Shown: in pieces, positions 1 to 64,000 of the stretch
How positions within the stretch are numbered: the first letter of the stretch is position 1
Layout of the letters: each line of letters begins with the position of its first letter
Source of the DNA: Armatimonadota bacterium
GTDB taxonomy: Bacteria; Armatimonadota; UBA10988
NCBI GenBank assembly: GCA_016235455.1
Contig: JACRKZ010000051.1
Location: forward strand, 1-64,000
DNA length: 64,000 bases
Direction: 5' to 3'
Program-made: the position numbers and the translations under genes
Notes under the pieces: generated by a model
Told to the model about the DNA's origin: nothing
The model's database searches: none
The model's input: only the letters and a program-made list of their open reading frames with translations

Positions 1-137
1 AGGCGGGGGCGGGGTTTGGCGGCGATGGCAATCGGGTGGTGCTGTTGGACGACGAGGGTGCCATGCCGCTGGAGCCGGGCGCCAAGCTGAGCGTCGGGCA
101 GAGCGTGCTCGACTGGGTCGTGCGGCGGCTGGGGTGA
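1..137 (+). CDS. coaBC: 3' end (partial) of bifunctional phosphopantothenoylcysteine decarboxylase/ligase CoaBC
   Basis: Frame from base 3 reads AGAGFGGDGNRVVLLDDEGAMPLEPGAKLSVGQSVLDWVVRRLG*, stop TGA 135-137. This matches the CoaB C-terminal GFGsDxNxVxL...K motif, and coaBC commonly precedes priA. Confidence 0.75.
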   Translation, partial: AGAGFGGDGNRVVLLDDEGAMPLEPGAKLSVGQSVLDWVVRRLG

Positions 138-213
138 GTGGACGCCTCTGGTGGCACCGGCATCCTCGCCTCATCGTTACCCACAAGCGCCGTTCGGGTC
201 CGCACCTGCCAGC

Positions 214-462
214 GGTCGGCCCCAGACTGGTTACGCTGAGCCAGCTTCGCTGGCGGCGGCTCCCGCGCGGCATCAAATGCGGCTGTGCTACGCCGATGAT
301 GCAGGCCTCCGGCCGCGGACAGTGGGGCGCGGTCGCTCGCGATGGCCACTCGGGGTACCGGCACTGGTTCGGGCCGGCACGCCCAACGAACAGCCCCAAT
401 TGCGCAAGGGAGCCGCATTTGGTGCCGCGCTAGAGCGCGGCGTAACCAGTCTGTGGCCGACC
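214..462. repeat. Nested inverted repeats (23-bp outer pair, 20-bp inner pair)
   Basis: ggtcggccccagactggttacgc (214-236) pairs with gcgtaaccagtctgtggccgacc (440-462), 1 mismatch. gcgcggcatcaaatgcggct (265-284) pairs with agccgcatttggtgccgcgc (411-430), 1 mismatch. Confidence 0.85.
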
Positions 463-572
463 ACAGGCGGAATGAGATCCCACCGGCACGACCGATCTGG
501 TCTCGGCATTCGAGGCAGCCGCACTTGTCGTTACCCACAAATGCGAGAGCGGTTGTGCGAGGGGTCGTTGCT

Positions 573-730
573 CGTTTGTTGTCCCGCCTTCAGGAGGCTG
601 GCCAACAGCGCCGCTCAAGCGGAACAGCCTCGTGGCCGCGGTGCGAGCAGAGCCGTGCTCCGGCCGGCAACCAGGCCTGACAGCCCGGGCTGAGGTGTTG
701 GGAAGCCGCCTAAAGGCGGGACAACAAACG
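573..730. repeat. REP/REPIN-like 27-bp inverted repeat pair
   Basis: cgtttgttgtcccgccttcaggaggct (573-599) pairs with agccgcctaaaggcgggacaacaaacg (704-730), 2 mismatches. Each arm carries a small internal palindrome, as REP units do. Confidence 0.8.
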
Positions 731-856
731 TGTGCGACTTGCCGGCCAGGCCGCCCGGGCATTTGTGGGTGATGATGAGGCATCCTCGCCGCTGGTGGGG
801 TTGGGCCGCGGCGCCAGGACTGACCGCTCGGTCAGTGCTTAGCCAGGTTTGGGCCC

Positions 857-3703
857 TTACTCAGCCAGTAAGCCCTGTATCGTCGATGTGGCCTCCTCGT
901 CCGTCTTGCCCTTGGCCCGCAGAAGGGCGCGGTAGTTCGTGATGGCGGCGCGGAGATGCGGGTGCTCGTGGCCCGTTGACTGCGCTGTACCGAGCATGAT
1001 TGCGAGGTTCCGCCGCATCAGCGGCTCGGCGTCCCCAAGGCGATTTGCGGCCCAGTAGAGCATGGCCAGGTTGTTGAGGTCGCGCGCCACCGACGGGTGG
1101 CGGTGGCCCATTCGGTGCTCATCGATGGCGAGCGCCTCCTGCATCAGGGGCTCGGCCTCCGAAGTGCGCCCCAGTGCGTGTAGAACCGCCGCCACGTTGC
1201 CAAGGCTGGTGGCCGTGTCCGGGTGGTGGCGGCCGAAGCAGGCCACCGTGTGCTCTAGCGCTCGCTGCGCCAGCGGCAGGGCCTCCTCGAATCGGTGTTG
1301 CTCGTATAGGCACGTCGCGAGATTGCCTAGATGGATGGCCAGATTCGGATGGCTGTCGGTGTAGACCGCGGCATCGATATCCACTGCTCTCCGCAGCAAC
1401 ACCTCTGCCTCAGCCAGTTGGCCGCGGTCGCTGACCATCACGGCGAGACCGCTCAGGCGTTCTGCCACGAGCGGGTGCCGCGCGCCGACCCTAGCCTCGT
1501 CGATCCTTAACGCCCGCCGCAGCAGGCGCTCCGCCTCGTCTGCTCGCATCGTGTTGCGCAGGAGCACTGCGAGGTTGTTGAGGCCGATCGCGGTCTCCTC
1601 GCTGTCGGGCCCGCACTGGCTCTCGTCGATGGCAAGAGCCCGCCGCAGCAGTTGCTCGGCCTCGGCCAGATGGTTCGTCCGTTGGAGCACTTGGGCCAGG
1701 TTGCTCAGAGCGACAGCGACCGACCGGTGCTGTGCGCCGTGCTCGGCGAGCCTAAGGTCGAGCGCTCGCCGCAGCAGGTACTCCGACGCTGCATACTCGG
1801 CAAGGTTCATGGCGGCAAGCCCGGCTTGGTTGATCACCCAAGCCCGTTGGCCGTGACCAATGGAGTCCCATAGGCCGGCCAACGCCACCAAGCAGACGAT
1901 CTCCCATCTTGCCTCAGAGGGGCGCGATTCGGCTCGGAGGACGGCATCGCGCGACTTCACCAAGTCATCGACGGCCGCCTGCCGCGCCGGCACATCCATC
2001 CCGCGCCGGACCAGTGCCTGCACCATCCGGTGCACCCGCACGATGCGCGGCTGGTTGCCCTCGTCTTCGACCAGGGTTAGCAGGCAGAGGTCACACAAGC
2101 TCCGCCACAGCGCCGCCCACGGGTCGGCCAGACCGCCAGGATCACCCAAAGCCGGGAAGTCAGCCACCAGCAGCTCGCGCAGCCACGGCAGGGCACAGCG
2201 ATCGGGCGGCAGCAACGCGGCATACTCCATCAGCCTTCGCTGCTCAGCGCTCAGCCCTGCGAGCAGCGGCCCGAGTACCGCGCTCAGTCGCCGCTCGTGG
2301 TTGTGCCGGACCAACTCAGCGCTGGTCTCCTCGGCCATGTCCTCCAGTTCGTCCACGTCGAGGTGGTCTGCAAGCCGTTGGTAGCTGCTGCTGCCGCGGT
2401 TCGCGCGGAGCCAGGCTGCCGCCAGCTCCACGGCCAGTGCGAAGCCACCCAAGAGGTGCACCACGCGCCGCGCCGCCGTGGCGTCCTCATCGCTGGTGAT
2501 GGGCACGAACTTGCCCATCAATTCATATGCCTCGTCCTCGCGCAGCCGGTCCAGGCGCAACCAGTTGTCACCGACACGACCCGCTGGCACGAGGCGGGTG
2601 GTGGCCAGCAGATGCAGTTGCCGGCCGAGCACCGTCAGATTCTCGGTCTGCTCGCGACCGAGTAGCGCCAGGTCGCTGACGTTGTCGAGCACCAACAGCG
2701 CCGGTCCCAACGTCTCCAGCCTCTCGCGCAGGCAGCGACCGACCATGGCGTAGAAGGCCGCCGGGTCCGTGCGCTGCTGGTCCGTGATGCGGTCGGCAAA
2801 GAGCGATGTGAAGCTGTGCTGCGACAGCACCGCATCACGCAAGCTCTGATGGCGTTCGCAGCCTATGAGGAAGCGGCCGCCCGGATAGTCGGCGGCGAAG
2901 GCATGGGCGTAGGCGAAGGCCAGCTCGGTCTTGCCAATGCCGCCCAGGCCGTGGACGCCGTAGATGACGCCTGTGCGGTCGTCGCGCAGCATCTGCTCGC
3001 GCAGTTCAAGCAATTCGTCGAGGCGGCCGGTGAAGCAGGGGTTGTAGCCCGGCACGGTCGACAGACTGGAGTCAGCCTGTGCCACTCGCGCAGCGTGGCG
3101 GTCGACATCGTGGGCCAACTCGTCGAGCACCTGGCGCAGGTCCGCATGTTGCAGCGCTTCGCCGCCGAGGCCATAGAACGCGGTCGCGTCCACCGCCGGC
3201 GCGCTGGGACTCATCTGGCGGCGGCGGAGGTGCTGGACCACCGCCGGAGTCTCGGCCAACATGACCGCGCGAGCGGAGCCGGTCAGGCCGGTCAGGTCGG
3301 CCACGGCCGCCGCTACCGCCTGGTCGTCCAGGTAGCCTTCGCCGATGAGGCCGGGCACGCGCACAATGTAGATCGGTCTTGCGCCCGACGTCAGGATTTG
3401 CTTGGCGACTTCTGCTTCCAGCCAGGCTCTCCACTCCCGGCGGCACCACTCGCTGGCCAGGTAGTTCGGCGAGATGAAGGCCAAGAGCAGCTTTGCATGG
3501 TGGAGGCCGTTGGTCAGAGTGTGCCGCCAGTCGTTGCCAGTGCGGATGTCGCTCAGATCGAAGAACGGCCGCAACTCGCGCTCGGGCGCGAAGCTGCGGT
3601 GCTCGGCGAGCAGTGCGTCGATGAAGGCGGCGATCCAACCGTCTCGATTGTCGGCACGGGCGTAGGAGACGAAGAAGTCGTAGCAGTCCAGCGTCTCGGC
3701 CAT
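857..3703 (-). CDS. TIR domain - NB-ARC/STAND NTPase - TPR repeat protein (NLR-like), 948 aa
   Basis: N-terminal TIR motifs YDFFVSYARAD...ISPNYLASEWCRREW. Walker A GLGGIGKT, Walker B LLVLDNV, sensor LLATTR, GFALA and VHRMVQ motifs. About eight 42-aa TPR repeats (LSNLAQVL, LNNLAVLL, LGNLATCL, LNNLAMLY). Confidence 0.92.
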   Translation of the reverse strand: MAETLDCYDFFVSYARADNRDGWIAAFIDALLAEHRSFAPERELRPFFDLSDIRTGNDWRHTLTNGLHHAKLLLAFISPNYLASEWCRREWRAWLEAEVAKQILTSGARPIYIVRVPGLIGEGYLDDQAVAAAVADLTGLTGSARAVMLAETPAVVQHLRRRQMSPSAPAVDATAFYGLGGEALQHADLRQVLDELAHDVDRHAARVAQADSSLSTVPGYNPCFTGRLDELLELREQMLRDDRTGVIYGVHGLGGIGKTELAFAYAHAFAADYPGGRFLIGCERHQSLRDAVLSQHSFTSLFADRITDQQRTDPAAFYAMVGRCLRERLETLGPALLVLDNVSDLALLGREQTENLTVLGRQLHLLATTRLVPAGRVGDNWLRLDRLREDEAYELMGKFVPITSDEDATAARRVVHLLGGFALAVELAAAWLRANRGSSSYQRLADHLDVDELEDMAEETSAELVRHNHERRLSAVLGPLLAGLSAEQRRLMEYAALLPPDRCALPWLRELLVADFPALGDPGGLADPWAALWRSLCDLCLLTLVEDEGNQPRIVRVHRMVQALVRRGMDVPARQAAVDDLVKSRDAVLRAESRPSEARWEIVCLVALAGLWDSIGHGQRAWVINQAGLAAMNLAEYAASEYLLRRALDLRLAEHGAQHRSVAVALSNLAQVLQRTNHLAEAEQLLRRALAIDESQCGPDSEETAIGLNNLAVLLRNTMRADEAERLLRRALRIDEARVGARHPLVAERLSGLAVMVSDRGQLAEAEVLLRRAVDIDAAVYTDSHPNLAIHLGNLATCLYEQHRFEEALPLAQRALEHTVACFGRHHPDTATSLGNVAAVLHALGRTSEAEPLMQEALAIDEHRMGHRHPSVARDLNNLAMLYWAANRLGDAEPLMRRNLAIMLGTAQSTGHEHPHLRAAITNYRALLRAKGKTDEEATSTIQGLLAE

Positions 3704-3798
3704 GGCGAGAGACCCCCTCGCCGCGCAGGTTCGACCTGCGTCTGGCCGATCCTTCAGCGAGTCCGCCCGGGCACGGTTGGCCTATTGCGCTGAGCAGG

Positions 3799-3810
3799 TA
3801 TCCTAGTCCC
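3799..3810 (+). promoter_or_regulatory. Probable -10 element of a leaderless priA transcript
   Basis: TATCCT (3799-3804), 6 nt, then ATG at 3811; no Shine-Dalgarno sequence. Confidence 0.4.
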
Positions 3811-6300
3811 ATGGCCGACCGCTACGCCCAGATCACCATCGACCGCCAGGCCGCCTCCCTGGACCGGCCGTTCACCTACCGCATCCCGCCGCGCCTGGCC
3901 GGCGTGCTGGAGTTGGGCGCGTACGTGCTCGTGCCGTTCGGCCGGCAGCCGCTGTGCGGGTTCGTCACCGGTTTCGCCGACAACCCCGGCGAGCTCGACC
4001 CCGAGCAGATCCGCGACGTCGAGGCCGTGCTCGGCGAGATGGCCTTCTTCGATCAGGCGCTGCTGTCGGTCGCCCAGCGCATGGCCGACTACTATCGCTG
4101 CCACCTGATCGACGTGCTGCGCTGCGCACTGCCCGAGGGGCTGACCCAGAAGGTCGAGCGGGTCGTGTCGTGGAGCGGCAACGAGGACCTGGACAAGGCG
4201 GTGACCAAGCTCGAACAGGCCGCGCCGGCCCAGGCCAAGGTGGTGCAGGCCATCAGAGCGCGCGGCGGCAGTGTCACCATGACCGAGCTCAAGGAGCTGT
4301 TCGACAGCAGCTCGCGGCTCAGCGGGCTCCTCTCGGCGCTGCGCGAGCATGGGCTGATCGACACGGAGACCGTGCTCGAAGCGCCCCGCGTGCAGCCCAA
4401 GAAGACCCTCACCGCCGCGCTCACCCAGCCGCCAGAGGTCATCGAGGACCAACTGGCCGACCTGCGAAAGCAGGCGCCCAAGCAGGCCCGCATCCTTGAA
4501 CTGCTACTGGCCGCGGGCCGACCGGTGGTGGTGGCCGACCTGGTCAAGGCGGCCGAGACCTCGCACGCCGCGGTGCGGCAGCTCGAACTCAAGGACCTGC
4601 TGCACACGGTGCAGGTGGAGAGCAACCGCATGGTGGCCGGCTCGGGGCTGCTCAGCGGCGACCGCAAGCACACGCTGACCGTGCAGCAGGAGGCGGCCCT
4701 GGCCACCATCGCCGCCGAGCTGAGCGCCGACCCGCCGCGGCCCATTCTGCTGCACGGCGTCACCGCCAGCGGCAAGACCGAGGTCTACCTGCGCGCCATC
4801 GCCGATGTGCTCGAGCGCGGCAAGCAGGTCATCGTGCTGGTGCCCGAGATCTCGCTGACGGTGCAGACCATCGAGATCTTCCGCAACCGCTTTGGCGACC
4901 GCGTGGCCATTCTGCACTCGGCGCTGAGCGCCGGCGAGCGGTTCGACGAGTGGCGGCGCGTGGCGCGCGGGCAGGTGGACATCTGCGTCGGCGCGCGGTC
5001 GGCCATCTTCGCGCCGTTCCGCAACCTGGGCATGATCGTCATCGACGAGGAACATGAGCCTAGCTACAAGCAGGAGTCGACGCCGCGCTACCATGCGCGT
5101 CAGGTGGCGCTGTGGCGCGCCGAGCGCACCGGCGCGGCCATCCTGCTGGGTAGCGCCACGCCGTCGGTGGAGAGCTACTGGCACGCCCGCCAGGGCCGCT
5201 ACGCGCTGGTCGAGATGACCGAGCGCGTGGGCGGCCGGCCCTTTGCCGAAGTGGAGACCGTCGACCTGCGGGAGACGCGGCAGCGCGGTCCGCAGCACTC
5301 GCCCGGCCCGGTCCACCATCGGTTGCTCGACGGCATCCGCGAACGCATCGAGAAGGGCGAGCAGGTCATCTTGTTCCTCAACCGGCGCGGGTATGCACCC
5401 GTGCTGCAGTGCACCAAGTGCGGCCATGTGGTGCTCTGCGAGCACTGTGATGTGTCGCTGGTCTACCACTCCGAGAGCCGCATGCTCTGTTGTCACCATT
5501 GCGACTACCAGGTACCGGTGCCAGAGACCTGCCTGGAATGCGGCGAGGACGGCCTCAAGCACGTCGGCTTCGGCACCGAGCGGCTGGAGAGCTGGCTGGC
5601 CACGGTGCTGCCCGAGGCGCGCGTGCTGCGGCTGGACCGCGATACGACGCGGCGCAAGAACGCCCACGGTACCATCCTGGGCCAGTTTCGCCGCAAGGAA
5701 GCCGATGTGCTGCTGGGCACGCAGATGGTGGCCAAGGGCCTCGACTTCGACAGCGTCACCCTGGTCGGCGTCATCGCCGCCGACGTGGCGCTCAACCTGC
5801 CCGACTTCCGCGCCGCCGAACGCACCTTCCAGTTGCTCTGTCAGGTGGCCGGCCGCGCCGGCCGTGGCGACCGGCGTGGGGTGGTGGTCATCCAGACCTA
5901 CAACCCCGACCATCCCGCGGTGCGCGCGGCCATGCGTCAGGACTACCACGCGTTCTACGAGAGCGAGATTCGCGACCGCGAGGAATCCGGCTATCCGCCG
6001 TTCTTCAGCCTGGCGCGGCTGGTGGTCAGCCACGAGCACGAGTATGAAGCGCAACGCCGCTCCGAGATCCTCGCCGCGCGCTGCGCCGAGGCGTTCGGCG
6101 CGGCCAAGGCCTGGGGCGAACTGCTGGGGCCGGCGCCGGCGCCGCTGAGCAAGCTGCACGACAAGTTCCGCTACCACATGGTCATCAAGGTGCCCGGCCC
6201 CGCCATGCTGCAACTGGTCATGGAAGCGCTCGACGCCCGCATCACCGGCGACCTGCGCGAGGGCCTGACCATCGACGTCGATCCGGTCAGCCTGATGTGA
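3811..6300 (+). CDS. priA: Primosomal protein N' (replication restart helicase), 829 aa
   Basis: FTYRIP...VLVPFG N-terminus, HGVTASGKTEVY, DEEH, LNRRGY, two zinc-finger Cys clusters, GTQMVAKGLDF, QVAGRAGR, C-terminal IDVDP. Confidence 0.98.
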   Translation: MADRYAQITIDRQAASLDRPFTYRIPPRLAGVLELGAYVLVPFGRQPLCGFVTGFADNPGELDPEQIRDVEAVLGEMAFFDQALLSVAQRMADYYRCHLIDVLRCALPEGLTQKVERVVSWSGNEDLDKAVTKLEQAAPAQAKVVQAIRARGGSVTMTELKELFDSSSRLSGLLSALREHGLIDTETVLEAPRVQPKKTLTAALTQPPEVIEDQLADLRKQAPKQARILELLLAAGRPVVVADLVKAAETSHAAVRQLELKDLLHTVQVESNRMVAGSGLLSGDRKHTLTVQQEAALATIAAELSADPPRPILLHGVTASGKTEVYLRAIADVLERGKQVIVLVPEISLTVQTIEIFRNRFGDRVAILHSALSAGERFDEWRRVARGQVDICVGARSAIFAPFRNLGMIVIDEEHEPSYKQESTPRYHARQVALWRAERTGAAILLGSATPSVESYWHARQGRYALVEMTERVGGRPFAEVETVDLRETRQRGPQHSPGPVHHRLLDGIRERIEKGEQVILFLNRRGYAPVLQCTKCGHVVLCEHCDVSLVYHSESRMLCCHHCDYQVPVPETCLECGEDGLKHVGFGTERLESWLATVLPEARVLRLDRDTTRRKNAHGTILGQFRRKEADVLLGTQMVAKGLDFDSVTLVGVIAADVALNLPDFRAAERTFQLLCQVAGRAGRGDRRGVVVIQTYNPDHPAVRAAMRQDYHAFYESEIRDREESGYPPFFSLARLVVSHEHEYEAQRRSEILAARCAEAFGAAKAWGELLGPAPAPLSKLHDKFRYHMVIKVPGPAMLQLVMEALDARITGDLREGLTIDVDPVSLM

Positions 6301-6431
6301 CCGTTGCTCTATCGATACCACTCGCGCCGCGATACACAATGCCGCAACAGTCCATCTCAGAATCGCGATCTCGATGCTAGACTGTCTCCCGATGGACTGG
6401 TCAGACGGAATGACCAGCCGAGGAGTACCCG

Positions 6432-7082
6432 ATGCGTCGTAAGGGCTTTACCCTGATTGAGTTGTTGGTGGTGATCGCGATCATCGCGATTCTGGCCGCC
6501 ATCTTGTTCCCGGTCTTCGCCAAGGCGCGCGAAAAGGCGCGCACATCGTCCTGCCAGAGCAACCTCAAGCAGTTGTCGATTGGTCTGTTGCAGTACGTGC
6601 AGGACTACGATGAGACGCTGCCCAAGCGCTACTTCGCTGCCGAAGCGCAGTCCTGGCGTGTGGTCATGCAGCCGTACCTCAAGAGTGATCAAGTCTTCCG
6701 CTGCCCGTCCAACACGAGCAACAACAACGTCAGTCTGGACGGCGTGATCCGCTGCTCCTATGGTGCCAACGGCCAGGACAACCAGAACACGCCGTTGAAC
6801 CGCAATGCGACCGTGGCCTTGGCCGCGATCGATGCGCCGGCGCAGTTGATCATGGTGGCCGAGACCACGCGTACGTGGAGCGAAGCGCCGATCATGACCA
6901 ACAGCGGCAATAGCTTCTACGCCGGCCACAGCGGCATGGGCAACTTCGCCTTCGCCGACGGCCATGTCAAGACCATGAAGTGGTCGTCGACCGGCACGCC
7001 GGCCAACCTGTGGCAGCTCGGCGCCCAGGGCGCGGCCGCGACGTTCATGACCAACCTGAGCGGTGTCGACAGCGTCTACTGA
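6432..7082 (+). CDS. Prepilin-type N-terminal cleavage/methylation protein, DUF1559 / H-X9-DG family, 216 aa
   Basis: RKG|[38 protein letters not shown]-terminal [16 protein letters not shown]; SD gaggag upstream. Confidence 0.95.
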
Positions 7083-7111
7083 TAGGCTGCTGTCGGCCTG
7101 ACTGAGGGCCC

Positions 7112-7148
7112 GAGGCGGTGGACCGCAAGGTCCGCCGCCTCTGTGTTT
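7112..7148 (+). terminator. Rho-independent terminator after the first prepilin-like gene
   Basis: Stem gaggcggtggacc-gcaa-ggtccgccgcctc followed by tgtgttt. Confidence 0.7.
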
Positions 7149-7189
7149 GGGGACACGGCTTGCGCCTGGTTGGCGCCTGGGTATGGCCC

Positions 7190-7226
7190 AAAAAGGAGAG
7201 GGGCCGCGGCATGGCCGCGGCCCCTC
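7190..7226 (-). terminator. Rho-independent terminator after the second prepilin-like gene
   Basis: Perfect stem gaggggccgcggc-atg-gccgcggcccctc (7198-7226), with an A-run at 7190-7194 that forms the U-tract on the minus strand. Confidence 0.8.
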
Positions 7227-7258
7227 TTCGCTTGCGCCTCAGGTGAGGGCGGCAGGGA

Positions 7259-7978
7259 TCAGTACAAGGCTTCCAGGGCGGCAGCGCGCGGCTGGAACGC
7301 GGCTACGACGGTGTCGTAGTTGATGCGCTCGGTGTCGCCGGGGTCACCACCGACGCTGTTGAACCAGCCCCAGTAGTTGAACGTCGACATGGTGGCGGTC
7401 GGCTTCATGGTCTTGACGTGGCCGTCGCAGAACAGGAAGTTGGACGTGCCGTTGTGACCGGCGAAGCCCCACGACGGGTACTGCGTGCCGGCGTCCCAGT
7501 CGAGCCAGACGCAGTCGATGTGGGTCTCGGTGCGCAGTTCGCCCATCAGGATCTTCTGGGCGGGGCCGCGGTTGGCGGCCAGCGGGTAGGGCCGATCGCC
7601 CCACCAGCCGTCGGGGGCGATGACACGGCAGTTGACGCCGTAGCCGCCCGGCACGGCCGGGTAGTTGGCCGTACCGTTGGTGTGGTTGACCTTCGAGGCC
7701 ACGTTGGACGGGCAAGCGAAGACCTGCGTGCTCTTGAGGTACGGGCTGATGACTTGGAAGCAGCTGCCCGACGGATTGGTCATCTGCGGCCAGGTCTCAT
7801 CGTAGTCCTGCACGTACTGCATGAACCCGATGCCGATTTGCTTCTGGTTGCTCTGGCAACTCGACGTGCGAGCCTTTTCACGTGCCTTGGCGAAGACCGG
7901 GAACAGGATCGCGGCGAGGATCGCGATGATAGCGATCACGACCAGCAACTCGATGAGGGTGAACCCCTTGCGCTTCAT
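7259..7978 (-). CDS. Prepilin-type DUF1559 / H-X9-DG protein, 239 aa
   Basis: Start moved to MKRKG|FTLIELL (SD caggag); FACPS; [16 protein letters not shown]. Confidence 0.95.
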
Positions 7979-8028
7979 TGAGTTCTCCTGCGGCGTGTCC
8001 TGCATCCTCGCAGGTGCCACATGGTGTG

Positions 8029-8058
8029 ATTATATCCTAGCCAGTCATGGTTCGCCAA
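8029..8058 (-). promoter_or_regulatory. Sigma70-like promoter for the 7259-7978 gene
   Basis: Minus strand TTGGCG-N18-TATAAT, about 50 nt upstream of the ATG. Confidence 0.5.
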
Positions 8059-8322
8059 GTGCCGCTTTCGCACTGGAACGGGGTCATGGCGGCGGCCGGC
8101 CGGCCCTGCACACTACTACCGGCATCGCTGCCGCTGTGGCGCAGCCGCGACGGGCGGCGGCGTCTCGCCGCGGTCCGTCTGGCAGGCCATGCAGTCGGGT
8201 CGCGCAGCCTGGTCACGCGGGTGCGCCACCGCCCCGGAGCGGGCATCGCCAGGCGCCGCCCAAACCGCAACGGCGGCGAGACCGGGCCCGCCGCCGTTGC
8301 TCTCGTACGCCCGCTGCTGGCG

Positions 8323-8979
8323 CTAGGGGAAGAGTGTCTGCAAGTAGTTGACGCCGTCCCGATAGAGGATGTCGGGCGCCTGTGTGCAGTCGTCGCGGTA
8401 GATGCTCGACATGTTGAACGGGGTCATGGTCGCCGACGGCTTCATCAGCTTCACGTGGCCGTCGAAGAACAGGATGTTCCACTGCGAGGTGTGGCCGGCA
8501 AAGCCCACGCCGAACGTGTTGACACCCCACCACTGCGACCCGAAGTCGTCCCAGCCCATGTTGCGGGTCTCGACCAGCAGCATCTTCTGCGACGGCTTGT
8601 CGATCGCCGCCAGCCTCATGAAGCTGCCGTTGCTCCAGGTCTGGTCGTTGTTGTTGTTGTAGGTGTAGTGGGTCAGCACGCCATTCTGGGTGTTCGTCGA
8701 GGTGTTCGACGGACAGGCCCAGATCTGCGTGCTCTTGATGTACGGGGTCAGCAGGTTGCGGAAGTTGGTGCCGCCCATGCTGCGATTGGGATACGTCTCG
8801 TCGTAGTCCTGCACGTACTGGGTGAAGGCCAGGCCGATCTGCTTCTCGTTGGAGGCGCAGCTCGACGTGCGGGCCTTCTCGCGGGCCTTGGCGAAAACGG
8901 GGAAGAGAATGGCGGCCAGGATCGCGATGATCGCGATAACCACCAGCAGTTCGATCAGGGTGAACCCTCGACGCTTCAT
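8323..8979 (-). CDS. Prepilin-type DUF1559 / H-X9-DG protein, 218 aa
   Basis: Start moved to MKRRG|FTLIELL (SD ggag); WACPS; [16 protein letters not shown]. Confidence 0.95.
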
Positions 8980-9019
8980 GGTTGTGCTCCGGTAGGGCGC
9001 GCAGACGCACGCTCCATCT

Positions 9020-9030
9020 ATTGTAGCACA
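9020..9030 (-). promoter_or_regulatory. Extended -10 promoter for the 8323-8979 gene
   Basis: Minus strand TGTG-c-TACAAT about 40 nt upstream of the ATG. Confidence 0.45.
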
Positions 9031-9139
9031 CGATTTCCATCGCAGTGGGTCATACTCGCTGCGCGAGTCAATGACCCAAGGTGCACACGGGGCGCAGGCG
9101 TGGCGGCGGGCCATGGCGTCGCTGTGGTACCATCGCGCC

Positions 9140-11263
9140 ATGCCGCTCCCTGGCTCCAGACCGGCCAGCGTCCGCTGGTGGTGGTTGCTTGCAGCGGTCG
9201 GCGCGGTCGTGCTCGCCGGCTGCGGCCCGCGTCGGCCGTTGCCCGCCGATGGCGTCTACCGCCTGGATCTCACCTCGCCCAGCACCGAGCCCAGCCTGGC
9301 CAATGTCGGCGTCACGGCGCTGCGGCTGGCAGTCGAGCCAGACGGGCTGCGGCTGCGGCTGGCCTTCGTCAATCGGGGCGGTCAGCGCTTCGGCGTCGAA
9401 GGACCGAGCCAGATCGAACGGGCCACGCTGGTCGACAGCACCGGCCGCGGCTACAGGCCGCGCTCGGTCTCCGCCAACTTGTCGGTGGTCAGCCCGCCCG
9501 ATGGCTTCGCGCCGGGCGCGGCCAATGTGGGCGAGGTAGCCTGGCCCCGACCTCGTTCGGGCGGGCCCTACACGTTACGGGTGCCGGGGTTTATACCCCT
9601 GCTGCTTGAGCCGCGGACACTCTACCGGTCGGCCGCGGCGCTGCCGTCGGGTCAGTTCCGGCTCGATGTGCCTCTGGCCAGCCGGTCGTCGGCGCTGGCC
9701 ATGGTGGAGTTGCGGGTGCGCGGCGTGCGCATCGGCGCCGACGTCCGGCTGGATGTGGCCTTCTGCAACATCACGCGCTCGGGCTGGGCTCTGAACGAAG
9801 GGCCGAGCGGCGCCGACGCGCGCCTGCTCGACGCGGAGGGCACGGCCTTCGCACCGCTGTCGGTCGGGTCGACGCTACGCGCCTCCATCGCGCCGCCCGG
9901 CGGCTGGAAGCCGGGGCAGGAGAATGGTGGCGAACTGGCCTTCCCCCGGCCGGCGATGCCGGGCCCGTGGCGGTTGGTGTTCCCGCACTTCGATGCGCTG
10001 CTGCTGGAGACCGACGGCCAGGGCATCGAGGCTGGCGCGGTGACGGTGAGCGGCGGCGAGAGCGGGCCTGCGCCGCGCACCGACCGTGAGGATGCGGTCT
10101 ACACGCAATTGCTGCGCCTGCTCCAGCGCCAGGCGCGCGCTCTCCTGGCGCCCGACCCGGCGGCCTATTCGGCCACCTTTGCCGGCCGGCTGCGCGAGGG
10201 CCAGAAGCGATTCGCGACGCGCGTGGCCAATCTGCCGCTGGAGAGCTACTCGTTGGAGCCGTCGCCGGACGCCGACCTCAAGCCCGGCGCGGGCGGCAAG
10301 CTCAAGGGTGTGTCGGTGGTGGTGCGCTACCGGTTGCGCGGCGTGCCGCCGGACAACGAGTTCGTCAACTCGCTACGCTACGACTTCGAGCCCGCGAGTG
10401 GCGGGGCGGGTGCCGAGTGGCTGGTGTGCGGCGTCGATGCCGACCGCAACGCTCCGTTCTGGCAACTGGGGCCGGTGGAGGTGCGCGACACGCAGCACTT
10501 CTTGCTGCTCACGCGGCCCGCGAGCCCCGCGACGCGGGCCACGCTGGCGAGCGAGACCGAAGCTGCCTACGCCCGGCTGCAGGCGCTGGGCTTGCCGCTG
10601 GCCGAGCGGTATGTGGGCCATGTGACCGCCACCCAGGCCGAGTTTGGCAGCCTGGCCGGCCGCGACTCCAGCACCGCTGGCGTGGCCACCTGGCGCTACG
10701 ACATCGCCAGCGACCGGGTCAAGGTCTACAGCCGTACCTTCTACCTGAATGGCGCCGCGCTCAGCCGCAGCGGCGCGGTGCCCGGCGAGCGCCGGACCAC
10801 CATCGTCCATGAGTTGGTGCATCTGGCCCTGGCCGACGACACGCGGCCGGTGACGCCGCCCTGGGTGACCGAGGGCATGGCGGTGCACTTCTCGGGCGAG
10901 ACCACGGCCGAGGCCCGGCGGCAGCTCGTGGTCAGTGGGCTCGACCGGGTGAACCTGAAGATGCTGACACGCAGCGAGCGACTTGGTCTGCCGCGCAGCG
11001 GTTTGCCCGACGATCCGCGCCAGGCTCGTTTTGAGTATGATTACGCGGGTCTGGCCATCGGCTACCTGATGAGTGCGGTCGGGCGCGAGGCGGTGCTGGC
11101 TTTCTACCGCGCCTTCCGCGAGTTGCCCGTGGACGCCGAAGGCAAGACCCCCGACCGCCGCGCCGACGCTACGGAGCAGGTGCTCAAGGCGCACTTCGGC
11201 CGCGACCTGGCCACGCTGGACAGTGAGGTCAAGCAGTGGCTGCGCCAGGGCGGCGGCGACTGA
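9140..11263 (+). CDS. Lipoprotein with two Ig-like (DUF4352-like) repeats and a C-terminal peptidase MA-like zinc metalloprotease domain
   Basis: Lipobox VLAGC; repeated LxDxxGxxYxPxSV...PGxxNxGExAxPRP units; HELVH followed by PPWVTEGMA. Start uncertain (9071, 9114 or 9140). Confidence 0.75.
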
Positions 11264-11282
11264 CCACGAGGAGCGACCCACC

Positions 11283-12302
11283 ATGGCCCAGCGTGTGATC
11301 GACCTGCGCAGCGACACGGTGACCCGGCCCGACGCGGCCATGCTGGCCGCCATGGCCGCCGCCGAACTGGGCGACGACGGACAGGAGGGCGACCCCACCA
11401 CGCGGCGCTTGCAGGAGCGGGCCGCTGAGCTGATGGGCAAGGAGGCGGCGTTGTTCGTGCCGTCGGGCACCATGGCCAACCTGCTGGCCATGCTCTGCCA
11501 GACCTCGCCCGGCGACGAGATGGTGCTGGAGCGGGGCGCGCACGTCTACAACTTCGAGTTCAACGGCCTCGGTGCCCTGGCCGGTCTGGTCGCGGTGCCG
11601 CTCGACGGTCGGCGGGGCCACCTGAGCGCCGAGTCGGTGCGGTCGCGGCTCGCGGCCGATGTGCCGCGCGGGCCGGGGCCGACGTTGTTGTGGCTGGAGA
11701 ACACCGCCAACCTGGCTGGCGGCACTGTGCAGACCGTGGCTGAGACCGCCCAAGTGGCCGAGGTGGCACACGCGGCCGGCATGAGGGTCCACCTCGACGG
11801 CGCGCGCGTGCTCAATGCGGCGACCGCCTTGGGCTGTTCGCCAGCGGATCTGTGCGCCGACGTTGACACTGTGGGTTTCTGTTTGTCCAAGGGTTTGGGC
11901 TGCCCCGTGGGCTCGCTGCTGTGCGGGCCGGCGGAGCTGATCGAGCGCGCCTGGTCGCGCCGACGGCAACTGGGCGGGTCGCTGCGCCAGAGCGGCATTC
12001 TGGCCGCCGCGGGGCTGGTGGCGCTGGACACGCGCATCGCGCGCCTGGCCGACGACCATGCCAATGCGCGGTGGCTGGCCGAGCGGCTGGCCGGCCTGCC
12101 GGGTATCGATCTCGACCCGGCGCAGGTCGAGACGAACATCGTGTGGTTCGCCTGCGCCGACCAGGACTGGCCGCGGCGGTGCCGTGAGGCCGGGGTGCTG
12201 ATCAGCGGGCTGCCCGACGGCCGTTGCCGCTGCGTCACCCATGCCGATGTCAGCGCGGCCGACGTGGCCGAGGCGTCAGAGCGCATGCGCGCCTGCCTGT
12301 AG
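11283..12302 (+). CDS. ltaE: Low-specificity L-threonine aldolase (PLP-dependent), 339 aa
   Basis: IDLRSDTVTRP, FVPSGTMAN, HLDGAR, CLSKGLGCPVGS; SD gaggag. Confidence 0.9.
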   Translation: MAQRVIDLRSDTVTRPDAAMLAAMAAAELGDDGQEGDPTTRRLQERAAELMGKEAALFVPSGTMANLLAMLCQTSPGDEMVLERGAHVYNFEFNGLGALAGLVAVPLDGRRGHLSAESVRSRLAADVPRGPGPTLLWLENTANLAGGTVQTVAETAQVAEVAHAAGMRVHLDGARVLNAATALGCSPADLCADVDTVGFCLSKGLGCPVGSLLCGPAELIERAWSRRRQLGGSLRQSGILAAAGLVALDTRIARLADDHANARWLAERLAGLPGIDLDPAQVETNIVWFACADQDWPRRCREAGVLISGLPDGRCRCVTHADVSAADVAEASERMRACL

Positions 12303-12335
12303 GGTGGGCGCGGTTGGTCTAGATGAGCTGGGGAA

Positions 12336-14078
12336 GTGGTAGTGAGTGCAACAAGCGGACCGCGGCGGTTGGGCGACATCCTGGTGCAGCGCGGCGCGGT
12401 GACGCCGGAGCAGGTCGGCGATGCGGTCGACATGCAGGCCGACGACCGCACCAAGCGGCTGGGCGACGTGCTGGTGGGGCTGGGGCACGCGTCCAGCGCC
12501 GACATCGCCGCGGCGCTGGCCGACCAATACGGCCTGCCGCTGCGCGGGCTGCGTGAGAGCGACCTCGAACCGGCCGTGACGAGGCTGGTGCCAGCCGAGT
12601 TGGCCTTCCGGCATCAGGTGTTGCCGCTGGGCCGCACGGGCGACCTGCTGGTCGTGGCCATGGCCGATCCCACCAACCTCACCGCGCTCGACGACCTGCG
12701 CTTCGTCACCGGTCTGCGGGTGGAGACGGTGGTGGCCGACGCCGAGGAGGTGCGGCGGCTGGTCGAGGACCAGTACCTGCATCAGGTCATGGGCGCGGGC
12801 GACAGCGATGACGTGCAGGTGCTCAGCGAAGACGATGACGGCGACCTGTCCGACGTGCAATCCATGGCGCGCGAGGCCCTGGTGGTGCGGCTGGTCAACC
12901 TGCTGCTGCGCCAGGCCGTGGCCGAACGCGCGTCGGACATCCACATCGAGCCGTTCGAACGCGAACTGGTGGTGCGGCTGCGCATCGACGGGGTGCTGCG
13001 CGACGTGCCGGCGCCCAGCAAGCGGCTGCAGGCGGCGATCATCTCGCGCGTGAAGATCATGGCCGAGATGGACATCGCCGAGCGGCGCCTGCCCCAGGAC
13101 GGCCGCATCAAGGTGCGCGTCGAAGGCCGCGAGATCGACCTGCGCATCTCCACCGTGCCCACGCTGTACGGCGAGAGCGTGGTCATGCGCCTGCTCGACC
13201 GCGACACGGGGCTGATGAGCCTGGAGGGTCTGGGCTTCCCCGAGGCCACCCGGGCGCGGTTTGAGAAGCTGCTCAAGACGCCGTACGGCATCCTGCTGTC
13301 CACCGGGCCAACGGGCTCGGGCAAGACGACCACGTTGTATGGCGCACTCCAGCAGGTGGTCTCACCGACGCGCAAGGTCATCACCATCGAGGATCCGGTG
13401 GAGTACCAGCTCCACGGCGTCAACCAGATCGCCGTGCGGCCGCGCATCGGCCTGACCTTCGCCGAGGGTCTGCGCCACATTCTGCGCCAGGATCCCGATG
13501 TCATCATGGTCGGCGAGATCCGCGACCACGAGACCGCCGACATCGCCATCCACTCGGCCCTGACCGGCCATCTTGTATTCAGCACGCTGCACACCAACGA
13601 CAGTGCCGGCGCCATCGCGCGGCTGCTGGACATGGGCATCGAGCCGTTCCTCGTGGCCAGCAGCCTCGAAGGCGTGCTGGCGCAGCGGCTGGTGCGGCGG
13701 CTGTGCCCGGCCTGCAAGCGGGCCTACGAGGCCAGCGACGCCGAGTTGTCCGACCTGGGCCCGTTGCGCTCCTGGCTGCGCGGCGTGGAGCTCTATGCGC
13801 CCGCCGGCTGCGACGAGTGCCGCGGCACCGGCTACCGCGGTCGCGTCGGCCTGTATGAGCTGCTGGTCGTTGACGAGGCCGTACAGGAACTGATCCTGCG
13901 GCGTGCGTCGTCCCAGGAGATCAAGGAATCAGCGCAGTCGCGCGGGCTGGTGACGCTCCGTGAGGAGGGCTGGCAGAAGGTCCTCGACGGCATCACCAGC
14001 CTCGAGGAAGTGACGCGGGTGACCCATGAGGACGAAGCGGCCATGGGCGTCGGCGACGATGCGCGCGGCGGCGAGTGA
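12336..14078 (+). CDS. gspE: GspE/PulE/PilB-family assembly ATPase with N-terminal MshEN domain, 580 aa
   Basis: Tandem RLGDILVQRG...Q and RLGDVLVGLG...Q; ASDIHIEP; GPTGSGKTTT; IEDPVE; LRQDPDVIMVGEIRD; CPAC...CDEC. Confidence 0.93.
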   Translation: MVVSATSGPRRLGDILVQRGAVTPEQVGDAVDMQADDRTKRLGDVLVGLGHASSADIAAALADQYGLPLRGLRESDLEPAVTRLVPAELAFRHQVLPLGRTGDLLVVAMADPTNLTALDDLRFVTGLRVETVVADAEEVRRLVEDQYLHQVMGAGDSDDVQVLSEDDDGDLSDVQSMAREALVVRLVNLLLRQAVAERASDIHIEPFERELVVRLRIDGVLRDVPAPSKRLQAAIISRVKIMAEMDIAERRLPQDGRIKVRVEGREIDLRISTVPTLYGESVVMRLLDRDTGLMSLEGLGFPEATRARFEKLLKTPYGILLSTGPTGSGKTTTLYGALQQVVSPTRKVITIEDPVEYQLHGVNQIAVRPRIGLTFAEGLRHILRQDPDVIMVGEIRDHETADIAIHSALTGHLVFSTLHTNDSAGAIARLLDMGIEPFLVASSLEGVLAQRLVRRLCPACKRAYEASDAELSDLGPLRSWLRGVELYAPAGCDECRGTGYRGRVGLYELLVVDEAVQELILRRASSQEIKESAQSRGLVTLREEGWQKVLDGITSLEEVTRVTHEDEAAMGVGDDARGGE

Positions 14079-14215
14079 AGACGCCGCGCGAACTTGACGT
14101 TCTTGTAGCCGACGCGTAATGCGCGGGCCTCGCGGGCGCGCTATAATGCGGGCATGGGGCATGGGACGATGCCCCGCACATCACAGTGACAACGGCTGGT
14201 TGAGGAGATAGCACC

Positions 14216-14923
14216 ATGCGCAAGCAGCGGCCCTGGTATCACAAGAGTGTGCTGATGATGGCCCCCGGCGCCTTGGTGGCGCTGTTCGCCATGAGCTCGA
14301 TTGTGCTGCCCGTGGGCTCTGATGGGCTGGGTAGCCAGGCGACGACGCCGCTGGCGGCCTGGGCCTGTGATATCCACGACGGCTTCTGGCAGGGCGGCCT
14401 GCAGAGCCTGCTGATGACCGACACGAGCGATCCCGAGCATCGGCGCGCGCGGCAGCTCTGCCTGCTGGGCGATGCGGACGAGGCCATGGCGCTCTACCAT
14501 CGCATCGGTGTGCGCTCGATCGCTGACTATGAGGCCATCTACTCGCTCAATGAGCGGCTCGTGATGGACGCCAAGTGGGATGTCGCCGAGCGCACGGCCG
14601 TTGCCAGCGACAAGCTGCTCCGCTCGGGCCTGCTGCGCAACAATCTGGCCTGGCACTACACGCAGGCCAACCTGCGCCCGGCTCAGGCACTGAACTTGGC
14701 GCTGGCCAGCGTGGCGGACGCCCGCGACGTGTGCAACGTCGACACCTTGGCCTGGGCCTACTACCGCGACGGCCAACTGGCCGTGGCGCGCGGCGTGGCC
14801 AAGGAGACGCTGGCCTTCCCGGCGACCTCCGGCCTGCGCGGTGGCAACACCGAGCGCGCCAAGGAGAGCAGCCGTCGGCTGATGGCGCTGATTGACGCGG
14901 CGGCGCGGCGGCCAGCCAAGTAG
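14216..14923 (+). CDS. N-terminally anchored or secreted TPR-like hypothetical protein, 235 aa
   Basis: Hydrophobic N-terminal segment; TPR-like NNLAWHY and DTLAWAYYRDG; SD gaggag; TATAAT at 14142-14147. Confidence 0.75.
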   Translation: MRKQRPWYHKSVLMMAPGALVALFAMSSIVLPVGSDGLGSQATTPLAAWACDIHDGFWQGGLQSLLMTDTSDPEHRRARQLCLLGDADEAMALYHRIGVRSIADYEAIYSLNERLVMDAKWDVAERTAVASDKLLRSGLLRNNLAWHYTQANLRPAQALNLALASVADARDVCNVDTLAWAYYRDGQLAVARGVAKETLAFPATSGLRGGNTERAKESSRRLMALIDAAARRPAK

Positions 14924-14946
14924 TTCGCACCACGGAAGGATTGGCG

Positions 14947-14981
14947 GAGCCGAGGGGCGAACCTCGTCCCTCGGCTCTTTT
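14947..14981 (+). terminator. Rho-independent terminator directly upstream of gspF
   Basis: 14-bp stem gagccgaggggcga-acc-tcgtccctcggctc followed by tttt. Confidence 0.7.
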
Positions 14982-14998
14982 GCGTGGGGACGTCGCTC

Positions 14999-16222
14999 GT
15001 GCCGGTCTATCAGTACGAAGCCATCGACAAGTCGGGCGCCGCCGTGACCGGCACGGTCAGTGCGGCGGACGAGCGCGCCGCGCTGGGCGAGGTGCGCGAC
15101 CTGGGCCTGCATCCGATGGGCGTGCGACAGACGGCAGGCGGTGCCGAGCGAGCGGCGGAGGCGCCCGATCGCAAGCGGCGTGGACGGCGCGTCAAGCTGG
15201 CCGACCTGACGCTGTTCACCCGGCAGTTGGCCAATCTGGTCAAGGGCGGCCTGCCGATGATGGCCACCCTCGACGCGCTCATTGAGAACGCGGACAATGC
15301 GCGCCTCCACGCTGTGCTGTCCGAGGTGCGCACGGCGGTGTCCGGCGGTAGTTCACTGCATGAGGCGCTGACCGAGCACCCCAAGGAGTTCTCGGCGCTG
15401 TACGTCAGCCTGGTGCAGGCCGGCGAGGCCTCGGGCGAACTGGCGGCGGTGCTTGAGCGGCTGGCGGGCTTCCTGGAGCAGGACCTGGAGCGCCGCGCGC
15501 AGATCACGGCCGCGCTGGCCTATCCCGTCCTGCTGATGGTCGCCGGTAGCCTCATCGTCTTCGTGCTGGTCACTTTCCTCATCCCCAAGTTCTCCGCCAT
15601 GTTCAGCGACTTCGACCGGGCGCTGCCGTTCGTCACGCAGGTCGTGCTGGGCGTGGCCGGGTTCATGAGCCACTACTGGTGGGCGCTGATCGGCCTGGCC
15701 ATCGCGCTGCTGTTGGGCCATCGCCAGTGGCTGCGTACCGCCACGGGCCGGCTGATCTGGGACCGCTGGCGGCTGCACTGGCCCATGTTGGGCCGCTTGA
15801 TGGAACGCGCGGCCACCGCGCGGCTGGCGCGCACGCTGTCGACGCTGCTGCGCGGCGGCGTGAACATCCTCGATGCGCTGGAGATGATGGAAGGCGTGGT
15901 CGACAACGCCTACCTGGCCGAGGGGCTGCGGCAGGTGCGCGCGGGCGTACGCGAGGGTGAGAGCCTGGGTCTGCAGACGAGGGCCACGGGCCGCTTCCCT
16001 GGTCTGCTGGCGCAGATGATGCTGGTCGGCGAGCAGACGGGCGATGTGGACGGCGCCCTCAATACCGTGGCCGACGCCTTCGACGTCGAGGTGTCCACCT
16101 CGCTCAAGGGGCTTGTGGCCATCATCGAGCCGCTGATTATCCTGGTCATGGGCAGCGTCGTCGGCGTCGTCATTTACGCCGTACTGATCCCGATCTTCCA
16201 GATGAACCAAGGGGTCAACTGA
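14999..16222 (+). CDS. gspF: GspF/PilC-family inner-membrane platform protein, about 407 aa
   Basis: GTG start giving MPVYQYEAID; FTRQLA; GEASGEL; ALAYP; VGEQTGD; IIEPLIIL...PIFQM. Confidence 0.93.
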   Translation: MPVYQYEAIDKSGAAVTGTVSAADERAALGEVRDLGLHPMGVRQTAGGAERAAEAPDRKRRGRRVKLADLTLFTRQLANLVKGGLPMMATLDALIENADNARLHAVLSEVRTAVSGGSSLHEALTEHPKEFSALYVSLVQAGEASGELAAVLERLAGFLEQDLERRAQITAALAYPVLLMVAGSLIVFVLVTFLIPKFSAMFSDFDRALPFVTQVVLGVAGFMSHYWWALIGLAIALLLGHRQWLRTATGRLIWDRWRLHWPMLGRLMERAATARLARTLSTLLRGGVNILDALEMMEGVVDNAYLAEGLRQVRAGVREGESLGLQTRATGRFPGLLAQMMLVGEQTGDVDGALNTVADAFDVEVSTSLKGLVAIIEPLIILVMGSVVGVVIYAVLIPIFQMNQGVN

Positions 16223-16238
16223 CGCGAGGAGCGCCGCA

Positions 16239-17492
16239 GTGAGGTACTTGGCGGTCGTGCTTATGCTGTCCGTCGCTGCCTGCTCGCAGCCACCGGCCAC
16301 GCGGTCCGGCGAGGTGCTGCTGGTGGGCCGAGCCATCATCGCCGACGCGGGCGAAGGGCTGCTGCGGGTCGGCGTGACCAGCGCGCGCGGCGCGCGTGGC
16401 GCGGCAAGAGCGCTGGATCCACCTGCCACGGTGGACCTGCGGCTCAGTCTCTTCGGCCGGCCACCGTGTCTTACTCGCACCGACACCGCAAGCCTGTTGC
16501 GGCAGGTGACCGCCGGCGCCGGCGTGACCATGGTAGTGGCCAAGGCGGATCCGGCCGTGCCGGCGATGCTGGCGGTGCTGGACCTGGCGATCGACGGCCA
16601 ACCGGCGTTGGGTCGGCCCAAGCCGCCGTGGCCCAACCTGCGCGATTCCACCGCTGGCGACGAACCCACGGTGCCGATCCTGTTCCCAGTGCTGGAGGAT
16701 GCCGACTGGCACGATACCTGGCTCAAGCCGCTCTTTGGCAACCTCCATACCGGCCAGGATCTGCGCGGGCCGCGCATGACACCGCTGGTGGCCTGCTTCG
16801 GCGGAGTGGTCTGGCTCGAACCCAAGGCTGACCCGCTGGCGGCCAACAGTCTGGTCATCCTCGGTGACGCTGGCTGGGAAGCGCTCTACGCGCACCTCAA
16901 CAACGACACACCCGGCACCACCGACAATGCCGCGTCGCGCGACTACGCCTTCGCGCCAGGCATCGAGAACGGCGCGCGCGTGGTGCCGGGCCAGGTGGTT
17001 GGCTGGATGGGCGACAGTGGATTCGCCACGGGGCCGCACCTGCACTTTGAGTTGCGCGGACCCGACAAGCAGGTTCACACCGCCGCGCCGTCGCTGCGCG
17101 CCGCGCGCCATCTCGTCGAGCCCGCGCGCGTCGCGGTCTGGCCGGCGCTGCGGCCGGCCCCGGGTCAGGTGCGTCTGGACGGCATCGTCAAGTCGGTGAA
17201 TGTCGGTGCTCGACGGCTCTATCTGGGCGTGCGCTACCGCAACGGCGTGCCGCTCAGCGGGCCGCTCTACGTTGTCATCGGCCTGGGCGACGACGCAGCC
17301 ATCCGCATCCGCGGCGAAGGCACGATGGAGCTGTCGCTGGCCCAACTGACCCCTGGCTCGGCGGTGGCCGTGGTAGCCGATCCCGGCCTCGTCGCTCCCA
17401 CGGCACGTGAGATCTGGCTCGAGCGCCAGGGCCTCGTTGTTGACGAAACGTTTCGGTCGACCGTGGACGCGCTGGCCCGCGCTGGTGCATAA
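16239..17492 (+). CDS. Lipoprotein M23-family zinc metallopeptidase with extra N- and C-terminal domains, 417 aa
   Basis: Lipobox VAAC; HTGQDL; YAHLNND; GDSGFATGPHLHFELR. Confidence 0.85.
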   Translation: MRYLAVVLMLSVAACSQPPATRSGEVLLVGRAIIADAGEGLLRVGVTSARGARGAARALDPPATVDLRLSLFGRPPCLTRTDTASLLRQVTAGAGVTMVVAKADPAVPAMLAVLDLAIDGQPALGRPKPPWPNLRDSTAGDEPTVPILFPVLEDADWHDTWLKPLFGNLHTGQDLRGPRMTPLVACFGGVVWLEPKADPLAANSLVILGDAGWEALYAHLNNDTPGTTDNAASRDYAFAPGIENGARVVPGQVVGWMGDSGFATGPHLHFELRGPDKQVHTAAPSLRAARHLVEPARVAVWPALRPAPGQVRLDGIVKSVNVGARRLYLGVRYRNGVPLSGPLYVVIGLGDDAAIRIRGEGTMELSLAQLTPGSAVAVVADPGLVAPTAREIWLERQGLVVDETFRSTVDALARAGA

Positions 17493-17515
17493 TCGGGCAG
17501 GCAAGAGGGAAGTTG

Positions 17516-18196
17516 ATGCCATCGTTGGTGAGCGCCTATTTCGACTGGCTGGCCCAGCTCTACGACGAGACGACGGCGGCCTGCAAATGGTCGGCGCCGC
17601 GCTATCTGGCCGAGGCTGGACTGCGGCTGGTGGTGCCGGGCGACTGGGTGCTCGATCTGGGCGTCGGCACGGGGCAGAGCGCCGAGGCGTTCCTGGCCCG
17701 TGGCTGCTGCGTCGCCGGGCTGGACTTCTCACCGCTCATGTTGGCCGAAGCGCGCCGCAAACACCGTTCGTTGGTGCTGGCCCAGGCCGACCTCGACTGC
17801 CCGCACGGCTGGCCCGTGGCCGAAGGGGCGTTCCATCTGGCCATCTCGTCGGGTGTCTACGAGTGTCTACTGGACCCGGTCGGGTTCATCGCGCGGGCCA
17901 AGACCGCCTTGCGACCCGGCGGGTACCTGGTCTTCACCTTTGACGAGTTCGTGCCGGGCCATCCGGTGCAGGGCGTGCGCGTGGGCCGCGCCGACAGCGG
18001 CATTGACAACCCGGTGGCCGATCTGGCGGGCTGGAAGCTGCGCCGGCATAGCCTGGATCGGGTGCAGGTCTGGCTGGCCGAGCACGGCTTTGAGTTCCTG
18101 GGCGAGACGCAGATCGAGGCGGACATCCACTCAGCGTTCGACGTGCCCATTTACTACCGGCTGGTGGTGGCGAAGCTGGTCACCCACCGCGCTTGA
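17516..18196 (+). CDS. Class I SAM-dependent methyltransferase
   Basis: VLDLGVGTG, GLDFSPLML, LRPGGYLVF. Confidence 0.9.
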   Translation: MPSLVSAYFDWLAQLYDETTAACKWSAPRYLAEAGLRLVVPGDWVLDLGVGTGQSAEAFLARGCCVAGLDFSPLMLAEARRKHRSLVLAQADLDCPHGWPVAEGAFHLAISSGVYECLLDPVGFIARAKTALRPGGYLVFTFDEFVPGHPVQGVRVGRADSGIDNPVADLAGWKLRRHSLDRVQVWLAEHGFEFLGETQIEADIHSAFDVPIYYRLVVAKLVTHRA

Positions 18197-18617
18197 GCAC
18201 CGAGGCCAGCACGCGCACCTCACCGTCGGGCAGGCCGGTGGCCTCGGCCACATCCTCGACGCCTTCGCCCGCCATCAGTCGCCGGCGCGCGTCTTGTCGA
18301 GCCGCTGAACTGGCCTGCTCGGTGCCATCGGCAGCGGGCTCGGCCTCGGGGCCAGTGAGGCTGGACTGAAATTGCAGCCGAGTCAGGCGCGCCACCAGGT
18401 CACTGACGTTGGCGGTCTGCTGGGCCAGCCGCGCGTGCTCCGCGGCCCACTCGGCGGCCAGGCGCTTGAACGGCCCTTCGAGCCCGCGGCTCAGCGCCTC
18501 GAAGTCGGGCGTGCGGGCCGGCTCGCGAGCGCCGCGGCGCAGCAGCGCCAGGATCCAGACGAGCATGGCAATCTGGACGACGGCGAGCAGGATGTAGGTC
18601 AGCTCGGCGGGCTTCAT
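18180..18617 (-). CDS. Flagellar-operon membrane protein with C-terminal HTH-like motif (DUF2802/DUF6115-like), 145 aa
   Basis: N-terminal transmembrane helix, coiled coil, GEGVEDVAEATGLPDGEVRVL; start overlaps the fliA stop. Confidence 0.7.
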   Translation of the reverse strand: MKPAELTYILLAVVQIAMLVWILALLRRGAREPARTPDFEALSRGLEGPFKRLAAEWAAEHARLAQQTANVSDLVARLTRLQFQSSLTGPEAEPAADGTEQASSAARQDARRRLMAGEGVEDVAEATGLPDGEVRVLASVLKRGG

Positions 18618-19372
18618 GCGCTGGTCGCCGAGAATCCCGCCGCCAGCAACGTGGCCCGCAGGCGGAGCAGCGCTTGCGTCTTCAACTGACAGGCGCGCCC
18701 CTCACTGACACCCAGCACCTGGGCAATCTCCTTGAGGGTCAGGTCGCGCTGGAAGTAGAGCGTCACCACCAGCTTCTCACGGTCGGGCAGGTCGTCGATG
18801 GCGCCGGCCACGGCGGTCAGCAACTCCTCGCGCTCCACCTTCGACGAGGGCTGCGAGCTGTCGGTGCCGCCATGCTCGGTGATCTCGTCGAACGGCATCA
18901 GCGTGATGGGCCCGACATCATTGAGCAGCGCGTGGTAGTCGGTCAGCGAGACGCCGAGCCCGTCGGCCACTTCGTCCTCGGTCGGCTGGCGGCCCAGGCG
19001 GCCGCGCAGGCTATCGATGGTCTCCTCGACCTGCTTGGCCTTGCGGTGCAGGTTGCGTGGCAGCCAGCTCATCGCGCGCAGGCCATCGAGAATGGAGCCC
19101 TGGATGCGCTTGACGGCATAGGCCTCGAAAGGCACGCCCTTGTTGGGCTCGTAGCGGTCGATGGCCTCGAGCAGGCCGACGAACCCGTAGCCGATCAGGT
19201 CCTCTTCCTGGATGAAATCGGGCAGGAACGGCCGCACGCGACTGACCGCGCGCTTGACCAGCGGCAGATACGCCTCCACCAACCCGCTCTTGGAGTTCAG
19301 GTCGCCGTGCGTGTAGAACGCCTGCCACAGGTCGTCTAGCGGGGGCTTGGTGCCGTTGGTGTCCGCGTCCAT
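18614..19372 (-). CDS. fliA: FliA/WhiG-family sigma-28 factor, 252 aa
   Basis: YLPLVK, DLIGYGFVGLLEAIDRYEP, RIQGSILDGLR, LGRQPTEDEVA, LTLKEIAQVLGVSEGR. Confidence 0.93.
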   Translation of the reverse strand: MDADTNGTKPPLDDLWQAFYTHGDLNSKSGLVEAYLPLVKRAVSRVRPFLPDFIQEEDLIGYGFVGLLEAIDRYEPNKGVPFEAYAVKRIQGSILDGLRAMSWLPRNLHRKAKQVEETIDSLRGRLGRQPTEDEVADGLGVSLTDYHALLNDVGPITLMPFDEITEHGGTDSSQPSSKVEREELLTAVAGAIDDLPDREKLVVTLYFQRDLTLKEIAQVLGVSEGRACQLKTQALLRLRATLLAAGFSATSA

Positions 19373-19373
19373 G

Positions 19374-20036
19374 TCAAACCCCTCGCCGCAGGGCGTTGCG
19401 CTGGAGCGTGAACAAGTACTTGATCAACCGCTCACGCTCTGCTTCCGCCAAATCCAGGAATTCGAAGGCCAAATCCGCATGCCCTTCCACGTCGTTGACC
19501 GACCACCAGGTCAGCACCGCCAGCGCCCGCATCGGGTGGTCGGGCAATTGCACCTCCACCCACAGTGGCTCGTCGGGCTCGGCCACCGACAGCATCGAGA
19601 GCAGTTCGTCGAGCGCGGTGGTTCGCACCGCCACGCCGCCACCGCTCAGGTTGCGCGTATAGCCTTCCAAGCACATCGCCACATTGTCCGCTTCGCGTCG
19701 ACACAGCGTCCGCACCACCGCCGGTTCCCGGAAGAACATGCGGCGCTGCAACGCGGTAATCCGCGTCGGCCGTCGTACTTTGACCAACGGCACCGGGAAC
19801 AGTTCGCTATCGACCACCACCGAGTCGAAAGCGTGGACGCCCCCGTCCACAAACAGGATCACGCGGATCCGCGCCCCGTCCGCCACGCGGATCGGCAAGC
19901 CCTTCTCCGACGGCCCGGCCAGCACGACGCACTCAGCCGTGACGTCCTCGACGCGGCTGGGAAACCGCATCGGTTCGCCGTATTCGGTGACCTCGACGGC
20001 CACGCGCTGATTGGGCTTCATCGGCAAAGCGGCCAT
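19374..20036 (-). CDS. Flagellar brake-type protein (YcgR-N plus PilZ c-di-GMP receptor), 220 aa
   Basis: PilZ motifs QRRMFFRE and NLSGGG; N-terminal SRVED motif. Confidence 0.88.
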   Translation of the reverse strand: MAALPMKPNQRVAVEVTEYGEPMRFPSRVEDVTAECVVLAGPSEKGLPIRVADGARIRVILFVDGGVHAFDSVVVDSELFPVPLVKVRRPTRITALQRRMFFREPAVVRTLCRREADNVAMCLEGYTRNLSGGGVAVRTTALDELLSMLSVAEPDEPLWVEVQLPDHPMRALAVLTWWSVNDVEGHADLAFEFLDLAEAERERLIKYLFTLQRNALRRGV

Positions 20037-20039
20037 AGG

Positions 20040-20894
20040 TTAGATGCGTGCCGGCAGCCAACGAGCCGGCGTCGTACCCTTGCTCTCAATCTTCCGCGCG
20101 GCAGGCTGAGTGCCCTGCGGTTCAGTCGGCACAGAGGCCTTCGCCGCCGGCTGATCCGCTGCCTTGGGCGCTATCTTAGCAGCTTCCGGCTTGCCTGTCT
20201 CGGCTGACTTGGCCGGTCCCGCGGCGGCCTGGCCAGCGGTCTTCGCCGTCGTCGACACCGTCTCCTTCTGCGGCGCGCCATTTGCTGCCGGCGCGGGTTC
20301 GGTGACCGCGGGCACGGCCGGGTTCGCCGCCGGGGTGGGGGCGGTGGCCGTTGTCGGCGCGCTGGGCGAGCTCGGCGCACTGGCGACCGGCGCCTCTTGC
20401 GGTCGCATGGGCGCGGCCAGGCTCTCAGCGGGCACCACCACCGTGGCCGGCGCGGCCACGGCCTGGCCGGCTGGCGCCGACTGGGCACTGGTGCGCAGCG
20501 CCGGGCCGCTGGCCGTGCTGACGGTGACCGCGTCCAGCATGCTGGTGTTGGCCATGATGGCCAGCACGCCGCAGATGGTCAGGCCGGCGATGTGCGCCGG
20601 GCCGAAGGCCATGCGGCGTTGTGAGGCCTGGGCCAACGCCGGACGCACGACCATGCGGTGGATCTCCTCGGCATAGTCGGCACAGCGACTGCACTCGGCC
20701 ACATGGTCGGCTACCGCCGCCAGTTGCTTGCCACGCAGCCGGCCGGCGACCAGGTTCTCGATGTCGCGCGGCGCGGGGCAGGCTGCCACCACCGGCTCGA
20801 CGGACGCCGAGGCTGGTTGCGCGGACAGCGCCGGGCGCGAGAGCTCGGCGAGGATCCGCTGGCGGCGGCTGAGATTGGTGGGCAGGTTCGTCAT
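20040..20894 (-). CDS. Zinc-finger (zf-HC2/ZAS-like) membrane protein with Pro/Ala/Thr-rich tail, 284 aa
   Basis: CPAPRDIENLVAG...HVAECSRC (C...HxxxCxxC), one hydrophobic helix, then a low-complexity tail. Confidence 0.75.
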   Translation of the reverse strand: MTNLPTNLSRRQRILAELSRPALSAQPASASVEPVVAACPAPRDIENLVAGRLRGKQLAAVADHVAECSRCADYAEEIHRMVVRPALAQASQRRMAFGPAHIAGLTICGVLAIMANTSMLDAVTVSTASGPALRTSAQSAPAGQAVAAPATVVVPAESLAAPMRPQEAPVASAPSSPSAPTTATAPTPAANPAVPAVTEPAPAANGAPQKETVSTTAKTAGQAAAGPAKSAETGKPEAAKIAPKAADQPAAKASVPTEPQGTQPAARKIESKGTTPARWLPARI

Positions 20895-20897
20895 GGC

Positions 20898-22229
20898 TTA
20901 GGCCTCCCGCTGGGCGAGGTCGATGCGCTTGGACCAGGCGAGTTGCACCAGCTTGGCGCTGGTGGCCAGTTCCAGGTCGTCCGGGATGTCGGCGCCGGTG
21001 CCGAGGTAAGAGAAGGGGATCTGGTAGCGCCAGGCGAGGTTCACCAGCAGACCGTGGTCCGTGGCCTCGTCGGTCTTGGTGATGGCCAGCGCCGCCAACG
21101 GCAGCGCCGCGCCAAACGCTTCCACGCTGCGGCGCAGGTCGCCGCCCTTCGTGCTGGCCGAGAGCACCAGGTGGATCTCGTCGGGCTCCAGGGCGATGAG
21201 CGTGTCCAGCACGCTCTCCCAGGCCGGGCCCTGGGTCGTGGCGCAGGCTGGCGTGTCGATCAGGATCAGATCGCTGTGGCGGCGCGCCACGCGCAGCTTC
21301 TGCTCCGCCTCGGCCGCGTTGCGGGCGATGACCACGGGCATCTGCAGCAGGTCGCCGAGCGCCTGCAACTGCGCCTGCGAGCCCACCCGGCGGGCATCGG
21401 TGGTGACCAGCACCACACGGGCCTGCTGGCCGAGGGCGAAGCGGCCGGCGAGCTTGGCGATGAGGCTGGTCTTGCCCACGCCGCTGGGTCCGATGAGCGC
21501 CACGACGCGCGGCTCGTCGCCGAGTCGAATGTCGCCCGAGCAGAGCAGCGTGTCGTGCAGCACGTCGGCCACGCTACGGCTCTGCGCCGCGGCCATCAGT
21601 TCGGCGGCCACATCGGTGTCGACGCCCGCGTCGATGAGCGCCTGCTGGCGCGTCGTCGGGCCCGACTCGTCCTGCCGGCGCGAGCGCGTCTGCAGGTCGT
21701 CGAGCTTGCTTTCCATGCGCTCGAGCGCCTCGTTGAACTCGGCCAGCAGCGCCACGGTGAGCTCTTCGCGGCTCATCTGGCGGGCTTCGGGCGACAGGTC
21801 GATGAGGTCGACCGTGTCGGCCTGCTCGTCGGCCGGCGCGGGCAGGGCCGGCGGCGCGGCCGGCACCGGAGCCGGTGACGTCGGCTGGGGCAGGGCCGGC
21901 ACGGGTTCGGACTGGCTCATCTGCGCGGCCAGCAGTTGGCGGGCGGCCAAGGCGCGCACGGCCAGCGGGTCGAGGGCGGCGGGCTTGTCGTTCTCGTCGT
22001 ACTCGGGCACCATCTCGGCCTCCACTTCGGCCACGGCCGTGAATGCTTCGCCGGTGACTTCGCCATTGGCGCCGGCCCAGACTTCGACCTGCGGGCGGCC
22101 GAGCAGGCGCTTGAGGCCGTTGGCCTGGCGCCAGCGGGTGTGCAGGACGACGGCGTCGGGGCCGAGTTCGTCGCGCACCTGAGCGATGACGTCGCTCACG
22201 TACTGGCCTTCGAAGCGCTTGATGGTCAT
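20898..22229 (-). CDS. flhF: Flagellar biosynthesis SRP-type GTPase FlhF (degenerate G2/G3 motifs), 443 aa
   Basis: MTIKRFEG...VRDELGPDAVVL, GPSGVGKTS, TKTDE, SYLGTGADIPDDL; ATGA overlap with flhA. Confidence 0.9.
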   Translation of the reverse strand: MTIKRFEGQYVSDVIAQVRDELGPDAVVLHTRWRQANGLKRLLGRPQVEVWAGANGEVTGEAFTAVAEVEAEMVPEYDENDKPAALDPLAVRALAARQLLAAQMSQSEPVPALPQPTSPAPVPAAPPALPAPADEQADTVDLIDLSPEARQMSREELTVALLAEFNEALERMESKLDDLQTRSRRQDESGPTTRQQALIDAGVDTDVAAELMAAAQSRSVADVLHDTLLCSGDIRLGDEPRVVALIGPSGVGKTSLIAKLAGRFALGQQARVVLVTTDARRVGSQAQLQALGDLLQMPVVIARNAAEAEQKLRVARRHSDLILIDTPACATTQGPAWESVLDTLIALEPDEIHLVLSASTKGGDLRRSVEAFGAALPLAALAITKTDEATDHGLLVNLAWRYQIPFSYLGTGADIPDDLELATSAKLVQLAWSKRIDLAQREA

Positions 22230-24310
22230 TGCTCTTCCACCGTCACCAGGCCGAGCGTGCGCAGCCGCGCGTTGGTCTCGGCAATCTCGTCATAGGACAG
22301 CAGCACCAGGCGGGCCAGGAACTTCTTCATGATGCGCCGCAGCGGCAGGCGCAATCGGCCCGAGCAGACCAGCACGGGGCTGTGGCCGTCGCCAGCGATG
22401 GCGTCGAGCTGGCGGCTGAGCCCTTCGATGAAGCCCTGCATCAGCGACGGCGCCGCCTGCACCTGGCCGCCGAACGAGGTCTCGACGATGCCGTCGGTCA
22501 GGCGCCGCTCGAGCATGGGGTCGAGCACCAGGGCCGGAAGCTCGCCGGCGGCGAGCATCGGGTCGATGATGACCCGCGCCAGGCGGCGGCGCACATGCTC
22601 GGTCATCTGGTCGAGGCTGCTGGTGCGCGTGGCGGCTTCGCCCAGCGCCTCCAACACGCTGACCATGTCGCGCACCGGCACGCGCTCGTCCAGCAGGTTC
22701 TGCAGCACCGACTGCAGCACGCTCTTGCTGACCACGTCGGGCACCAGGTCGTCGACGATTGCCGGGTGCTCGCGCTTGGCGACTTCCAGCAGTTCCGCGA
22801 TCTCCTGCCGGGTCAGCAGTTCCGAGGCGTGCTGGCGGACGGCTTCGCCCAGGTGCGTGATGCACACCGAGGTGGCGTCGACCACAATGTAGCCGCGGCG
22901 CTCGGCGTCGCCCTTCTGCTCGGGCATGATCCACACCGCCGGCAGGCCGAACGTCGGGTCGTTGACGTGTTCACCCTCGAGCGCATCGCGGACGTTGCCG
23001 CCGTTCATGGCCATGTAGAAGCGGGGCAGGATCTCGCCTTCGGCGATGTTCACGCCGCGCATGCGCAGCAGGTACTTGTTCGGCGGCAGGGTCAGGTTGT
23101 CCCGCACCCGGATGGCCGGGACGATGAGCCCGAGGTCCTCGGCGATCTGCCGGCGCAGGCCGGTGATGCGGTCGAGCAGCATTCCGCCGTCGGCCTTGAT
23201 GGCCATGGGCACCAGGCCGTAACCAAGTTCCAGCTCCAGCGTTTCCAAGGGCAGGTGGTCCTTCATATCCAGCGGGCGGTCGGGCTCGGGCGGCGGCGGC
23301 AGCGCGGCATCGGCCTCGGCCTTGTCGCGGATGACGGTCAGGCGGTAGCCGGCCATGCCGACCAGGCCGGCCAGCAGGAACATCGGCACCTTGGGCATGC
23401 CCGGCACCAGGCCCAGCGCGCCACACGCCACCGCCGCGGCGACGAAGGCGTCCGGCTGGTTCTGCAACTGCTTCATGAAGTCGTCGCTGAGGTTGCTGTC
23501 CGACGCGGCGCGCGTGACAATCAGACCGGCGGCGGCCGACATGAGCAGGCTGGGGATCTGGACGGCCAGGCCTTGACCGACGGTCAGCAGTGCGTAGGTG
23601 CCCAGCGCCGTCTTGGCGTCCATGCCCATCTGCACCATGCCGATGACCAGGCCGCCCATGAGGTTGACCGCGGTGACCGCCATGGCGGCCATGCCGTCAC
23701 CCTTGACGAACTTGCTGGCACCGTCCATGGCGCCGTAGAAGTCCGCCTCGGCAGACACCTTGATGCGCCGCATGCGCGCCTGCTCGTCCGTGATGACGCC
23801 GGCGTTCAGGTCGGCGTCGATGGACATCTGCTTGCCTGGCATGGCGTCCAAGGTGAAGCGCGCCACGACCTCGGCGATGCGGCTCGTGCCGCCGGTGACC
23901 ACCAGGAACTGCACCAGGACGAGAGTCAGGTAGAGCACGAAGCCGATGACGTAGTTGCCGCCCAGGAGCAGCTGGCCGAACGCGGCCACCACGGAGCCCG
24001 CGTTGGCCGTGGCCAGAATGGCGCGCATCAGGCTGATGGACAGCGCCACGCGGAACAGGGCCAGCACCAGCAGCAGGCTGGGGAAGACCGAGAACTCGAT
24101 GGGGTCCTTAAGGTAGGCGGTGACCAGCAGGATGGACAGGCTGAGCGCGAGGTTGAAGGCGAGCAGCAGGTCGATGACCGGGGTCGGCATGGGCACGACC
24201 AGCATCATCACGATGCCCAGCACGCCCGCCGCCATGTAGGCTTCGGACCGGCCCAGCAAAGCCTTCAGGGCTTCAGCCGAGGATCGTTGCTTTGCGGCCA
24301 CCGCGCTCAT
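22226..24310 (-). CDS. flhA: Flagellar export gate protein FlhA, 694 aa
   Basis: FSVFPSLLL, RIAEVVARFTLDAMPGKQMSIDADLNAG, FYGAMDGASKFVKGD, LELGYGL, IRVRDNL. Confidence 0.97.
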   Translation of the reverse strand: MSAVAAKQRSSAEALKALLGRSEAYMAAGVLGIVMMLVVPMPTPVIDLLLAFNLALSLSILLVTAYLKDPIEFSVFPSLLLVLALFRVALSISLMRAILATANAGSVVAAFGQLLLGGNYVIGFVLYLTLVLVQFLVVTGGTSRIAEVVARFTLDAMPGKQMSIDADLNAGVITDEQARMRRIKVSAEADFYGAMDGASKFVKGDGMAAMAVTAVNLMGGLVIGMVQMGMDAKTALGTYALLTVGQGLAVQIPSLLMSAAAGLIVTRAASDSNLSDDFMKQLQNQPDAFVAAAVACGALGLVPGMPKVPMFLLAGLVGMAGYRLTVIRDKAEADAALPPPPEPDRPLDMKDHLPLETLELELGYGLVPMAIKADGGMLLDRITGLRRQIAEDLGLIVPAIRVRDNLTLPPNKYLLRMRGVNIAEGEILPRFYMAMNGGNVRDALEGEHVNDPTFGLPAVWIMPEQKGDAERRGYIVVDATSVCITHLGEAVRQHASELLTRQEIAELLEVAKREHPAIVDDLVPDVVSKSVLQSVLQNLLDERVPVRDMVSVLEALGEAATRTSSLDQMTEHVRRRLARVIIDPMLAAGELPALVLDPMLERRLTDGIVETSFGGQVQAAPSLMQGFIEGLSRQLDAIAGDGHSPVLVCSGRLRLPLRRIMKKFLARLVLLSYDEIAETNARLRTLGLVTVEEQ

Positions 24311-24385
24311 CCACTGGTCCCTTCAGAGATTGCTCCGCCCGATGCCTGGGGCGATGGTCGGTATCCTGCCATGTGCCCTTTGGAA

Positions 24386-24413
24386 GATAAATGGCGAGGA
24401 TTCGTCATTTATC
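24386..24413. promoter_or_regulatory. AT-rich palindrome (candidate operator) in the divergent flhA/peptidase region
   Basis: gataaatggcga-ggat-tcgtcatttatc: 12-bp arms with 1 mismatch. Confidence 0.55.
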
Positions 24414-24496
24414 CAGGACCCGGCAACCTATCTGTCAGGGAGATGTCGCGGAGGAGCCCATCGCTCCGACGCCAATCAGCGGACAGGGAGTCTTCC

Positions 24497-27073
24497 ATGG
24501 CCTTGGCGCGGAGCGACGGTGAACTGCTGGCTTTCGGCGATCCGACCCGCTACGATCCGCTGGTCGATACGCCGCACAAGGTGCTCGGCTACCGCTTTGG
24601 CGACCGCCTTTCGCGCCACAGCGACATCATGCGCTATCTGGCTGTGCTGGCCGAGTCGCAGCGGGCCGAACTGCTGCCCATCGGCCGCTCCTACGAGGGC
24701 CGCGCCTTGGCCCAGTTCGTGGTCAGCTCGCGCGACAACCTGGACCGCCTGGAATCGCTGCGCGCGGTCCAGCAGCGCCTGGCCGACCCTGATTCCGACG
24801 TGCCGTCGCTGGCCCACCATCCGGTGGTTGTGTGGATCATGGCCAACGTGCATGGCGGCGAGCACTCGGGCGCCGAGGCGGCGCTGGCCTTGGCCTATCA
24901 GCTGGTCGCGGGCACCGACTCGACGACGCGGGCCATCCGCGACAACGCGGTCGTGGTCATCGACCCGCTGCAGAATCCCGACGGGCGCGACCGTTCGGTC
25001 AACAACCATTACGCGCTCGGCGGCCTGGCCTCCACCACCGACCGCCATGCCGCCGAGCACCGCTGCCCCTGGCCCGGCGCGCGCGGCAGCCACTACGCTT
25101 TCGACCTCAACCGCGACTGGTGCCTGCTGACGCACCCCGAGACGCGGGCGCGGGTGGCTTCGTTTCTGGCCTGGCGCCCGCAGGTGGTGGCCGACCTGCA
25201 CGAGATGGGCGGGCTCGGCGGCTACTACTTCCCGCCACCGGCGGCGCCCATCGAGGCCAACGTGCCTGACGAACTGCTGCGCTGGTGGGAGGTGTTCGGC
25301 CGCGCCAACGCCGGCGCGTTCGATGAGCGCGGCTGGGACTACTTCATCGGCGAGTACTTCGACAGCTACTACCCGGGCTACGGCGAGAGCTGGCCGCTCT
25401 ATCACGGCGCGCTGGGCATGACCTTTGAGCAGGACACACCTAGCACGCTGGCGCTGCGTAACGAGCGCGACCGCCTGGTGACCCTGGCCCAGGCCACCGA
25501 GCGGCACTTCGTGGCGGCCTACACGGTCTGCGCCACGGCCGCCGAGCACCGCCGCGAGCTGCTCACGACCTACCGCCAGATCCGCTGCGACCAGGTCTCC
25601 GCCGGGCTCGACGGCGCGCGGCAGGCACTGCTCATCGACGCGGGCGACCGCGCCGCCGATGCCGCCGACGTGGCCGCACTGCTGCGCGCGCAGGGCGTCT
25701 GCGCCGAGATCGCCGCGGAGCCGGTCGAGGTGGACGCGGAGCCGCAACTGGCGACCGAGACCGGCGGCGGCATGGAGCGGTTGGTAACCTTGGCGCCCGG
25801 CTCGGTCATTGTGCCGCTGGCCCAGCCCGAGGGCGCGCTGGTGCGCGTGCTGTGTGAGCCGCACTCGCCCATGCCGCGCGAGTTCCTGGCGACCGAGGAT
25901 GCGCTGCTGGAGGGTCGCGCCGAGCCCAGCATCTACGACATCACCGCGTGGTCGCTGCCGCACCGGGTCGGGCTCGATGCCTACTGGTCGGCCACCGTGC
26001 CCGACGTGCTGCTGCGGCCGCTGGGGCACGATCTGGTGCCGGCCAAGGTGGCCTACCTGCTGCCGATGACCACGCGCGCCGCCTACCAGGCCACCGCGCG
26101 CATGACCTTCGAGGACGGCTGGGCGCCGCGCATGGCCTCGCGGCCGTTCCGCTTCGAGGGCCGTGCCTACGACCGCGGTACGGCGGTGCTGCATGTAGGC
26201 GATCACGATGAACGGCTACCGGCCCGGCTGGCGGCGCTGCTGGCCGAGACGGGCTGCGAGGTGGTCAGCGCCGACCGGTCGTGGGACGACAGCGGCGAGC
26301 GGTTCAGCCTGGGCTCGGCCTATCTGATCCCGGTGCAACGGCCGCGCCTGGCGATGCTGACGCGCGACCCTGTGTCGCCCGAGGGTGCCGGCTGGTGCTC
26401 ATACCTGCTGGAGCAGGTCTACCGCATCCCGCACACGCCGCTGGCCGTGCGCGGACTCACCGCCGAGATCCTGCGCGACTACGATGTGCTGCTCATGCCC
26501 GACAGCAGCCACTACACCGATGTATTCGGCGAGCAGGCCGAACTGCTCAAGCGCTGGGTGGAGGCCGGCGGTACGCTGGTCGCGCTGGGCGGCCGGGCCT
26601 CAGCCTACCTGAGCGATGGCAAGGGGCTGAGTGGTGCCAGCGTCATCGAGGATCTGCGCTGCCTGGACGCCAAACCGGAGTTGGCCAAGGACGCGGAGAA
26701 GCCGATCGTGCCGCAGGAGCATCGACCGCTCTCGATCCCCGGCGTGTCGGCCTGGGTGGCGACGGATCCACACAGCTACCTGACCTATGGCTGTCCGGGC
26801 CGGATGCTGGTGCCGTTGCTGGGGGCGAATCTGTTCCGGCCGACGGTGGAGGGCCATACGGCCTGCCGCCTGACCGGCGAGGCGCCCATCGGCTGGCTGC
26901 CGGCGCGCATGGCGGACAAGCTCGACGGTCGCGCCTGGCTCTGGCAGGACATGGTGGGCGCGGGCCAGGTCATCTGCTTCGCCGTGCCACCGACATTCCG
27001 CGCCAGTTGGCCGATGCTGGACCGGCTGTGGCTCAACGCCGTGCTCTATAGCCGCAGCCGCAAGCGGGAGTGA
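24497..27073 (+). CDS. M14-family zinc carboxypeptidase with C-terminal class I glutamine amidotransferase-like domain, 858 aa
   Basis: ANVHGGEHSG, NPDGRDR, DLNRDW, DLHEMG, YDVLLMPD...WVEAGGTLV; SD agggag before ATG 24497. Confidence 0.88.
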   Translation: MALARSDGELLAFGDPTRYDPLVDTPHKVLGYRFGDRLSRHSDIMRYLAVLAESQRAELLPIGRSYEGRALAQFVVSSRDNLDRLESLRAVQQRLADPDSDVPSLAHHPVVVWIMANVHGGEHSGAEAALALAYQLVAGTDSTTRAIRDNAVVVIDPLQNPDGRDRSVNNHYALGGLASTTDRHAAEHRCPWPGARGSHYAFDLNRDWCLLTHPETRARVASFLAWRPQVVADLHEMGGLGGYYFPPPAAPIEANVPDELLRWWEVFGRANAGAFDERGWDYFIGEYFDSYYPGYGESWPLYHGALGMTFEQDTPSTLALRNERDRLVTLAQATERHFVAAYTVCATAAEHRRELLTTYRQIRCDQVSAGLDGARQALLIDAGDRAADAADVAALLRAQGVCAEIAAEPVEVDAEPQLATETGGGMERLVTLAPGSVIVPLAQPEGALVRVLCEPHSPMPREFLATEDALLEGRAEPSIYDITAWSLPHRVGLDAYWSATVPDVLLRPLGHDLVPAKVAYLLPMTTRAAYQATARMTFEDGWAPRMASRPFRFEGRAYDRGTAVLHVGDHDERLPARLAALLAETGCEVVSADRSWDDSGERFSLGSAYLIPVQRPRLAMLTRDPVSPEGAGWCSYLLEQVYRIPHTPLAVRGLTAEILRDYDVLLMPDSSHYTDVFGEQAELLKRWVEAGGTLVALGGRASAYLSDGKGLSGASVIEDLRCLDAKPELAKDAEKPIVPQEHRPLSIPGVSAWVATDPHSYLTYGCPGRMLVPLLGANLFRPTVEGHTACRLTGEAPIGWLPARMADKLDGRAWLWQDMVGAGQVICFAVPPTFRASWPMLDRLWLNAVLYSRSRKRE

Positions 27074-27084
27074 GCGGCCTGAAA

Positions 27085-27168
27085 CAGCCACGGAGGGCAC
27101 AGAAGACACCGAGGCCCGGTCGGGCCTGACCCGCCGAAACCCTGTGTTCTCTGTGCGCTCTGTGGTTG
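27085..27168. repeat. Imperfect palindromic repeat (CCACAGAGnnCACAGAG type) between convergent genes
   Basis: cagccacggagggcacagaagacacc pairs with ctgtgttctctgtgcgctctgtggttg; 9-nt periodicity within each arm. Confidence 0.7.
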
Positions 27169-27263
27169 AGACACAACTGCAGACCGACCCAAAACGACAC
27201 ACCGCGGCGCGCTGGGTGGGTACCCATGAACGCGTCGCGGCGCGCGCTTGGTGTCAGACGGGA

Positions 27264-27551
27264 CTACTCGTCCGAGTCGTCGCCTTCGATATCGTCGACC
27301 AGGTCGGCGGAGCCGTCTTGATCGTCGGCATCGACGGTTTCGGTGCCGGTGATGACGAAGACGTTAGTCGCCCGTGGTCCACGCTCGCTGTCTTCCACAT
27401 CGAAGCGCACACGATGGCCCTCGTACAGGGCCTTGGGCTCCGCTTCCTGGATGTCGGCGCTATGGAGAAAAACGTCGCGGTTGGCGTTGTCCTCGTAGAC
27501 AAAGCCGTAACCCTTTTCAGTGTCGTACCATTTGACAGTACCGGTAGCGAT
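27264..27551 (-). CDS. Cold-shock domain protein with acidic tail, apparent ATC start, about 95 aa
   Basis: (I)ATGTVKWYDTEKGYGFV...DVFLHS...GPRATNV; strong SD GAGGAGG 9 nt before the ATC. Confidence 0.9.
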   Translation of the reverse strand: MATGTVKWYDTEKGYGFVYEDNANRDVFLHSADIQEAEPKALYEGHRVRFDVEDSERGPRATNVFVITGTETVDADDQDGSADLVDDIEGDDSDE

Positions 27552-27625
27552 GGCCGTACCCTCCTCTCGTGCGAGGTCGGCCACAGGCTAACACGGAGTG
27601 GGCTGTCGGTCAACGATCCCGCGCT

Positions 27626-27689
27626 GTCGGCGCTGCACCAGCGCCTCGGCGGGTTGGCCGAAGCGACGGATCGAGACGTTGGCCCTCGG
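27626..27689 (-). pseudogene. Decayed fragment homologous to the 3' part of the TPR-PQQ gene at 31169-33706
   Basis: By my alignment, 55 of 65 positions are identical to 31334-31398, with a 1-bp deletion. Restored reading TEGQRLDPVASANPPRRWCSAD versus PEGPRLDPVASTDPPGRWYGAD. Confidence 0.7.
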
Positions 27690-27903
27690 TGAATGATCTG
27701 CGGCAGCGCGTGCCGCGTCGGGCGGGCTCTGGCCGGGTGCCCGACCGCGCACCAGGCGCCGACGCATAGCAGGCCGCCTGGGAGAGGTCTGGCGCGCAGC
27801 GTGCACGCTCGCAGCGCCAGAGGCTGGGCATGGTACCATGGCCGCCAGGGCCCACGAGTTGTACTCCGATCGAGCCGTCGGGCACCTCGGCGCGGAGGCG
27901 GAC

Positions 27904-30900
27904 ATGGTTGGCTGCTATGTGCTCCTGTGTCTCATGGCCGCGGCCGAACCAATGCCGTCCTGGTTCAGTCAGGTCGCTCTCCCGGCCCAAGCACGCGGCT
28001 GGACGCCAGAGGTGTCGGTCGACTTCGCGGGGCTGCTGCGCAAGCTTGGGGTTGGCCCGGCGCTAGACCCGGGCTCGGTCCGCGCCACGACAGCCGACGG
28101 CGAGGTGTTGCCGACCTGCTTCGTGCCCGAAGCCGGCGCGCCGACCCGCGGCACGGTGCGCTGGAATGCGCCGGCAGGCTACGGGCGCGACGGCCAAGCA
28201 GGGTTCCGGGTCTACTTCGCCCCTCTGACCCAGGTCGAGTGGACGCCGGTCCAGCCTGAGGAGGTCGGACCGGCGAACCTTGTTGCCAATCCCGGGTTCG
28301 AGCGGGGTGGCGCGCCCGGACGGGCCGATGACTGGGTGCTCTACCGCGGAGCGCGTATCGCCGATGGCCCGGGGCTGGCCCATCGCGGCGCGAACTGCCT
28401 GGAGATGAGGCCATCTCCGGACCCCAATGGCGGCCAGATGACCGGCTCTGCGCTGCGCATCCCCGGTGGCCCGGCCGTCAACGTCCAGGGACACCAGACC
28501 TACCGATTCGGCTACTGGCTTCGGGCCGTGGGGACGGTCCCCGGCGAGTACGGCCTGGTCTCGCTGGTCGAGGTCCACTGGCTCGACGCCGACAGGAAGC
28601 TCATCGCCTATGAGCACTACAACCTCGTCGCCGCGGACACGGATTGGAAGGAGCTGGCGCTGGTCCTCGCCGCGCCGGCTGGCGCGCGGGGCTTCGAGGC
28701 CACGATCAGCTTCAACTCCACCCGGGGCGCTCTCTATATCGATGATGTGGCGTTCGTCGCGACGCAACCGGTCATCGTGGACTCAGCGCAGGCCTCGGCC
28801 GGTGGCGCGCCGGTCAGGCTGGGAGTCGACCCGGCGCGGTCGCGTCGTTTCGACTTCACCCCGGACGCCTCGGTGGCCTGGCCTGGCTTCACCCCGATCA
28901 CGGCCCAGAACGCCTACAACAGGGAGGCTGGGTTCGGATGGCTGGCCGGGGTACACCCACCGACTCTGCTGCGCCACGTCCCGGACGCGATGGCGCGAGG
29001 GCTGGTCCTGCCGGCCGCTGGGAGCCGTCTGGCCGTCGACCTGCCCGACGGCGACTACGCCGCCTGGTTCCTGATCGGCGACAGCGCGACCGAGGGCACC
29101 ATCCTCCCGGCCTATGTGGACTGGAGCATCGCCATCGACGGACGTGAGGTGCTGACCTACCGCCCGTCGGCTGCGGCGTGGTACCGCGAGGTCATGTTCC
29201 GGAATATGGACGACTGGTGGGCGCCTGGCGTGGACACCTACGACCGGTTCGTGGCGCCGCGCTTCGAGGAGAGGCGCGCTGCGTTCACCGTCCGCGGCGG
29301 ACAGGCGACCTTCGAGTTTGGCCGGGTCCCGCTCTGCGCCATGGCTCTCTTCGCCGCCGACGCGGGCTTGGAGGCCGAGGAGGAGTTGGCCCAACTCCGC
29401 CGTGCCCGCAAGCGGGCGGTGACCGTGACGCTGGACCAGCCGACCAAAGAGACGGCCGCCGGGCTCGCCGCTGCCGACCGCAAACGCGGCTATGCCTTGT
29501 TCGCCCGCGACACGGGCGAGGTGGTGCTGCCAGGCAGCGCCCCGCGCGCGGGCGAGGCCATCGCGTCATGGTCGGGGTTCGCCGCGCCGGGCCAGTACGT
29601 CTCCTTCAGGGTCAGTCTCTACCCGCTGCAGGATGTCGGTTCGGTGGCCGCGACGCTGTCCGGTCTGGCCGGGCCGGGTGGCGCACGTATTCCCGTGGCG
29701 CCCGGCGACGTGGGCGTAGTGCGCTACATGGAACGCCCGCTGAGCACAACGGAGTACCGCTACACGGTGGCCCCAGTGGCCGTCCAGCCGCGAAACCCGA
29801 TGCCTGTTCCCGCTGGAGTCACGACAAGCTGGGTGGTGCGCCTGGCCGTGCCGGCAGGCGCCGCGCCGGGGCTGTACCGCGGTGCCCTACGCCTGGCTCC
29901 GGCATCGGGCCAGCCGACGCAGCTCCCAGTGACCTTGCGCGTGGTGCCGATCCGTCTGGGCCCAACTCCCATCCCGGCCGGCTTCTACCATCTGGACAAC
30001 GTCTTCTGGTACCACGCCTTCTGGATCAAGAGCTTTGGCACCGACCCTTGGTTGCGCGAGCAGGCCGTTGTTAGCGAGCGACGGCGCCTGGCTTTGCTGC
30101 GTGAGTACGGCGTCAGTAGCCTCGCGTTCTGCGATGATGGCCGCACGGATTTGCGTGTGCACGCCGACGGCGCGGTCGATTCAGTTGGGGATCAGTCGTT
30201 CGTGCAGTGGATGGACCTGTACCGGGATGCGGGTATGGGGCCGATGCCGTGGTACGGCTTCAGTGGGCTCGGTGTCGACTACCTCGACCGCGGCGTCTAC
30301 GGCGCCAAGCTGCCCCAGTTCTCACCTGCCTGGGACCGCGCCTACCGCGCCATCATCGACTGGGCCAAGGCCACCGAGAAGGCGCGCGGCTGGCCAGAGC
30401 TCATCATGTATCTGTCAGACGAACTCTCCAATGAGAAAGCGGCTGGCGCGGAGAAGGGCCGGCAGTTGGTTCAGCGCACCAAGGACATCCCCGGCATCCG
30501 GACGGTCGCGTCACTGAATGGGTCGTGGGAGAAGGTGATGCTGCCGGGACTGAAGTTGGCCATGCCCAACCATGCCTTCCCAATCACACGCGAGACGCTG
30601 GCGGAGATCGCGGCGGCCGGTTGTGAGCTGTGGCTCTACAACATCGGCGACAGCCGCGTTACCTGGGGCCTGTACCCATGGCGGGTCGGCGCGCGCGGGC
30701 GGTTCCAATGGGCGACCGGCGAGTATACGGCGCCGTGGAACCCGTTCGACGCGGACAGCGGCTACTGCATGACGCGAACGACTCTTGACGCCCCGCTGCC
30801 GACGCTTGAGCTGATCGCTCTGCGCGAGGGCATCGACGACCTGCGCTACCTGGTGGCGACCGAGACGGCCATTGCGGCGGCCAGGCGTTCTGGCAGGCCG

Positions 30901-31113
30901 CGGGCCATCGCCAGGGCCGACGCGGCGCAGCGGGAACTGGACCGCATACGCGCGTCGCTGCCTGAAGACGCGCGCCTGCTGATCGGCGCCGCGGACGCCA
31001 CGGCAGACGGCGGAACGGCCAACGGCGAGTTTGCCACGGGCCGCCGGCTGGACAGTCTGCGCTGGCTTCTGGCCAGTCACACGCTCATGATCCAGGATGC
31101 GTTGGCCCCTTGA
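27904..31113 (+). CDS. Large secreted glycoside-hydrolase-like protein (CBM4/9-like, galactose-binding-like and GH123/DUF4091-like domains), about 1069 aa
   Basis: SD ggaggc; NLVANPGFE...LYIDDVAF; FDF...GF...AYNREAGFGW; YLSDE; LREGIDDLRYL. Confidence 0.7.
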   Translation: MVGCYVLLCLMAAAEPMPSWFSQVALPAQARGWTPEVSVDFAGLLRKLGVGPALDPGSVRATTADGEVLPTCFVPEAGAPTRGTVRWNAPAGYGRDGQAGFRVYFAPLTQVEWTPVQPEEVGPANLVANPGFERGGAPGRADDWVLYRGARIADGPGLAHRGANCLEMRPSPDPNGGQMTGSALRIPGGPAVNVQGHQTYRFGYWLRAVGTVPGEYGLVSLVEVHWLDADRKLIAYEHYNLVAADTDWKELALVLAAPAGARGFEATISFNSTRGALYIDDVAFVATQPVIVDSAQASAGGAPVRLGVDPARSRRFDFTPDASVAWPGFTPITAQNAYNREAGFGWLAGVHPPTLLRHVPDAMARGLVLPAAGSRLAVDLPDGDYAAWFLIGDSATEGTILPAYVDWSIAIDGREVLTYRPSAAAWYREVMFRNMDDWWAPGVDTYDRFVAPRFEERRAAFTVRGGQATFEFGRVPLCAMALFAADAGLEAEEELAQLRRARKRAVTVTLDQPTKETAAGLAAADRKRGYALFARDTGEVVLPGSAPRAGEAIASWSGFAAPGQYVSFRVSLYPLQDVGSVAATLSGLAGPGGARIPVAPGDVGVVRYMERPLSTTEYRYTVAPVAVQPRNPMPVPAGVTTSWVVRLAVPAGAAPGLYRGALRLAPASGQPTQLPVTLRVVPIRLGPTPIPAGFYHLDNVFWYHAFWIKSFGTDPWLREQAVVSERRRLALLREYGVSSLAFCDDGRTDLRVHADGAVDSVGDQSFVQWMDLYRDAGMGPMPWYGFSGLGVDYLDRGVYGAKLPQFSPAWDRAYRAIIDWAKATEKARGWPELIMYLSDELSNEKAAGAEKGRQLVQRTKDIPGIRTVASLNGSWEKVMLPGLKLAMPNHAFPITRETLAEIAAAGCELWLYNIGDSRVTWGLYPWRVGARGRFQWATGEYTAPWNPFDADSGYCMTRTTLDAPLPTLELIALREGIDDLRYLVATETAIAAARRSGRPRAIARADAAQRELDRIRASLPEDARLLIGAADATADGGTANGEFATGRRLDSLRWLLASHTLMIQDALAP

Positions 31114-31168
31114 CCATGTCCCCATCTGCGTTGTACACCACGGCCGTGGCGGCCGCCAGTCGCGCGTG

Positions 31169-33706
31169 TCAGGCTGGTGGCGGCGCGGCCGTGGGCCGCA
31201 TGTAGAGCAGCTCACCCAGCCAACTGGCGCCCACGACGCCCAGGTCGTCGACGCACAGCGGCGCGAAGCTGCCTGGCAGGCGCTGGCAACAGACCGGCCG
31301 GCCGGCGCTGGACTCGTAGCGCAGCAGCCAGCGGTCGGCGCCGTACCAGCGCCCCGGCGGGTCGGTCGAAGCGACGGGATCGAGTCTGGGGCCCTCGGGT
31401 ACGGGCACGCTGTAATGCGGCGACCGGGGCGCGGGCACCGGTGGGCCGCCGAAGGGCTCCCGTCGCAGCATGGCGCCAGTGCGCCGGTCAAGGGCCAGGC
31501 GCTCGCCGGGCAGCGAGACCACCACCGACCCACCAGCCAGTGCCACCGCGACGGCTTGACCAGGCATCGTCCACGCGTCCTCGTCGCGGGCGCCTGGCAG
31601 TAGCACCTGCCAGCGCACCCGGCCATCGGTGCGGGCCAGGGCGACCAGCGCGCAGCCGCCGGCGGGTGCCATGCCGAGGACGAAGAGGCCCGTGGCGTCC
31701 ATGGCGACGTCACGGTGCGGCCCACCGTAGCCAGCCGGTCGCTTGACCAGCGGCGCCGTCCGCCACACCTGCTCGTAGCGCGGGTGCCGCACGACCTCCA
31801 GCCGCTCACGTGCCGCGGCGAGGACAGCACGGGCCTCGGCCTGCTGCGGGCCGCGCGCGGCGGCCACGGGTGCGAGCAGCGACTCGGCCTCGCCAAACCA
31901 CTCGTGCTCGAACAGAGCGCGGCCGTACCTCGCGCACACCAAGTTGGCCGCGCGCGTGCCGGGGTATTTGCGCGCGAGGCGGGCGCACTCGGCCACGGTG
32001 CGAGCGTTGGCGCTCACGTAGCCAGTGAACCGCTCCATGACCTTCCACAGCGGCCAGGTGGCCAACGGCAGCCCTTCGTTGATCAACTCGCAGGCCTCGT
32101 CGTTGCTGATGTCGGTATGCTGCTGGCAGACGCACAGGCCCGACTGCTCGCCAAACAGCAGTCGGTGCGGCCGGCCGGGCTTGGAGGCTAGCAGCGTCGG
32201 CGTGCCGGGGCCGAGCAACGGGCGCATAAGGCCGAGGAGTGCCGCGGCGCGGCTGCCGGCCGCCGACAGCAGGGGCTCCCAGTCGGCCGGCGCATGGCTG
32301 TCCTCGGCGCGGCGCAGGGCCAGGACCGTCTGGTGCGTGGTCCAGCCTGGCAGCAACTCGAGGCAGCGACGCGCGACGTCGAGCCGTGCGTGCCGGTTGC
32401 CTATCTGCCGATCCGCCCGCGCCCGCCACGACTCCGCGCTGTCGTAGGGCGCAGGCCTGGTCGCGGCCTGGATGTCGAAGCGGTCCGCGGAGTCGTAGTC
32501 GCCGGCCCGGTCGGCCAGATCAGCCGCGGCGCGCAGACCGTAACCGCTGGCCGCGTAGGTCTGCGCCAGCCGCCGCAGCGCCGCCTCCGCCTCCTGGCCC
32601 GAGCTCAGGTGCGCCAGCCGGTCGAGAGCTGCGGGAGCTGCCTCGCAATGGCCATACCGCGCGACGAACTGCTCGCACGCCGCTTGGGCAGGCTCGCCAT
32701 GGCCGTTCGTGGCCAGCCACAGCCGCGCCGCCTCCGGTTCGCGCTCCGCCAACCAATGCACCGGCTCGCCCGCGGCATCGGGATAGCGGCGGCAGAAATC
32801 CAGGTAGCCAGCGGTGTCGCCACTTGCCAACAGCTCGGTGGCCACCTCCCCGGCGGCACGCTCATAGGCCTCCTTGGCCGTCTCCGCACCGATGTCGGAG
32901 CGCTGTTGCCGCAGCCAGGCCACCGCTCGCGGATGCGACTCCAGCGCGGGATCCCAGGCGAGGAACGGCGCGATCCACTTGCCGCGGCTGGTGCCTGTGA
33001 GCACCGACGGCTCAGTCGAGGCCTGATGGAACACGCTGGCTGCCGCGATCTGGCCGATCAGGCTGCGCGGGTAGTCCTCGGCGATGGCGCGTAGTGCCGC
33101 CAGGTCATCGCTGGGCCCGGTCCGGCCTTCGGGGTGGCAACCGACCCAGTCGTCCTTCGGGATGGCTGCCAGCAGGCGTGCCGCGGGCAGGCTGTCGCTG
33201 CGCGGGCATTGGGCGGCCAGCCGTCGGTCCGTGTCGGCCGCGCGCGGCGCGGCCAGCAGCGCACGCGCGCGGCGGTTCTGCCGCTCGATCTCCTCGGCGT
33301 CGCTCAGGCCAGGACGTGGCTCGGTGGCGGCCAGCCACGCGGTATGGGTGAGCCCATCGGGTTGGTCGGGCTCGGCCGCGCGTTCGAGCGACCACCGACG
33401 CCATCGGGCCGCTTGGCCTTCGCGACAACCGTCCATCTCGTCGCACGCCGCGTAGGCCGCCAGCGCGCCTTGGATGTCGCCCGCGCGTTCCAGCGCGCAG
33501 CCGATGAGCGCCTGCGCCTTGACCTCCACCAGCGTGCCGGCGCACTCGCGCTGCAGCACGCGCAGCCGCGCCACGGCGCTCTGGGCATGGCCGGTGGCGA
33601 TTTCGACGACGGCGGTGGTCAGCACCTGCGACTGACGCGGCGTCAGCGCCGGCTCGGCGCAGGCCATCGTGGCGGCCCACAGCAGACAGAACCAGGCGTG
33701 TTTCAT
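31169..33706 (-). CDS. Secreted TPR-like helical protein with C-terminal PQQ/BamB-like propeller, no DUF3160, 845 aa
   Basis: Signal peptide MKHAWFCLLWAATMACA; ATGA overlap with the upstream gene; shares ACxxMxGC, LAATEPRPGL and CPRSxxLP motifs with the two fusion proteins; VALARTDGRVRW and LALDRRTG. Confidence 0.8.
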   Translation of the reverse strand: MKHAWFCLLWAATMACAEPALTPRQSQVLTTAVVEIATGHAQSAVARLRVLQRECAGTLVEVKAQALIGCALERAGDIQGALAAYAACDEMDGCREGQAARWRRWSLERAAEPDQPDGLTHTAWLAATEPRPGLSDAEEIERQNRRARALLAAPRAADTDRRLAAQCPRSDSLPAARLLAAIPKDDWVGCHPEGRTGPSDDLAALRAIAEDYPRSLIGQIAAASVFHQASTEPSVLTGTSRGKWIAPFLAWDPALESHPRAVAWLRQQRSDIGAETAKEAYERAAGEVATELLASGDTAGYLDFCRRYPDAAGEPVHWLAEREPEAARLWLATNGHGEPAQAACEQFVARYGHCEAAPAALDRLAHLSSGQEAEAALRRLAQTYAASGYGLRAAADLADRAGDYDSADRFDIQAATRPAPYDSAESWRARADRQIGNRHARLDVARRCLELLPGWTTHQTVLALRRAEDSHAPADWEPLLSAAGSRAAALLGLMRPLLGPGTPTLLASKPGRPHRLLFGEQSGLCVCQQHTDISNDEACELINEGLPLATWPLWKVMERFTGYVSANARTVAECARLARKYPGTRAANLVCARYGRALFEHEWFGEAESLLAPVAAARGPQQAEARAVLAAARERLEVVRHPRYEQVWRTAPLVKRPAGYGGPHRDVAMDATGLFVLGMAPAGGCALVALARTDGRVRWQVLLPGARDEDAWTMPGQAVAVALAGGSVVVSLPGERLALDRRTGAMLRREPFGGPPVPAPRSPHYSVPVPEGPRLDPVASTDPPGRWYGADRWLLRYESSAGRPVCCQRLPGSFAPLCVDDLGVVGASWLGELLYMRPTAAPPPA

Positions 33707-35517
33707 CGCGCTGCCTCCAGCGGTCGCGCGGCATGGATCCACGGCCCATACTGCCGGTCGCCCGCGCGGTACAACACGCGGGGTTCGTCGGGCGCCGAGG
33801 CCTCGGCGACGATCACCTCGTCGCCCCTAATCGTCGTCAGCCAGCGTCCATCGGGCGAGGCCAGCGCCGGCTGCCAGTCGTCGTGGTCGGAACCGAGCGC
33901 TATCATCGGGCTTTCCGCTGGCGCGGTCGGCGCAAGCGGCGGAGCCCTGACCACACCCGGGATCGGCAGGCGGCCGGGCACCGGACGGTCGGACATGCCG
34001 ACCAGCAGCGTGAGGCTCAGGCCGTCGGCGCTGACCGACAGGCCGTGGGGCGAGGAGAGCGGGCCACTCAGCGCGTCGACGCGCCCGTCGGGCCAGAGAT
34101 GGACCACGCGCGCCTCGCCTTGCAGCCGCAGCGACGGCTGGTCGGTGACCACCAGCAGCCAGCCGTCACGGCAGGGCCGGCCGTCCCACACCGCGCCGAA
34201 GCCGGGCCCGGGCAGGGAGCGCACGTGGCCATCGAGCTCCAGCACCGCGGCCTGCGGCCAGCGGTCGGCGCCCAGCAGCAGCAGGCCGCGGCTGTCCGGC
34301 TGCCAGGAGACAGCCCACGGCCGGTCCACCGGCGGCTCGAAGCTGCTCACCACACGCCCGCCACGGTCGATCACGCGCTGATCGAGCAGGAGCCCCGACC
34401 CATCGGGTAGCCAGGTCACATGGCGCCCCACGCGGCCCAGCAGGCGTGCTCGGCCGCCGGTCCGTGGCACCAGCGCCAGTTCGCCGCCCAGCAGGCCGGC
34501 CAGCGTTTGGCCATCGGGCGACCAGGCCAAACGGCCGGGACCCGACCGCCAGCCGGGCGCGGCCACGCGCGTCTGGCCGCTGGCGGTGTCCATCAGCGTC
34601 AGGCCGGCGGCTGTCCAGCAGGCCAACGTGGCGCCATCGGGCGACTCCGTGACGTAGGGGCTCGTCACCGTGACCGAGGCCTGGTCGCGCCCCGAGTCGA
34701 GCTGGAGTCGGTGCAAGGTGTTGACTGCCTCGCCATGCACGACGTACCACAGCGCGGCGCCATCCGCGGACCACACCGGCCCGGCCAGATCGGCGCCGCC
34801 CGTCTGCCGCGCCACCTCGCGTTGCCCCTGGCCGTCGCGCCGAACGAGCACGATGACCGGCTGATGCTTGTCTGCGCTGACCACGCAGGCCACCCAGCGA
34901 CCATCGGGCGAGCCGGCTGGCCCCGGCTGCCATGGGTCTTCGTCGCCTGGCCGCGTGGCTGCTCGCGCCCATCCGGCCAACGTGCGGTTGTCCTGCCAGC
35001 CGAGGCCGAGCGCCGGCGCCCATTGGCGGAGCGTGCGCTCGTTGCCCTGCCAATCGCGCCAGAGCAGCCGGTGTCGCCAGTCGGCCTGCTCCTCGCCAAT
35101 CACCAATTCATGGGCCAGGCCAAACGTGCCGGCGCCATCGTCGGCCGGGTCGACCCGCTCCTCGTCACGCGCGCCATGCGGGAAGCTCCGCGCGGGCCGG
35201 ACGCCCTGGTTCTCTGCCAGCGCCGGCAACAGCTCCGGCCGGTAACGTGTCACGTCGACCTGGGCTGTGGTCTGACCGGCGGCCAGCGTCACGAAGCGTG
35301 GCAGATGACCCGCCGCCGTGACCTCCAGCACGACCCCTGCGCCGTTGGGCGCGTCGACCGCGCAGGGCGTGATGCCGGCGGTGTGCATCGCCGGCGAGTC
35401 GGCGCGGCTCCAGCGCACGCGCGCGCCGGCCGGCCGCGAGGTTACCGAGCAGGGCGTCGCCGCGGCCACGCGCCAGGTCAGACAGCACAGCGCGATGCCC
35501 AGCCAGCGTCGACTCAT
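33703..35517 (-). CDS. Secreted PEGA-like plus TolB/PD40-like beta-propeller protein, 604 aa
   Basis: MSRRWLGIALCCL signal; SVTSRPAGARV...GITPC...VTAAGH (PEGA); repeated SPDG and WSADG blades; ATGA overlap. Confidence 0.85.
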   Translation of the reverse strand: MSRRWLGIALCCLTWRVAAATPCSVTSRPAGARVRWSRADSPAMHTAGITPCAVDAPNGAGVVLEVTAAGHLPRFVTLAAGQTTAQVDVTRYRPELLPALAENQGVRPARSFPHGARDEERVDPADDGAGTFGLAHELVIGEEQADWRHRLLWRDWQGNERTLRQWAPALGLGWQDNRTLAGWARAATRPGDEDPWQPGPAGSPDGRWVACVVSADKHQPVIVLVRRDGQGQREVARQTGGADLAGPVWSADGAALWYVVHGEAVNTLHRLQLDSGRDQASVTVTSPYVTESPDGATLACWTAAGLTLMDTASGQTRVAAPGWRSGPGRLAWSPDGQTLAGLLGGELALVPRTGGRARLLGRVGRHVTWLPDGSGLLLDQRVIDRGGRVVSSFEPPVDRPWAVSWQPDSRGLLLLGADRWPQAAVLELDGHVRSLPGPGFGAVWDGRPCRDGWLLVVTDQPSLRLQGEARVVHLWPDGRVDALSGPLSSPHGLSVSADGLSLTLLVGMSDRPVPGRLPIPGVVRAPPLAPTAPAESPMIALGSDHDDWQPALASPDGRWLTTIRGDEVIVAEASAPDEPRVLYRAGDRQYGPWIHAARPLEAAR

Positions 35518-38500
35518 GGCCTCGGCTCCTTGTCGCCGGCCGCCCGGAAGCAGACCAGCGCGCCGTCGTCGCTCCAGGCCAGCACGCCTTGCTCGTCGGC
35601 AATCTCGCCGTCGTACTCGGGCGGCAGCCGCAACAGCGGCACTCGGCGGCCGGTGCCGGGCTCGATGTGGTCCACATCGCGCCGGCTGATCACCCACGCG
35701 TTGCCGGCCGGTGCGTTGGGGCGTTCGGCTTCGTCGAGGTAGCCGTTCTCGTGCCTTGGACGCGACAGCGTGCCCGTGGCCATGTCGATGGCCTGCCAGA
35801 TGGTGTTGCCCTCGCTGTCGGAGTAGCGGATGATCCGTTGGCCCTTGGGGTGGTACGACAGCTCGGGGCCATGGCGCGCCGATTCGACCAGCCACAGCGG
35901 CGTGCGCCAGAGCCGCCGGCCGGTGCTCAGGGCGTAGGCCGACAATGTGCCCTTCTCCTGGTCGTGGTCGTAGTCCATGACCAGCACCCGGTCGCCGACG
36001 AAGCTGCGTTCCATCGGATGGCTGGTGGTGATCTCCCAGCCCGGCCGGCCGGATGCGCGGGCCAGCATTCGGTACTCGTCGAGCCCGATCAGGAACAGGT
36101 CGCCCCGGATCACGATGTCGGGGTTGGCTTCCTTGGACAGCTTCAGCGGCTCGCTATGCAAGGCGCGGCCCGAGACGCGGTCGAGCAGTGCCAGTTCCTG
36201 TCGGGAGACGAGGCACACGACATCGCCAGCGATCTCCAGGCGCGGCTGCTGAGCAGGCCGATGCCAGCGCGTGCGGCCCGTGGCGCGGTCGAGGGCGACG
36301 ACGGACTCCACGCCCGCCAGATCGACGTACGACGCGATGACCAGGTCGCCACTGGCCTGGAGCGCGGGCTTGTCCTGGCCGAACACGCTGTCCAGCTCGA
36401 CGCGCCAGGCCTCGCGCAGCCTCGGCTCGCGGCGCACCGCGAGCCGCTCTCGGGCTTCGGCGAGCAGCGCCTGAGCGCGCGGCTGGAAGGGGCCGGCCTC
36501 GTCGACCAAGGGCGTCACGGCGGCAATGGCCTGCTCCAGCCAGCCGACGAGGAGCGGCCCGCGGGCCCGCTCGATCCGCAGCAGCGCGTAGCTGGGCCGA
36601 CCGGCCGGCGTAGCCAGCAGAGCGTCCAGCCAGGGCGCGTCGTTGTGATCGAGGTCCTGGGCAAGCTCGGCGACGGCCTCCTCGTAGCCCGGGCCAGGCC
36701 CAGCGTCGATGCGCTTGGCGAGCACTTCCAGATCGCTGGGCTCGCGATGCGACCGGGCTGCCTTCTGGCCGACCCATGGGGGTAGCGCGGCCAACAGCTT
36801 CTCGGCCTGAGGCCCGGCCGCGGCCAGCAGGGCGTCGAGCCCGTTGGGATCGTCCGCCTGCTCAACGCAGCGGACCAGTTCCAGGCAGATCCGCCGCGAG
36901 TCCCAGCCCGGCAGGAACGGCTGGGCGTCATGCACCGCCACGCGGAGCGGCTCGACGCCCTGCATCCAGGTGTCCTCGGCCAACGGCGACCGCGGCGCGG
37001 CGGACGCCCAGGGGCCTTCTGGCCGCGCCGCCGCCCGTCGCCACAGGCCGATGCCGCGGTCGAGGTCGCCGCCGATGCAGGCCAGCAGCGCCGCCGCGCG
37101 CAGGCCGTCGCGCGTGTCGGGGTAGTCGCGGGCCAACTGCGTGAGCAGCGCCCGGTCGAGGCCCCAGCCGACCAGGCTGCACCGCATCAGCCCCATCGCG
37201 TTCATCTTGCCGCCGATCAGGCGGGCCAAGGCCAACGGTGCCAGCGCCGACCGCGGATGCTCGGACAGCAGCCGGCGCAGCGCCGGCTCGGGGTCGGCCT
37301 GTTCCTCGCGGGCGGCGCTCCACAACGCCATCACCTCGGGCTCGTGGTCCACCACCCAGCGCTGGAGCGGGTCCTGCTGGGCCTTCGGCCCGAATCGCGC
37401 GCGCAGCCTTCGGTACAAAGCGGCATCGCCCCGAGCGAAGGCGGCGCGCAGCAGGCACGATGCGGACAGGTCGATCCAGCGTTGGGCGGGAGCCATGCCA
37501 GGGGTGATCTGGTAGCGTTCGGCCAGCCAGGCCGCCGCCTGGGGCTGCGGCTCGGCCTGGCGCGCGACGCCCAGGTACGGCAGCACGCGATCCAGCGCGG
37601 CCTGTGGATCCAGGTTGGCCAGGGTGTCGGCCGCAACTACCGCGGCCAGCTCGGCCAGCAGGCTGCCGGCGTTGTCGCGTTGGCTCTGGGTCAGGTCAGC
37701 CAGCGGCCGGGTCCAGTGGTCGTCGTCCCGGTAACCCGGCTCGTTCGCCCACGGCGGGACCCAGCGGGCTGCCGCCGCGGCCAGACGCATCGCCGGCAGC
37801 AGGCGGCTGCGCGGGCATTCGGCCTCAAGCCGTGGAAGATCCACGTAGCCGCCCTCCAGGACCACCATCAGCCGGGCCCGCGTGTCCTGGCGGTCGAGTT
37901 CCTGCTCGGGCGTGAGGCCCGGCTTGGGGTCGGTGGCCGCCAGCTTTGCTTTGAGCTGCCGCTCCTGGCGGTCCTGCTCCGCTCGCCAGCGGCCCATGGC
38001 GCCGCCGCACTGCCTGGCCCGGTCCAACGCCTCGTCGGCCGCCTGGCAGCCATACATCGTGTCGCAGGCCATATACGCGTCGCGCGCCGCGCGCAGGTCG
38101 CCCAGGCGCTCACAGGCCCGGCCGATGAGGATCTGCGCCTCTACCTCGACTTCGGTGCCGGCCACGCTCGGCTGGAAGGCGCGCAGACGGTCGATGGCGG
38201 CCTGTGCGCGGCCGGCGACCAGATCGAGCTCGGCCGTCGCCAGCACCGTCCGTGCGGTTGGCCCGGCGCTGTCGGCGAGGAGCACAAAGGTGCTGGTCCA
38301 GGCTGGCGGCCTCGGGCGCGAGTGCGCCGCGTTCAGGCGGGCGTGCCACTCGTCAGCGGTGACGTCGCGTCGGCCGGGCTCGACGAACTCGTGGTAGCTG
38401 CCGACCGCGCCGACCGCCGCGAACGGCGGCAGGCCAGGCAGCTCGAACTGCTCGACGATGGGTCGGAACAGGCCGCTGCCCACGTAGATGCGGCCATCGA

Positions 38501-40106
38501 CCAGCTCCGCGATAGGCGCCAGCGCGGCCGGCGCGCCACACGGCACGGTCCGCAGCACCGCGCTGAAGCTGCGCCAGTGCTCCGAGTGCAGCGGCACCTG
38601 CCCGGCCAGCTCGCGGTCGGCATCCTCGGCGGCCCAGCGCGCCTCGCGCGCCAGGATGGTCAGACAGCTTCCGGCAGCCGCGGTCAGGCCTCGGGCGCGC
38701 AACTGCTCGGCGAAGTCGGAGACCAGGGCGCCATAGGCCCGCCAGAACCGCGGCAATGGCTCCACCAGGCCCTTGGGCAGGGCGCTCGGCATGGCGTAGG
38801 GCTCACCGGAGTCCGCGGAATAGGGCTCGGCGCTGTACTTGAGCTGGGCCCACGAGGTCAGCGCGGTCTGCACCGTCTTGTCGCGCCACTGCGTCGAGCC
38901 CATGAAGCGCGGTGCGCCGGCGGGCTGTTCGTCGAGTTCGCTCAGCAGGGCCAGCCAGCGGTCGTGGACGTTGTCGGCCGCGGGCCGCAGGCGGGCGACC
39001 GGCGGGTCGACCTTGGCCACCGCGCCGCTCAAGCCCAGCGCCGCGGCGACGGCCAGGCCCGAGGGGCGTTCCTGGCGCTCGAGCAGGCTCTGCAGTAGCC
39101 GGGCATCGGGCGGCGCATGGTCGGGCAGCGGCGCGAACCGGCGAGACGGAAGCTGCTCGGTCATCGGGTCATACGGTCGCGAAGGCAGGGCGTACGGCGT
39201 GTATTCCGGCCGCGCCATCTCGGCCAGCACGCGCCGACAGGCCTCCTCGTCGAGCTGTTCGGGATCGGCGCCCGCCGCCAGCAGCGCGCGGTCGAGCTCG
39301 GCGGTGTCGCTGCCATTGAAGTCGCCCCACAGCCAGGTGCGCATGGCGGCCAGGTCACGGTAGGCCGAGCGCGCGGCGTCGTCACGCCGCAGCAAGGCCA
39401 CCCACCAGGCGGCGCGCCGTACGCTGGCGGCCGTGGCGTCCGGCCCGGCCAGCGCCAGCGAGTGCCGGCCCAGGAAGCGCACGGTGCGCAGGTACGACTG
39501 CCGCACCGGCCGGTCGTCGGCCGACAAGCGCGGCATTCCGCGGCCGTAGTCATCGCCGGGGTAGGGGGCTTGCGGCGCCGTCATCTCGGCCAGGGCCGGC
39601 GCGGTGGCGCTGACCAGATCAGGCGGCAGATCGACCTGAACGCCGGCCAGACGCAGCGCCGTGGCCAAGGCGATCACCTCCTCGCGCGGCGCGTTGTCGG
39701 GCCGGGCCAGGTGCGCGCGCCACAGGGCCGACAGCAGGGCCTTGGTCTGGGGCAGCAGCCGCTGCTCCTCGATCTGCTCGAGGATCTGACGATGCACCTC
39801 ATACCAGATGTCCAGCATGGCGTCGCTCGTGACGACGACGGTCATGCCGGCCAGATAGGCGTCGTGGTAGAAGCCGTGCAACGACCCCGCGGCGCGCCCG
39901 CCGATCACGGCGAAGCCATGGTCCGCCAGCGCCTCGGCCAGCCCCTTGGCCGCGCCTGGGTCAGGATGCTGCGACCAATCGCCGAGGTCGCTGCTCTCCA
40001 GGAAGCGGCTCATCTGGTCGAGGTTGGCCGGCGTCCGAGCGCCGACCGCGAGCGGCGCGAGCAGCAGCAGGCTGGCGCAGAGCAGCCGCGCTGACAGTCT
40101 CCCCAT
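35514..40106 (-). CDS. Secreted DUF3160 - TPR-like - PQQ-like propeller fusion protein, 1530 aa
   Basis: Signal peptide; VTSDAML, KTVQTALTSWAQL, GLVEPLPRFW, GAVGSYHEF (DUF3160-type); helical repeats; VALDRATGRTRW and AYALSTGRRLW. Confidence 0.82.
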   Translation of the reverse strand: MGRLSARLLCASLLLLAPLAVGARTPANLDQMSRFLESSDLGDWSQHPDPGAAKGLAEALADHGFAVIGGRAAGSLHGFYHDAYLAGMTVVVTSDAMLDIWYEVHRQILEQIEEQRLLPQTKALLSALWRAHLARPDNAPREEVIALATALRLAGVQVDLPPDLVSATAPALAEMTAPQAPYPGDDYGRGMPRLSADDRPVRQSYLRTVRFLGRHSLALAGPDATAASVRRAAWWVALLRRDDAARSAYRDLAAMRTWLWGDFNGSDTAELDRALLAAGADPEQLDEEACRRVLAEMARPEYTPYALPSRPYDPMTEQLPSRRFAPLPDHAPPDARLLQSLLERQERPSGLAVAAALGLSGAVAKVDPPVARLRPAADNVHDRWLALLSELDEQPAGAPRFMGSTQWRDKTVQTALTSWAQLKYSAEPYSADSGEPYAMPSALPKGLVEPLPRFWRAYGALVSDFAEQLRARGLTAAAGSCLTILAREARWAAEDADRELAGQVPLHSEHWRSFSAVLRTVPCGAPAALAPIAELVDGRIYVGSGLFRPIVEQFELPGLPPFAAVGAVGSYHEFVEPGRRDVTADEWHARLNAAHSRPRPPAWTSTFVLLADSAGPTARTVLATAELDLVAGRAQAAIDRLRAFQPSVAGTEVEVEAQILIGRACERLGDLRAARDAYMACDTMYGCQAADEALDRARQCGGAMGRWRAEQDRQERQLKAKLAATDPKPGLTPEQELDRQDTRARLMVVLEGGYVDLPRLEAECPRSRLLPAMRLAAAAARWVPPWANEPGYRDDDHWTRPLADLTQSQRDNAGSLLAELAAVVAADTLANLDPQAALDRVLPYLGVARQAEPQPQAAAWLAERYQITPGMAPAQRWIDLSASCLLRAAFARGDAALYRRLRARFGPKAQQDPLQRWVVDHEPEVMALWSAAREEQADPEPALRRLLSEHPRSALAPLALARLIGGKMNAMGLMRCSLVGWGLDRALLTQLARDYPDTRDGLRAAALLACIGGDLDRGIGLWRRAAARPEGPWASAAPRSPLAEDTWMQGVEPLRVAVHDAQPFLPGWDSRRICLELVRCVEQADDPNGLDALLAAAGPQAEKLLAALPPWVGQKAARSHREPSDLEVLAKRIDAGPGPGYEEAVAELAQDLDHNDAPWLDALLATPAGRPSYALLRIERARGPLLVGWLEQAIAAVTPLVDEAGPFQPRAQALLAEARERLAVRREPRLREAWRVELDSVFGQDKPALQASGDLVIASYVDLAGVESVVALDRATGRTRWHRPAQQPRLEIAGDVVCLVSRQELALLDRVSGRALHSEPLKLSKEANPDIVIRGDLFLIGLDEYRMLARASGRPGWEITTSHPMERSFVGDRVLVMDYDHDQEKGTLSAYALSTGRRLWRTPLWLVESARHGPELSYHPKGQRIIRYSDSEGNTIWQAIDMATGTLSRPRHENGYLDEAERPNAPAGNAWVISRRDVDHIEPGTGRRVPLLRLPPEYDGEIADEQGVLAWSDDGALVCFRAAGDKEPRP

Positions 40107-40163
40107 GGCGACACCCCTTGTGGTGCGGTGATTCGCGCCGCGCCGGGCGCCTCCTCCGGCGGC

Positions 40164-41663
40164 CTACGGCGCCACGACCACGCCGCCCAGTTCACCGAAC
40201 TCGTCATGGCTCCGCCGCACCAACGGCAGGCAGACCGGTCGGCCGCTGGCCGGGTCGCGCAGGCCGATGGACAGCACGGCCGCGCCGTTGGCGCTGATCG
40301 TCGGGAAGGTGACCTCGGTGCGGGTCGTGGCCTCGTCGTCCTGCAGCCACCGGCTGGTGGGCAACGGGCCTGCGTCCGTCTGGGCCAGCGTGCGGCCGCC
40401 CTGGGCGGCCGTCAGGCGCAGGCGCAGCGTGGCGTCGCGCAGGGCGCGGCCGACGCCACGGTTGACCCAGCGTACGATCAGCGGGAACGGCCGGCCGGCC
40501 TGGATAGTGCGCGGCAGCGTCACGCTCAGCGGCACCAGCCGATAGCCCATGCGGCGCAGGCCGAGGGCGATCAGGTCGGGCCGCTCGGCCATGAAGTCCT
40601 GCGCGTCGCGTCCGCCATAGCCCAGCAGGCCGATGTAGTTGGGATGCAGGCTCAGCGCGTCCTCCACGGTCCACTTGACCCACGCCGGCCCGCCCGCGCG
40701 CGCCGCGGTGTAGCCGCCGAGGAACTCGCTCATCTGCGGCGCCCGGCGCAGGTCGCGGTAGACGTGCTCGCAGAGGCGGCGCTCATTGGAGTGCACCGCG
40801 CCGCCGGCGCCGTCGCGGCGCAGGGTGATGTTGGGCCGCGCCAGGGCCAGGTCGAAGGCGCTGTAGCGCAGGTAGGCGTCGTACTCGCCGGTGAAGGCGG
40901 GGTCGAGCTTGTCCGTGGGCCCGGCCCACAGCGAGGCGGGGCCGTCGGGATCGTAGGAGTAGCTGAGCGCCAACCAGCGCTCAGGGAAGGCGGCGCTCCA
41001 GATGCCCAGCACCGCGTCGAGCGCGGCGCGTTTGTCGTCCAGCGTGGCGTAGGGATAGCCGGTGTGCCATTCGCCCCAGCGGCCGAACCCGCGCAGGTCG
41101 ACGAGCGCCGGTGTGCGTGCTCCCTGAAAATGCGCGTTGGCCGCCGCCAGGAACTGGCGCAGGCGTGCCTGATAGAGCGGGTTCCGCGCGTCGACGTGCC
41201 AGCCGAACGACGCGCCATCCTCGCGCCGACGCTTCTGGTCGTCGGGGATGCGCGCCAGCAGCCAGTCGGGAATGCCCAGCCCGCCCGGCGGGTCGAGCCG
41301 GGACCAGCCGAACAGCGGCTCGCTGCTGATGCGCAGGTGCAGCCGCTTGCCACGCGCCAGCCAAAAGTCGCAGGCGGCATCGACACGGGTCCAGTCGAAC
41401 CGGCCCTCGGCGGTCTCCACGTCCGACCAGGCGAACATGATGGCTACGTCGTCGCAGCCCTCGAACCGCGCCTCGGGCAGCACCGACATCGTCGCCGTGC
41501 CGTTGGCGCGTGGGTCCAACGGGTAGTTCTCGTAGAGCACCCACCCCATGTCCGGGTTGTGCAGGACGACCTCGGTGTCCTCCCGCGGCGTGAGGGTCTG
41601 GGTGTCCTGGGCGCCGCACGCCGCGGCCAGCAAGGTGGTCATCGCCAGTAGTCGCCAGCGCAT
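40164..41663 (-). CDS. Secreted DUF4832-type glycoside-hydrolase-like protein, 499 aa
   Basis: SD gaggag; signal or lipobox LAAAC; LHNPDMGW, WSDVETAEGRFDW, GFGRWGEWH, MGYRL. Confidence 0.75.
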   Translation of the reverse strand: MRWRLLAMTTLLAAACGAQDTQTLTPREDTEVVLHNPDMGWVLYENYPLDPRANGTATMSVLPEARFEGCDDVAIMFAWSDVETAEGRFDWTRVDAACDFWLARGKRLHLRISSEPLFGWSRLDPPGGLGIPDWLLARIPDDQKRRREDGASFGWHVDARNPLYQARLRQFLAAANAHFQGARTPALVDLRGFGRWGEWHTGYPYATLDDKRAALDAVLGIWSAAFPERWLALSYSYDPDGPASLWAGPTDKLDPAFTGEYDAYLRYSAFDLALARPNITLRRDGAGGAVHSNERRLCEHVYRDLRRAPQMSEFLGGYTAARAGGPAWVKWTVEDALSLHPNYIGLLGYGGRDAQDFMAERPDLIALGLRRMGYRLVPLSVTLPRTIQAGRPFPLIVRWVNRGVGRALRDATLRLRLTAAQGGRTLAQTDAGPLPTSRWLQDDEATTRTEVTFPTISANGAAVLSIGLRDPASGRPVCLPLVRRSHDEFGELGGVVVAP

Positions 41664-41804
41664 GGTTGCCGCTCCTCTTGGTAGGACAGTCAGGCAGCGG
41701 CGGCGGCTCCGTGCCGCCGGTCGGGCCGGATGCATTCGAGGCGCCCATCTGGCGCCCGGGTACCCGCGGCGGGGTCCAAGACCACACCGGCACGGAGGTG
41801 TCCG

Positions 41805-44800
41805 TTACGGTCGCCCGACCAGATAGTGCAACGCATGGTCGGCGTGGTCGTAGGTCACCAGGCCGGCCTCATCGCCGATGAGCACCGATTGCTCTGGGGT
41901 CAGGCGCCACGCCGGCACTGTGCGACCTACGCGCGGGTCGAAGTGGTAGACAACGCCGCCGTCCTCCGTCCAGCCGGCGGCGCCGCCCGGTTGGCTCAGC
42001 GCCTTCGGGTCGTTGCCGGACCGACTGTAGGGATCCAGGTTGCGGTGCTCAGCGAGTGGTGAGTCGGCGGGCAAGGCAGGGCCGACCGTGCCGTCGACCA
42101 GGTTCAGCGGCAGCAGCTTGCGGCGCCGGCGGTCGCGGCTGTCGATGAGCACGACCGTGTGGTCGGGTAGCACGAGCAGGTTGTCCTCGCCCAGGTCATC
42201 GGCGGCGGGCGTTCTGGTGCGCCAGCGCACGCGGCCGGTGGTCACGTCCCAGGCGACCACCTCGCCGTCGCCGCGGTCAGGGATGTTGGTGGCGACGACC
42301 AGACCCCCCTCGATCACCGCGCCGCAGGCCCCCGATGCGGTGGCCTGCCAGCCCGGCTGCCCGGGTGCGCGGCCCAGCAGCCGCTGACCGGCGCCAAACA
42401 CCAGCCACGGCTCAGCCGCCAGCAGTCGGGGCCGCATGGGGCCGACCGTGCCGCCGGGCAGCGCCTCGCGGCCCAGGTCGTGGCCGGTGGTGGGGTCGAG
42501 CGTCAGCAGTGCGCTGTCATCGATCACGTAGAGCCGGCCGCCAGCCTCGGCCAGATTGCCGCGCAGGCCGCCCGCCTGCCACCGCACCTCGCCCGAGGCC
42601 CGGTCGATGGCCGTCACGCCGGCGCCGCCGTCGAGTTCGGTCAGCACATAGGCCACTTCGCGCCCGAGCGCCGCTGGCCGGTACTCGCGCAGGTTCTGCT
42701 CGCGCCCGCGGTCGAGCACCAGCGGCAGGCGCCAGGTCTCGACCAGGCGCGGCTGGTCGCGCAGCGCGATCTGGGCGCGTGCCTGTTCGCCGGCCTCAGC
42801 GGCGCGCGCGGCGAACGGCCCGCCGTGCGTCGTTGCTTCGCTCAGCAGATCGAGAGCTTGCTCGGGCCAGGCCAGACGGATGAGCGTCTCGGCGGCCGCG
42901 GCGCGGATCAGCGTCTCAGCCGGCCCACCGGCATGGTCACGGCAGGCGCGGCGGGCCAAGCGCAGCACGGCGTCGCCACCCGCGCTGGGTGGTCCCTGAG
43001 CCAGTTCGCGTGTGACCGCCTCGACCAGCGCCGGCGTGGGCACGGCGCCCGGCTTGTCCAGCGCCGTGCAGGCCTCGTCGAACGACGGTCCCGCCCCGCG
43101 CTCATGGTCACGCAGTGCGAGGGTCAGCGGGTGGTTCGGGTAGCGGCTGGCCAGCTCGCGCCGCGCGCCGGGCAGGTCGCCGAGAGCGGCCAGCAGTTCC
43201 GGCGCCCTGGTCCCGGCTTCGGTGATGAGCGGACCGAACTGGTGCTCGCGGCCCAGGTCGGTCTGGACCGCGGTCAGGTGGTCGAAGGCGCGGTCGAGCG
43301 ACCAGGCGGGCAGCAGGCGATGCACCGCGCGCGCGCCGGCCAGGATGGTGTCGAACGAGACGAACCAGTCGTCGGCGAACTCGAACAGCCGGTCGCCGGG
43401 GTCAATCCACGGCGGCGGCGGCAGCTTCCGCCGCTGGGCCAGCAGGCGCTCGACGAGGGTGTAGTCACGCGCGCGCAGGGCCAGCACGGCGCGCGCTTGG
43501 AGCCCCTGGCGCGAGGCGGGGTAGGCGCGGGCCAGCCGCTCGACGACCGCCGGGTCGACCTTGAGGCAGGCCATCGGCAGGATCAGGTCCCAGGGCGTGA
43601 TCTCGATGCTCAGCCCGGCGCTGGTCGCCATCGCGTGAGGCGCGGTGGTAGCCTTGGGGAACCGCCGGGCCAACTCGTCCAAGGCCCAGCGCGGGTCGCA
43701 CTCGGGTTCCATGGCTTCGGCCCACAGGTCCACCGTGTCCGGCTCGTGGCTGGCTGCCCAGGCGACGAGCTGCCGGCTGGCGTGCGCGCGCGGCTCGTCC
43801 ATCCGGGCGCCGGGTCCCTCCCAGGCGGAGCTCTGGGCAGCGGCCAGACGCTCGTGGGGCGCAGTGTTCAGCTTGGCCCACGCCTCGCGCTGGCCGTGGC
43901 GCAGCAGCGCCGCGCCGAGTGCCTCGCGGTGGGCCTCCACGTAGGCCCGCGCCGTGCCCATGGCGGCTTCGGGATAGAGTCCACGCAGGAACTCAGCGGC
44001 CTCGGGACAGGGCTCGGCGCGCGGGCCGGTGGCCAGGTACGGCGCCAGCACCGCCATGGCCTGGGCTGGGTCCACCGGCAGCAGCCACTGCGCGGCCAGC
44101 ACGGCCGCCACTTCGCCCACCAGTCCGCCGTGGGCCGAACGCTCGATGTCGAGCAGCACGGGCAGGTCGTTCTCGGCCTGGCCGTCGCGCCGGGGGAAGG
44201 GCGCACGGTCCCACAGATGGTCCACCAGCCAGTCGACCAGGCACAGCAGCCGACCCGCGGGCAGCAGCCGGCTGCGCGGGCACTCGGCGTTCAAGCGCGC
44301 GAGCGTGTCCGCGGTCGGCGGAGCGCTAACCAGCGCCCGCAAGCGCTTGTCCTGGCGGGCGACCTCCTGCTCGTCGCTCAGGCCGGGCCGCGGCTCGGTG
44401 GCCGCCAGCCATGGCGCCGCCTTGGCGCGGGCGTCGGCGCCATAGTCCCGGTCGCCGCCGCGCGGTCCGGCCACGGCGCGGTCGCGCTCTGGGCAGCCAT
44501 ACATCGGGCGGCAAGCGAGTCGGGCGGCCTCGGCCTCGGGCTGCCGGCCGAGCACCTGGTAGGCCCGGGCGATGAGCAGTTGCGCGTTCACCTCGGGCCG
44601 CTGGCCGCGGACGGTGGTCTGCCAGGCGCGCAGCCGGGCGATGGCCGCCTCGGCTCGCCCGGTATGGATGTCGGCCTCGGCGGCGCGCAACTCGCGCCGC
44701 GCGGCGTTGGTGGCCGGGTCGGGATCGAGTTGGCAGCTCAGCGCCCAGTCGGGCGGCAGCGGCGGGTCGCGCACGAGGTCCTCGCCCGTGGGCCACGTGT

Positions 44801-46469
44801 CGGCGTTCTCCCAGTTGTACCGGGTGTCGCGGGAGGCGTGGTAGCTGCCCACCACGCCGACGGCGGCCATGGTCGGCTGGCCGGGCAGGGCGAACTGGGC
44901 GACCAGCGTCTGGAAGCTGCCGCTGGCCTGCACATACTCCTCGCGCCAGCCAGGGTCGCAGGCCACGAACCGCGGGTCCTCGATCGCGAACTGGGCCACA
45001 ACCTCGCTGAACAGACGCCAGTGCTCGCCATGCAGCGCCGGCTGGCCGGCGGCCAGCCGCGTGGCGTCTTCGGTGCACTGCTCGGCCTCGGCGGCCAGCA
45101 GCGTCAGCCAACGCTCGGTGGTCGGCGTGGTCAGGCCATGCCCGGCCAGTTCGGCGCGCGTGGCCAGCATCATGCCGTGCAGCCCACGCCAGAACTCGGG
45201 CAGCGGCTCGACGAAGCCCGCCGGGCCGGTGGCCGGCAGCGTCACGGCTGGCGCGGCCGGCAAGCGTGAGCGCGGCGTGGTGTGCGACAGCCAGACCCAG
45301 GCGGCCATCTGCGTGTTGAGCGTCTTGTCACGCCAGGCGGGCGTGGCCACGAAGCCCGAGCCGCGCGCACCGTCGGCCTCCAGCTTGCCCAGCAGCGCCA
45401 GCCAGCGGTCCTCGCGGCTGTCGGACCGAGGCCACGTGACCGCGCGGTCGGCGTTGAGCTCCGCCGCGCGCGACCAGCCGAAGGCTTGCGCGGCCTGCAG
45501 GCCGGACAGCGCCTCGAAGTCGCCATCACGCCAGACGGCCTTGGCCAGCCAGGCGTTGGGCGGCGCCGGGCGGGGCACCACCGCCATGAACGGACTGGGC
45601 TCATCGCCGTCGCGAGGCAGGCGGCCACGGATCCAGGTCAGGCTGAGCCGGCGCGCACCGGCATCGTCGAGCTTCTCGGGATCCAGCCCAAGCCGCGTGA
45701 GCTGGGCTTCGATGTCAGCCGGCGCCAGCCCGTCGGCCGGCCCATACAGCCAGCGTCGGGCTAGGGTCAGCCGCTCGTTCGCCGAGCGCGCTGCGGCGCT
45801 GCGGCGCAGCAGCGCGCACCACCAGACGGCACGCTTGACCGACCGCGGCGTCACGCCGCCGCCAGCCAGTGGCACGCGGTGGTTGGCCAACCACCAGGTC
45901 AACCGCCAGTAGCGCGCCGCCGCCGGGTCGTCGGCATAGGCGCCGAGCGGCCGCGCGTCGCGGTAGCTGCTGCCGAACGGCCAGCTCGGCGCGACCGCCG
46001 CGTCGATGCGCGCCAGCGTTGCGTCCACGTACGGCGTCAGCGCGGCGGGCACCTCGACCGTCACGCCGGCCAGCCGCGCTGCCACGGCGAGTGCGCTCAC
46101 TTCCTGTTCCGGCGCGCCGCCGGGCTGCTGCCGGTAGCTGCGCCACAGCGCTCCGACAAGGTCCGCCGTGGCCGGCAAGAGTCGCTCGGCCTCCACCGAG
46201 CGCTGCATGGCGCGCTGCGCGGTGTACCACAGATGCAGCATGGCGTCGCTGGTGACTACCGTGGGCAGTCCGGCCTGCGCGGCACGCTCGTAGACGGCGC
46301 CGAGACGCTCGGTGCCCGGGCCGGCGAGCACGGCGAACCCTTGGGCCGCCAGGGCCGGCGCCAGGTCGGCCGCGTCGGGTCCGAGGTGCGCCTGCACCGC
46401 GGTCAGATTGGCGGCCGGCTGCGCGGACGTCGTGGCAACCAGCGCCAGGATCCAGAACACCTGCCTCAT
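41805..46469 (-). CDS. Secreted DUF3160 - TPR-like - PQQ-like propeller fusion protein, 1554 aa
   Basis: Signal peptide; VTSDAMLHLWY, KTLNTQMAAW, GFVEPLPEFW, GVVGSYH; AIDRASGEVRW and AWDVTTGRVRW; collinear with the 1530-aa paralogue. Confidence 0.82.
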   Translation of the reverse strand: MRQVFWILALVATTSAQPAANLTAVQAHLGPDAADLAPALAAQGFAVLAGPGTERLGAVYERAAQAGLPTVVTSDAMLHLWYTAQRAMQRSVEAERLLPATADLVGALWRSYRQQPGGAPEQEVSALAVAARLAGVTVEVPAALTPYVDATLARIDAAVAPSWPFGSSYRDARPLGAYADDPAAARYWRLTWWLANHRVPLAGGGVTPRSVKRAVWWCALLRRSAAARSANERLTLARRWLYGPADGLAPADIEAQLTRLGLDPEKLDDAGARRLSLTWIRGRLPRDGDEPSPFMAVVPRPAPPNAWLAKAVWRDGDFEALSGLQAAQAFGWSRAAELNADRAVTWPRSDSREDRWLALLGKLEADGARGSGFVATPAWRDKTLNTQMAAWVWLSHTTPRSRLPAAPAVTLPATGPAGFVEPLPEFWRGLHGMMLATRAELAGHGLTTPTTERWLTLLAAEAEQCTEDATRLAAGQPALHGEHWRLFSEVVAQFAIEDPRFVACDPGWREEYVQASGSFQTLVAQFALPGQPTMAAVGVVGSYHASRDTRYNWENADTWPTGEDLVRDPPLPPDWALSCQLDPDPATNAARRELRAAEADIHTGRAEAAIARLRAWQTTVRGQRPEVNAQLLIARAYQVLGRQPEAEAARLACRPMYGCPERDRAVAGPRGGDRDYGADARAKAAPWLAATEPRPGLSDEQEVARQDKRLRALVSAPPTADTLARLNAECPRSRLLPAGRLLCLVDWLVDHLWDRAPFPRRDGQAENDLPVLLDIERSAHGGLVGEVAAVLAAQWLLPVDPAQAMAVLAPYLATGPRAEPCPEAAEFLRGLYPEAAMGTARAYVEAHREALGAALLRHGQREAWAKLNTAPHERLAAAQSSAWEGPGARMDEPRAHASRQLVAWAASHEPDTVDLWAEAMEPECDPRWALDELARRFPKATTAPHAMATSAGLSIEITPWDLILPMACLKVDPAVVERLARAYPASRQGLQARAVLALRARDYTLVERLLAQRRKLPPPPWIDPGDRLFEFADDWFVSFDTILAGARAVHRLLPAWSLDRAFDHLTAVQTDLGREHQFGPLITEAGTRAPELLAALGDLPGARRELASRYPNHPLTLALRDHERGAGPSFDEACTALDKPGAVPTPALVEAVTRELAQGPPSAGGDAVLRLARRACRDHAGGPAETLIRAAAAETLIRLAWPEQALDLLSEATTHGGPFAARAAEAGEQARAQIALRDQPRLVETWRLPLVLDRGREQNLREYRPAALGREVAYVLTELDGGAGVTAIDRASGEVRWQAGGLRGNLAEAGGRLYVIDDSALLTLDPTTGHDLGREALPGGTVGPMRPRLLAAEPWLVFGAGQRLLGRAPGQPGWQATASGACGAVIEGGLVVATNIPDRGDGEVVAWDVTTGRVRWRTRTPAADDLGEDNLLVLPDHTVVLIDSRDRRRRKLLPLNLVDGTVGPALPADSPLAEHRNLDPYSRSGNDPKALSQPGGAAGWTEDGGVVYHFDPRVGRTVPAWRLTPEQSVLIGDEAGLVTYDHADHALHYLVGRP

Positions 46470-48372
46470 GGCGCCACCTCCAGCGGCCGTGCCACATGCA
46501 GCCAGGGCCCGTAGGCCTGCGCCCCGGCACTGAACAGCGTCCGCGCGCGATCCGGCTCATCGGCGGGCGCCACCTTGAGGTCGTTGCCCCAGAGCGCCGC
46601 GAGCCACCGGCCGTCGGGTGAGGACTCGGCTTCCCACCAGTGGGTGGAGTGCCTGCCGGAGAAGTAGAGCCAGACCGGCCGGGGCGCCGGCGCCGGGGTC
46701 TGCGCACGGTCGGTCAGGTTGACCTGCAGGCGCTCGCCGCCCGCACGTGTGACGACCAGCGTCTGGCCGCCGTCGGCGACGCGTGTATCGGTCAGGTCCT
46801 CGGGCAGGCCGACCCAGGCCGCGGCGGGCGAGCCGTCGGCGGGCCGCACCCAGAGCTGCGTGTGGCCGGGCGGGCCAGCCAGCCAGGCCGCCACGCGACC
46901 GCCGCGCGAGCAGCTCAGTCGGCGCGCTGACGGCTGCGGCGGCGAGAGCAGCACGGCCCGGCCGTCGGAGAGGATGCGCAGCACGCGCGTGGACGCCTGG
47001 AAGCGCCGGCCGGGCTCCTCGGCGGCCACGGCCAGCCATTCGGCACCGGCCGGCACCGCCTCCCACAGCGCGGCCCAGTCGGGGCAGGGCAGGAGCATGA
47101 GCTGGCCACCCAGGTCCAGGTCGGCAGCGCGGCGCTGGCCGTGGTGGTCCAGACCCACGACAAACAGCGCCCGCCCATCGGCTCGCCATGCGGCACGGAG
47201 GAGGCTGGCCAGCGGCACCCGCAGGTCGGCGAGCAACTGGCCGCGTGGGTCCAGCACCGTGGCGTCGACCAGCAGGCCGCTGCTGTCGGGTAGCCAGGCG
47301 AAGCAGGACGGTGTGGTGACCAGGTCGCGCGGCGGCCCGCCGCGCAGATCGACCAGCGACAGGGTGGGCTGTTTTGGGTCGATCTCGTTGCCACCCTCGG
47401 TCTCGCGCAGGCAGGCCAGTAGCGGCCGTCGGGCGAGACCTGCAAGGCGCGCCGCCGATGCGAGGTCTTCCAGCCGCGTGCGAGCTGCCGCGTCGTGCGC
47501 GTGGCCGGGTCGTAGAGCATGACGCCTTGCTCGGAGAAGCAGGCCACGGCGCCGTCCGGGGTCAAGGTGACCATGCCGTTGCCCAGCGCGATGTAGCGGT
47601 CGTCGGCGCCGGTGACCAGGTCGCGGCGATGCAGCACACGGCGGACCGCCTCGTGACCGCGGTAGGCGGTGGCCATGTACCACATGGCCCGGCCATCTGC
47701 CGACCAGCAGGCATAGTCGACCACGACGTTGGGGTAGCGGACGACCTCGCGGCCGCCTCCGCCGTCGCGGCGGCGGATGGCGATGAAGCCGCCCTGGTCA
47801 TCGGTCCCGCTGTAGGCCAGCCAGCGGCCGTCGGGCGAGGTGGCCAACTCGGACCAGATGTCGGGCAGATGGGGCACGCGCGGCTCGGCCTCGTTGTCGT
47901 CCGCCTCCCGATCGGCTCCGGCCCAGCGCGCCAGCACCCGCGTCTGGCCGTCCGCGCCGCGCCAGGTGACTGTGTGCTGCTCACGGTCGTGCTGCGCGCC
48001 GTACACGCCGGCACCGTCCGCGGCCGGCTCGCCGTTGTCGCGGTCGCCGTCGGCCTTGGGCTCGGTCCGGCTCAGCGGCCCGACCAGGCTGGGTCGCCAC
48101 GGCGTCAGGCTGATCGCCAGGCCCTCTTGCCCGTCGGCCACCGGCACGAACCGTGGTAGATAGCCCGGCGCGGTCACCTCGAGCACGATGTCGGCGCCGG
48201 CCGGCAGGTCCAGGCTGCATGGCGTCGGCGCGGCGGTGTTCATGTAGGGCGAATCGACGCGGCTCCAGCGTACTCGCGCGCCGACGGGCTGCGAGGTCAC
48301 GCTCAGCGCCCCGGCGCTGGCCAGGCGACAAGCGAGGCAACACAGCGCGACACCCAGCCAGCGGCGTTCCAT
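46466..48372 (-). pseudogene. PEGA plus TolB-like propeller paralogue with a 1-bp frameshift near 47420 (pseudogene or sequencing error)
   Basis: The N-half (MERRWLGVALCCL...LQVSPDGR) is in ORF 46915-48372 and the C-half (LACLRE...YGPWLHVARPLEVAP) is in ORF 46466-47683. The junction reads cgc-ta-ctg. Confidence 0.8.
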
Positions 48373-48449
48373 GGCCCCGTCTCCCTGTAACCCAAGGAGA
48401 CTGTACTAGATGTCGGCTCGGCGTGCCAGCCAGTCTGCCGAGCGGCTGC

Positions 48450-51400
48450 CTACCACCGATAGTACCGGTACGGGTCGTCGCCCAGCGCCTGCCCCTCCAC
48501 GTAGTCGGGATGGTAGAAGCCGGTGGGGTCCAGCACCGCGGGTCGTGTGCCGGGGTCTGGCACGACGGTGAAGGACGGCGCCGCCATCCACAGGGTCACC
48601 GCCTGGCCGGCCAGTTCCTGCAGCGTGAAGCGCGTCTTGGCGTCGGCCTGCCCGGCGCGGAAGGTCAGCTTGACGTGCTTCCACTGCGGGCCGAGCGTGG
48701 TGCGCTCGAACAGCCCGGCGCTGCCCCACGGGTCGTGGTCTTTCTCGATGGCGCAGGTGACACCCGCCGGCGCGCTGGCCCGCAGCCAGGCCGACCAGAC
48801 GTAGGCCACGCCGGCCTGCAGCCCGAAGCCGGGATGACCCAGTTGGACGTGCCAGCCTGTGTCGCTGGTCTTGGTGATGTCGATGCGCAGCGACTTCTGG
48901 CCGAGCAACTCAGGCGGCACGTCGTCGCTGACCGCCATGGTGGCGGCCGCGGTGCCCTGGACGCCCAAGGACCAGCCCTGGGTGCCTTCGGCGAAGGTCG
49001 TGTTGGTCAGGATCTCTCCCTCGGGCAAGACCGCGGGAGTGACCGGGCCCAGCATCATGTCCTCGGCCCGGCAACTCCAGCCGCCGCCGCCGAACTCGTC
49101 GAAGACGCGGATGGCGATGCTGTTGACGCCGGCCTTGACCAGCCTCGCGGGGATGGTGTAGGTGCGAGGCACGTTCCAGCCACTGGCCGCACCGACCTTG
49201 ACGCCGTTGAACCAGGTCACGTCGCGGTCGTCCACGGGGCCGAGCTTGAGCAGCAACTCGCGGCCCAGCCACGCCTCGGGTACGGTCACTTCGCGGCGCA
49301 CCCAGAACGAGCCGTCGGCCTCGCCCACGCCCGGCGCGGTCTCCCACATGGCCGGCAGCGTGAACGTCGACCAGCCGGTCAGGTCGAGCTTCTCGGCTGA
49401 CCAGCCCGTGGTGGCGGCGTCCTGCCCGGGATCCTCGGTGCGCCGGTCGACGCTGCTGGCCGCCGGCAGCTTGCGCTCCACCCGGAAGCGCCAGGCACCC
49501 GCCAGGCCAATGGGCCGTGCGGTGGCGTTCCAGCCGGGCGACAGGCTGCGCGCGTCCATGGCGAACTCCGCGCCCAGGTTGGCCAGGAGCTGGGTCAGCG
49601 CGCGCGTCAGGCGCCAGCGGCTGTAGCGCAGATAGGTCTTCTCGCCGGCCGGCAGCATGTCGGGCGTGAGCTGCAGCGCGAGCACGCGCCCGTCGTGCGC
49701 CCGGCCCAGCAGACCGCCGGCTGTCGGCGCGACACCGCCTCCGGCCAGCAGGGGTCGCAGCGGCTGGTCGGCGCGCAGCCGGAGGTCGGAGCGCGACAAA
49801 CCGCGCAACTCGGGCCAGTCGGGCAGCTCGCCGGCGTCGTGGTAGGCTGCCGTCTGGCCCATGGTGCCCAACAACGCGTTCGCGCGCGGCAGCAGCAGCA
49901 CCCGTCCGCCTGCCGCCGCGAAGGCGGACAGGTCGGTCTCGGCCACCTTGGCGTCCGCGGCCACTACAGCAAGTGTCGAACGGTCCGCGGCGGGCAGGTT
50001 GTCGGCCGCCTCGAACCGCAGACCCAGGCCGCGCAGAAGCTGGCGCCCGGGTGCCCCGCCGAGATAGACACAGCGCTTGACGCGCGGCTCGGGCTGGGCG
50101 CTGCGCGCATACTCGACGAGCCGCCGGGCCAGCCGCCGAGCCATGGGTTCGGCGCTGGTGCGCGCCTCGAGGTCGAGCGTGCAGAGCAGGGCCAGGCCCT
50201 CACCGTGCTGCAGTTCGAGCAACGGCGAGTAGGCCATGTCGAACTCGCCGTGGAGCAATGGACGCCACCCGGCCAGGTGCGGCTTCTCCACCGCGGCACT
50301 GGCGACGCTGCCGTAGTTGCCCCAGTGCCAGCCGAGCGCCGGGTCGGCGTTGGGCGACTCGTCCAATCCGCCCCAGGTGGTCGGCACGAGCGTGCCCGAC
50401 CCGTTCCAGTCGCGCAGATCCTCGGCGTCCAGTCCGTCGACGATGGGATGTCGGCTCTGCGTGGGCACGGGCCAGAAGCGGCGCGACACGTGGCCCGCGG
50501 TGCGCAGTCCCAGTTGGTCGCGCAGGCAGGCCGGGGTCTGGCCCATGAGGACCAGCCGGCCACCCGCGGCAACATGCTCCGCGGGCGAGCCCGGCAGCGC
50601 TGCCTCCAGGGCGCGCCGGCCAATGACCAGCACCTGGCCCGGTGCTGGCCGGCCAGTCCAGGCTCGCGTCTGGTAGCCGGCCTCGGCCAGCAGGCGAGTG
50701 GTCTCTCCACGAGGGTCATGGATCCAGATCGTGCCGCCCGGCCGCGGCGCGAACGGCGGGTAGACGCGGAAGGCCATGCGGTCGGTGTGCTTGGCCTCAC
50801 CGATGGTGACGTCCAGCTCGATCTGGCCGTCGGTCACCGACGTGACGGCGGGCAGCTTGCCGCTCACGGGCTTGCGCAAGGTCGCGGCGGGGTCGATGCG
50901 GCCCGTCTCCTTCTGCTCGGCCTGGACCTTGCCCCCGACCGTGAGGCGCCAGTGCAGGCTGTAGGGCACGGCCTGGCGCAGGTCGTTGATCAGGATGGCC
51001 TGCTTGGCCACGGTCGCGCCGGATTCGTAGTGGTGGTCCTTGGCGGTGAAGCGCTCCGCCGAGCCGGCGATGTACGCCAGCGTGGTGTTGTTGTTGGCGA
51101 TCAGCGCCTGGCCGGCCGGGGCGGCCGACCAGTTGCCCGCCGGCTGCAGGTAGTGCACATCGGCGAGGTTGGCGTTGGCCATCCACACGCCGCGCCCGTC
51201 GGGCCGCGGGGTGATCGGCGTCTGCGCCCAACGCTTGTCGTCCGGCAGGCTCCAGCCGTGGCCCATGTTCCACGGCACCATGCCCGCGGTCAGGCCCCAG
51301 GTGCGCCAACTGCGCCATGTGTTGCGGATGAACAGTTCCTCGACAGCCTGGAAGGCCGGCGCCTGCTCCAGGGCCGTGGCGCCGTGCCAGTTGCGCCAGC

Positions 51401-53159
51401 GGTCGGGGCCTTCGTAGTCGCTCACCAGGCGGGCGCGGTAGGCGGCCGGCTCGGTGTCATAGGCCCGCTCGCCCAGGTAGATGGCGCAGAACTCGGTCAT
51501 CAACGGCTCGGAGACCACCGCCTCGCCGAAGCCGTTACGGCCGCGCATGAAAGTCGTGTGCAGCGGTGTGCCGAACTCGATGGGCAGGAACGGCATCTGC
51601 GCCTTGGTCACGTACTCGCTGAGCCACTCCTCGCGTTCCTGCAGCGGTATCAGGTCGAGGTAGTTGTTGCAGGTATGCACATCGCCCACATCGGCGCCGT
51701 GGTGCGTGAAGACCGGGCGCGTCGGGTCCTCGCGCTTGATGGCGGCCACGACCTCGTCGCCGGCCTTGGCCAGGTCGCCACGCTGATACCAGCCGCGCCG
51801 ACCGATGACCACCGGGTTCTGATCCTGCTGACGGCCGAACAGGTTGCCCGACGTAGCCCACATGACGATGGACGGATGGTTGCGCAGCCGCCCCAGTTGT
51901 TGCGTCAGGAGCGCGTTGTAGCGCTCCTTCTGGCCCGGTCGCGACCAGGCGAATCCGCTGTCGTAGATGAGCGGACCCGCCGCGGGAGCAGCGCCCGCCA
52001 GCAGGAGTCCCTTGCGGTCGGCTGCCTCGGCCCACAGGTAGCGCAGGTAGACCGTGCCGCGCGCGTTCTCGTCGCCGGGCCAGGCTTCGGCCAGGTTGAA
52101 CCCGGCGGCGCGATAGCCGTCGAGCGTGTTGTCGATGGCCTGGGGCACCCAGGCACAGTAGTTCCATTCGTCGCGCGCGGTCACCGGGCGGAGGCGAATC
52201 TCGCGCTCGTTGAGCAGGAAGCGCAACCGGTCGATTCTGAACTCGCGGAAGCCGATCGTCTCGGTCACCTCATCGCGCCAGCCGGGCGCCTCGACGGCGA
52301 GCATCAGGCGGTAGAGATTGGGTTGGTCGATGTCCCACAACCGCGGGTCGGGCCAGGGCCAGGCCAGATCGACGCGTGTCTGGCCAGCGTTGAGCGGGGC
52401 GCTGGCGGTGAACGTCTTCTCGGCTCGGCCGTCCGGCCCCAGCAGTCGCGCGGTGAACCGGGCGGCGCCGGCTTGGCTCACGCCCGCCAGACCGAGCCGG
52501 ACTGACAGGCGATGCTCGCGCACGGAGGTGGCGATCGTCAGTCCATCGGCGTGGGCGCCCGCTGGCCTGCTGTGCAACAACGCCTCGCCGACGATGCCGC
52601 GCGCGTCGACATTGCCGGGCAGGCGCCAACTGGGCTGGTCACCGGCCAGGGCCGCGGCTACATTCTGGGCCTGGGGTGCCGCGACGACCAGGATCCGCAG
52701 CAGGTTGTCCTGGCCGAACCGCACCGCGGGCGTGATGTCGACCGTACCGCTGGGCCAGTTGATCAGGCCGCAATCGGTGCCGTTGCAGTAGACGCGGGCA
52801 TCGGTGCTGACGCGGGTCAACTCGAGGACGATCGCGCGGCCCTGCCAGGAGGCCGGCACGTTCACCTGGCGTTCGTACCAGGCGCGGCTGGCTTGCGCCA
52901 CGGGGACCGCGTCCCAGGGCGCCGCTTGGCTGGTCTTGGCCAAGCCAGGCAGGCACTGAGTGCCCGACCACGAGCCCGGCACCAGCGCCTCGCCCCAGTC
53001 GCCGCTCGGAGCGCCGGCCGCCGGGCCCACGGCCGGCTGGAAGCGCCAGGCGCCGTTCAGACACACAGTGCCGCGTGAGCTCGATGTCTCGACGGGCTGA
53101 AGTTGGGCCAACGCGGGGCACAGGGCGAGGACGAGCGCAAACAGGGGCACGCGGGTCAT
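48450..53159 (-). CDS. Large secreted GH2-like (beta-galactosidase/glucuronidase fold) protein with C-terminal CBMs, about 1569 aa
   Basis: SD ggagg; LNGAWRF, PRLWDIDQPNLY, IGFREF, NHPSIVMW, IEFG; LGPVDDRDVTWFNG sugar-binding domain; CBM4/9-like WHVQL. Confidence 0.8.
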   Translation of the reverse strand: MTRVPLFALVLALCPALAQLQPVETSSSRGTVCLNGAWRFQPAVGPAAGAPSGDWGEALVPGSWSGTQCLPGLAKTSQAAPWDAVPVAQASRAWYERQVNVPASWQGRAIVLELTRVSTDARVYCNGTDCGLINWPSGTVDITPAVRFGQDNLLRILVVAAPQAQNVAAALAGDQPSWRLPGNVDARGIVGEALLHSRPAGAHADGLTIATSVREHRLSVRLGLAGVSQAGAARFTARLLGPDGRAEKTFTASAPLNAGQTRVDLAWPWPDPRLWDIDQPNLYRLMLAVEAPGWRDEVTETIGFREFRIDRLRFLLNEREIRLRPVTARDEWNYCAWVPQAIDNTLDGYRAAGFNLAEAWPGDENARGTVYLRYLWAEAADRKGLLLAGAAPAAGPLIYDSGFAWSRPGQKERYNALLTQQLGRLRNHPSIVMWATSGNLFGRQQDQNPVVIGRRGWYQRGDLAKAGDEVVAAIKREDPTRPVFTHHGADVGDVHTCNNYLDLIPLQEREEWLSEYVTKAQMPFLPIEFGTPLHTTFMRGRNGFGEAVVSEPLMTEFCAIYLGERAYDTEPAAYRARLVSDYEGPDRWRNWHGATALEQAPAFQAVEELFIRNTWRSWRTWGLTAGMVPWNMGHGWSLPDDKRWAQTPITPRPDGRGVWMANANLADVHYLQPAGNWSAAPAGQALIANNNTTLAYIAGSAERFTAKDHHYESGATVAKQAILINDLRQAVPYSLHWRLTVGGKVQAEQKETGRIDPAATLRKPVSGKLPAVTSVTDGQIELDVTIGEAKHTDRMAFRVYPPFAPRPGGTIWIHDPRGETTRLLAEAGYQTRAWTGRPAPGQVLVIGRRALEAALPGSPAEHVAAGGRLVLMGQTPACLRDQLGLRTAGHVSRRFWPVPTQSRHPIVDGLDAEDLRDWNGSGTLVPTTWGGLDESPNADPALGWHWGNYGSVASAAVEKPHLAGWRPLLHGEFDMAYSPLLELQHGEGLALLCTLDLEARTSAEPMARRLARRLVEYARSAQPEPRVKRCVYLGGAPGRQLLRGLGLRFEAADNLPAADRSTLAVVAADAKVAETDLSAFAAAGGRVLLLPRANALLGTMGQTAAYHDAGELPDWPELRGLSRSDLRLRADQPLRPLLAGGGVAPTAGGLLGRAHDGRVLALQLTPDMLPAGEKTYLRYSRWRLTRALTQLLANLGAEFAMDARSLSPGWNATARPIGLAGAWRFRVERKLPAASSVDRRTEDPGQDAATTGWSAEKLDLTGWSTFTLPAMWETAPGVGEADGSFWVRREVTVPEAWLGRELLLKLGPVDDRDVTWFNGVKVGAASGWNVPRTYTIPARLVKAGVNSIAIRVFDEFGGGGWSCRAEDMMLGPVTPAVLPEGEILTNTTFAEGTQGWSLGVQGTAAATMAVSDDVPPELLGQKSLRIDITKTSDTGWHVQLGHPGFGLQAGVAYVWSAWLRASAPAGVTCAIEKDHDPWGSAGLFERTTLGPQWKHVKLTFRAGQADAKTRFTLQELAGQAVTLWMAAPSFTVVPDPGTRPAVLDPTGFYHPDYVEGQALGDDPYRYYRW

Positions 53160-53194
53160 GCTGGACCTCCGGCGTGCTATTTCCGCCGCGTGTC

Positions 53195-54883
53195 TCATTT
53201 TCCTCCGGCCGCGACCGGTGCGCCCAGCAGGGCCAGGTAGCGTGGTGTCGGCGCGGCGCCCGCGGCCAGTCGCGCGGCCCAGCCATCGTCCGACAGCGGC
53301 TGGCCGACCGGCTCGACGAACTCGTAGTAGCTGCCGACATAGCCGACCGCCGCCGCCGGCGGATACTCGGGCAGGTCGAACTGCTCGACGATGGGGTACA
53401 GCCAGCCGCTGGCCACGTGGAACACGCCGCCCTGATCCTTGCCGAGCCTCGCCGTGACCATCGGCCGCTCCAAGGGCACATTGAAGAGGGCGCCGAAGCG
53501 CTCCCACTCGTCGGCGTGCTCGGGCGCCAAGCCGGCGAGTTCCCGCCGCGCATCATCCGCGGCGTGGTCGGCCTTCCGCACCAGATCGGCCAGCCAGACC
53601 CGGCTCTCCTCGGTCAGCGCGTCCAGGCGCTTGAGCTCGGCGACGTAGCCGCCGACCATCTGCGCGAAGCGGTTCCAGAACGCGGGCAGCGGCTCGACGA
53701 ACCCGTGCGGAATCTCGCGCCGGCCTGGGGCACTGGGCGGGAAGTCCAGTTCGCGGCTGTAGAGCTGGCTGTTGTGCCGCATCTGAGCCCAACTGGTCAG
53801 CGCGCAGTTGAGGGTCTTGGCGCGCCAGGCCGGCGAGCGCATGAAGCGCGGGGCAGCCGGGTACTGCTCGCCCAGCGCCGCCAGCGTGGCCAGCCACCGC
53901 TCCGGCAGGCACGCGTCGCGCGGCGCGAAGGTCGCGGCACCGTCGGTCAAGCCGAGCATCTGTGCCACATGTTCGCCGCTCGGTCGGTCCAGCTCCGAGG
54001 TCACCGCCTGTAGCCGCACCGTATCGGACGACACGTGCTCGGGCAGAATGGCCAGGGCACGGGTGCTGGTGGGGCGGTCGGTGGGGTAGCGGGCGCTCAC
54101 TCGCGCGCAGTCAGCGTCCGACAGGTGGGCCGGATCCAGGCCGTCCTGCCGCAGCGCGGCGTCGAGTTCGTCCAGGCCGATCTCGACGGTCTGGCCAAAC
54201 AGCCGGCCGCGCGCCTGACGCAGCGCCAGGTACCCGCGGCGAGCTGCTTCGTCGCGCAGCAGGCCGGCCCACCAGGCCGCCCGGCGCACGGTGGCAGCGG
54301 TGGCGCCGCGTCCGGCCAGTGGCAGGCGGTAGCGGCCCAGCCACCGCGTCAGACGCGCGTAGTCGTGCAGGTCGGGCGTGTCGTAGGCGGCGGGCAGCGG
54401 CTCGGTAACCAGGGCCGCGTCGGCGGCAGCCACGACGGCATCGCCGGCGCGCACGAGTTCGGGTGGCAGTGGGACGTCGAGCCGGGCCAGGCGCACGGCC
54501 CCGGCCAGCGAGGCCAGCTCCTCGGGCGGCGCCTGGGCGGCTTGCTTGGCGTGCGCCGCCCACAGTGCCTGCACCAAGCCGGTGGTCAGCGGCGCCAGGA
54601 CCTTGCGCTCGGCCTGGGCCAGGCTGGCGCGCTGCACGCTCCACCACAGGCAGAGCATGGCGTCGCTTGTCACCAGCACCGGCACCTCGTTGCCCCGACG
54701 AGGGTAAGCGCTCATCAGGTCGCCGCGCTGGCCGGCGGGCAGGATGGCGAATCCGTCTCGCTCCAGGGCCGCGGCCAGCCCCGTCGCCGCCGCGCCGAAG
54801 CGTTGGGTCACCTGGTCCAGGTTGGCCGGCGGCGCGCCCAGGCCCAGCGCCAGGCTGAGCAACACGGCATGGATGGCAGGCAC
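53195..54883 (-). CDS. Secreted stand-alone DUF3160 domain protein, 562 aa
   Basis: Signal peptide; VTSDAML, KTLNCALTSWAQMRHNSQLY, GFVEPLPAFW, GYVGSYYEF. Confidence 0.82.
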   Translation of the reverse strand: MPAIHAVLLSLALGLGAPPANLDQVTQRFGAAATGLAAALERDGFAILPAGQRGDLMSAYPRRGNEVPVLVTSDAMLCLWWSVQRASLAQAERKVLAPLTTGLVQALWAAHAKQAAQAPPEELASLAGAVRLARLDVPLPPELVRAGDAVVAAADAALVTEPLPAAYDTPDLHDYARLTRWLGRYRLPLAGRGATAATVRRAAWWAGLLRDEAARRGYLALRQARGRLFGQTVEIGLDELDAALRQDGLDPAHLSDADCARVSARYPTDRPTSTRALAILPEHVSSDTVRLQAVTSELDRPSGEHVAQMLGLTDGAATFAPRDACLPERWLATLAALGEQYPAAPRFMRSPAWRAKTLNCALTSWAQMRHNSQLYSRELDFPPSAPGRREIPHGFVEPLPAFWNRFAQMVGGYVAELKRLDALTEESRVWLADLVRKADHAADDARRELAGLAPEHADEWERFGALFNVPLERPMVTARLGKDQGGVFHVASGWLYPIVEQFDLPEYPPAAAVGYVGSYYEFVEPVGQPLSDDGWAARLAAGAAPTPRYLALLGAPVAAGGK

Positions 54884-54905
54884 AGATTCCCCCCTGCGCA
54901 GCCCG

Positions 54906-55613
54906 CTACGCGCTCTCGCGCGGACCCGCCACCAGCTTGTACCCGACGCCGGGAATGGTCAGGATATGCTGCGGACTGCTCGGCTCGGTTTCCACCTTGA
55001 GGCGCAGGCGCCGGATATGCACATCCAGCGTGCGGCTGTCGAGGTAGAGGCTCTCGCCCCACACCTTCTCGAGCAGTTGGTCGCGCTCCATGACGCGGCC
55101 GGCGTTGGCGGCCAGCACGACCAGCAGGTCGAACTCCTTGGGCGTGAGCCGGATGGAGCGGCCGCTGACGACCACGTCGCGCGCGGCCTCGTCGATGGTC
55201 AGCGGACCGACCTTGATCGGGCCCTCCGCCACGTCGCCGTGCTCATAGAGGTTGGTGCGGCGCAAATGCGCGCGGATGCGGGCCAGCAGTTCGCGCGGCA
55301 TGAACGGCTTGGTGACGTAGTCGTCGGCGCCCATCTCGAGGCCGAGTACCTTGTCCAGTTCATCGGCCTTGGCCGTGAGCATGATGATCGGCGTGTAGAT
55401 GCGCGCGCGCAGTTGCTGGCACACCTGCAGGCCGCTGAGGCCGGGCAGCATGACGTCCAGCAGGATGATGTCGGGGTGCTCGGTGGTGGCGAGTTGCACC
55501 CCTTCGGCGCCGTCGGCCGTGGCCACGACACTGTAGCCCTCGGCCGACAACAGCGCGATCAGGCTCCGCTGAATCGCGGGATCGTCCTCAACCACCAAAA
55601 CCTTCTCGGCCAT
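54906..55613 (-). CDS. OmpR/PhoB-family DNA-binding response regulator
   Basis: VLVVEDD, LLDVMLP, MLTAK, GADDYVTKPF, LTPKEFDLL, RTLDVHIRRLR, GVGYK. Confidence 0.96.
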   Translation of the reverse strand: MAEKVLVVEDDPAIQRSLIALLSAEGYSVVATADGAEGVQLATTEHPDIILLDVMLPGLSGLQVCQQLRARIYTPIIMLTAKADELDKVLGLEMGADDYVTKPFMPRELLARIRAHLRRTNLYEHGDVAEGPIKVGPLTIDEAARDVVVSGRSIRLTPKEFDLLVVLAANAGRVMERDQLLEKVWGESLYLDSRTLDVHIRRLRLKVETEPSSPQHILTIPGVGYKLVAGPRESA

Positions 55614-55624
55614 CGTCACACCTT

Positions 55625-56581
55625 TCAGTCGCTCACTGCCTCAAGCCATCGGGCCACTTGCGCCTGAACGCGCAGGTTCGCCAGCCCCAAGGCTACTGGC
55701 AAGGGTGACTCATCGGCGCCGGATTGTACCGCGGCGACGAATCCACACAGGGATTGTTCGACCCAATCGACGGACTCCTGCTCGACTCCTCCTCGGGACA
55801 GGTAGCTGCGGTAGCGCCCCGCGTCGTTGTTGCGGCCGGCATAGTCGACCAGCGCCTCATCGACACCGAAACGGCGGACCAGGTCACCGGTCAGGCGCTG
55901 GCCTACCTCGATGTTCGCCCCCACCAGCCCGTGCGGCGCACGAAGTTGGCACTGCACGCGAGCGGTGCGCGGCGCGGTGCGCACGCTCACGCTGTCCGAT
56001 TCCACCTCGGCGCCGGGCACCAGGGCCAGGGCCAGGCTGAGCGCGTGCGGGCCGAGTTCGGTCCACACCTCGGCCGGCGTGCGTTCGGCGCCCCGGCCGC
56101 GGCTTTCGAGCGTCACGCTGACCCGTGCCGGCGTGGGCTGCGGGCCGACCATCGCGAAGTAGGGGGCCGCGGCGAGCGTGTATTGCAGATTGACCCCGCA
56201 CAGCACGCCCCGTTCCTCGGTCAAGGCGGCGACCGCCTCTGCTTCCGCGACCGCGGCGGCCAGGTCATCGCTCCAGGTCAGCGGCTTCTCGATGAGCGTG
56301 GGGATGCCGTGATCGATGAGCATCAAGGCGGGCGCGGCGTGGTGCTCCGCGGGCGTGCAGACGGTGGCCAGGTCGGGCGTCACGGCGGACAGCAGTTCCG
56401 GCAGCGATGCGAAGCCGGGCACCACCTGGCCCGACACGTCGGCCAGTTCGGCGGCGCGCTGCCCGAGGTGTGACGGGCTGGCGCAGACGAAGCCGACCAA
56501 CTCGCAGCCGGCGGCGGACAGCCACTTGGCGTGTTGGCGGCCGATGCGGCCGGGGCCGACGATGACGGCGCTGAGTGCCAT
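55625..56581 (-). CDS. Gfo/Idh/MocA-family NAD(P)-dependent oxidoreductase, 318 aa
   Basis: IVGPGRIG, VCTPAEHH, LIEKP, ELGPH. Confidence 0.88.
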   Translation of the reverse strand: MALSAVIVGPGRIGRQHAKWLSAAGCELVGFVCASPSHLGQRAAELADVSGQVVPGFASLPELLSAVTPDLATVCTPAEHHAAPALMLIDHGIPTLIEKPLTWSDDLAAAVAEAEAVAALTEERGVLCGVNLQYTLAAAPYFAMVGPQPTPARVSVTLESRGRGAERTPAEVWTELGPHALSLALALVPGAEVESDSVSVRTAPRTARVQCQLRAPHGLVGANIEVGQRLTGDLVRRFGVDEALVDYAGRNNDAGRYRSYLSRGGVEQESVDWVEQSLCGFVAAVQSGADESPLPVALGLANLRVQAQVARWLEAVSD

Positions 56582-56610
56582 GGTCCCTCCTTCCTAACGT
56601 GCCGGTCTGC

Positions 56611-59343
56611 CTAGGGCACCGGCGCCAGACGCGCCGCTTGATCGGGCGCCAACCGGACGCGGATCTGCCGCTCGGTTACCGTGCGCATGCCGTCGGCGTC
56701 CGCGACGCGGGCCCGCGGCCACGGGTTGGCCACCATCACGCTGCCGTCGACCGCACTGCGCAGCGTGGTCCAGGTGATCTGCCGCTTGGGCTGGAACTCG
56801 ACCTCGACGATGGCCTGGCGCGCGCGCAGCCGGAACCGGCCGGCCCACTGCGGGCTGACCGCCGGCAGCAGATCCACCGTGCCGGTATGACACTGTATCA
56901 GCGACTCCTGCACGGCGGTCAGGTTCACGCCCACGCTGTCGAAGTACGGCACGTCGGTGACACCGTAGCGCGAGTCTTTGAGCGGATGACCGACGCAGTT
57001 CCATCCGCCATAGGGCCACTTCTGGTGGCGCCGCACATGGTCCATGATGACCGAGAGTGTCTCGGGCAACCGCAGTCGCGCCGCTTGCACCGGGCACTGC
57101 GACCAGCCGGCCGCGTTGCCATGCGCGCGCGAGCGGAACGCGGCGACGGCAAGGGCCAGCTCGGCCGGAGCGGAGCCGGCATCGATGACGGCGAAGGGAT
57201 AGACCGGATACAGCTCGGGCACCTCCATGTTGTGCGACTGCCGGTCGTCGTACAGGTCGCCAAAGGGCGCCAACTGATCCACGGTGCGGTCGACCGACAC
57301 CACGTCGGCGCCCTTCATGCGCACGGCGCCGGTGGGCAGCGGCGCCAGCCTGGCCAGGCGGTCGCGCGCCATGGCCAGCAATTCGGGCTCGAAGCCGAAG
57401 CGCGCGCCGTCACGCAGCACTCGGGCGAAGCACCAGCGGGTGGCCGCCAGGTCGGGCGCGGGGTCCTTGATTTTCCACCACATCTCCGCGGCGTCGGAGA
57501 CCGTGCTGTGGTACAGCCCATCGTCGCCCAGACGCAGCCAGCTCAGCCAGAACAGCGCCGCCTCGCGCAGCCACGGCGCGGCCACCTGCCGCTCGTAGTC
57601 GGCGTCGTGGGCGTAGGCGGCGTAGTCGAGCATGAGCTGCGCCAGTTCGGTCGACTGGCAGATGCTGCGGGCGTTGTAGCCCGAGCCGCACTGCTCCATG
57701 CGCAGGTCGGCCGAGGCTTTGGCGAGCGCCGCCGCGTCGAACGGCGTCGGCGTGTGGGCCGGTGGCGCGCCGGCCCGAGGCGGTGAGGCGCCTTCCCACA
57801 TGCGGATGCCCAGTTTGCCGCCCTGGCGTGTGGCCGCCTGCCACTCGGCGAACTGCCGGTCGTAGAAGTCCAGGTAGGTGCGCGCCAGATCCAGGCGGTT
57901 GCCGGCCAGCAGCGGCCAGATCAGCTCGCGGGTGTTCTGCCACCAGTAGCCCCAGCCCCAGGAGCAGTCGTCGTCGTGCACCAGGCCTGGCCCACCGTTG
58001 AACTTGGGCGGCACGGCGCTGGTGGCGGCCACCGAGGCATACGAGTAGTAGCCGGTGGTCCAGAGTCGTGTGAGCGCGTCGGCGTCCTTGCCGCGCAGGT
58101 CGAGCCAGGCCGATTGCCAGAAGCTGCGCCACCAGGCCAGGTGATCAGCGGTCAGCTTGTCCTTGTCGGCCGCGACGAGTTGGCGGCAGTGTGCAGCCGC
58201 GGCCGCCTCCGGTCGGCCGTCGCGGGTGACGCGCGTGGCCAGCACCAGCCAGTAGCGACGGCCCAGCGGGGTCAGGCTGGCGGCGGTGGCGATACCCAAG
58301 CCCAGGATACGGTCACCCGGGTTGGCCTTGGCGGGGTCGGCCGGCGGCTGCCCGTTCTCGGCCAGCGCGCTGACCTCGCGCAGCAGGTGCACGCCGCCGG
58401 CCTCGCTGGCCACCATGGTTGCGCGGCTGCAGCTCATCTGGATCTGTGCGTTGGGCCGCGCGCGTGGGTCGTCCACGGCGACCAGCAGCGCATTGCCACC
58501 CATCTCGCCAAAGGCCTCGGCGCGTAGCGTGCCTTCGGCCAGGCGCAGTTCGGTGATCACCGACCCTCGGTCGAAGTCGAGGCGCTGCTCGTAGCTCAGG
58601 ATGGCTTCGGGCTTGATGCCGAAGTCCAGCTTCACGTGGCCGGGCGAGACCAGCGTTGGGCTGTAGTGGTACGGCTCGGCCTGGGCGCCGAAGGCGTCGC
58701 TCTTGGTCAGGTGCAACTCCAGCGCGTTGGTGTAGCTCACCATGGCCGACAGGTCGCCCGCGCCGACGGGCATGACCTCGGCGGGATCGGCCGCTGGTTT
58801 GACGAAGCGCGGCGCCAGGGCGGCCCGGCGCTGGGCCGGGGTCTGCGTCGTGAAGTCGGTCGGCGGGATAACCGGCTCCGACCAGACCTGCTCGATGGGG
58901 TTGGTGCGGCTGTCGAGCACCTGCCGGTAGACCTCGCGCCGGTCGCCGGTGAGCACGCGCAGCACCGCGCCGTTGAGGCGCTCCTGACAGCAGTCGAGCC
59001 GGTTGTAGAGCACGATCTTCTGGATGGCCACCTCCTGGCCCAGGTCCACCTCCCACCACTGCGCGCCGCCGACCGCGGTGGTCCAGAAGCTGGCATCGCG
59101 GCCCCAGTCGTACTGCACGATGCCGTCCACGGCGCGCTCGGGCAGGAACGGCGCCATCGACGACGAGGCTGACACCGGCTTTCGGATCGCGATGTTGCGG
59201 CCGCCGACGTAGGCCTCGAGCTCGGCCAGGTGCAGTTCGGCGGTGTGGCCGGCATCGGCTTCCAGGCGCACATAGCGGCCGGTCAGCGGCTGCTCCGGCG
59301 CGGCGCCGAGGGCCAACAGCAGGGCGAGCAGGACGGCGGTCAT
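56611..59343 (-). CDS. Secreted F-type lectin/discoidin plus DUF5703/GH95-like protein, 910 aa
   Basis: WWEVDLG...YNRLDCCQERL; MPVGAGD, YWWQNTR, NMEVPELYPVYPF, GWSQ, LLPAV...W. Confidence 0.75.
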   Translation of the reverse strand: MTAVLLALLLALGAAPEQPLTGRYVRLEADAGHTAELHLAELEAYVGGRNIAIRKPVSASSSMAPFLPERAVDGIVQYDWGRDASFWTTAVGGAQWWEVDLGQEVAIQKIVLYNRLDCCQERLNGAVLRVLTGDRREVYRQVLDSRTNPIEQVWSEPVIPPTDFTTQTPAQRRAALAPRFVKPAADPAEVMPVGAGDLSAMVSYTNALELHLTKSDAFGAQAEPYHYSPTLVSPGHVKLDFGIKPEAILSYEQRLDFDRGSVITELRLAEGTLRAEAFGEMGGNALLVAVDDPRARPNAQIQMSCSRATMVASEAGGVHLLREVSALAENGQPPADPAKANPGDRILGLGIATAASLTPLGRRYWLVLATRVTRDGRPEAAAAAHCRQLVAADKDKLTADHLAWWRSFWQSAWLDLRGKDADALTRLWTTGYYSYASVAATSAVPPKFNGGPGLVHDDDCSWGWGYWWQNTRELIWPLLAGNRLDLARTYLDFYDRQFAEWQAATRQGGKLGIRMWEGASPPRAGAPPAHTPTPFDAAALAKASADLRMEQCGSGYNARSICQSTELAQLMLDYAAYAHDADYERQVAAPWLREAALFWLSWLRLGDDGLYHSTVSDAAEMWWKIKDPAPDLAATRWCFARVLRDGARFGFEPELLAMARDRLARLAPLPTGAVRMKGADVVSVDRTVDQLAPFGDLYDDRQSHNMEVPELYPVYPFAVIDAGSAPAELALAVAAFRSRAHGNAAGWSQCPVQAARLRLPETLSVIMDHVRRHQKWPYGGWNCVGHPLKDSRYGVTDVPYFDSVGVNLTAVQESLIQCHTGTVDLLPAVSPQWAGRFRLRARQAIVEVEFQPKRQITWTTLRSAVDGSVMVANPWPRARVADADGMRTVTERQIRVRLAPDQAARLAPVP

Positions 59344-59355
59344 CTTGGGTGTCCC

Positions 59356-62300
59356 TCACTGGCCGGGCGCGAACAGGTCGAACTGCTGGGCCCGCGCCTC
59401 ACTGGTCAGGCGCACGTAGCGCGCGGTGACCGGGTCGAACCGCTTGCTGTAGATGTTGCCAAAGACGCGCGCCTGGTGCACGGTGCGCCACTGGCCATCA
59501 GTCTGACGCACCTGCAGGGCGATGGGTTGGCTCTGCCCGCGGCGGTGGTCGGCGATGTCCAGCGTCACCTCCAAGCGGTCGAAGGTCACCGTTCCGCCCA
59601 GGTCGACCTCGTCGTTGGCGGCACGGCGGCCGCCGGTCAGCGAACCGGTCGACGGCGCGGCCAGCGCCAAGGGGGCCAACGGCCGGTCGTAGTCGAGTCG
59701 CCAAATGGTCGCGGGTCCGTCACCGGGCCGCGTGAGCAGCCGACGCGAGACCAGTCCGGCAAGCAGCGCGGGTGGCGTGGGCGGCCGTCCGTCGAAGGCG
59801 ATCTGGAATAGCGTCTGGTCGCGATAGAGGCAGCCGGGCCAGGGGCCGGCATGGGTGTTGCGCAGGCAGTCGCCGTAGCGCGTCAGCCAGGCCTGGGTGG
59901 CCGGGCCGACCACCGGCTGCGCGTCGAGCATCGGCCGCAGGCCAAAGAGGTGGTTGCGATCGGCCAGTGCTACGTCGAGCAGTGTGCGGATGCGGGCCTC
60001 GGGGCTGGCGCAGTTGATGACGTCGGCCGCTCGCCGCGCGGGTTCGACCCGTAGCGAGACGACCCGACCGCCGCGGTACACGCAGTCGACGGTGGTGCCG
60101 TGCGCCGCGCGCAGGCGGAACGAGACGTCCCAGTCCTCGGGCCAGGCGGGCAGCAGGAGGATGCGCTCGCCGGCGCTCTGGAGCAACATGCTCTGCAGCG
60201 CGTTAGCCGAGTTGGCGCCGTGGTCGTTGTCGGGAGTGCCGTCCATCTTGCACTCCCAGAACGCGGGGAAGCGTGCGCGCGGCCGCTGGGGGTAGGGCGC
60301 GTCGGGATCGATGTTGTCGGTCCAGTGGATGAACTGGTCACGGAAGTTGAGGCTGACCAGCCGCGCCGCCTCGCGGGCCAGGCCCAGGTAGGCGGCCTGC
60401 ACCGGCGCGGACTGCCAGCCGCCGGTCTCGACCGCCTGCTTGTCGTCGGTGCCGTCGAGGCTGATGTTGCGCACATGGAACGACTGCCGCGCCGTGGCCA
60501 GGAGGGCCGGCTCGCCCAGCCACGCGCCGCGGAACGGATAGATCGAGTACAGCTCAGGCGACTCGCAGATCTCGCGGCCGGCGGCGTACTTGTCGCCGAC
60601 GGCCAGCAGGTCGAGCCCGCGCACGCGTCGCAGCGGCACAGCGGGCAGCGCCACGCGCAGGGCGTGCCAGCGAGCCCGGCGGGCCCCGTCGAGTTCGAAG
60701 GACAGCAGCCGGTCGAGCAGGAAGCGCAGGCAGCCGATCTCGGTGCAGGGGTTGGTCACCGACTGGTAGGTCTCGGCGCAACCCACGTCGGCCATGACCA
60801 GCTTGCCCGCGGCGTCGCGCTGGGTGAAGCGGTTGGCGTAGTAGGCGATGAACTCGTCGGCGCACGGTAGCAGAATATCGCGCAGGAAGGCCCGGTCGCC
60901 GGTGTGCTCGTAGTACTCGCACATGATCGCCGGCAGCTCGATGCTGGCCAGTTGGTGATAGCGCAGGTGGCCGGGCATGGACGCCCAGTCGAACACGCCG
61001 ACGTTGTGCCACCAACTGGCCTCCATGATGAAGGCGCCTTCCAGGCCGAGCAGGCGCCGGCAGTGGTCGCGGCAGATGTCCAGCCCGTCGCGCACGAAAC
61101 GCAGGCCCGGCAGCAACGTGTCATAGTCGCCACGCGTGGCCATCGACCAGTACGGATGCCGCGTGTTCTGCCACATGAACGACAGTTGCGCCCAGTCGCG
61201 GCCGTCGGGCGAGACGGGGTTGGGCTTGGGCGCGTTGAAGCCCAGTACACCGGCGGGCATGTCCATGGTGAAGATCGAGCCGTTGTACGGCGGCGGCACC
61301 TGGCCGCGACTGGCCGCTGCCTCGCAGAACCGCTCCAGGGCGTAACGCTGGCTGATCTGATAGGCGTTCTCGGCGGCGGCGATCGTGCCGTGGTCACGGT
61401 AGGCTCGCGACCCTTGTTCGAACTGGGTGAAGGCGCACGGCGCCAGATTGACAGGTCCCGGGCCGCAGCCGCCGACGAGGATGTAGCTGCGCGCCCAGAA
61501 GTCGCGCCAGTAGGCCTCGTGCGCCGGCCGGTCGGCCGTGGCCCGGCGGTCTGCCGCGGCCAGCCAGGTCGCGACACTGGCCGGCTGGGTCGACTCCGCG
61601 CGTAGCGTGCAGTCGAACCGCCGGGCCGGCTCGCCGCGCAGCGCGGTCGGGCTCAGGCGGCGCAGGCCGGGCGCCTTCAACACGCAGCCGGAGGTGCGGC
61701 CCAACAGCGGGTCCTTGGCCCGGGCGACCATCTCGGGCGTGTTCTGCGCGTGTAGCCGGTCGGCCCAGGCCGACGACTGGTTGCGGTAGCACCAAGCCAG
61801 CCGGTCGGTCTGGTCGGTGAACAGCACGCCGGCGGTGCCGCGCTCGGGCAGCGGCCGGTCGGCGGGAGCGAGCGAGCGCAGGGGCTCGACGCTAACGGTC
61901 AGCCGGCGTGGCACGGCGCCCGAGCCCTCGACGCGCACGAGCGGCTGGGTGGCGTCGACCCAGAGCCGCAGCCGGGCGTCGCCAGCTCGCACCAGCACGG
62001 TGGCATCGCGCAGCGAGAGCGTCTGCTCGAACGGCTCGGTGGGCAGCGCTGGCTCGAAGTGCAGGCGCACGCGGCCCAGCTTGGGCAGCAGGTGGTCGGC
62101 GTCGAAGGCATCCACCTTGCTCACGTAGAACAGCACGTCGCCGCGGTCGTCGACCCAGACGTTCAGCCCGACATCGCCATTGCCCAGCGGCATGGAGCCG
62201 AATGAGTCGCCGCTGGGGCTGTCCCAGACCACGTTGCAGTCGTCCAGCGAGCGCGCTACGCGCGGGGGCTCCGGCCGCGGGGGCGGCGGTTCGCCGGGCG

Positions 62301-62949
62301 ACAGGTCGGCGAGCACCAGCGCATTGATCTGCGTCGAGTACCAGTCGCTGCCGTTGAAGAAGGCCTTGGTGGGCGTGAAAGTCAGCGTCTGGCGCGTGCT
62401 GCCGGCGATGAAGGTGCCGATGGCGTACTGGGCGGTGGGCCCCGCATCGCCGCCCTGCCAGGCCAGCGTCGGCGGGTTGACGTCGCTATCTGCGCCGCGG
62501 GCCGTCTGCTCGGCCGAGGAGAAGGCCGGCCGGAGTTCCGGCCAGGAGCGGTTGTCCGCCACCCAGATCTGGATCTGGTACCGGCGGCCCGGCGTCAGCT
62601 CGCGCAAGGTGAGGCCCTGTGCGCGCGGCGTGGCCAGGCTGCCGGCGTCCTGCACCCCGCCGGCGAGCATGGCGTTGTAGGCCGGTGACAGTCGTGGGTT
62701 CTGATAGAACGCATCGTAGATACCGCCCAGCGACTGCGTGTCACGCGCCTGCGCGGCGAAGGGCTGGAAAGCCACGCCGTTGACCGTCGGCCGGCGGTCC
62801 GCGCCGAAGGTGTAGGCACGCAGCACACGGCCGTTGGTGGCCACGTCGGTGTCGGCGGCGACATCGCGCGGCGGCTGCCAGGTGATTGGTGCCGACCTGG
62901 CGCTGCCGGCCCACATCAGCAGGCCGAGAAGGGCGACCGGTATGCGCAT
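59356..62949 (-). CDS. Secreted DUF5703/GH95-like protein with N-terminal beta-sandwich and C-terminal discoidin-like domain, about 1197 aa
   Basis: VVWDSPS...SMPLGNGDVGLNVW, WQNTRHPYW, ESPELYSIYPF, RFPAFW...PDNDHG, LLPAWPEDWDVSFRLRA. Confidence 0.8.
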   Translation of the reverse strand: MRIPVALLGLLMWAGSARSAPITWQPPRDVAADTDVATNGRVLRAYTFGADRRPTVNGVAFQPFAAQARDTQSLGGIYDAFYQNPRLSPAYNAMLAGGVQDAGSLATPRAQGLTLRELTPGRRYQIQIWVADNRSWPELRPAFSSAEQTARGADSDVNPPTLAWQGGDAGPTAQYAIGTFIAGSTRQTLTFTPTKAFFNGSDWYSTQINALVLADLSPGEPPPPRPEPPRVARSLDDCNVVWDSPSGDSFGSMPLGNGDVGLNVWVDDRGDVLFYVSKVDAFDADHLLPKLGRVRLHFEPALPTEPFEQTLSLRDATVLVRAGDARLRLWVDATQPLVRVEGSGAVPRRLTVSVEPLRSLAPADRPLPERGTAGVLFTDQTDRLAWCYRNQSSAWADRLHAQNTPEMVARAKDPLLGRTSGCVLKAPGLRRLSPTALRGEPARRFDCTLRAESTQPASVATWLAAADRRATADRPAHEAYWRDFWARSYILVGGCGPGPVNLAPCAFTQFEQGSRAYRDHGTIAAAENAYQISQRYALERFCEAAASRGQVPPPYNGSIFTMDMPAGVLGFNAPKPNPVSPDGRDWAQLSFMWQNTRHPYWSMATRGDYDTLLPGLRFVRDGLDICRDHCRRLLGLEGAFIMEASWWHNVGVFDWASMPGHLRYHQLASIELPAIMCEYYEHTGDRAFLRDILLPCADEFIAYYANRFTQRDAAGKLVMADVGCAETYQSVTNPCTEIGCLRFLLDRLLSFELDGARRARWHALRVALPAVPLRRVRGLDLLAVGDKYAAGREICESPELYSIYPFRGAWLGEPALLATARQSFHVRNISLDGTDDKQAVETGGWQSAPVQAAYLGLAREAARLVSLNFRDQFIHWTDNIDPDAPYPQRPRARFPAFWECKMDGTPDNDHGANSANALQSMLLQSAGERILLLPAWPEDWDVSFRLRAAHGTTVDCVYRGGRVVSLRVEPARRAADVINCASPEARIRTLLDVALADRNHLFGLRPMLDAQPVVGPATQAWLTRYGDCLRNTHAGPWPGCLYRDQTLFQIAFDGRPPTPPALLAGLVSRRLLTRPGDGPATIWRLDYDRPLAPLALAAPSTGSLTGGRRAANDEVDLGGTVTFDRLEVTLDIADHRRGQSQPIALQVRQTDGQWRTVHQARVFGNIYSKRFDPVTARYVRLTSEARAQQFDLFAPGQ

Positions 62950-62958
62950 CAACTGCTC

Positions 62959-64000
62959 CTAGCGGCCGAGCCGCACGTTGTCGATAGTGGCCAATCCGCG
63001 GTCGAAAACCACCGGCGCGATGGCCTCGTACTTGAGCCCCGCCGGCGCGAAGCCCAGTTCGCCGCGCGGGATCTCACCGACCTGTCTGCCATCCACCACC
63101 AGCCTGGCGGACCCAGCGTTCCAGACCACCTCGAACGCATGCCAGGCTGCGCCCGGCGCGGCCGACGCGACCTGCCGGTCGCCGGCCTGCAGCACCAGTT
63201 CGGCGGCCTGGCCGCGGCGCAGCGTGACGGTCAGGCCGCGGCCCAGGCGCAGCAGCGGGCCGTTGGCGCCCTCGGCCAGTTGGCCGTCGAAGCTCAGCGA
63301 GCCCGCCGGCTCCGCGGCGTTGAGGTACCCGCTGATCTGCAGCCCGGCGCCGACCGCGGCCCCGCCGCCGTCGCGCCCGGTGGCCAGCCCCGCCGCCTGC
63401 CACGGCGTGCCGACGCGCGTCACGGCCGCTGATCCGAGTGCCTGCTCCGCCTCCGCACCGCGGGTGAAGCTGGCGCTGAAGGTCTGACCCGCGGCCAGGG
63501 CGCCGCGCCGCACCAGCAGCACTGCGCGCCAGTCGCGCTCGGGCACGTCGATAGCCAGCCCCTGGCCGGTCAGCGTCAGGGCTGCGCCGGTCTCCAGGTC
63601 GAGCGCCAGGTCGCGCTTGGGGTCCAGGGCGAGCGCCCGGTAGTCGAGGCTGACCCCGACCTTCGCCGCGGCGCGGTTGGTGTTCACCACCCAGGCCACA
63701 TGCCGGTCAGATGCGCTGTGCAGCGACACCAGCGCGCCTTGGGTGATCGTCTTGGCCGGCGTGTCGGCCTTCCAGTAGGGTCGGAAGCGCACGCCCGGCT
63801 CATACAGCCGGCCCGCCTCGCACAACGCTGGCCAGTGGTTGCCTTGCGCCTCGGGCATGACGTCATGGGCCAGGCACCAGCCGACGAGTTGGTGGATGTG
63901 CTTGGCGGCATGGACCGTGCGGTGGCGGTCGGCCTGGTTCATCATGGTCATCACGCCGCCGGCGCAGACGCTGCTGCCAATCGCGCGCAGCCGGCCCGCG
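62959..64000 (-). CDS. 3' part (5'-truncated) of a glycoside-hydrolase-like protein with a C-terminal LamG-like domain
   Basis: Frame open to the window end; LAHDV...FRPYW...VVNT; WHAFEVVW...LVVDG...IDNVRL. Confidence 0.6.
   Translation of the reverse strand, partial: AGRLRAIGSSVCAGGVMTMMNQADRHRTVHAAKHIHQLVGWCLAHDVMPEAQGNHWPALCEAGRLYEPGVRFRPYWKADTPAKTITQGALVSLHSASDRHVAWVVNTNRAAAKVGVSLDYRALALDPKRDLALDLETGAALTLTGQGLAIDVPERDWRAVLLVRRGALAAGQTFSASFTRGAEAEQALGSAAVTRVGTPWQAAGLATGRDGGGAAVGAGLQISGYLNAAEPAGSLSFDGQLAEGANGPLLRLGRGLTVTLRRGQAAELVLQAGDRQVASAAPGAAWHAFEVVWNAGSARLVVDGRQVGEIPRGELGFAPAGLKYEAIAPVVFDRGLATIDNVRLGR

Follow-up and report, generated by a model that had tools for sequence, protein, structure and literature searches.

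Gene content of the locus

The window, i.e., the whole 64,000-nucleotide stretch of Armatimonadota DNA analysed here, carries on its minus strand a run of closely packed genes that includes an array of putative exported proteins. The gene order of the array (response regulator, lone DUF3160, GH2-like, PEGA-A, fusA, DUF4832, fusB, PEGA-B and C) was confirmed as given in the preliminary description, and Pfam recovered its DUF3160, GH2-like, DUF4832 and PQQ domains, with the exception of PQQ_2 in C. The interval originally delimited does hold the genes listed for it, but the same-strand run extends upstream to contig position 66885. The genes, in the order of transcription, are as follows.

62959..63999, minus strand: 3' part of the gene for a GH123_N-like protein with CBM9, 1308 aa (GH123_N E 2.3e-9, CBM9_1 E 5.5e-6; Pfam on L174:960-4886)
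59356..62949, minus strand: exported DUF5703_N and F5/8 type C protein (DUF5703_N 161.4 bits; signal-like N-terminus from ATG 62949)
56611..59343, minus strand: exported F5/8 type C and GH95-like protein (F5_F8_type_C_2 47.1 bits; signal-like N-terminus)
55625..56581, minus strand: Gfo/Idh/MocA-type oxidoreductase (GFO_IDH_MocA 58.6 bits; Pfam)
54906..55619, minus strand: OmpR-type response regulator (Response_reg 106.6 bits, Trans_reg_C 98.5 bits; Pfam)
53195..54883, minus strand: lone DUF3160 protein, 562 aa (PF11369 150.7 bits, cut-off 25)
48450..53198, minus strand: exported GH2-like protein with CBM4_9 (Glyco_hydro_2_N 57.8 bits, CBM_4_9 40.8 bits, Glyco_hydro_2_C 21.4 bits with a cut-off of 21)
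46466..48372, minus strand: PEGA-like/TolB-like propeller protein A, PEGA-A (two pieces aligning to PEGA-B)
41805..46469, minus strand: fusA, DUF3160, helical (TPR-like) region and BamB-like PQQ_2 propeller, 1554 aa (DUF3160 97.1 bits, PQQ_2 36.5 bits with a cut-off of 27.6)
40164..41735, minus strand: DUF4832 protein (DUF4832 31.9 bits, cut-off 29.2; Pfam)
35514..40106, minus strand: fusB, DUF3160, helical region and BamB-like PQQ_2 propeller, 1530 aa (DUF3160 128.4 bits, PQQ_2 46.6 bits)
33703..35517, minus strand: PEGA-like/TolB-like propeller protein B, PEGA-B, 604 aa (PD40 E 0.0014; PEGA 11.3 bits)
31169..33706, minus strand: C, 845 aa, helical region and PQQ-like propeller of reduced length, no DUF3160 (overlap with PEGA-B; similarity to fusB)

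The first gene of the run, encoding the GH123_N-like protein, has its start beyond the edge of the window (contig position ~66885), with a divergently oriented SSF symporter gene upstream of it; the last one is C, which is faced by a convergent gene ending at 31113. Gaps between the minus-strand genes are tiny or give way to overlaps, and no minus-strand terminator-like site was found in 30900-50800; for these reasons, we infer that the window copies share a transcript with the genes for exported glycosidase-like proteins, as part of a sugar-degradation operon. The G+C content is 0.85-0.90 at the third and 0.53-0.59 at the second codon position, the same as in the neighbouring genes.

Signal peptides had been assigned to all array products but the regulator and, accordingly, a signal-like hydrophobic N-terminal segment is present in every protein of the array (31169-55619) except the regulator, such N-termini and the localisation being judged by a hydropathy script, not by a dedicated predictor. 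The DUF4832 protein has a likely lipoprotein-type N-terminus (MRWRLLAMTTLLAAAC) if translation starts at ATG 41663; a PDB sequence search yielded no relative of this protein. The GH95-like protein scores 24.3 bits with Glyco_hydro_95_cat, under the Pfam cut-off of 27, and the NCBIfam beta-galactosidase models score far under their cut-offs in the GH2-like protein. NCBIfam gave no match for DUF3160, C, DUF4832 or two flanking uncharacterised proteins. SusC/SusD-type matches were absent from the Pfam scans of the locus genes.

Each TPR-PQQ gene was previously noted to be joined to a PEGA gene by an ATGA overlap, and three such overlaps are present: 46466-46469 (PEGA-A/fusA), 35514-35517 (fusB/PEGA-B) and 33703-33706 (PEGA-B/C). 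A possible fourth ATGA, at 53195-53198, combines the stop codon of the lone DUF3160 gene with the ATG 53198 of the GH2-like gene; the latter has an alternative start, ATG 53159, and a GGAGGA motif. When the window and the other genomes are taken together, 8/10 PEGA-to-partner junctions are ATGA, the remaining two being TGATG in one case and TTGA, or an ATG 11 bases on, in the other. A GGAGG-like motif is located 7-12 bases further upstream.

Domains and folds of the encoded proteins

PEGA (PF08308) is the sole Pfam family match in 4/5 N-terminal segments, and it also matches one G391 protein, but all these scores, 11.3-15.4 bits, lie under the gathering score of 20.8. The N-terminal domain of the PEGA-like proteins contains a PPGA-type motif, and the AlphaFold2 model of PEGA-B, a moderate one (mean pLDDT 66, built from an alignment of 6 sequences), places a beta-sandwich of seven strands at residues 23-88 (pLDDT 74-89), followed by the propeller. 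The motif and the modelled sandwich support the putative PEGA-like N-terminal domain. PD40 repeats were detected by Pfam in PEGA-B and its relatives, and the best Foldseek matches of the PEGA-B model are TolB proteins (E 3e-12), with low TM-scores of 0.24-0.36.

PEGA-A, initially described as one gene, is split in the window by a 1-base frameshift near 47418 into the frames 47421-48372 and 46466-47419, the switch falling at SPDGRY/LACL; an extra base behind 47418, however, restores the frame in contigs of both runs that bridge the site (X1 and X2, 2/2). Strain variants across the gene include 15 synonymous vs 12 non-synonymous changes, counts that come from low-depth contigs and possibly include errors. 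The read table for the PEGA-A site also contains a 'skip 1079' joint in high-depth contigs with a shorter side of 21 letters, which was taken as a short word shared with other DNA.

The paralogues are indeed very divergent, as observed at the outset. The two pieces of PEGA-A align to residues 1-337 and 347-603 of PEGA-B with 42% and 34% identity, respectively, and fusB shares 35% identity with fusA and 32% with C. The lone DUF3160 protein is equivalent to the first third of the fusion proteins, aligning to fusB residues 1-610 with 45% identity. In the C-terminal ~300 residues of the fusions, the best PDB sequence match is BamB (E 2e-29). The propeller part of C comprises 198 residues vs 297 and 309 in the fusions, i.e., it is ~100 residues shorter, and its PQQ_2 score of 16.3 bits is under the cut-off of 27.6. 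The middle region was originally labelled TPR. No TPR family matched the window proteins at E 0.01 in Pfam, but the helical-region profile gave weak matches to BamD (E 4e-4 to 8e-4) and CpoB/YbgF (E 0.018-0.029), and TPR families do match in relatives. In its helical region, fusB has the motifs MYGC, ATxPxPGL and ECPRS.

A quinoprotein dehydrogenase reading was rejected, as PF01011 had no match at E 0.01 in the window proteins and dehydrogenases came far below BamB in the PDB search. A role in anti-phage defence was rejected because PADLOC matched 0 families for 6 proteins.

All three window copies of DUF3160 (150.7, 97.1 and 128.4 bits) pass the PF11369 gathering score of 25, and share with the family invariant Y, TSD, E, SW and VEP positions. 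Canonical DUF3160 proteins are single-domain exported proteins of ~700 aa, found in 47/151 sampled Armatimonadota genomes; the family (PF11369, IPR022601, arCOG03316) also occurs in archaea and eukaryotes. In 28 canonical sequences, 47 polar columns reach a conservation of >=93%; of these, 15-17 are retained and 30-32 lost in the window copies, while other members of the fusion clade retain 23-34, except for one outlier at 11. All copies keep the Asp of TSD, the Glu of VEP and one further Glu; in the window copies the RGHY, (R)H and ADVxT motifs are missing in a pattern that differs copy by copy. As two thirds of the canonical conserved polar residues are lost, the head of the window proteins, judged by conservation alone, is more likely to bind a ligand than to catalyse a reaction. 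The AlphaFold2 model of the lone DUF3160 protein is confident (pLDDT 86.7). Foldseek of this model against PDB gave nothing at E <=0.001, VIA-align against 48161 chains assigned no fold (best Z 5.7, a designed helical bundle), and a search of ESM Atlas with canonical DUF3160 gave no usable match.

Distribution and relatives of the gene pair

Strong matches to the PEGA family were found in six of 401 Armatimonadota genomes (G000, G002, G032, G356, G391 and G258), and in all six the PEGA gene lies directly 5' of a helical-PQQ gene. The same order of the pair was observed on metagenome contig L053. In G391 the pair occurs three times, and there are tandem arrays comparable to those of the window. 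The PEGA coupling is thus conserved beyond the window, in G002, G032, G356, G391, G258 and L053. No PEGA gene was found in the DNA fetched around the near-full-length helical-profile matches in G249, G321 and G064, nor around the fusions of G066, G131 and G198, which are more distant. Word-index protein searches were uninformative, with fusB retrieving 2 proteins (the query and a paralogue) among 8000 scored candidates and the DUF3160 alignment retrieving 1; the query in the search for related loci was a 5-row alignment.

The DUF3160-TPR-PQQ architecture had been proposed to be undescribed, which agrees with our finding neither literature on it nor an NCBIfam or PADLOC model. The fusion is not unique, however: 9/18 relatives checked are full-length DUF3160+PQQ_2 proteins, none of them characterised, and the relatives are annotated as 'hypothetical protein' throughout. 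DUF3160 is absent, with the module kept, from C and the relatives L011, P0008, P0012, P0015 and P0038.

All trees were built by quick IQ-TREE searching, with SH-aLRT as the sole measure of support. The grouping is the same for the PEGA proteins as for their helical partners, and in both trees the window paralogues are monophyletic (SH-aLRT 99 and 96), with G002 as their sister. The three DUF3160 domains of the window form a single clade (SH-aLRT 99) within a fusion clade of 21 rows (support 100), with terminal branches of 0.72-1.42 vs a median of 0.43. These comparisons show, at the level of sequence, that the pair is conserved together with its gene order and ATGA junction, that the trees of the partners are congruent, and that the two PEGA genes, three helical-propeller genes and three DUF3160 domains of the window are lineage-specific duplicates. 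The pair is a conserved, uncharacterised two-gene module, in which a gene for an exported PEGA-like/TolB-like propeller protein is followed by a (DUF3160-)helical-BamB-like propeller gene, and, as far as searched, it appears to be restricted to Armatimonadota.

The genomic surroundings of the pair vary from genome to genome, and some neighbours are divergently oriented. In G032 the pair is downstream of alpha-2-macroglobulin and VanW/G5 genes; in G002 AdhE, MraY/WecA-family and MurG-like genes are nearby, the latter two on the opposite strand; and in G386 a serpin gene lies 3' of the fusion gene. No glycosidase context was seen around the pair in any other genome checked. The glycan-capture reading put forward earlier, which draws on the surroundings in this genome, is therefore weak. 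At 9/80 metagenome DUF3160 loci there is a PGA_cap+Memo neighbour.

Possible role of the module and comparison with known systems

The explanation that we prefer, although as a whole it falls somewhat short of an even chance, is that of a coupled pair forming a heteromer in the envelope. The product of the first gene is exported and combines a PEGA-like beta-sandwich with a PD40 propeller of TolB type. The second gene, starting within the stop codon of the first, encodes a giant protein, likewise exported, that consists of a DUF3160 head (sometimes absent), ~600 TPR-like helical residues and a BamB-like propeller. Translational coupling would yield roughly equal amounts of both proteins, which, after Sec export, are predicted to form a heteromer in the periplasm or on the surface. 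Binding platforms would be provided by both propellers and by the helical solenoid. The DUF3160 head of the window copies would more probably be a ligand binder than an enzyme. In this genome the copies would probably hold a polymeric substrate or organise the exported glycosidase-like enzymes at the envelope, the weakest step of the scheme. A bolder version, which we regard as improbable, sees in the module an extracytoplasmic capture machine of Armatimonadota: TolB-like and BamB-like propellers, a TPR solenoid and a DUF3160 head without a solved fold relative would have acquired different specificities by tandem duplication and fast divergence, and would deliver polymers to the glycosidases encoded on the same transcript, in a phylum that would lack Sus-type systems.

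The module could instead be a scaffold for maintenance or protection of the envelope, unrelated to sugar use, with the propellers and the BamD/CpoB-like TPRs acting on components of the cell wall or the outer membrane and the glycosidase operon being incidental. The parts of the module do mirror accessory proteins of the periplasm (the best match is TolB by fold and BamB by sequence, and the TPR matches are to BamD and CpoB/YbgF only), and the alpha-2-macroglobulin and VanW/G5 genes before the pair in G032, the serpin in G386 and the MraY/WecA-family and MurG-like genes near the pair in G002 point in the same direction. However, these likenesses are at the level of folds and repeats, as the TolB and BamB equivalogs score 20-22 bits vs cut-offs of 343 and 285; the neighbours differ per genome; and it would be unusual for housekeeping factors of the envelope to be amplified in tandem and to diverge so fast. 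With only 6/401 genomes carrying the pair, it is not a core function, and we consider such a scaffold rather unlikely.

No more probable than the capture machine is an active exported enzyme system, in which catalysis would reside in the DUF3160 head, with a glycan, a capsule-like polymer or another polymer as its target, and the helices and propellers would bind the substrate or serve as an anchor. The strong conservation of polar columns in canonical DUF3160 is typical for enzymes, one published table line lists arCOG03316/DUF3160 as a 'secreted enzyme', three acidic residues are kept in all copies, and the window copies are probably co-transcribed with glycosidase-like genes. The loss of most of these columns and, variously, of three motifs in the window copies, as well as the persistence of the module in C and five relatives without the head, argue against it, and there is no solved fold or catalytic site for comparison. 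The possibility that the array consists of recent duplicates drifting without function is the faintest of all. It would fit the long terminal branches, the heavy loss of conserved DUF3160 residues, the shortened propeller of C and the PEGA-A frameshift in the window assembly, and the scarcity of stop codons at 73% G+C would allow long open frames to persist in such an array. Nevertheless, codon-position G+C is like that of the neighbouring genes, the ATGA junctions and ribosome-binding motifs are intact, signal-like N-termini are retained, the PEGA-A frame is restored in both bridging runs, synonymous changes exceed non-synonymous ones, and G391 has comparable tandem arrays.

Through this module the widespread DUF3160 family obtains a definite partner, a translational coupling that is conserved, and natural variants that either have or lack the head, which makes interaction and function directly testable. 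A poorly studied phylum is also shown to carry an amplified family of giant envelope proteins of its own; should the link with sugar degradation be true, the strategy of substrate handling would be unlike that of known Sus-type systems.

The window genes resemble those of accessory binding proteins of polysaccharide-utilisation loci in being co-oriented and packed with genes for exported GH2-, GH95- and GH123-like and CBM proteins and a regulator, while the proteins themselves have no sequence or fold relation to known ones. TolB is the top structural match of the PEGA-B propeller; however, TIGR02800 gives PEGA-B 21.8 bits vs a cut-off of 343, the TolA-binding N-terminal domain of TolB is not matched, a PEGA-like beta-sandwich being found instead, and tol/pal genes are not adjacent to the array. 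The fusions share a PQQ_2-type beta-propeller with BamB (YfgL), that of C scoring under the cut-off, but TIGR03300 gives them 19.8 and 21.3 bits vs a cut-off of 285.2, and the locus shows no link to BamA; BamB is a stand-alone lipoprotein of ~390 aa, whereas the window propeller is the tail of proteins of 1530-1554 aa. The lone gene and the first ~600 residues of either fusion match PF11369 like the rest of the DUF3160 family, but belong to a separate fusion clade, the canonical members being single-domain. Finally, in the pairing of canonical DUF3160 with Memo/CapA-like proteins an exported DUF3160 protein is likewise coupled to a second exported protein, whereas in the module described here the partner is a PEGA/PD40 protein and a helical-propeller tail is fused to the DUF3160 head.

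Organization of the operon

The window lies on contig C28, from an assembly of 6.5 Mb (185 contigs, 93% complete), and the G+C content of the region is about 70-75%. Co-oriented genes follow one another on the minus strand without a break from beyond the window down to position 31169, where the operon end confronts a convergent gene ending at 31113. The gene order proposed in the preliminary description for 31169-55613 was borne out by a Pfam domain check, and is given here in the direction of transcription.

Genes of the operon segment with their domain assignments
54906-55619, minus strand: OmpR-type regulator (Pfam)
53195-54883, minus strand: stand-alone (lone) DUF3160 gene (Pfam)
48450-53198, minus strand: GH2-like gene with CBM4_9 (Pfam)
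46466-48372, minus strand: PEGA-propeller A (PEGA-A), a PEGA-like/TolB-like propeller protein
41805-46469, minus strand: fusA, a fusion of DUF3160, a helical (TPR-like) region and a BamB-like PQQ_2 propeller (Pfam)
40164-41735, minus strand: DUF4832 gene (Pfam)
35514-40106, minus strand: fusB, same architecture as fusA (Pfam)
33703-35517, minus strand: PEGA-propeller B (PEGA-B; Pfam)
31169-33706, minus strand: C, same architecture without DUF3160 (PQQ_2 below the Pfam cut-off)

Upstream of the regulator, the same strand encodes a Gfo/Idh/MocA oxidoreductase, an F5/8C plus GH95-like protein and a DUF5703 plus F5/8C protein (Pfam). A GH123_N-like gene with CBM9, reaching beyond the window, starts at about 66885 (contig position), facing a divergent sodium:solute symporter gene. 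Counted from about 66885 to 31169, the unit spans 35.7 kb with approximately 13 genes. A consensus scan of 30900-50800 found no terminator-like sites on the minus strand. All three ATGA overlaps claimed earlier between PEGA and helical-propeller genes were seen in the sequence; a possible fourth, with GGAGGA immediately upstream, lies at the junction of the lone DUF3160 and GH2-like genes, the latter having an alternative start at an ATG 39 bases further on. Signal peptides were assessed from hydropathy only.

PEGA-A is split over two frames in the window, a frameshift that the preliminary description had not seen: its first 317 residues align to PEGA-B 1-337, and the part in the other frame to PEGA-B 347-603, the switch occurring at SPDGRY|LACL. 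Parts of the stretch are present in ten public sequencing runs, with 55-95% of sampled words found in three groundwater runs of one study. Contigs of two runs contain an additional base just after 47418 (X1, depth 21.6 of 21.6; X2, 9.3 of 9.3), while the X3 contig ends at 47419 and X4 has no coverage of the site. The frameshift is therefore most likely an error or a minor variant of the window assembly, as the read-through form is carried by both runs bridging the site, which may include the source sample of the window and so are not independent. At 46874, contigs of all four runs have T vs G in the window, a synonymous change; this difference and the 47418 indel hint that the window assembly contains minor variants or small errors of consensus. 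Three further MAGs have a DUF3160 fusion gene that reads as two overlapping ORFs (L051 8699-13085, L171 4723-9880 and L146 4040-7020), which may reflect assembly frameshifts like that of the window.

Several other genes of the window are worth mentioning. A 974-aa TIR + NB-ARC + TPR (STAND-type) protein, possibly an immune-type NTPase, is encoded at 857-3781 (minus strand), adjoining the PriA helicase gene. Neither Pfam nor NCBIfam matches the 1091-aa protein convergent on the operon end (27838-31113, plus strand). The segments 12327-17492 (plus strand) and 20898-24322 (minus strand) contain T2SS/T4P-type ATPase and platform genes, a gene for an M23 peptidase and the flagellar genes FlhA and FlhF; the organism appears to be flagellated.

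Relatives and inheritance of the PEGA-helical pair

In a four-way alignment, the lone DUF3160 protein corresponds to the N-terminal ~610 residues of the two fusions, fusA and fusB, and C to the remaining ~900, its propeller being ~100 residues shorter. Identity to fusB is 35% for fusA, 32% for C and 45% for lone DUF3160, and C is 32% and 34% identical to the matching parts of fusB and fusA, respectively; the strong divergence noticed earlier among the paralogues thus holds (32-45% identity).

A helical-propeller profile searched against 1.84 billion representative proteins gave 1443 matches at E <=0.001, of which 44 reach 1e-10 and seven reach 1e-30, the window itself accounting for three of the seven; most weaker matches cover the propeller alone. 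Among 18 relatives selected for matching the helical part, nine combine DUF3160 with PQQ_2 at full length (1572-1782 aa), five (P0010, P0013, P0016, P0022, P0031) have whole or partial DUF3160 with PQQ_2 not above the cut-off, and four are helical-PQQ proteins without DUF3160. The ten that were looked up are all of metagenome or MAG origin, in clusters of one to three members named solely "hypothetical protein". A pattern scan of species-representative genomes yielded 77 matches, three of which were confirmed as loci, in an Armatimonadota MAG, an Armatimonadia MAG and a Cytophagia MAG (weak DUF3160 match). The 80 loci from a metagenome scan comprised one fused relative and 79 ordinary DUF3160 genes.

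We surveyed a sample of 401 genomes of the phylum Armatimonadota, with genes called as six-frame ORFs filtered by codon-position G+C. Strong PEGA-family matches occur in six of them (the window genome G000, G002, G032, G356, G391, G258), the matches in the other 211 genomes at E <=1e-8 being generic PD40 ones of <=63 bits. Matches spanning most of the helical-region profile occur in ten genomes, namely these six together with G249, G386, G321 and G064. The coupling noted in the window is kept elsewhere: the PEGA gene lies immediately upstream of a helical-PQQ gene in 6/6 PEGA genomes and on metagenome contig L053. Tandem arrays of G391 resemble the window: one contig has the order PEGA, fusion, PEGA, fusion, and a second has helical-PQQ, PEGA, fusion. 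The PEGA-to-partner junction is ATGA in eight of ten cases, TGATG in G258 and TTGA (or an ATG 11 bases on) in G002, with a GGAGG-like motif inside the 3' end of the PEGA gene. A profile built from four sequences, which distant partners may escape, found no PEGA gene beside the fusions of G066, G131, G249, G321, G064 and G198; in G386 only 150 bases of contig precede the fusion, too few to show a partner gene.

In a quick IQ-TREE phylogeny of 53 DUF3160 domains (SH-aLRT support only), a branch with support 100 separates all 21 fusion-type domains from the rest, and the PEGA-paired members lie within a subclade of 18 rows (97). The window's three domains group together in a separate clade (99); their terminal branches measure 0.72-1.42 vs a median of 0.43. 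Since lone DUF3160 groups with the fusion-type domains, it descends from a fused ancestor. The PEGA tree (8 rows) and the helical-region tree (9 rows) agree: each unites the paralogues of the window in one monophyletic group (support 99 and 96, respectively), sister to G002, with G258, G391, G032 and G356 on the opposite side in both. Thus, the module was inherited as a unit and amplified in the window lineage. Searches for both families placed every module copy of the window genome inside the window.

Neighbours of the pair vary: alpha-2-macroglobulin and VanW/G5 genes in G032; AdhE, acyl-CoA synthetase, a MraY/WecA-family gene and a MurG-like gene in G002; a serpin gene after the fusion in G386. 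Protease-inhibitor genes adjoin the module in two of these other genomes, upstream in G032 (alpha-2-macroglobulin, with the VanW/G5 gene, L010 2367-8190) and downstream in G386 (serpin, L171 3395-4642).

The DUF3160 domain

DUF3160 is present in 47/151 phylum genomes, and the window genome has three further, more canonical loci. At L014 of the window genome (contig C126, 2334-4811), a canonical gene, seemingly split from an N-terminal piece, is directly followed by an ORF whose N-terminus appears to resemble a CapA/PGA_cap-type protein. The lone DUF3160 model is confident (36 sequences; pLDDT 86.7, pTM 0.87) and consists largely of helices, with a sheet of three strands at the C-terminus. Foldseek against PDB gave no match at E <=0.001, which does not by itself prove the fold new, and the best VIA-align hit was a designed bundle (Z 5.7).

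Conservation of >=93% across 28 canonical sequences is seen at 47 polar columns. Fusion-clade members retain 23-34 of these (one outlier, 11), and the window copies 15-17, lacking the RGHY, RH and ADVxT motifs, each differently. A further divergent clade, with the domain C-terminal in 900-1080-aa proteins that have unassigned N-terminal parts (L049, L050 and L052 of G004, G005 and G002, and L015 of the window genome), retains 13-22.

Recurrent neighbours of canonical DUF3160 in 80 metagenome loci (crude six-frame ORFs) were FG-GAP (14), Memo + PGA_cap (9), ABC ATPase (7) and ECF sigma factor (6) genes, the FG-GAP repeat protein being encoded directly upstream in its 14 loci (e.g., L114 3958-4947). 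Given also the fused and adjacent propellers of the window, there seems to be an association of DUF3160 with proteins of the beta-propeller type.

Possible role and comparison with known proteins

What the data support best is structural and evolutionary: Armatimonadota have a conserved module of two exported, translationally coupled proteins, which is amplified and fast-evolving in the window. Coupling, co-inheritance and domain types suggest that the two partners bind each other. The weakest step is glycan handling, which the module may serve judging by the window operon: as the genes flanking the pair vary from one genome to the next, the glycosidase context is specific to the window genome among those examined.

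Judging from the residue loss, the window DUF3160 heads would bind rather than catalyze. The rival possibility of an active enzyme finds a counterpart in the one literature mention of DUF3160 that we found, a single table line where it is termed a "secreted enzyme". Alternatively, the copies could be decaying duplicates; between the window and the contigs (union over X2-X4), PEGA-A shows 15 synonymous and 12 non-synonymous differences, a ratio that is weak evidence for constraint. Finally, the pair could be an envelope-maintenance scaffold, a reading to be set beside the likenesses of its domains.

PEGA-B has a signal-like N-terminus followed by a beta-sandwich with the motif TS.P.GA.V...G.TPC, consistent with the PEGA-propeller label used before, but Pfam scores the sandwich as PEGA below the cut-off. 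The best structural matches of its propeller are to TolB (E 3e-12), with low TM-scores of 0.24-0.36 for a model of pLDDT 66. In the partner, the middle helical region (~600 residues) gives only weak TPR-type matches, to BamD and CpoB/YbgF, and carries the motifs MYGC, ATxPxPGL and ECPRS, which recur in relatives. The C-terminal ~300 residues form a BamB-like propeller, with BamB as the top PDB sequence match (E 2e-29) and quinoprotein dehydrogenases ranking well behind it.
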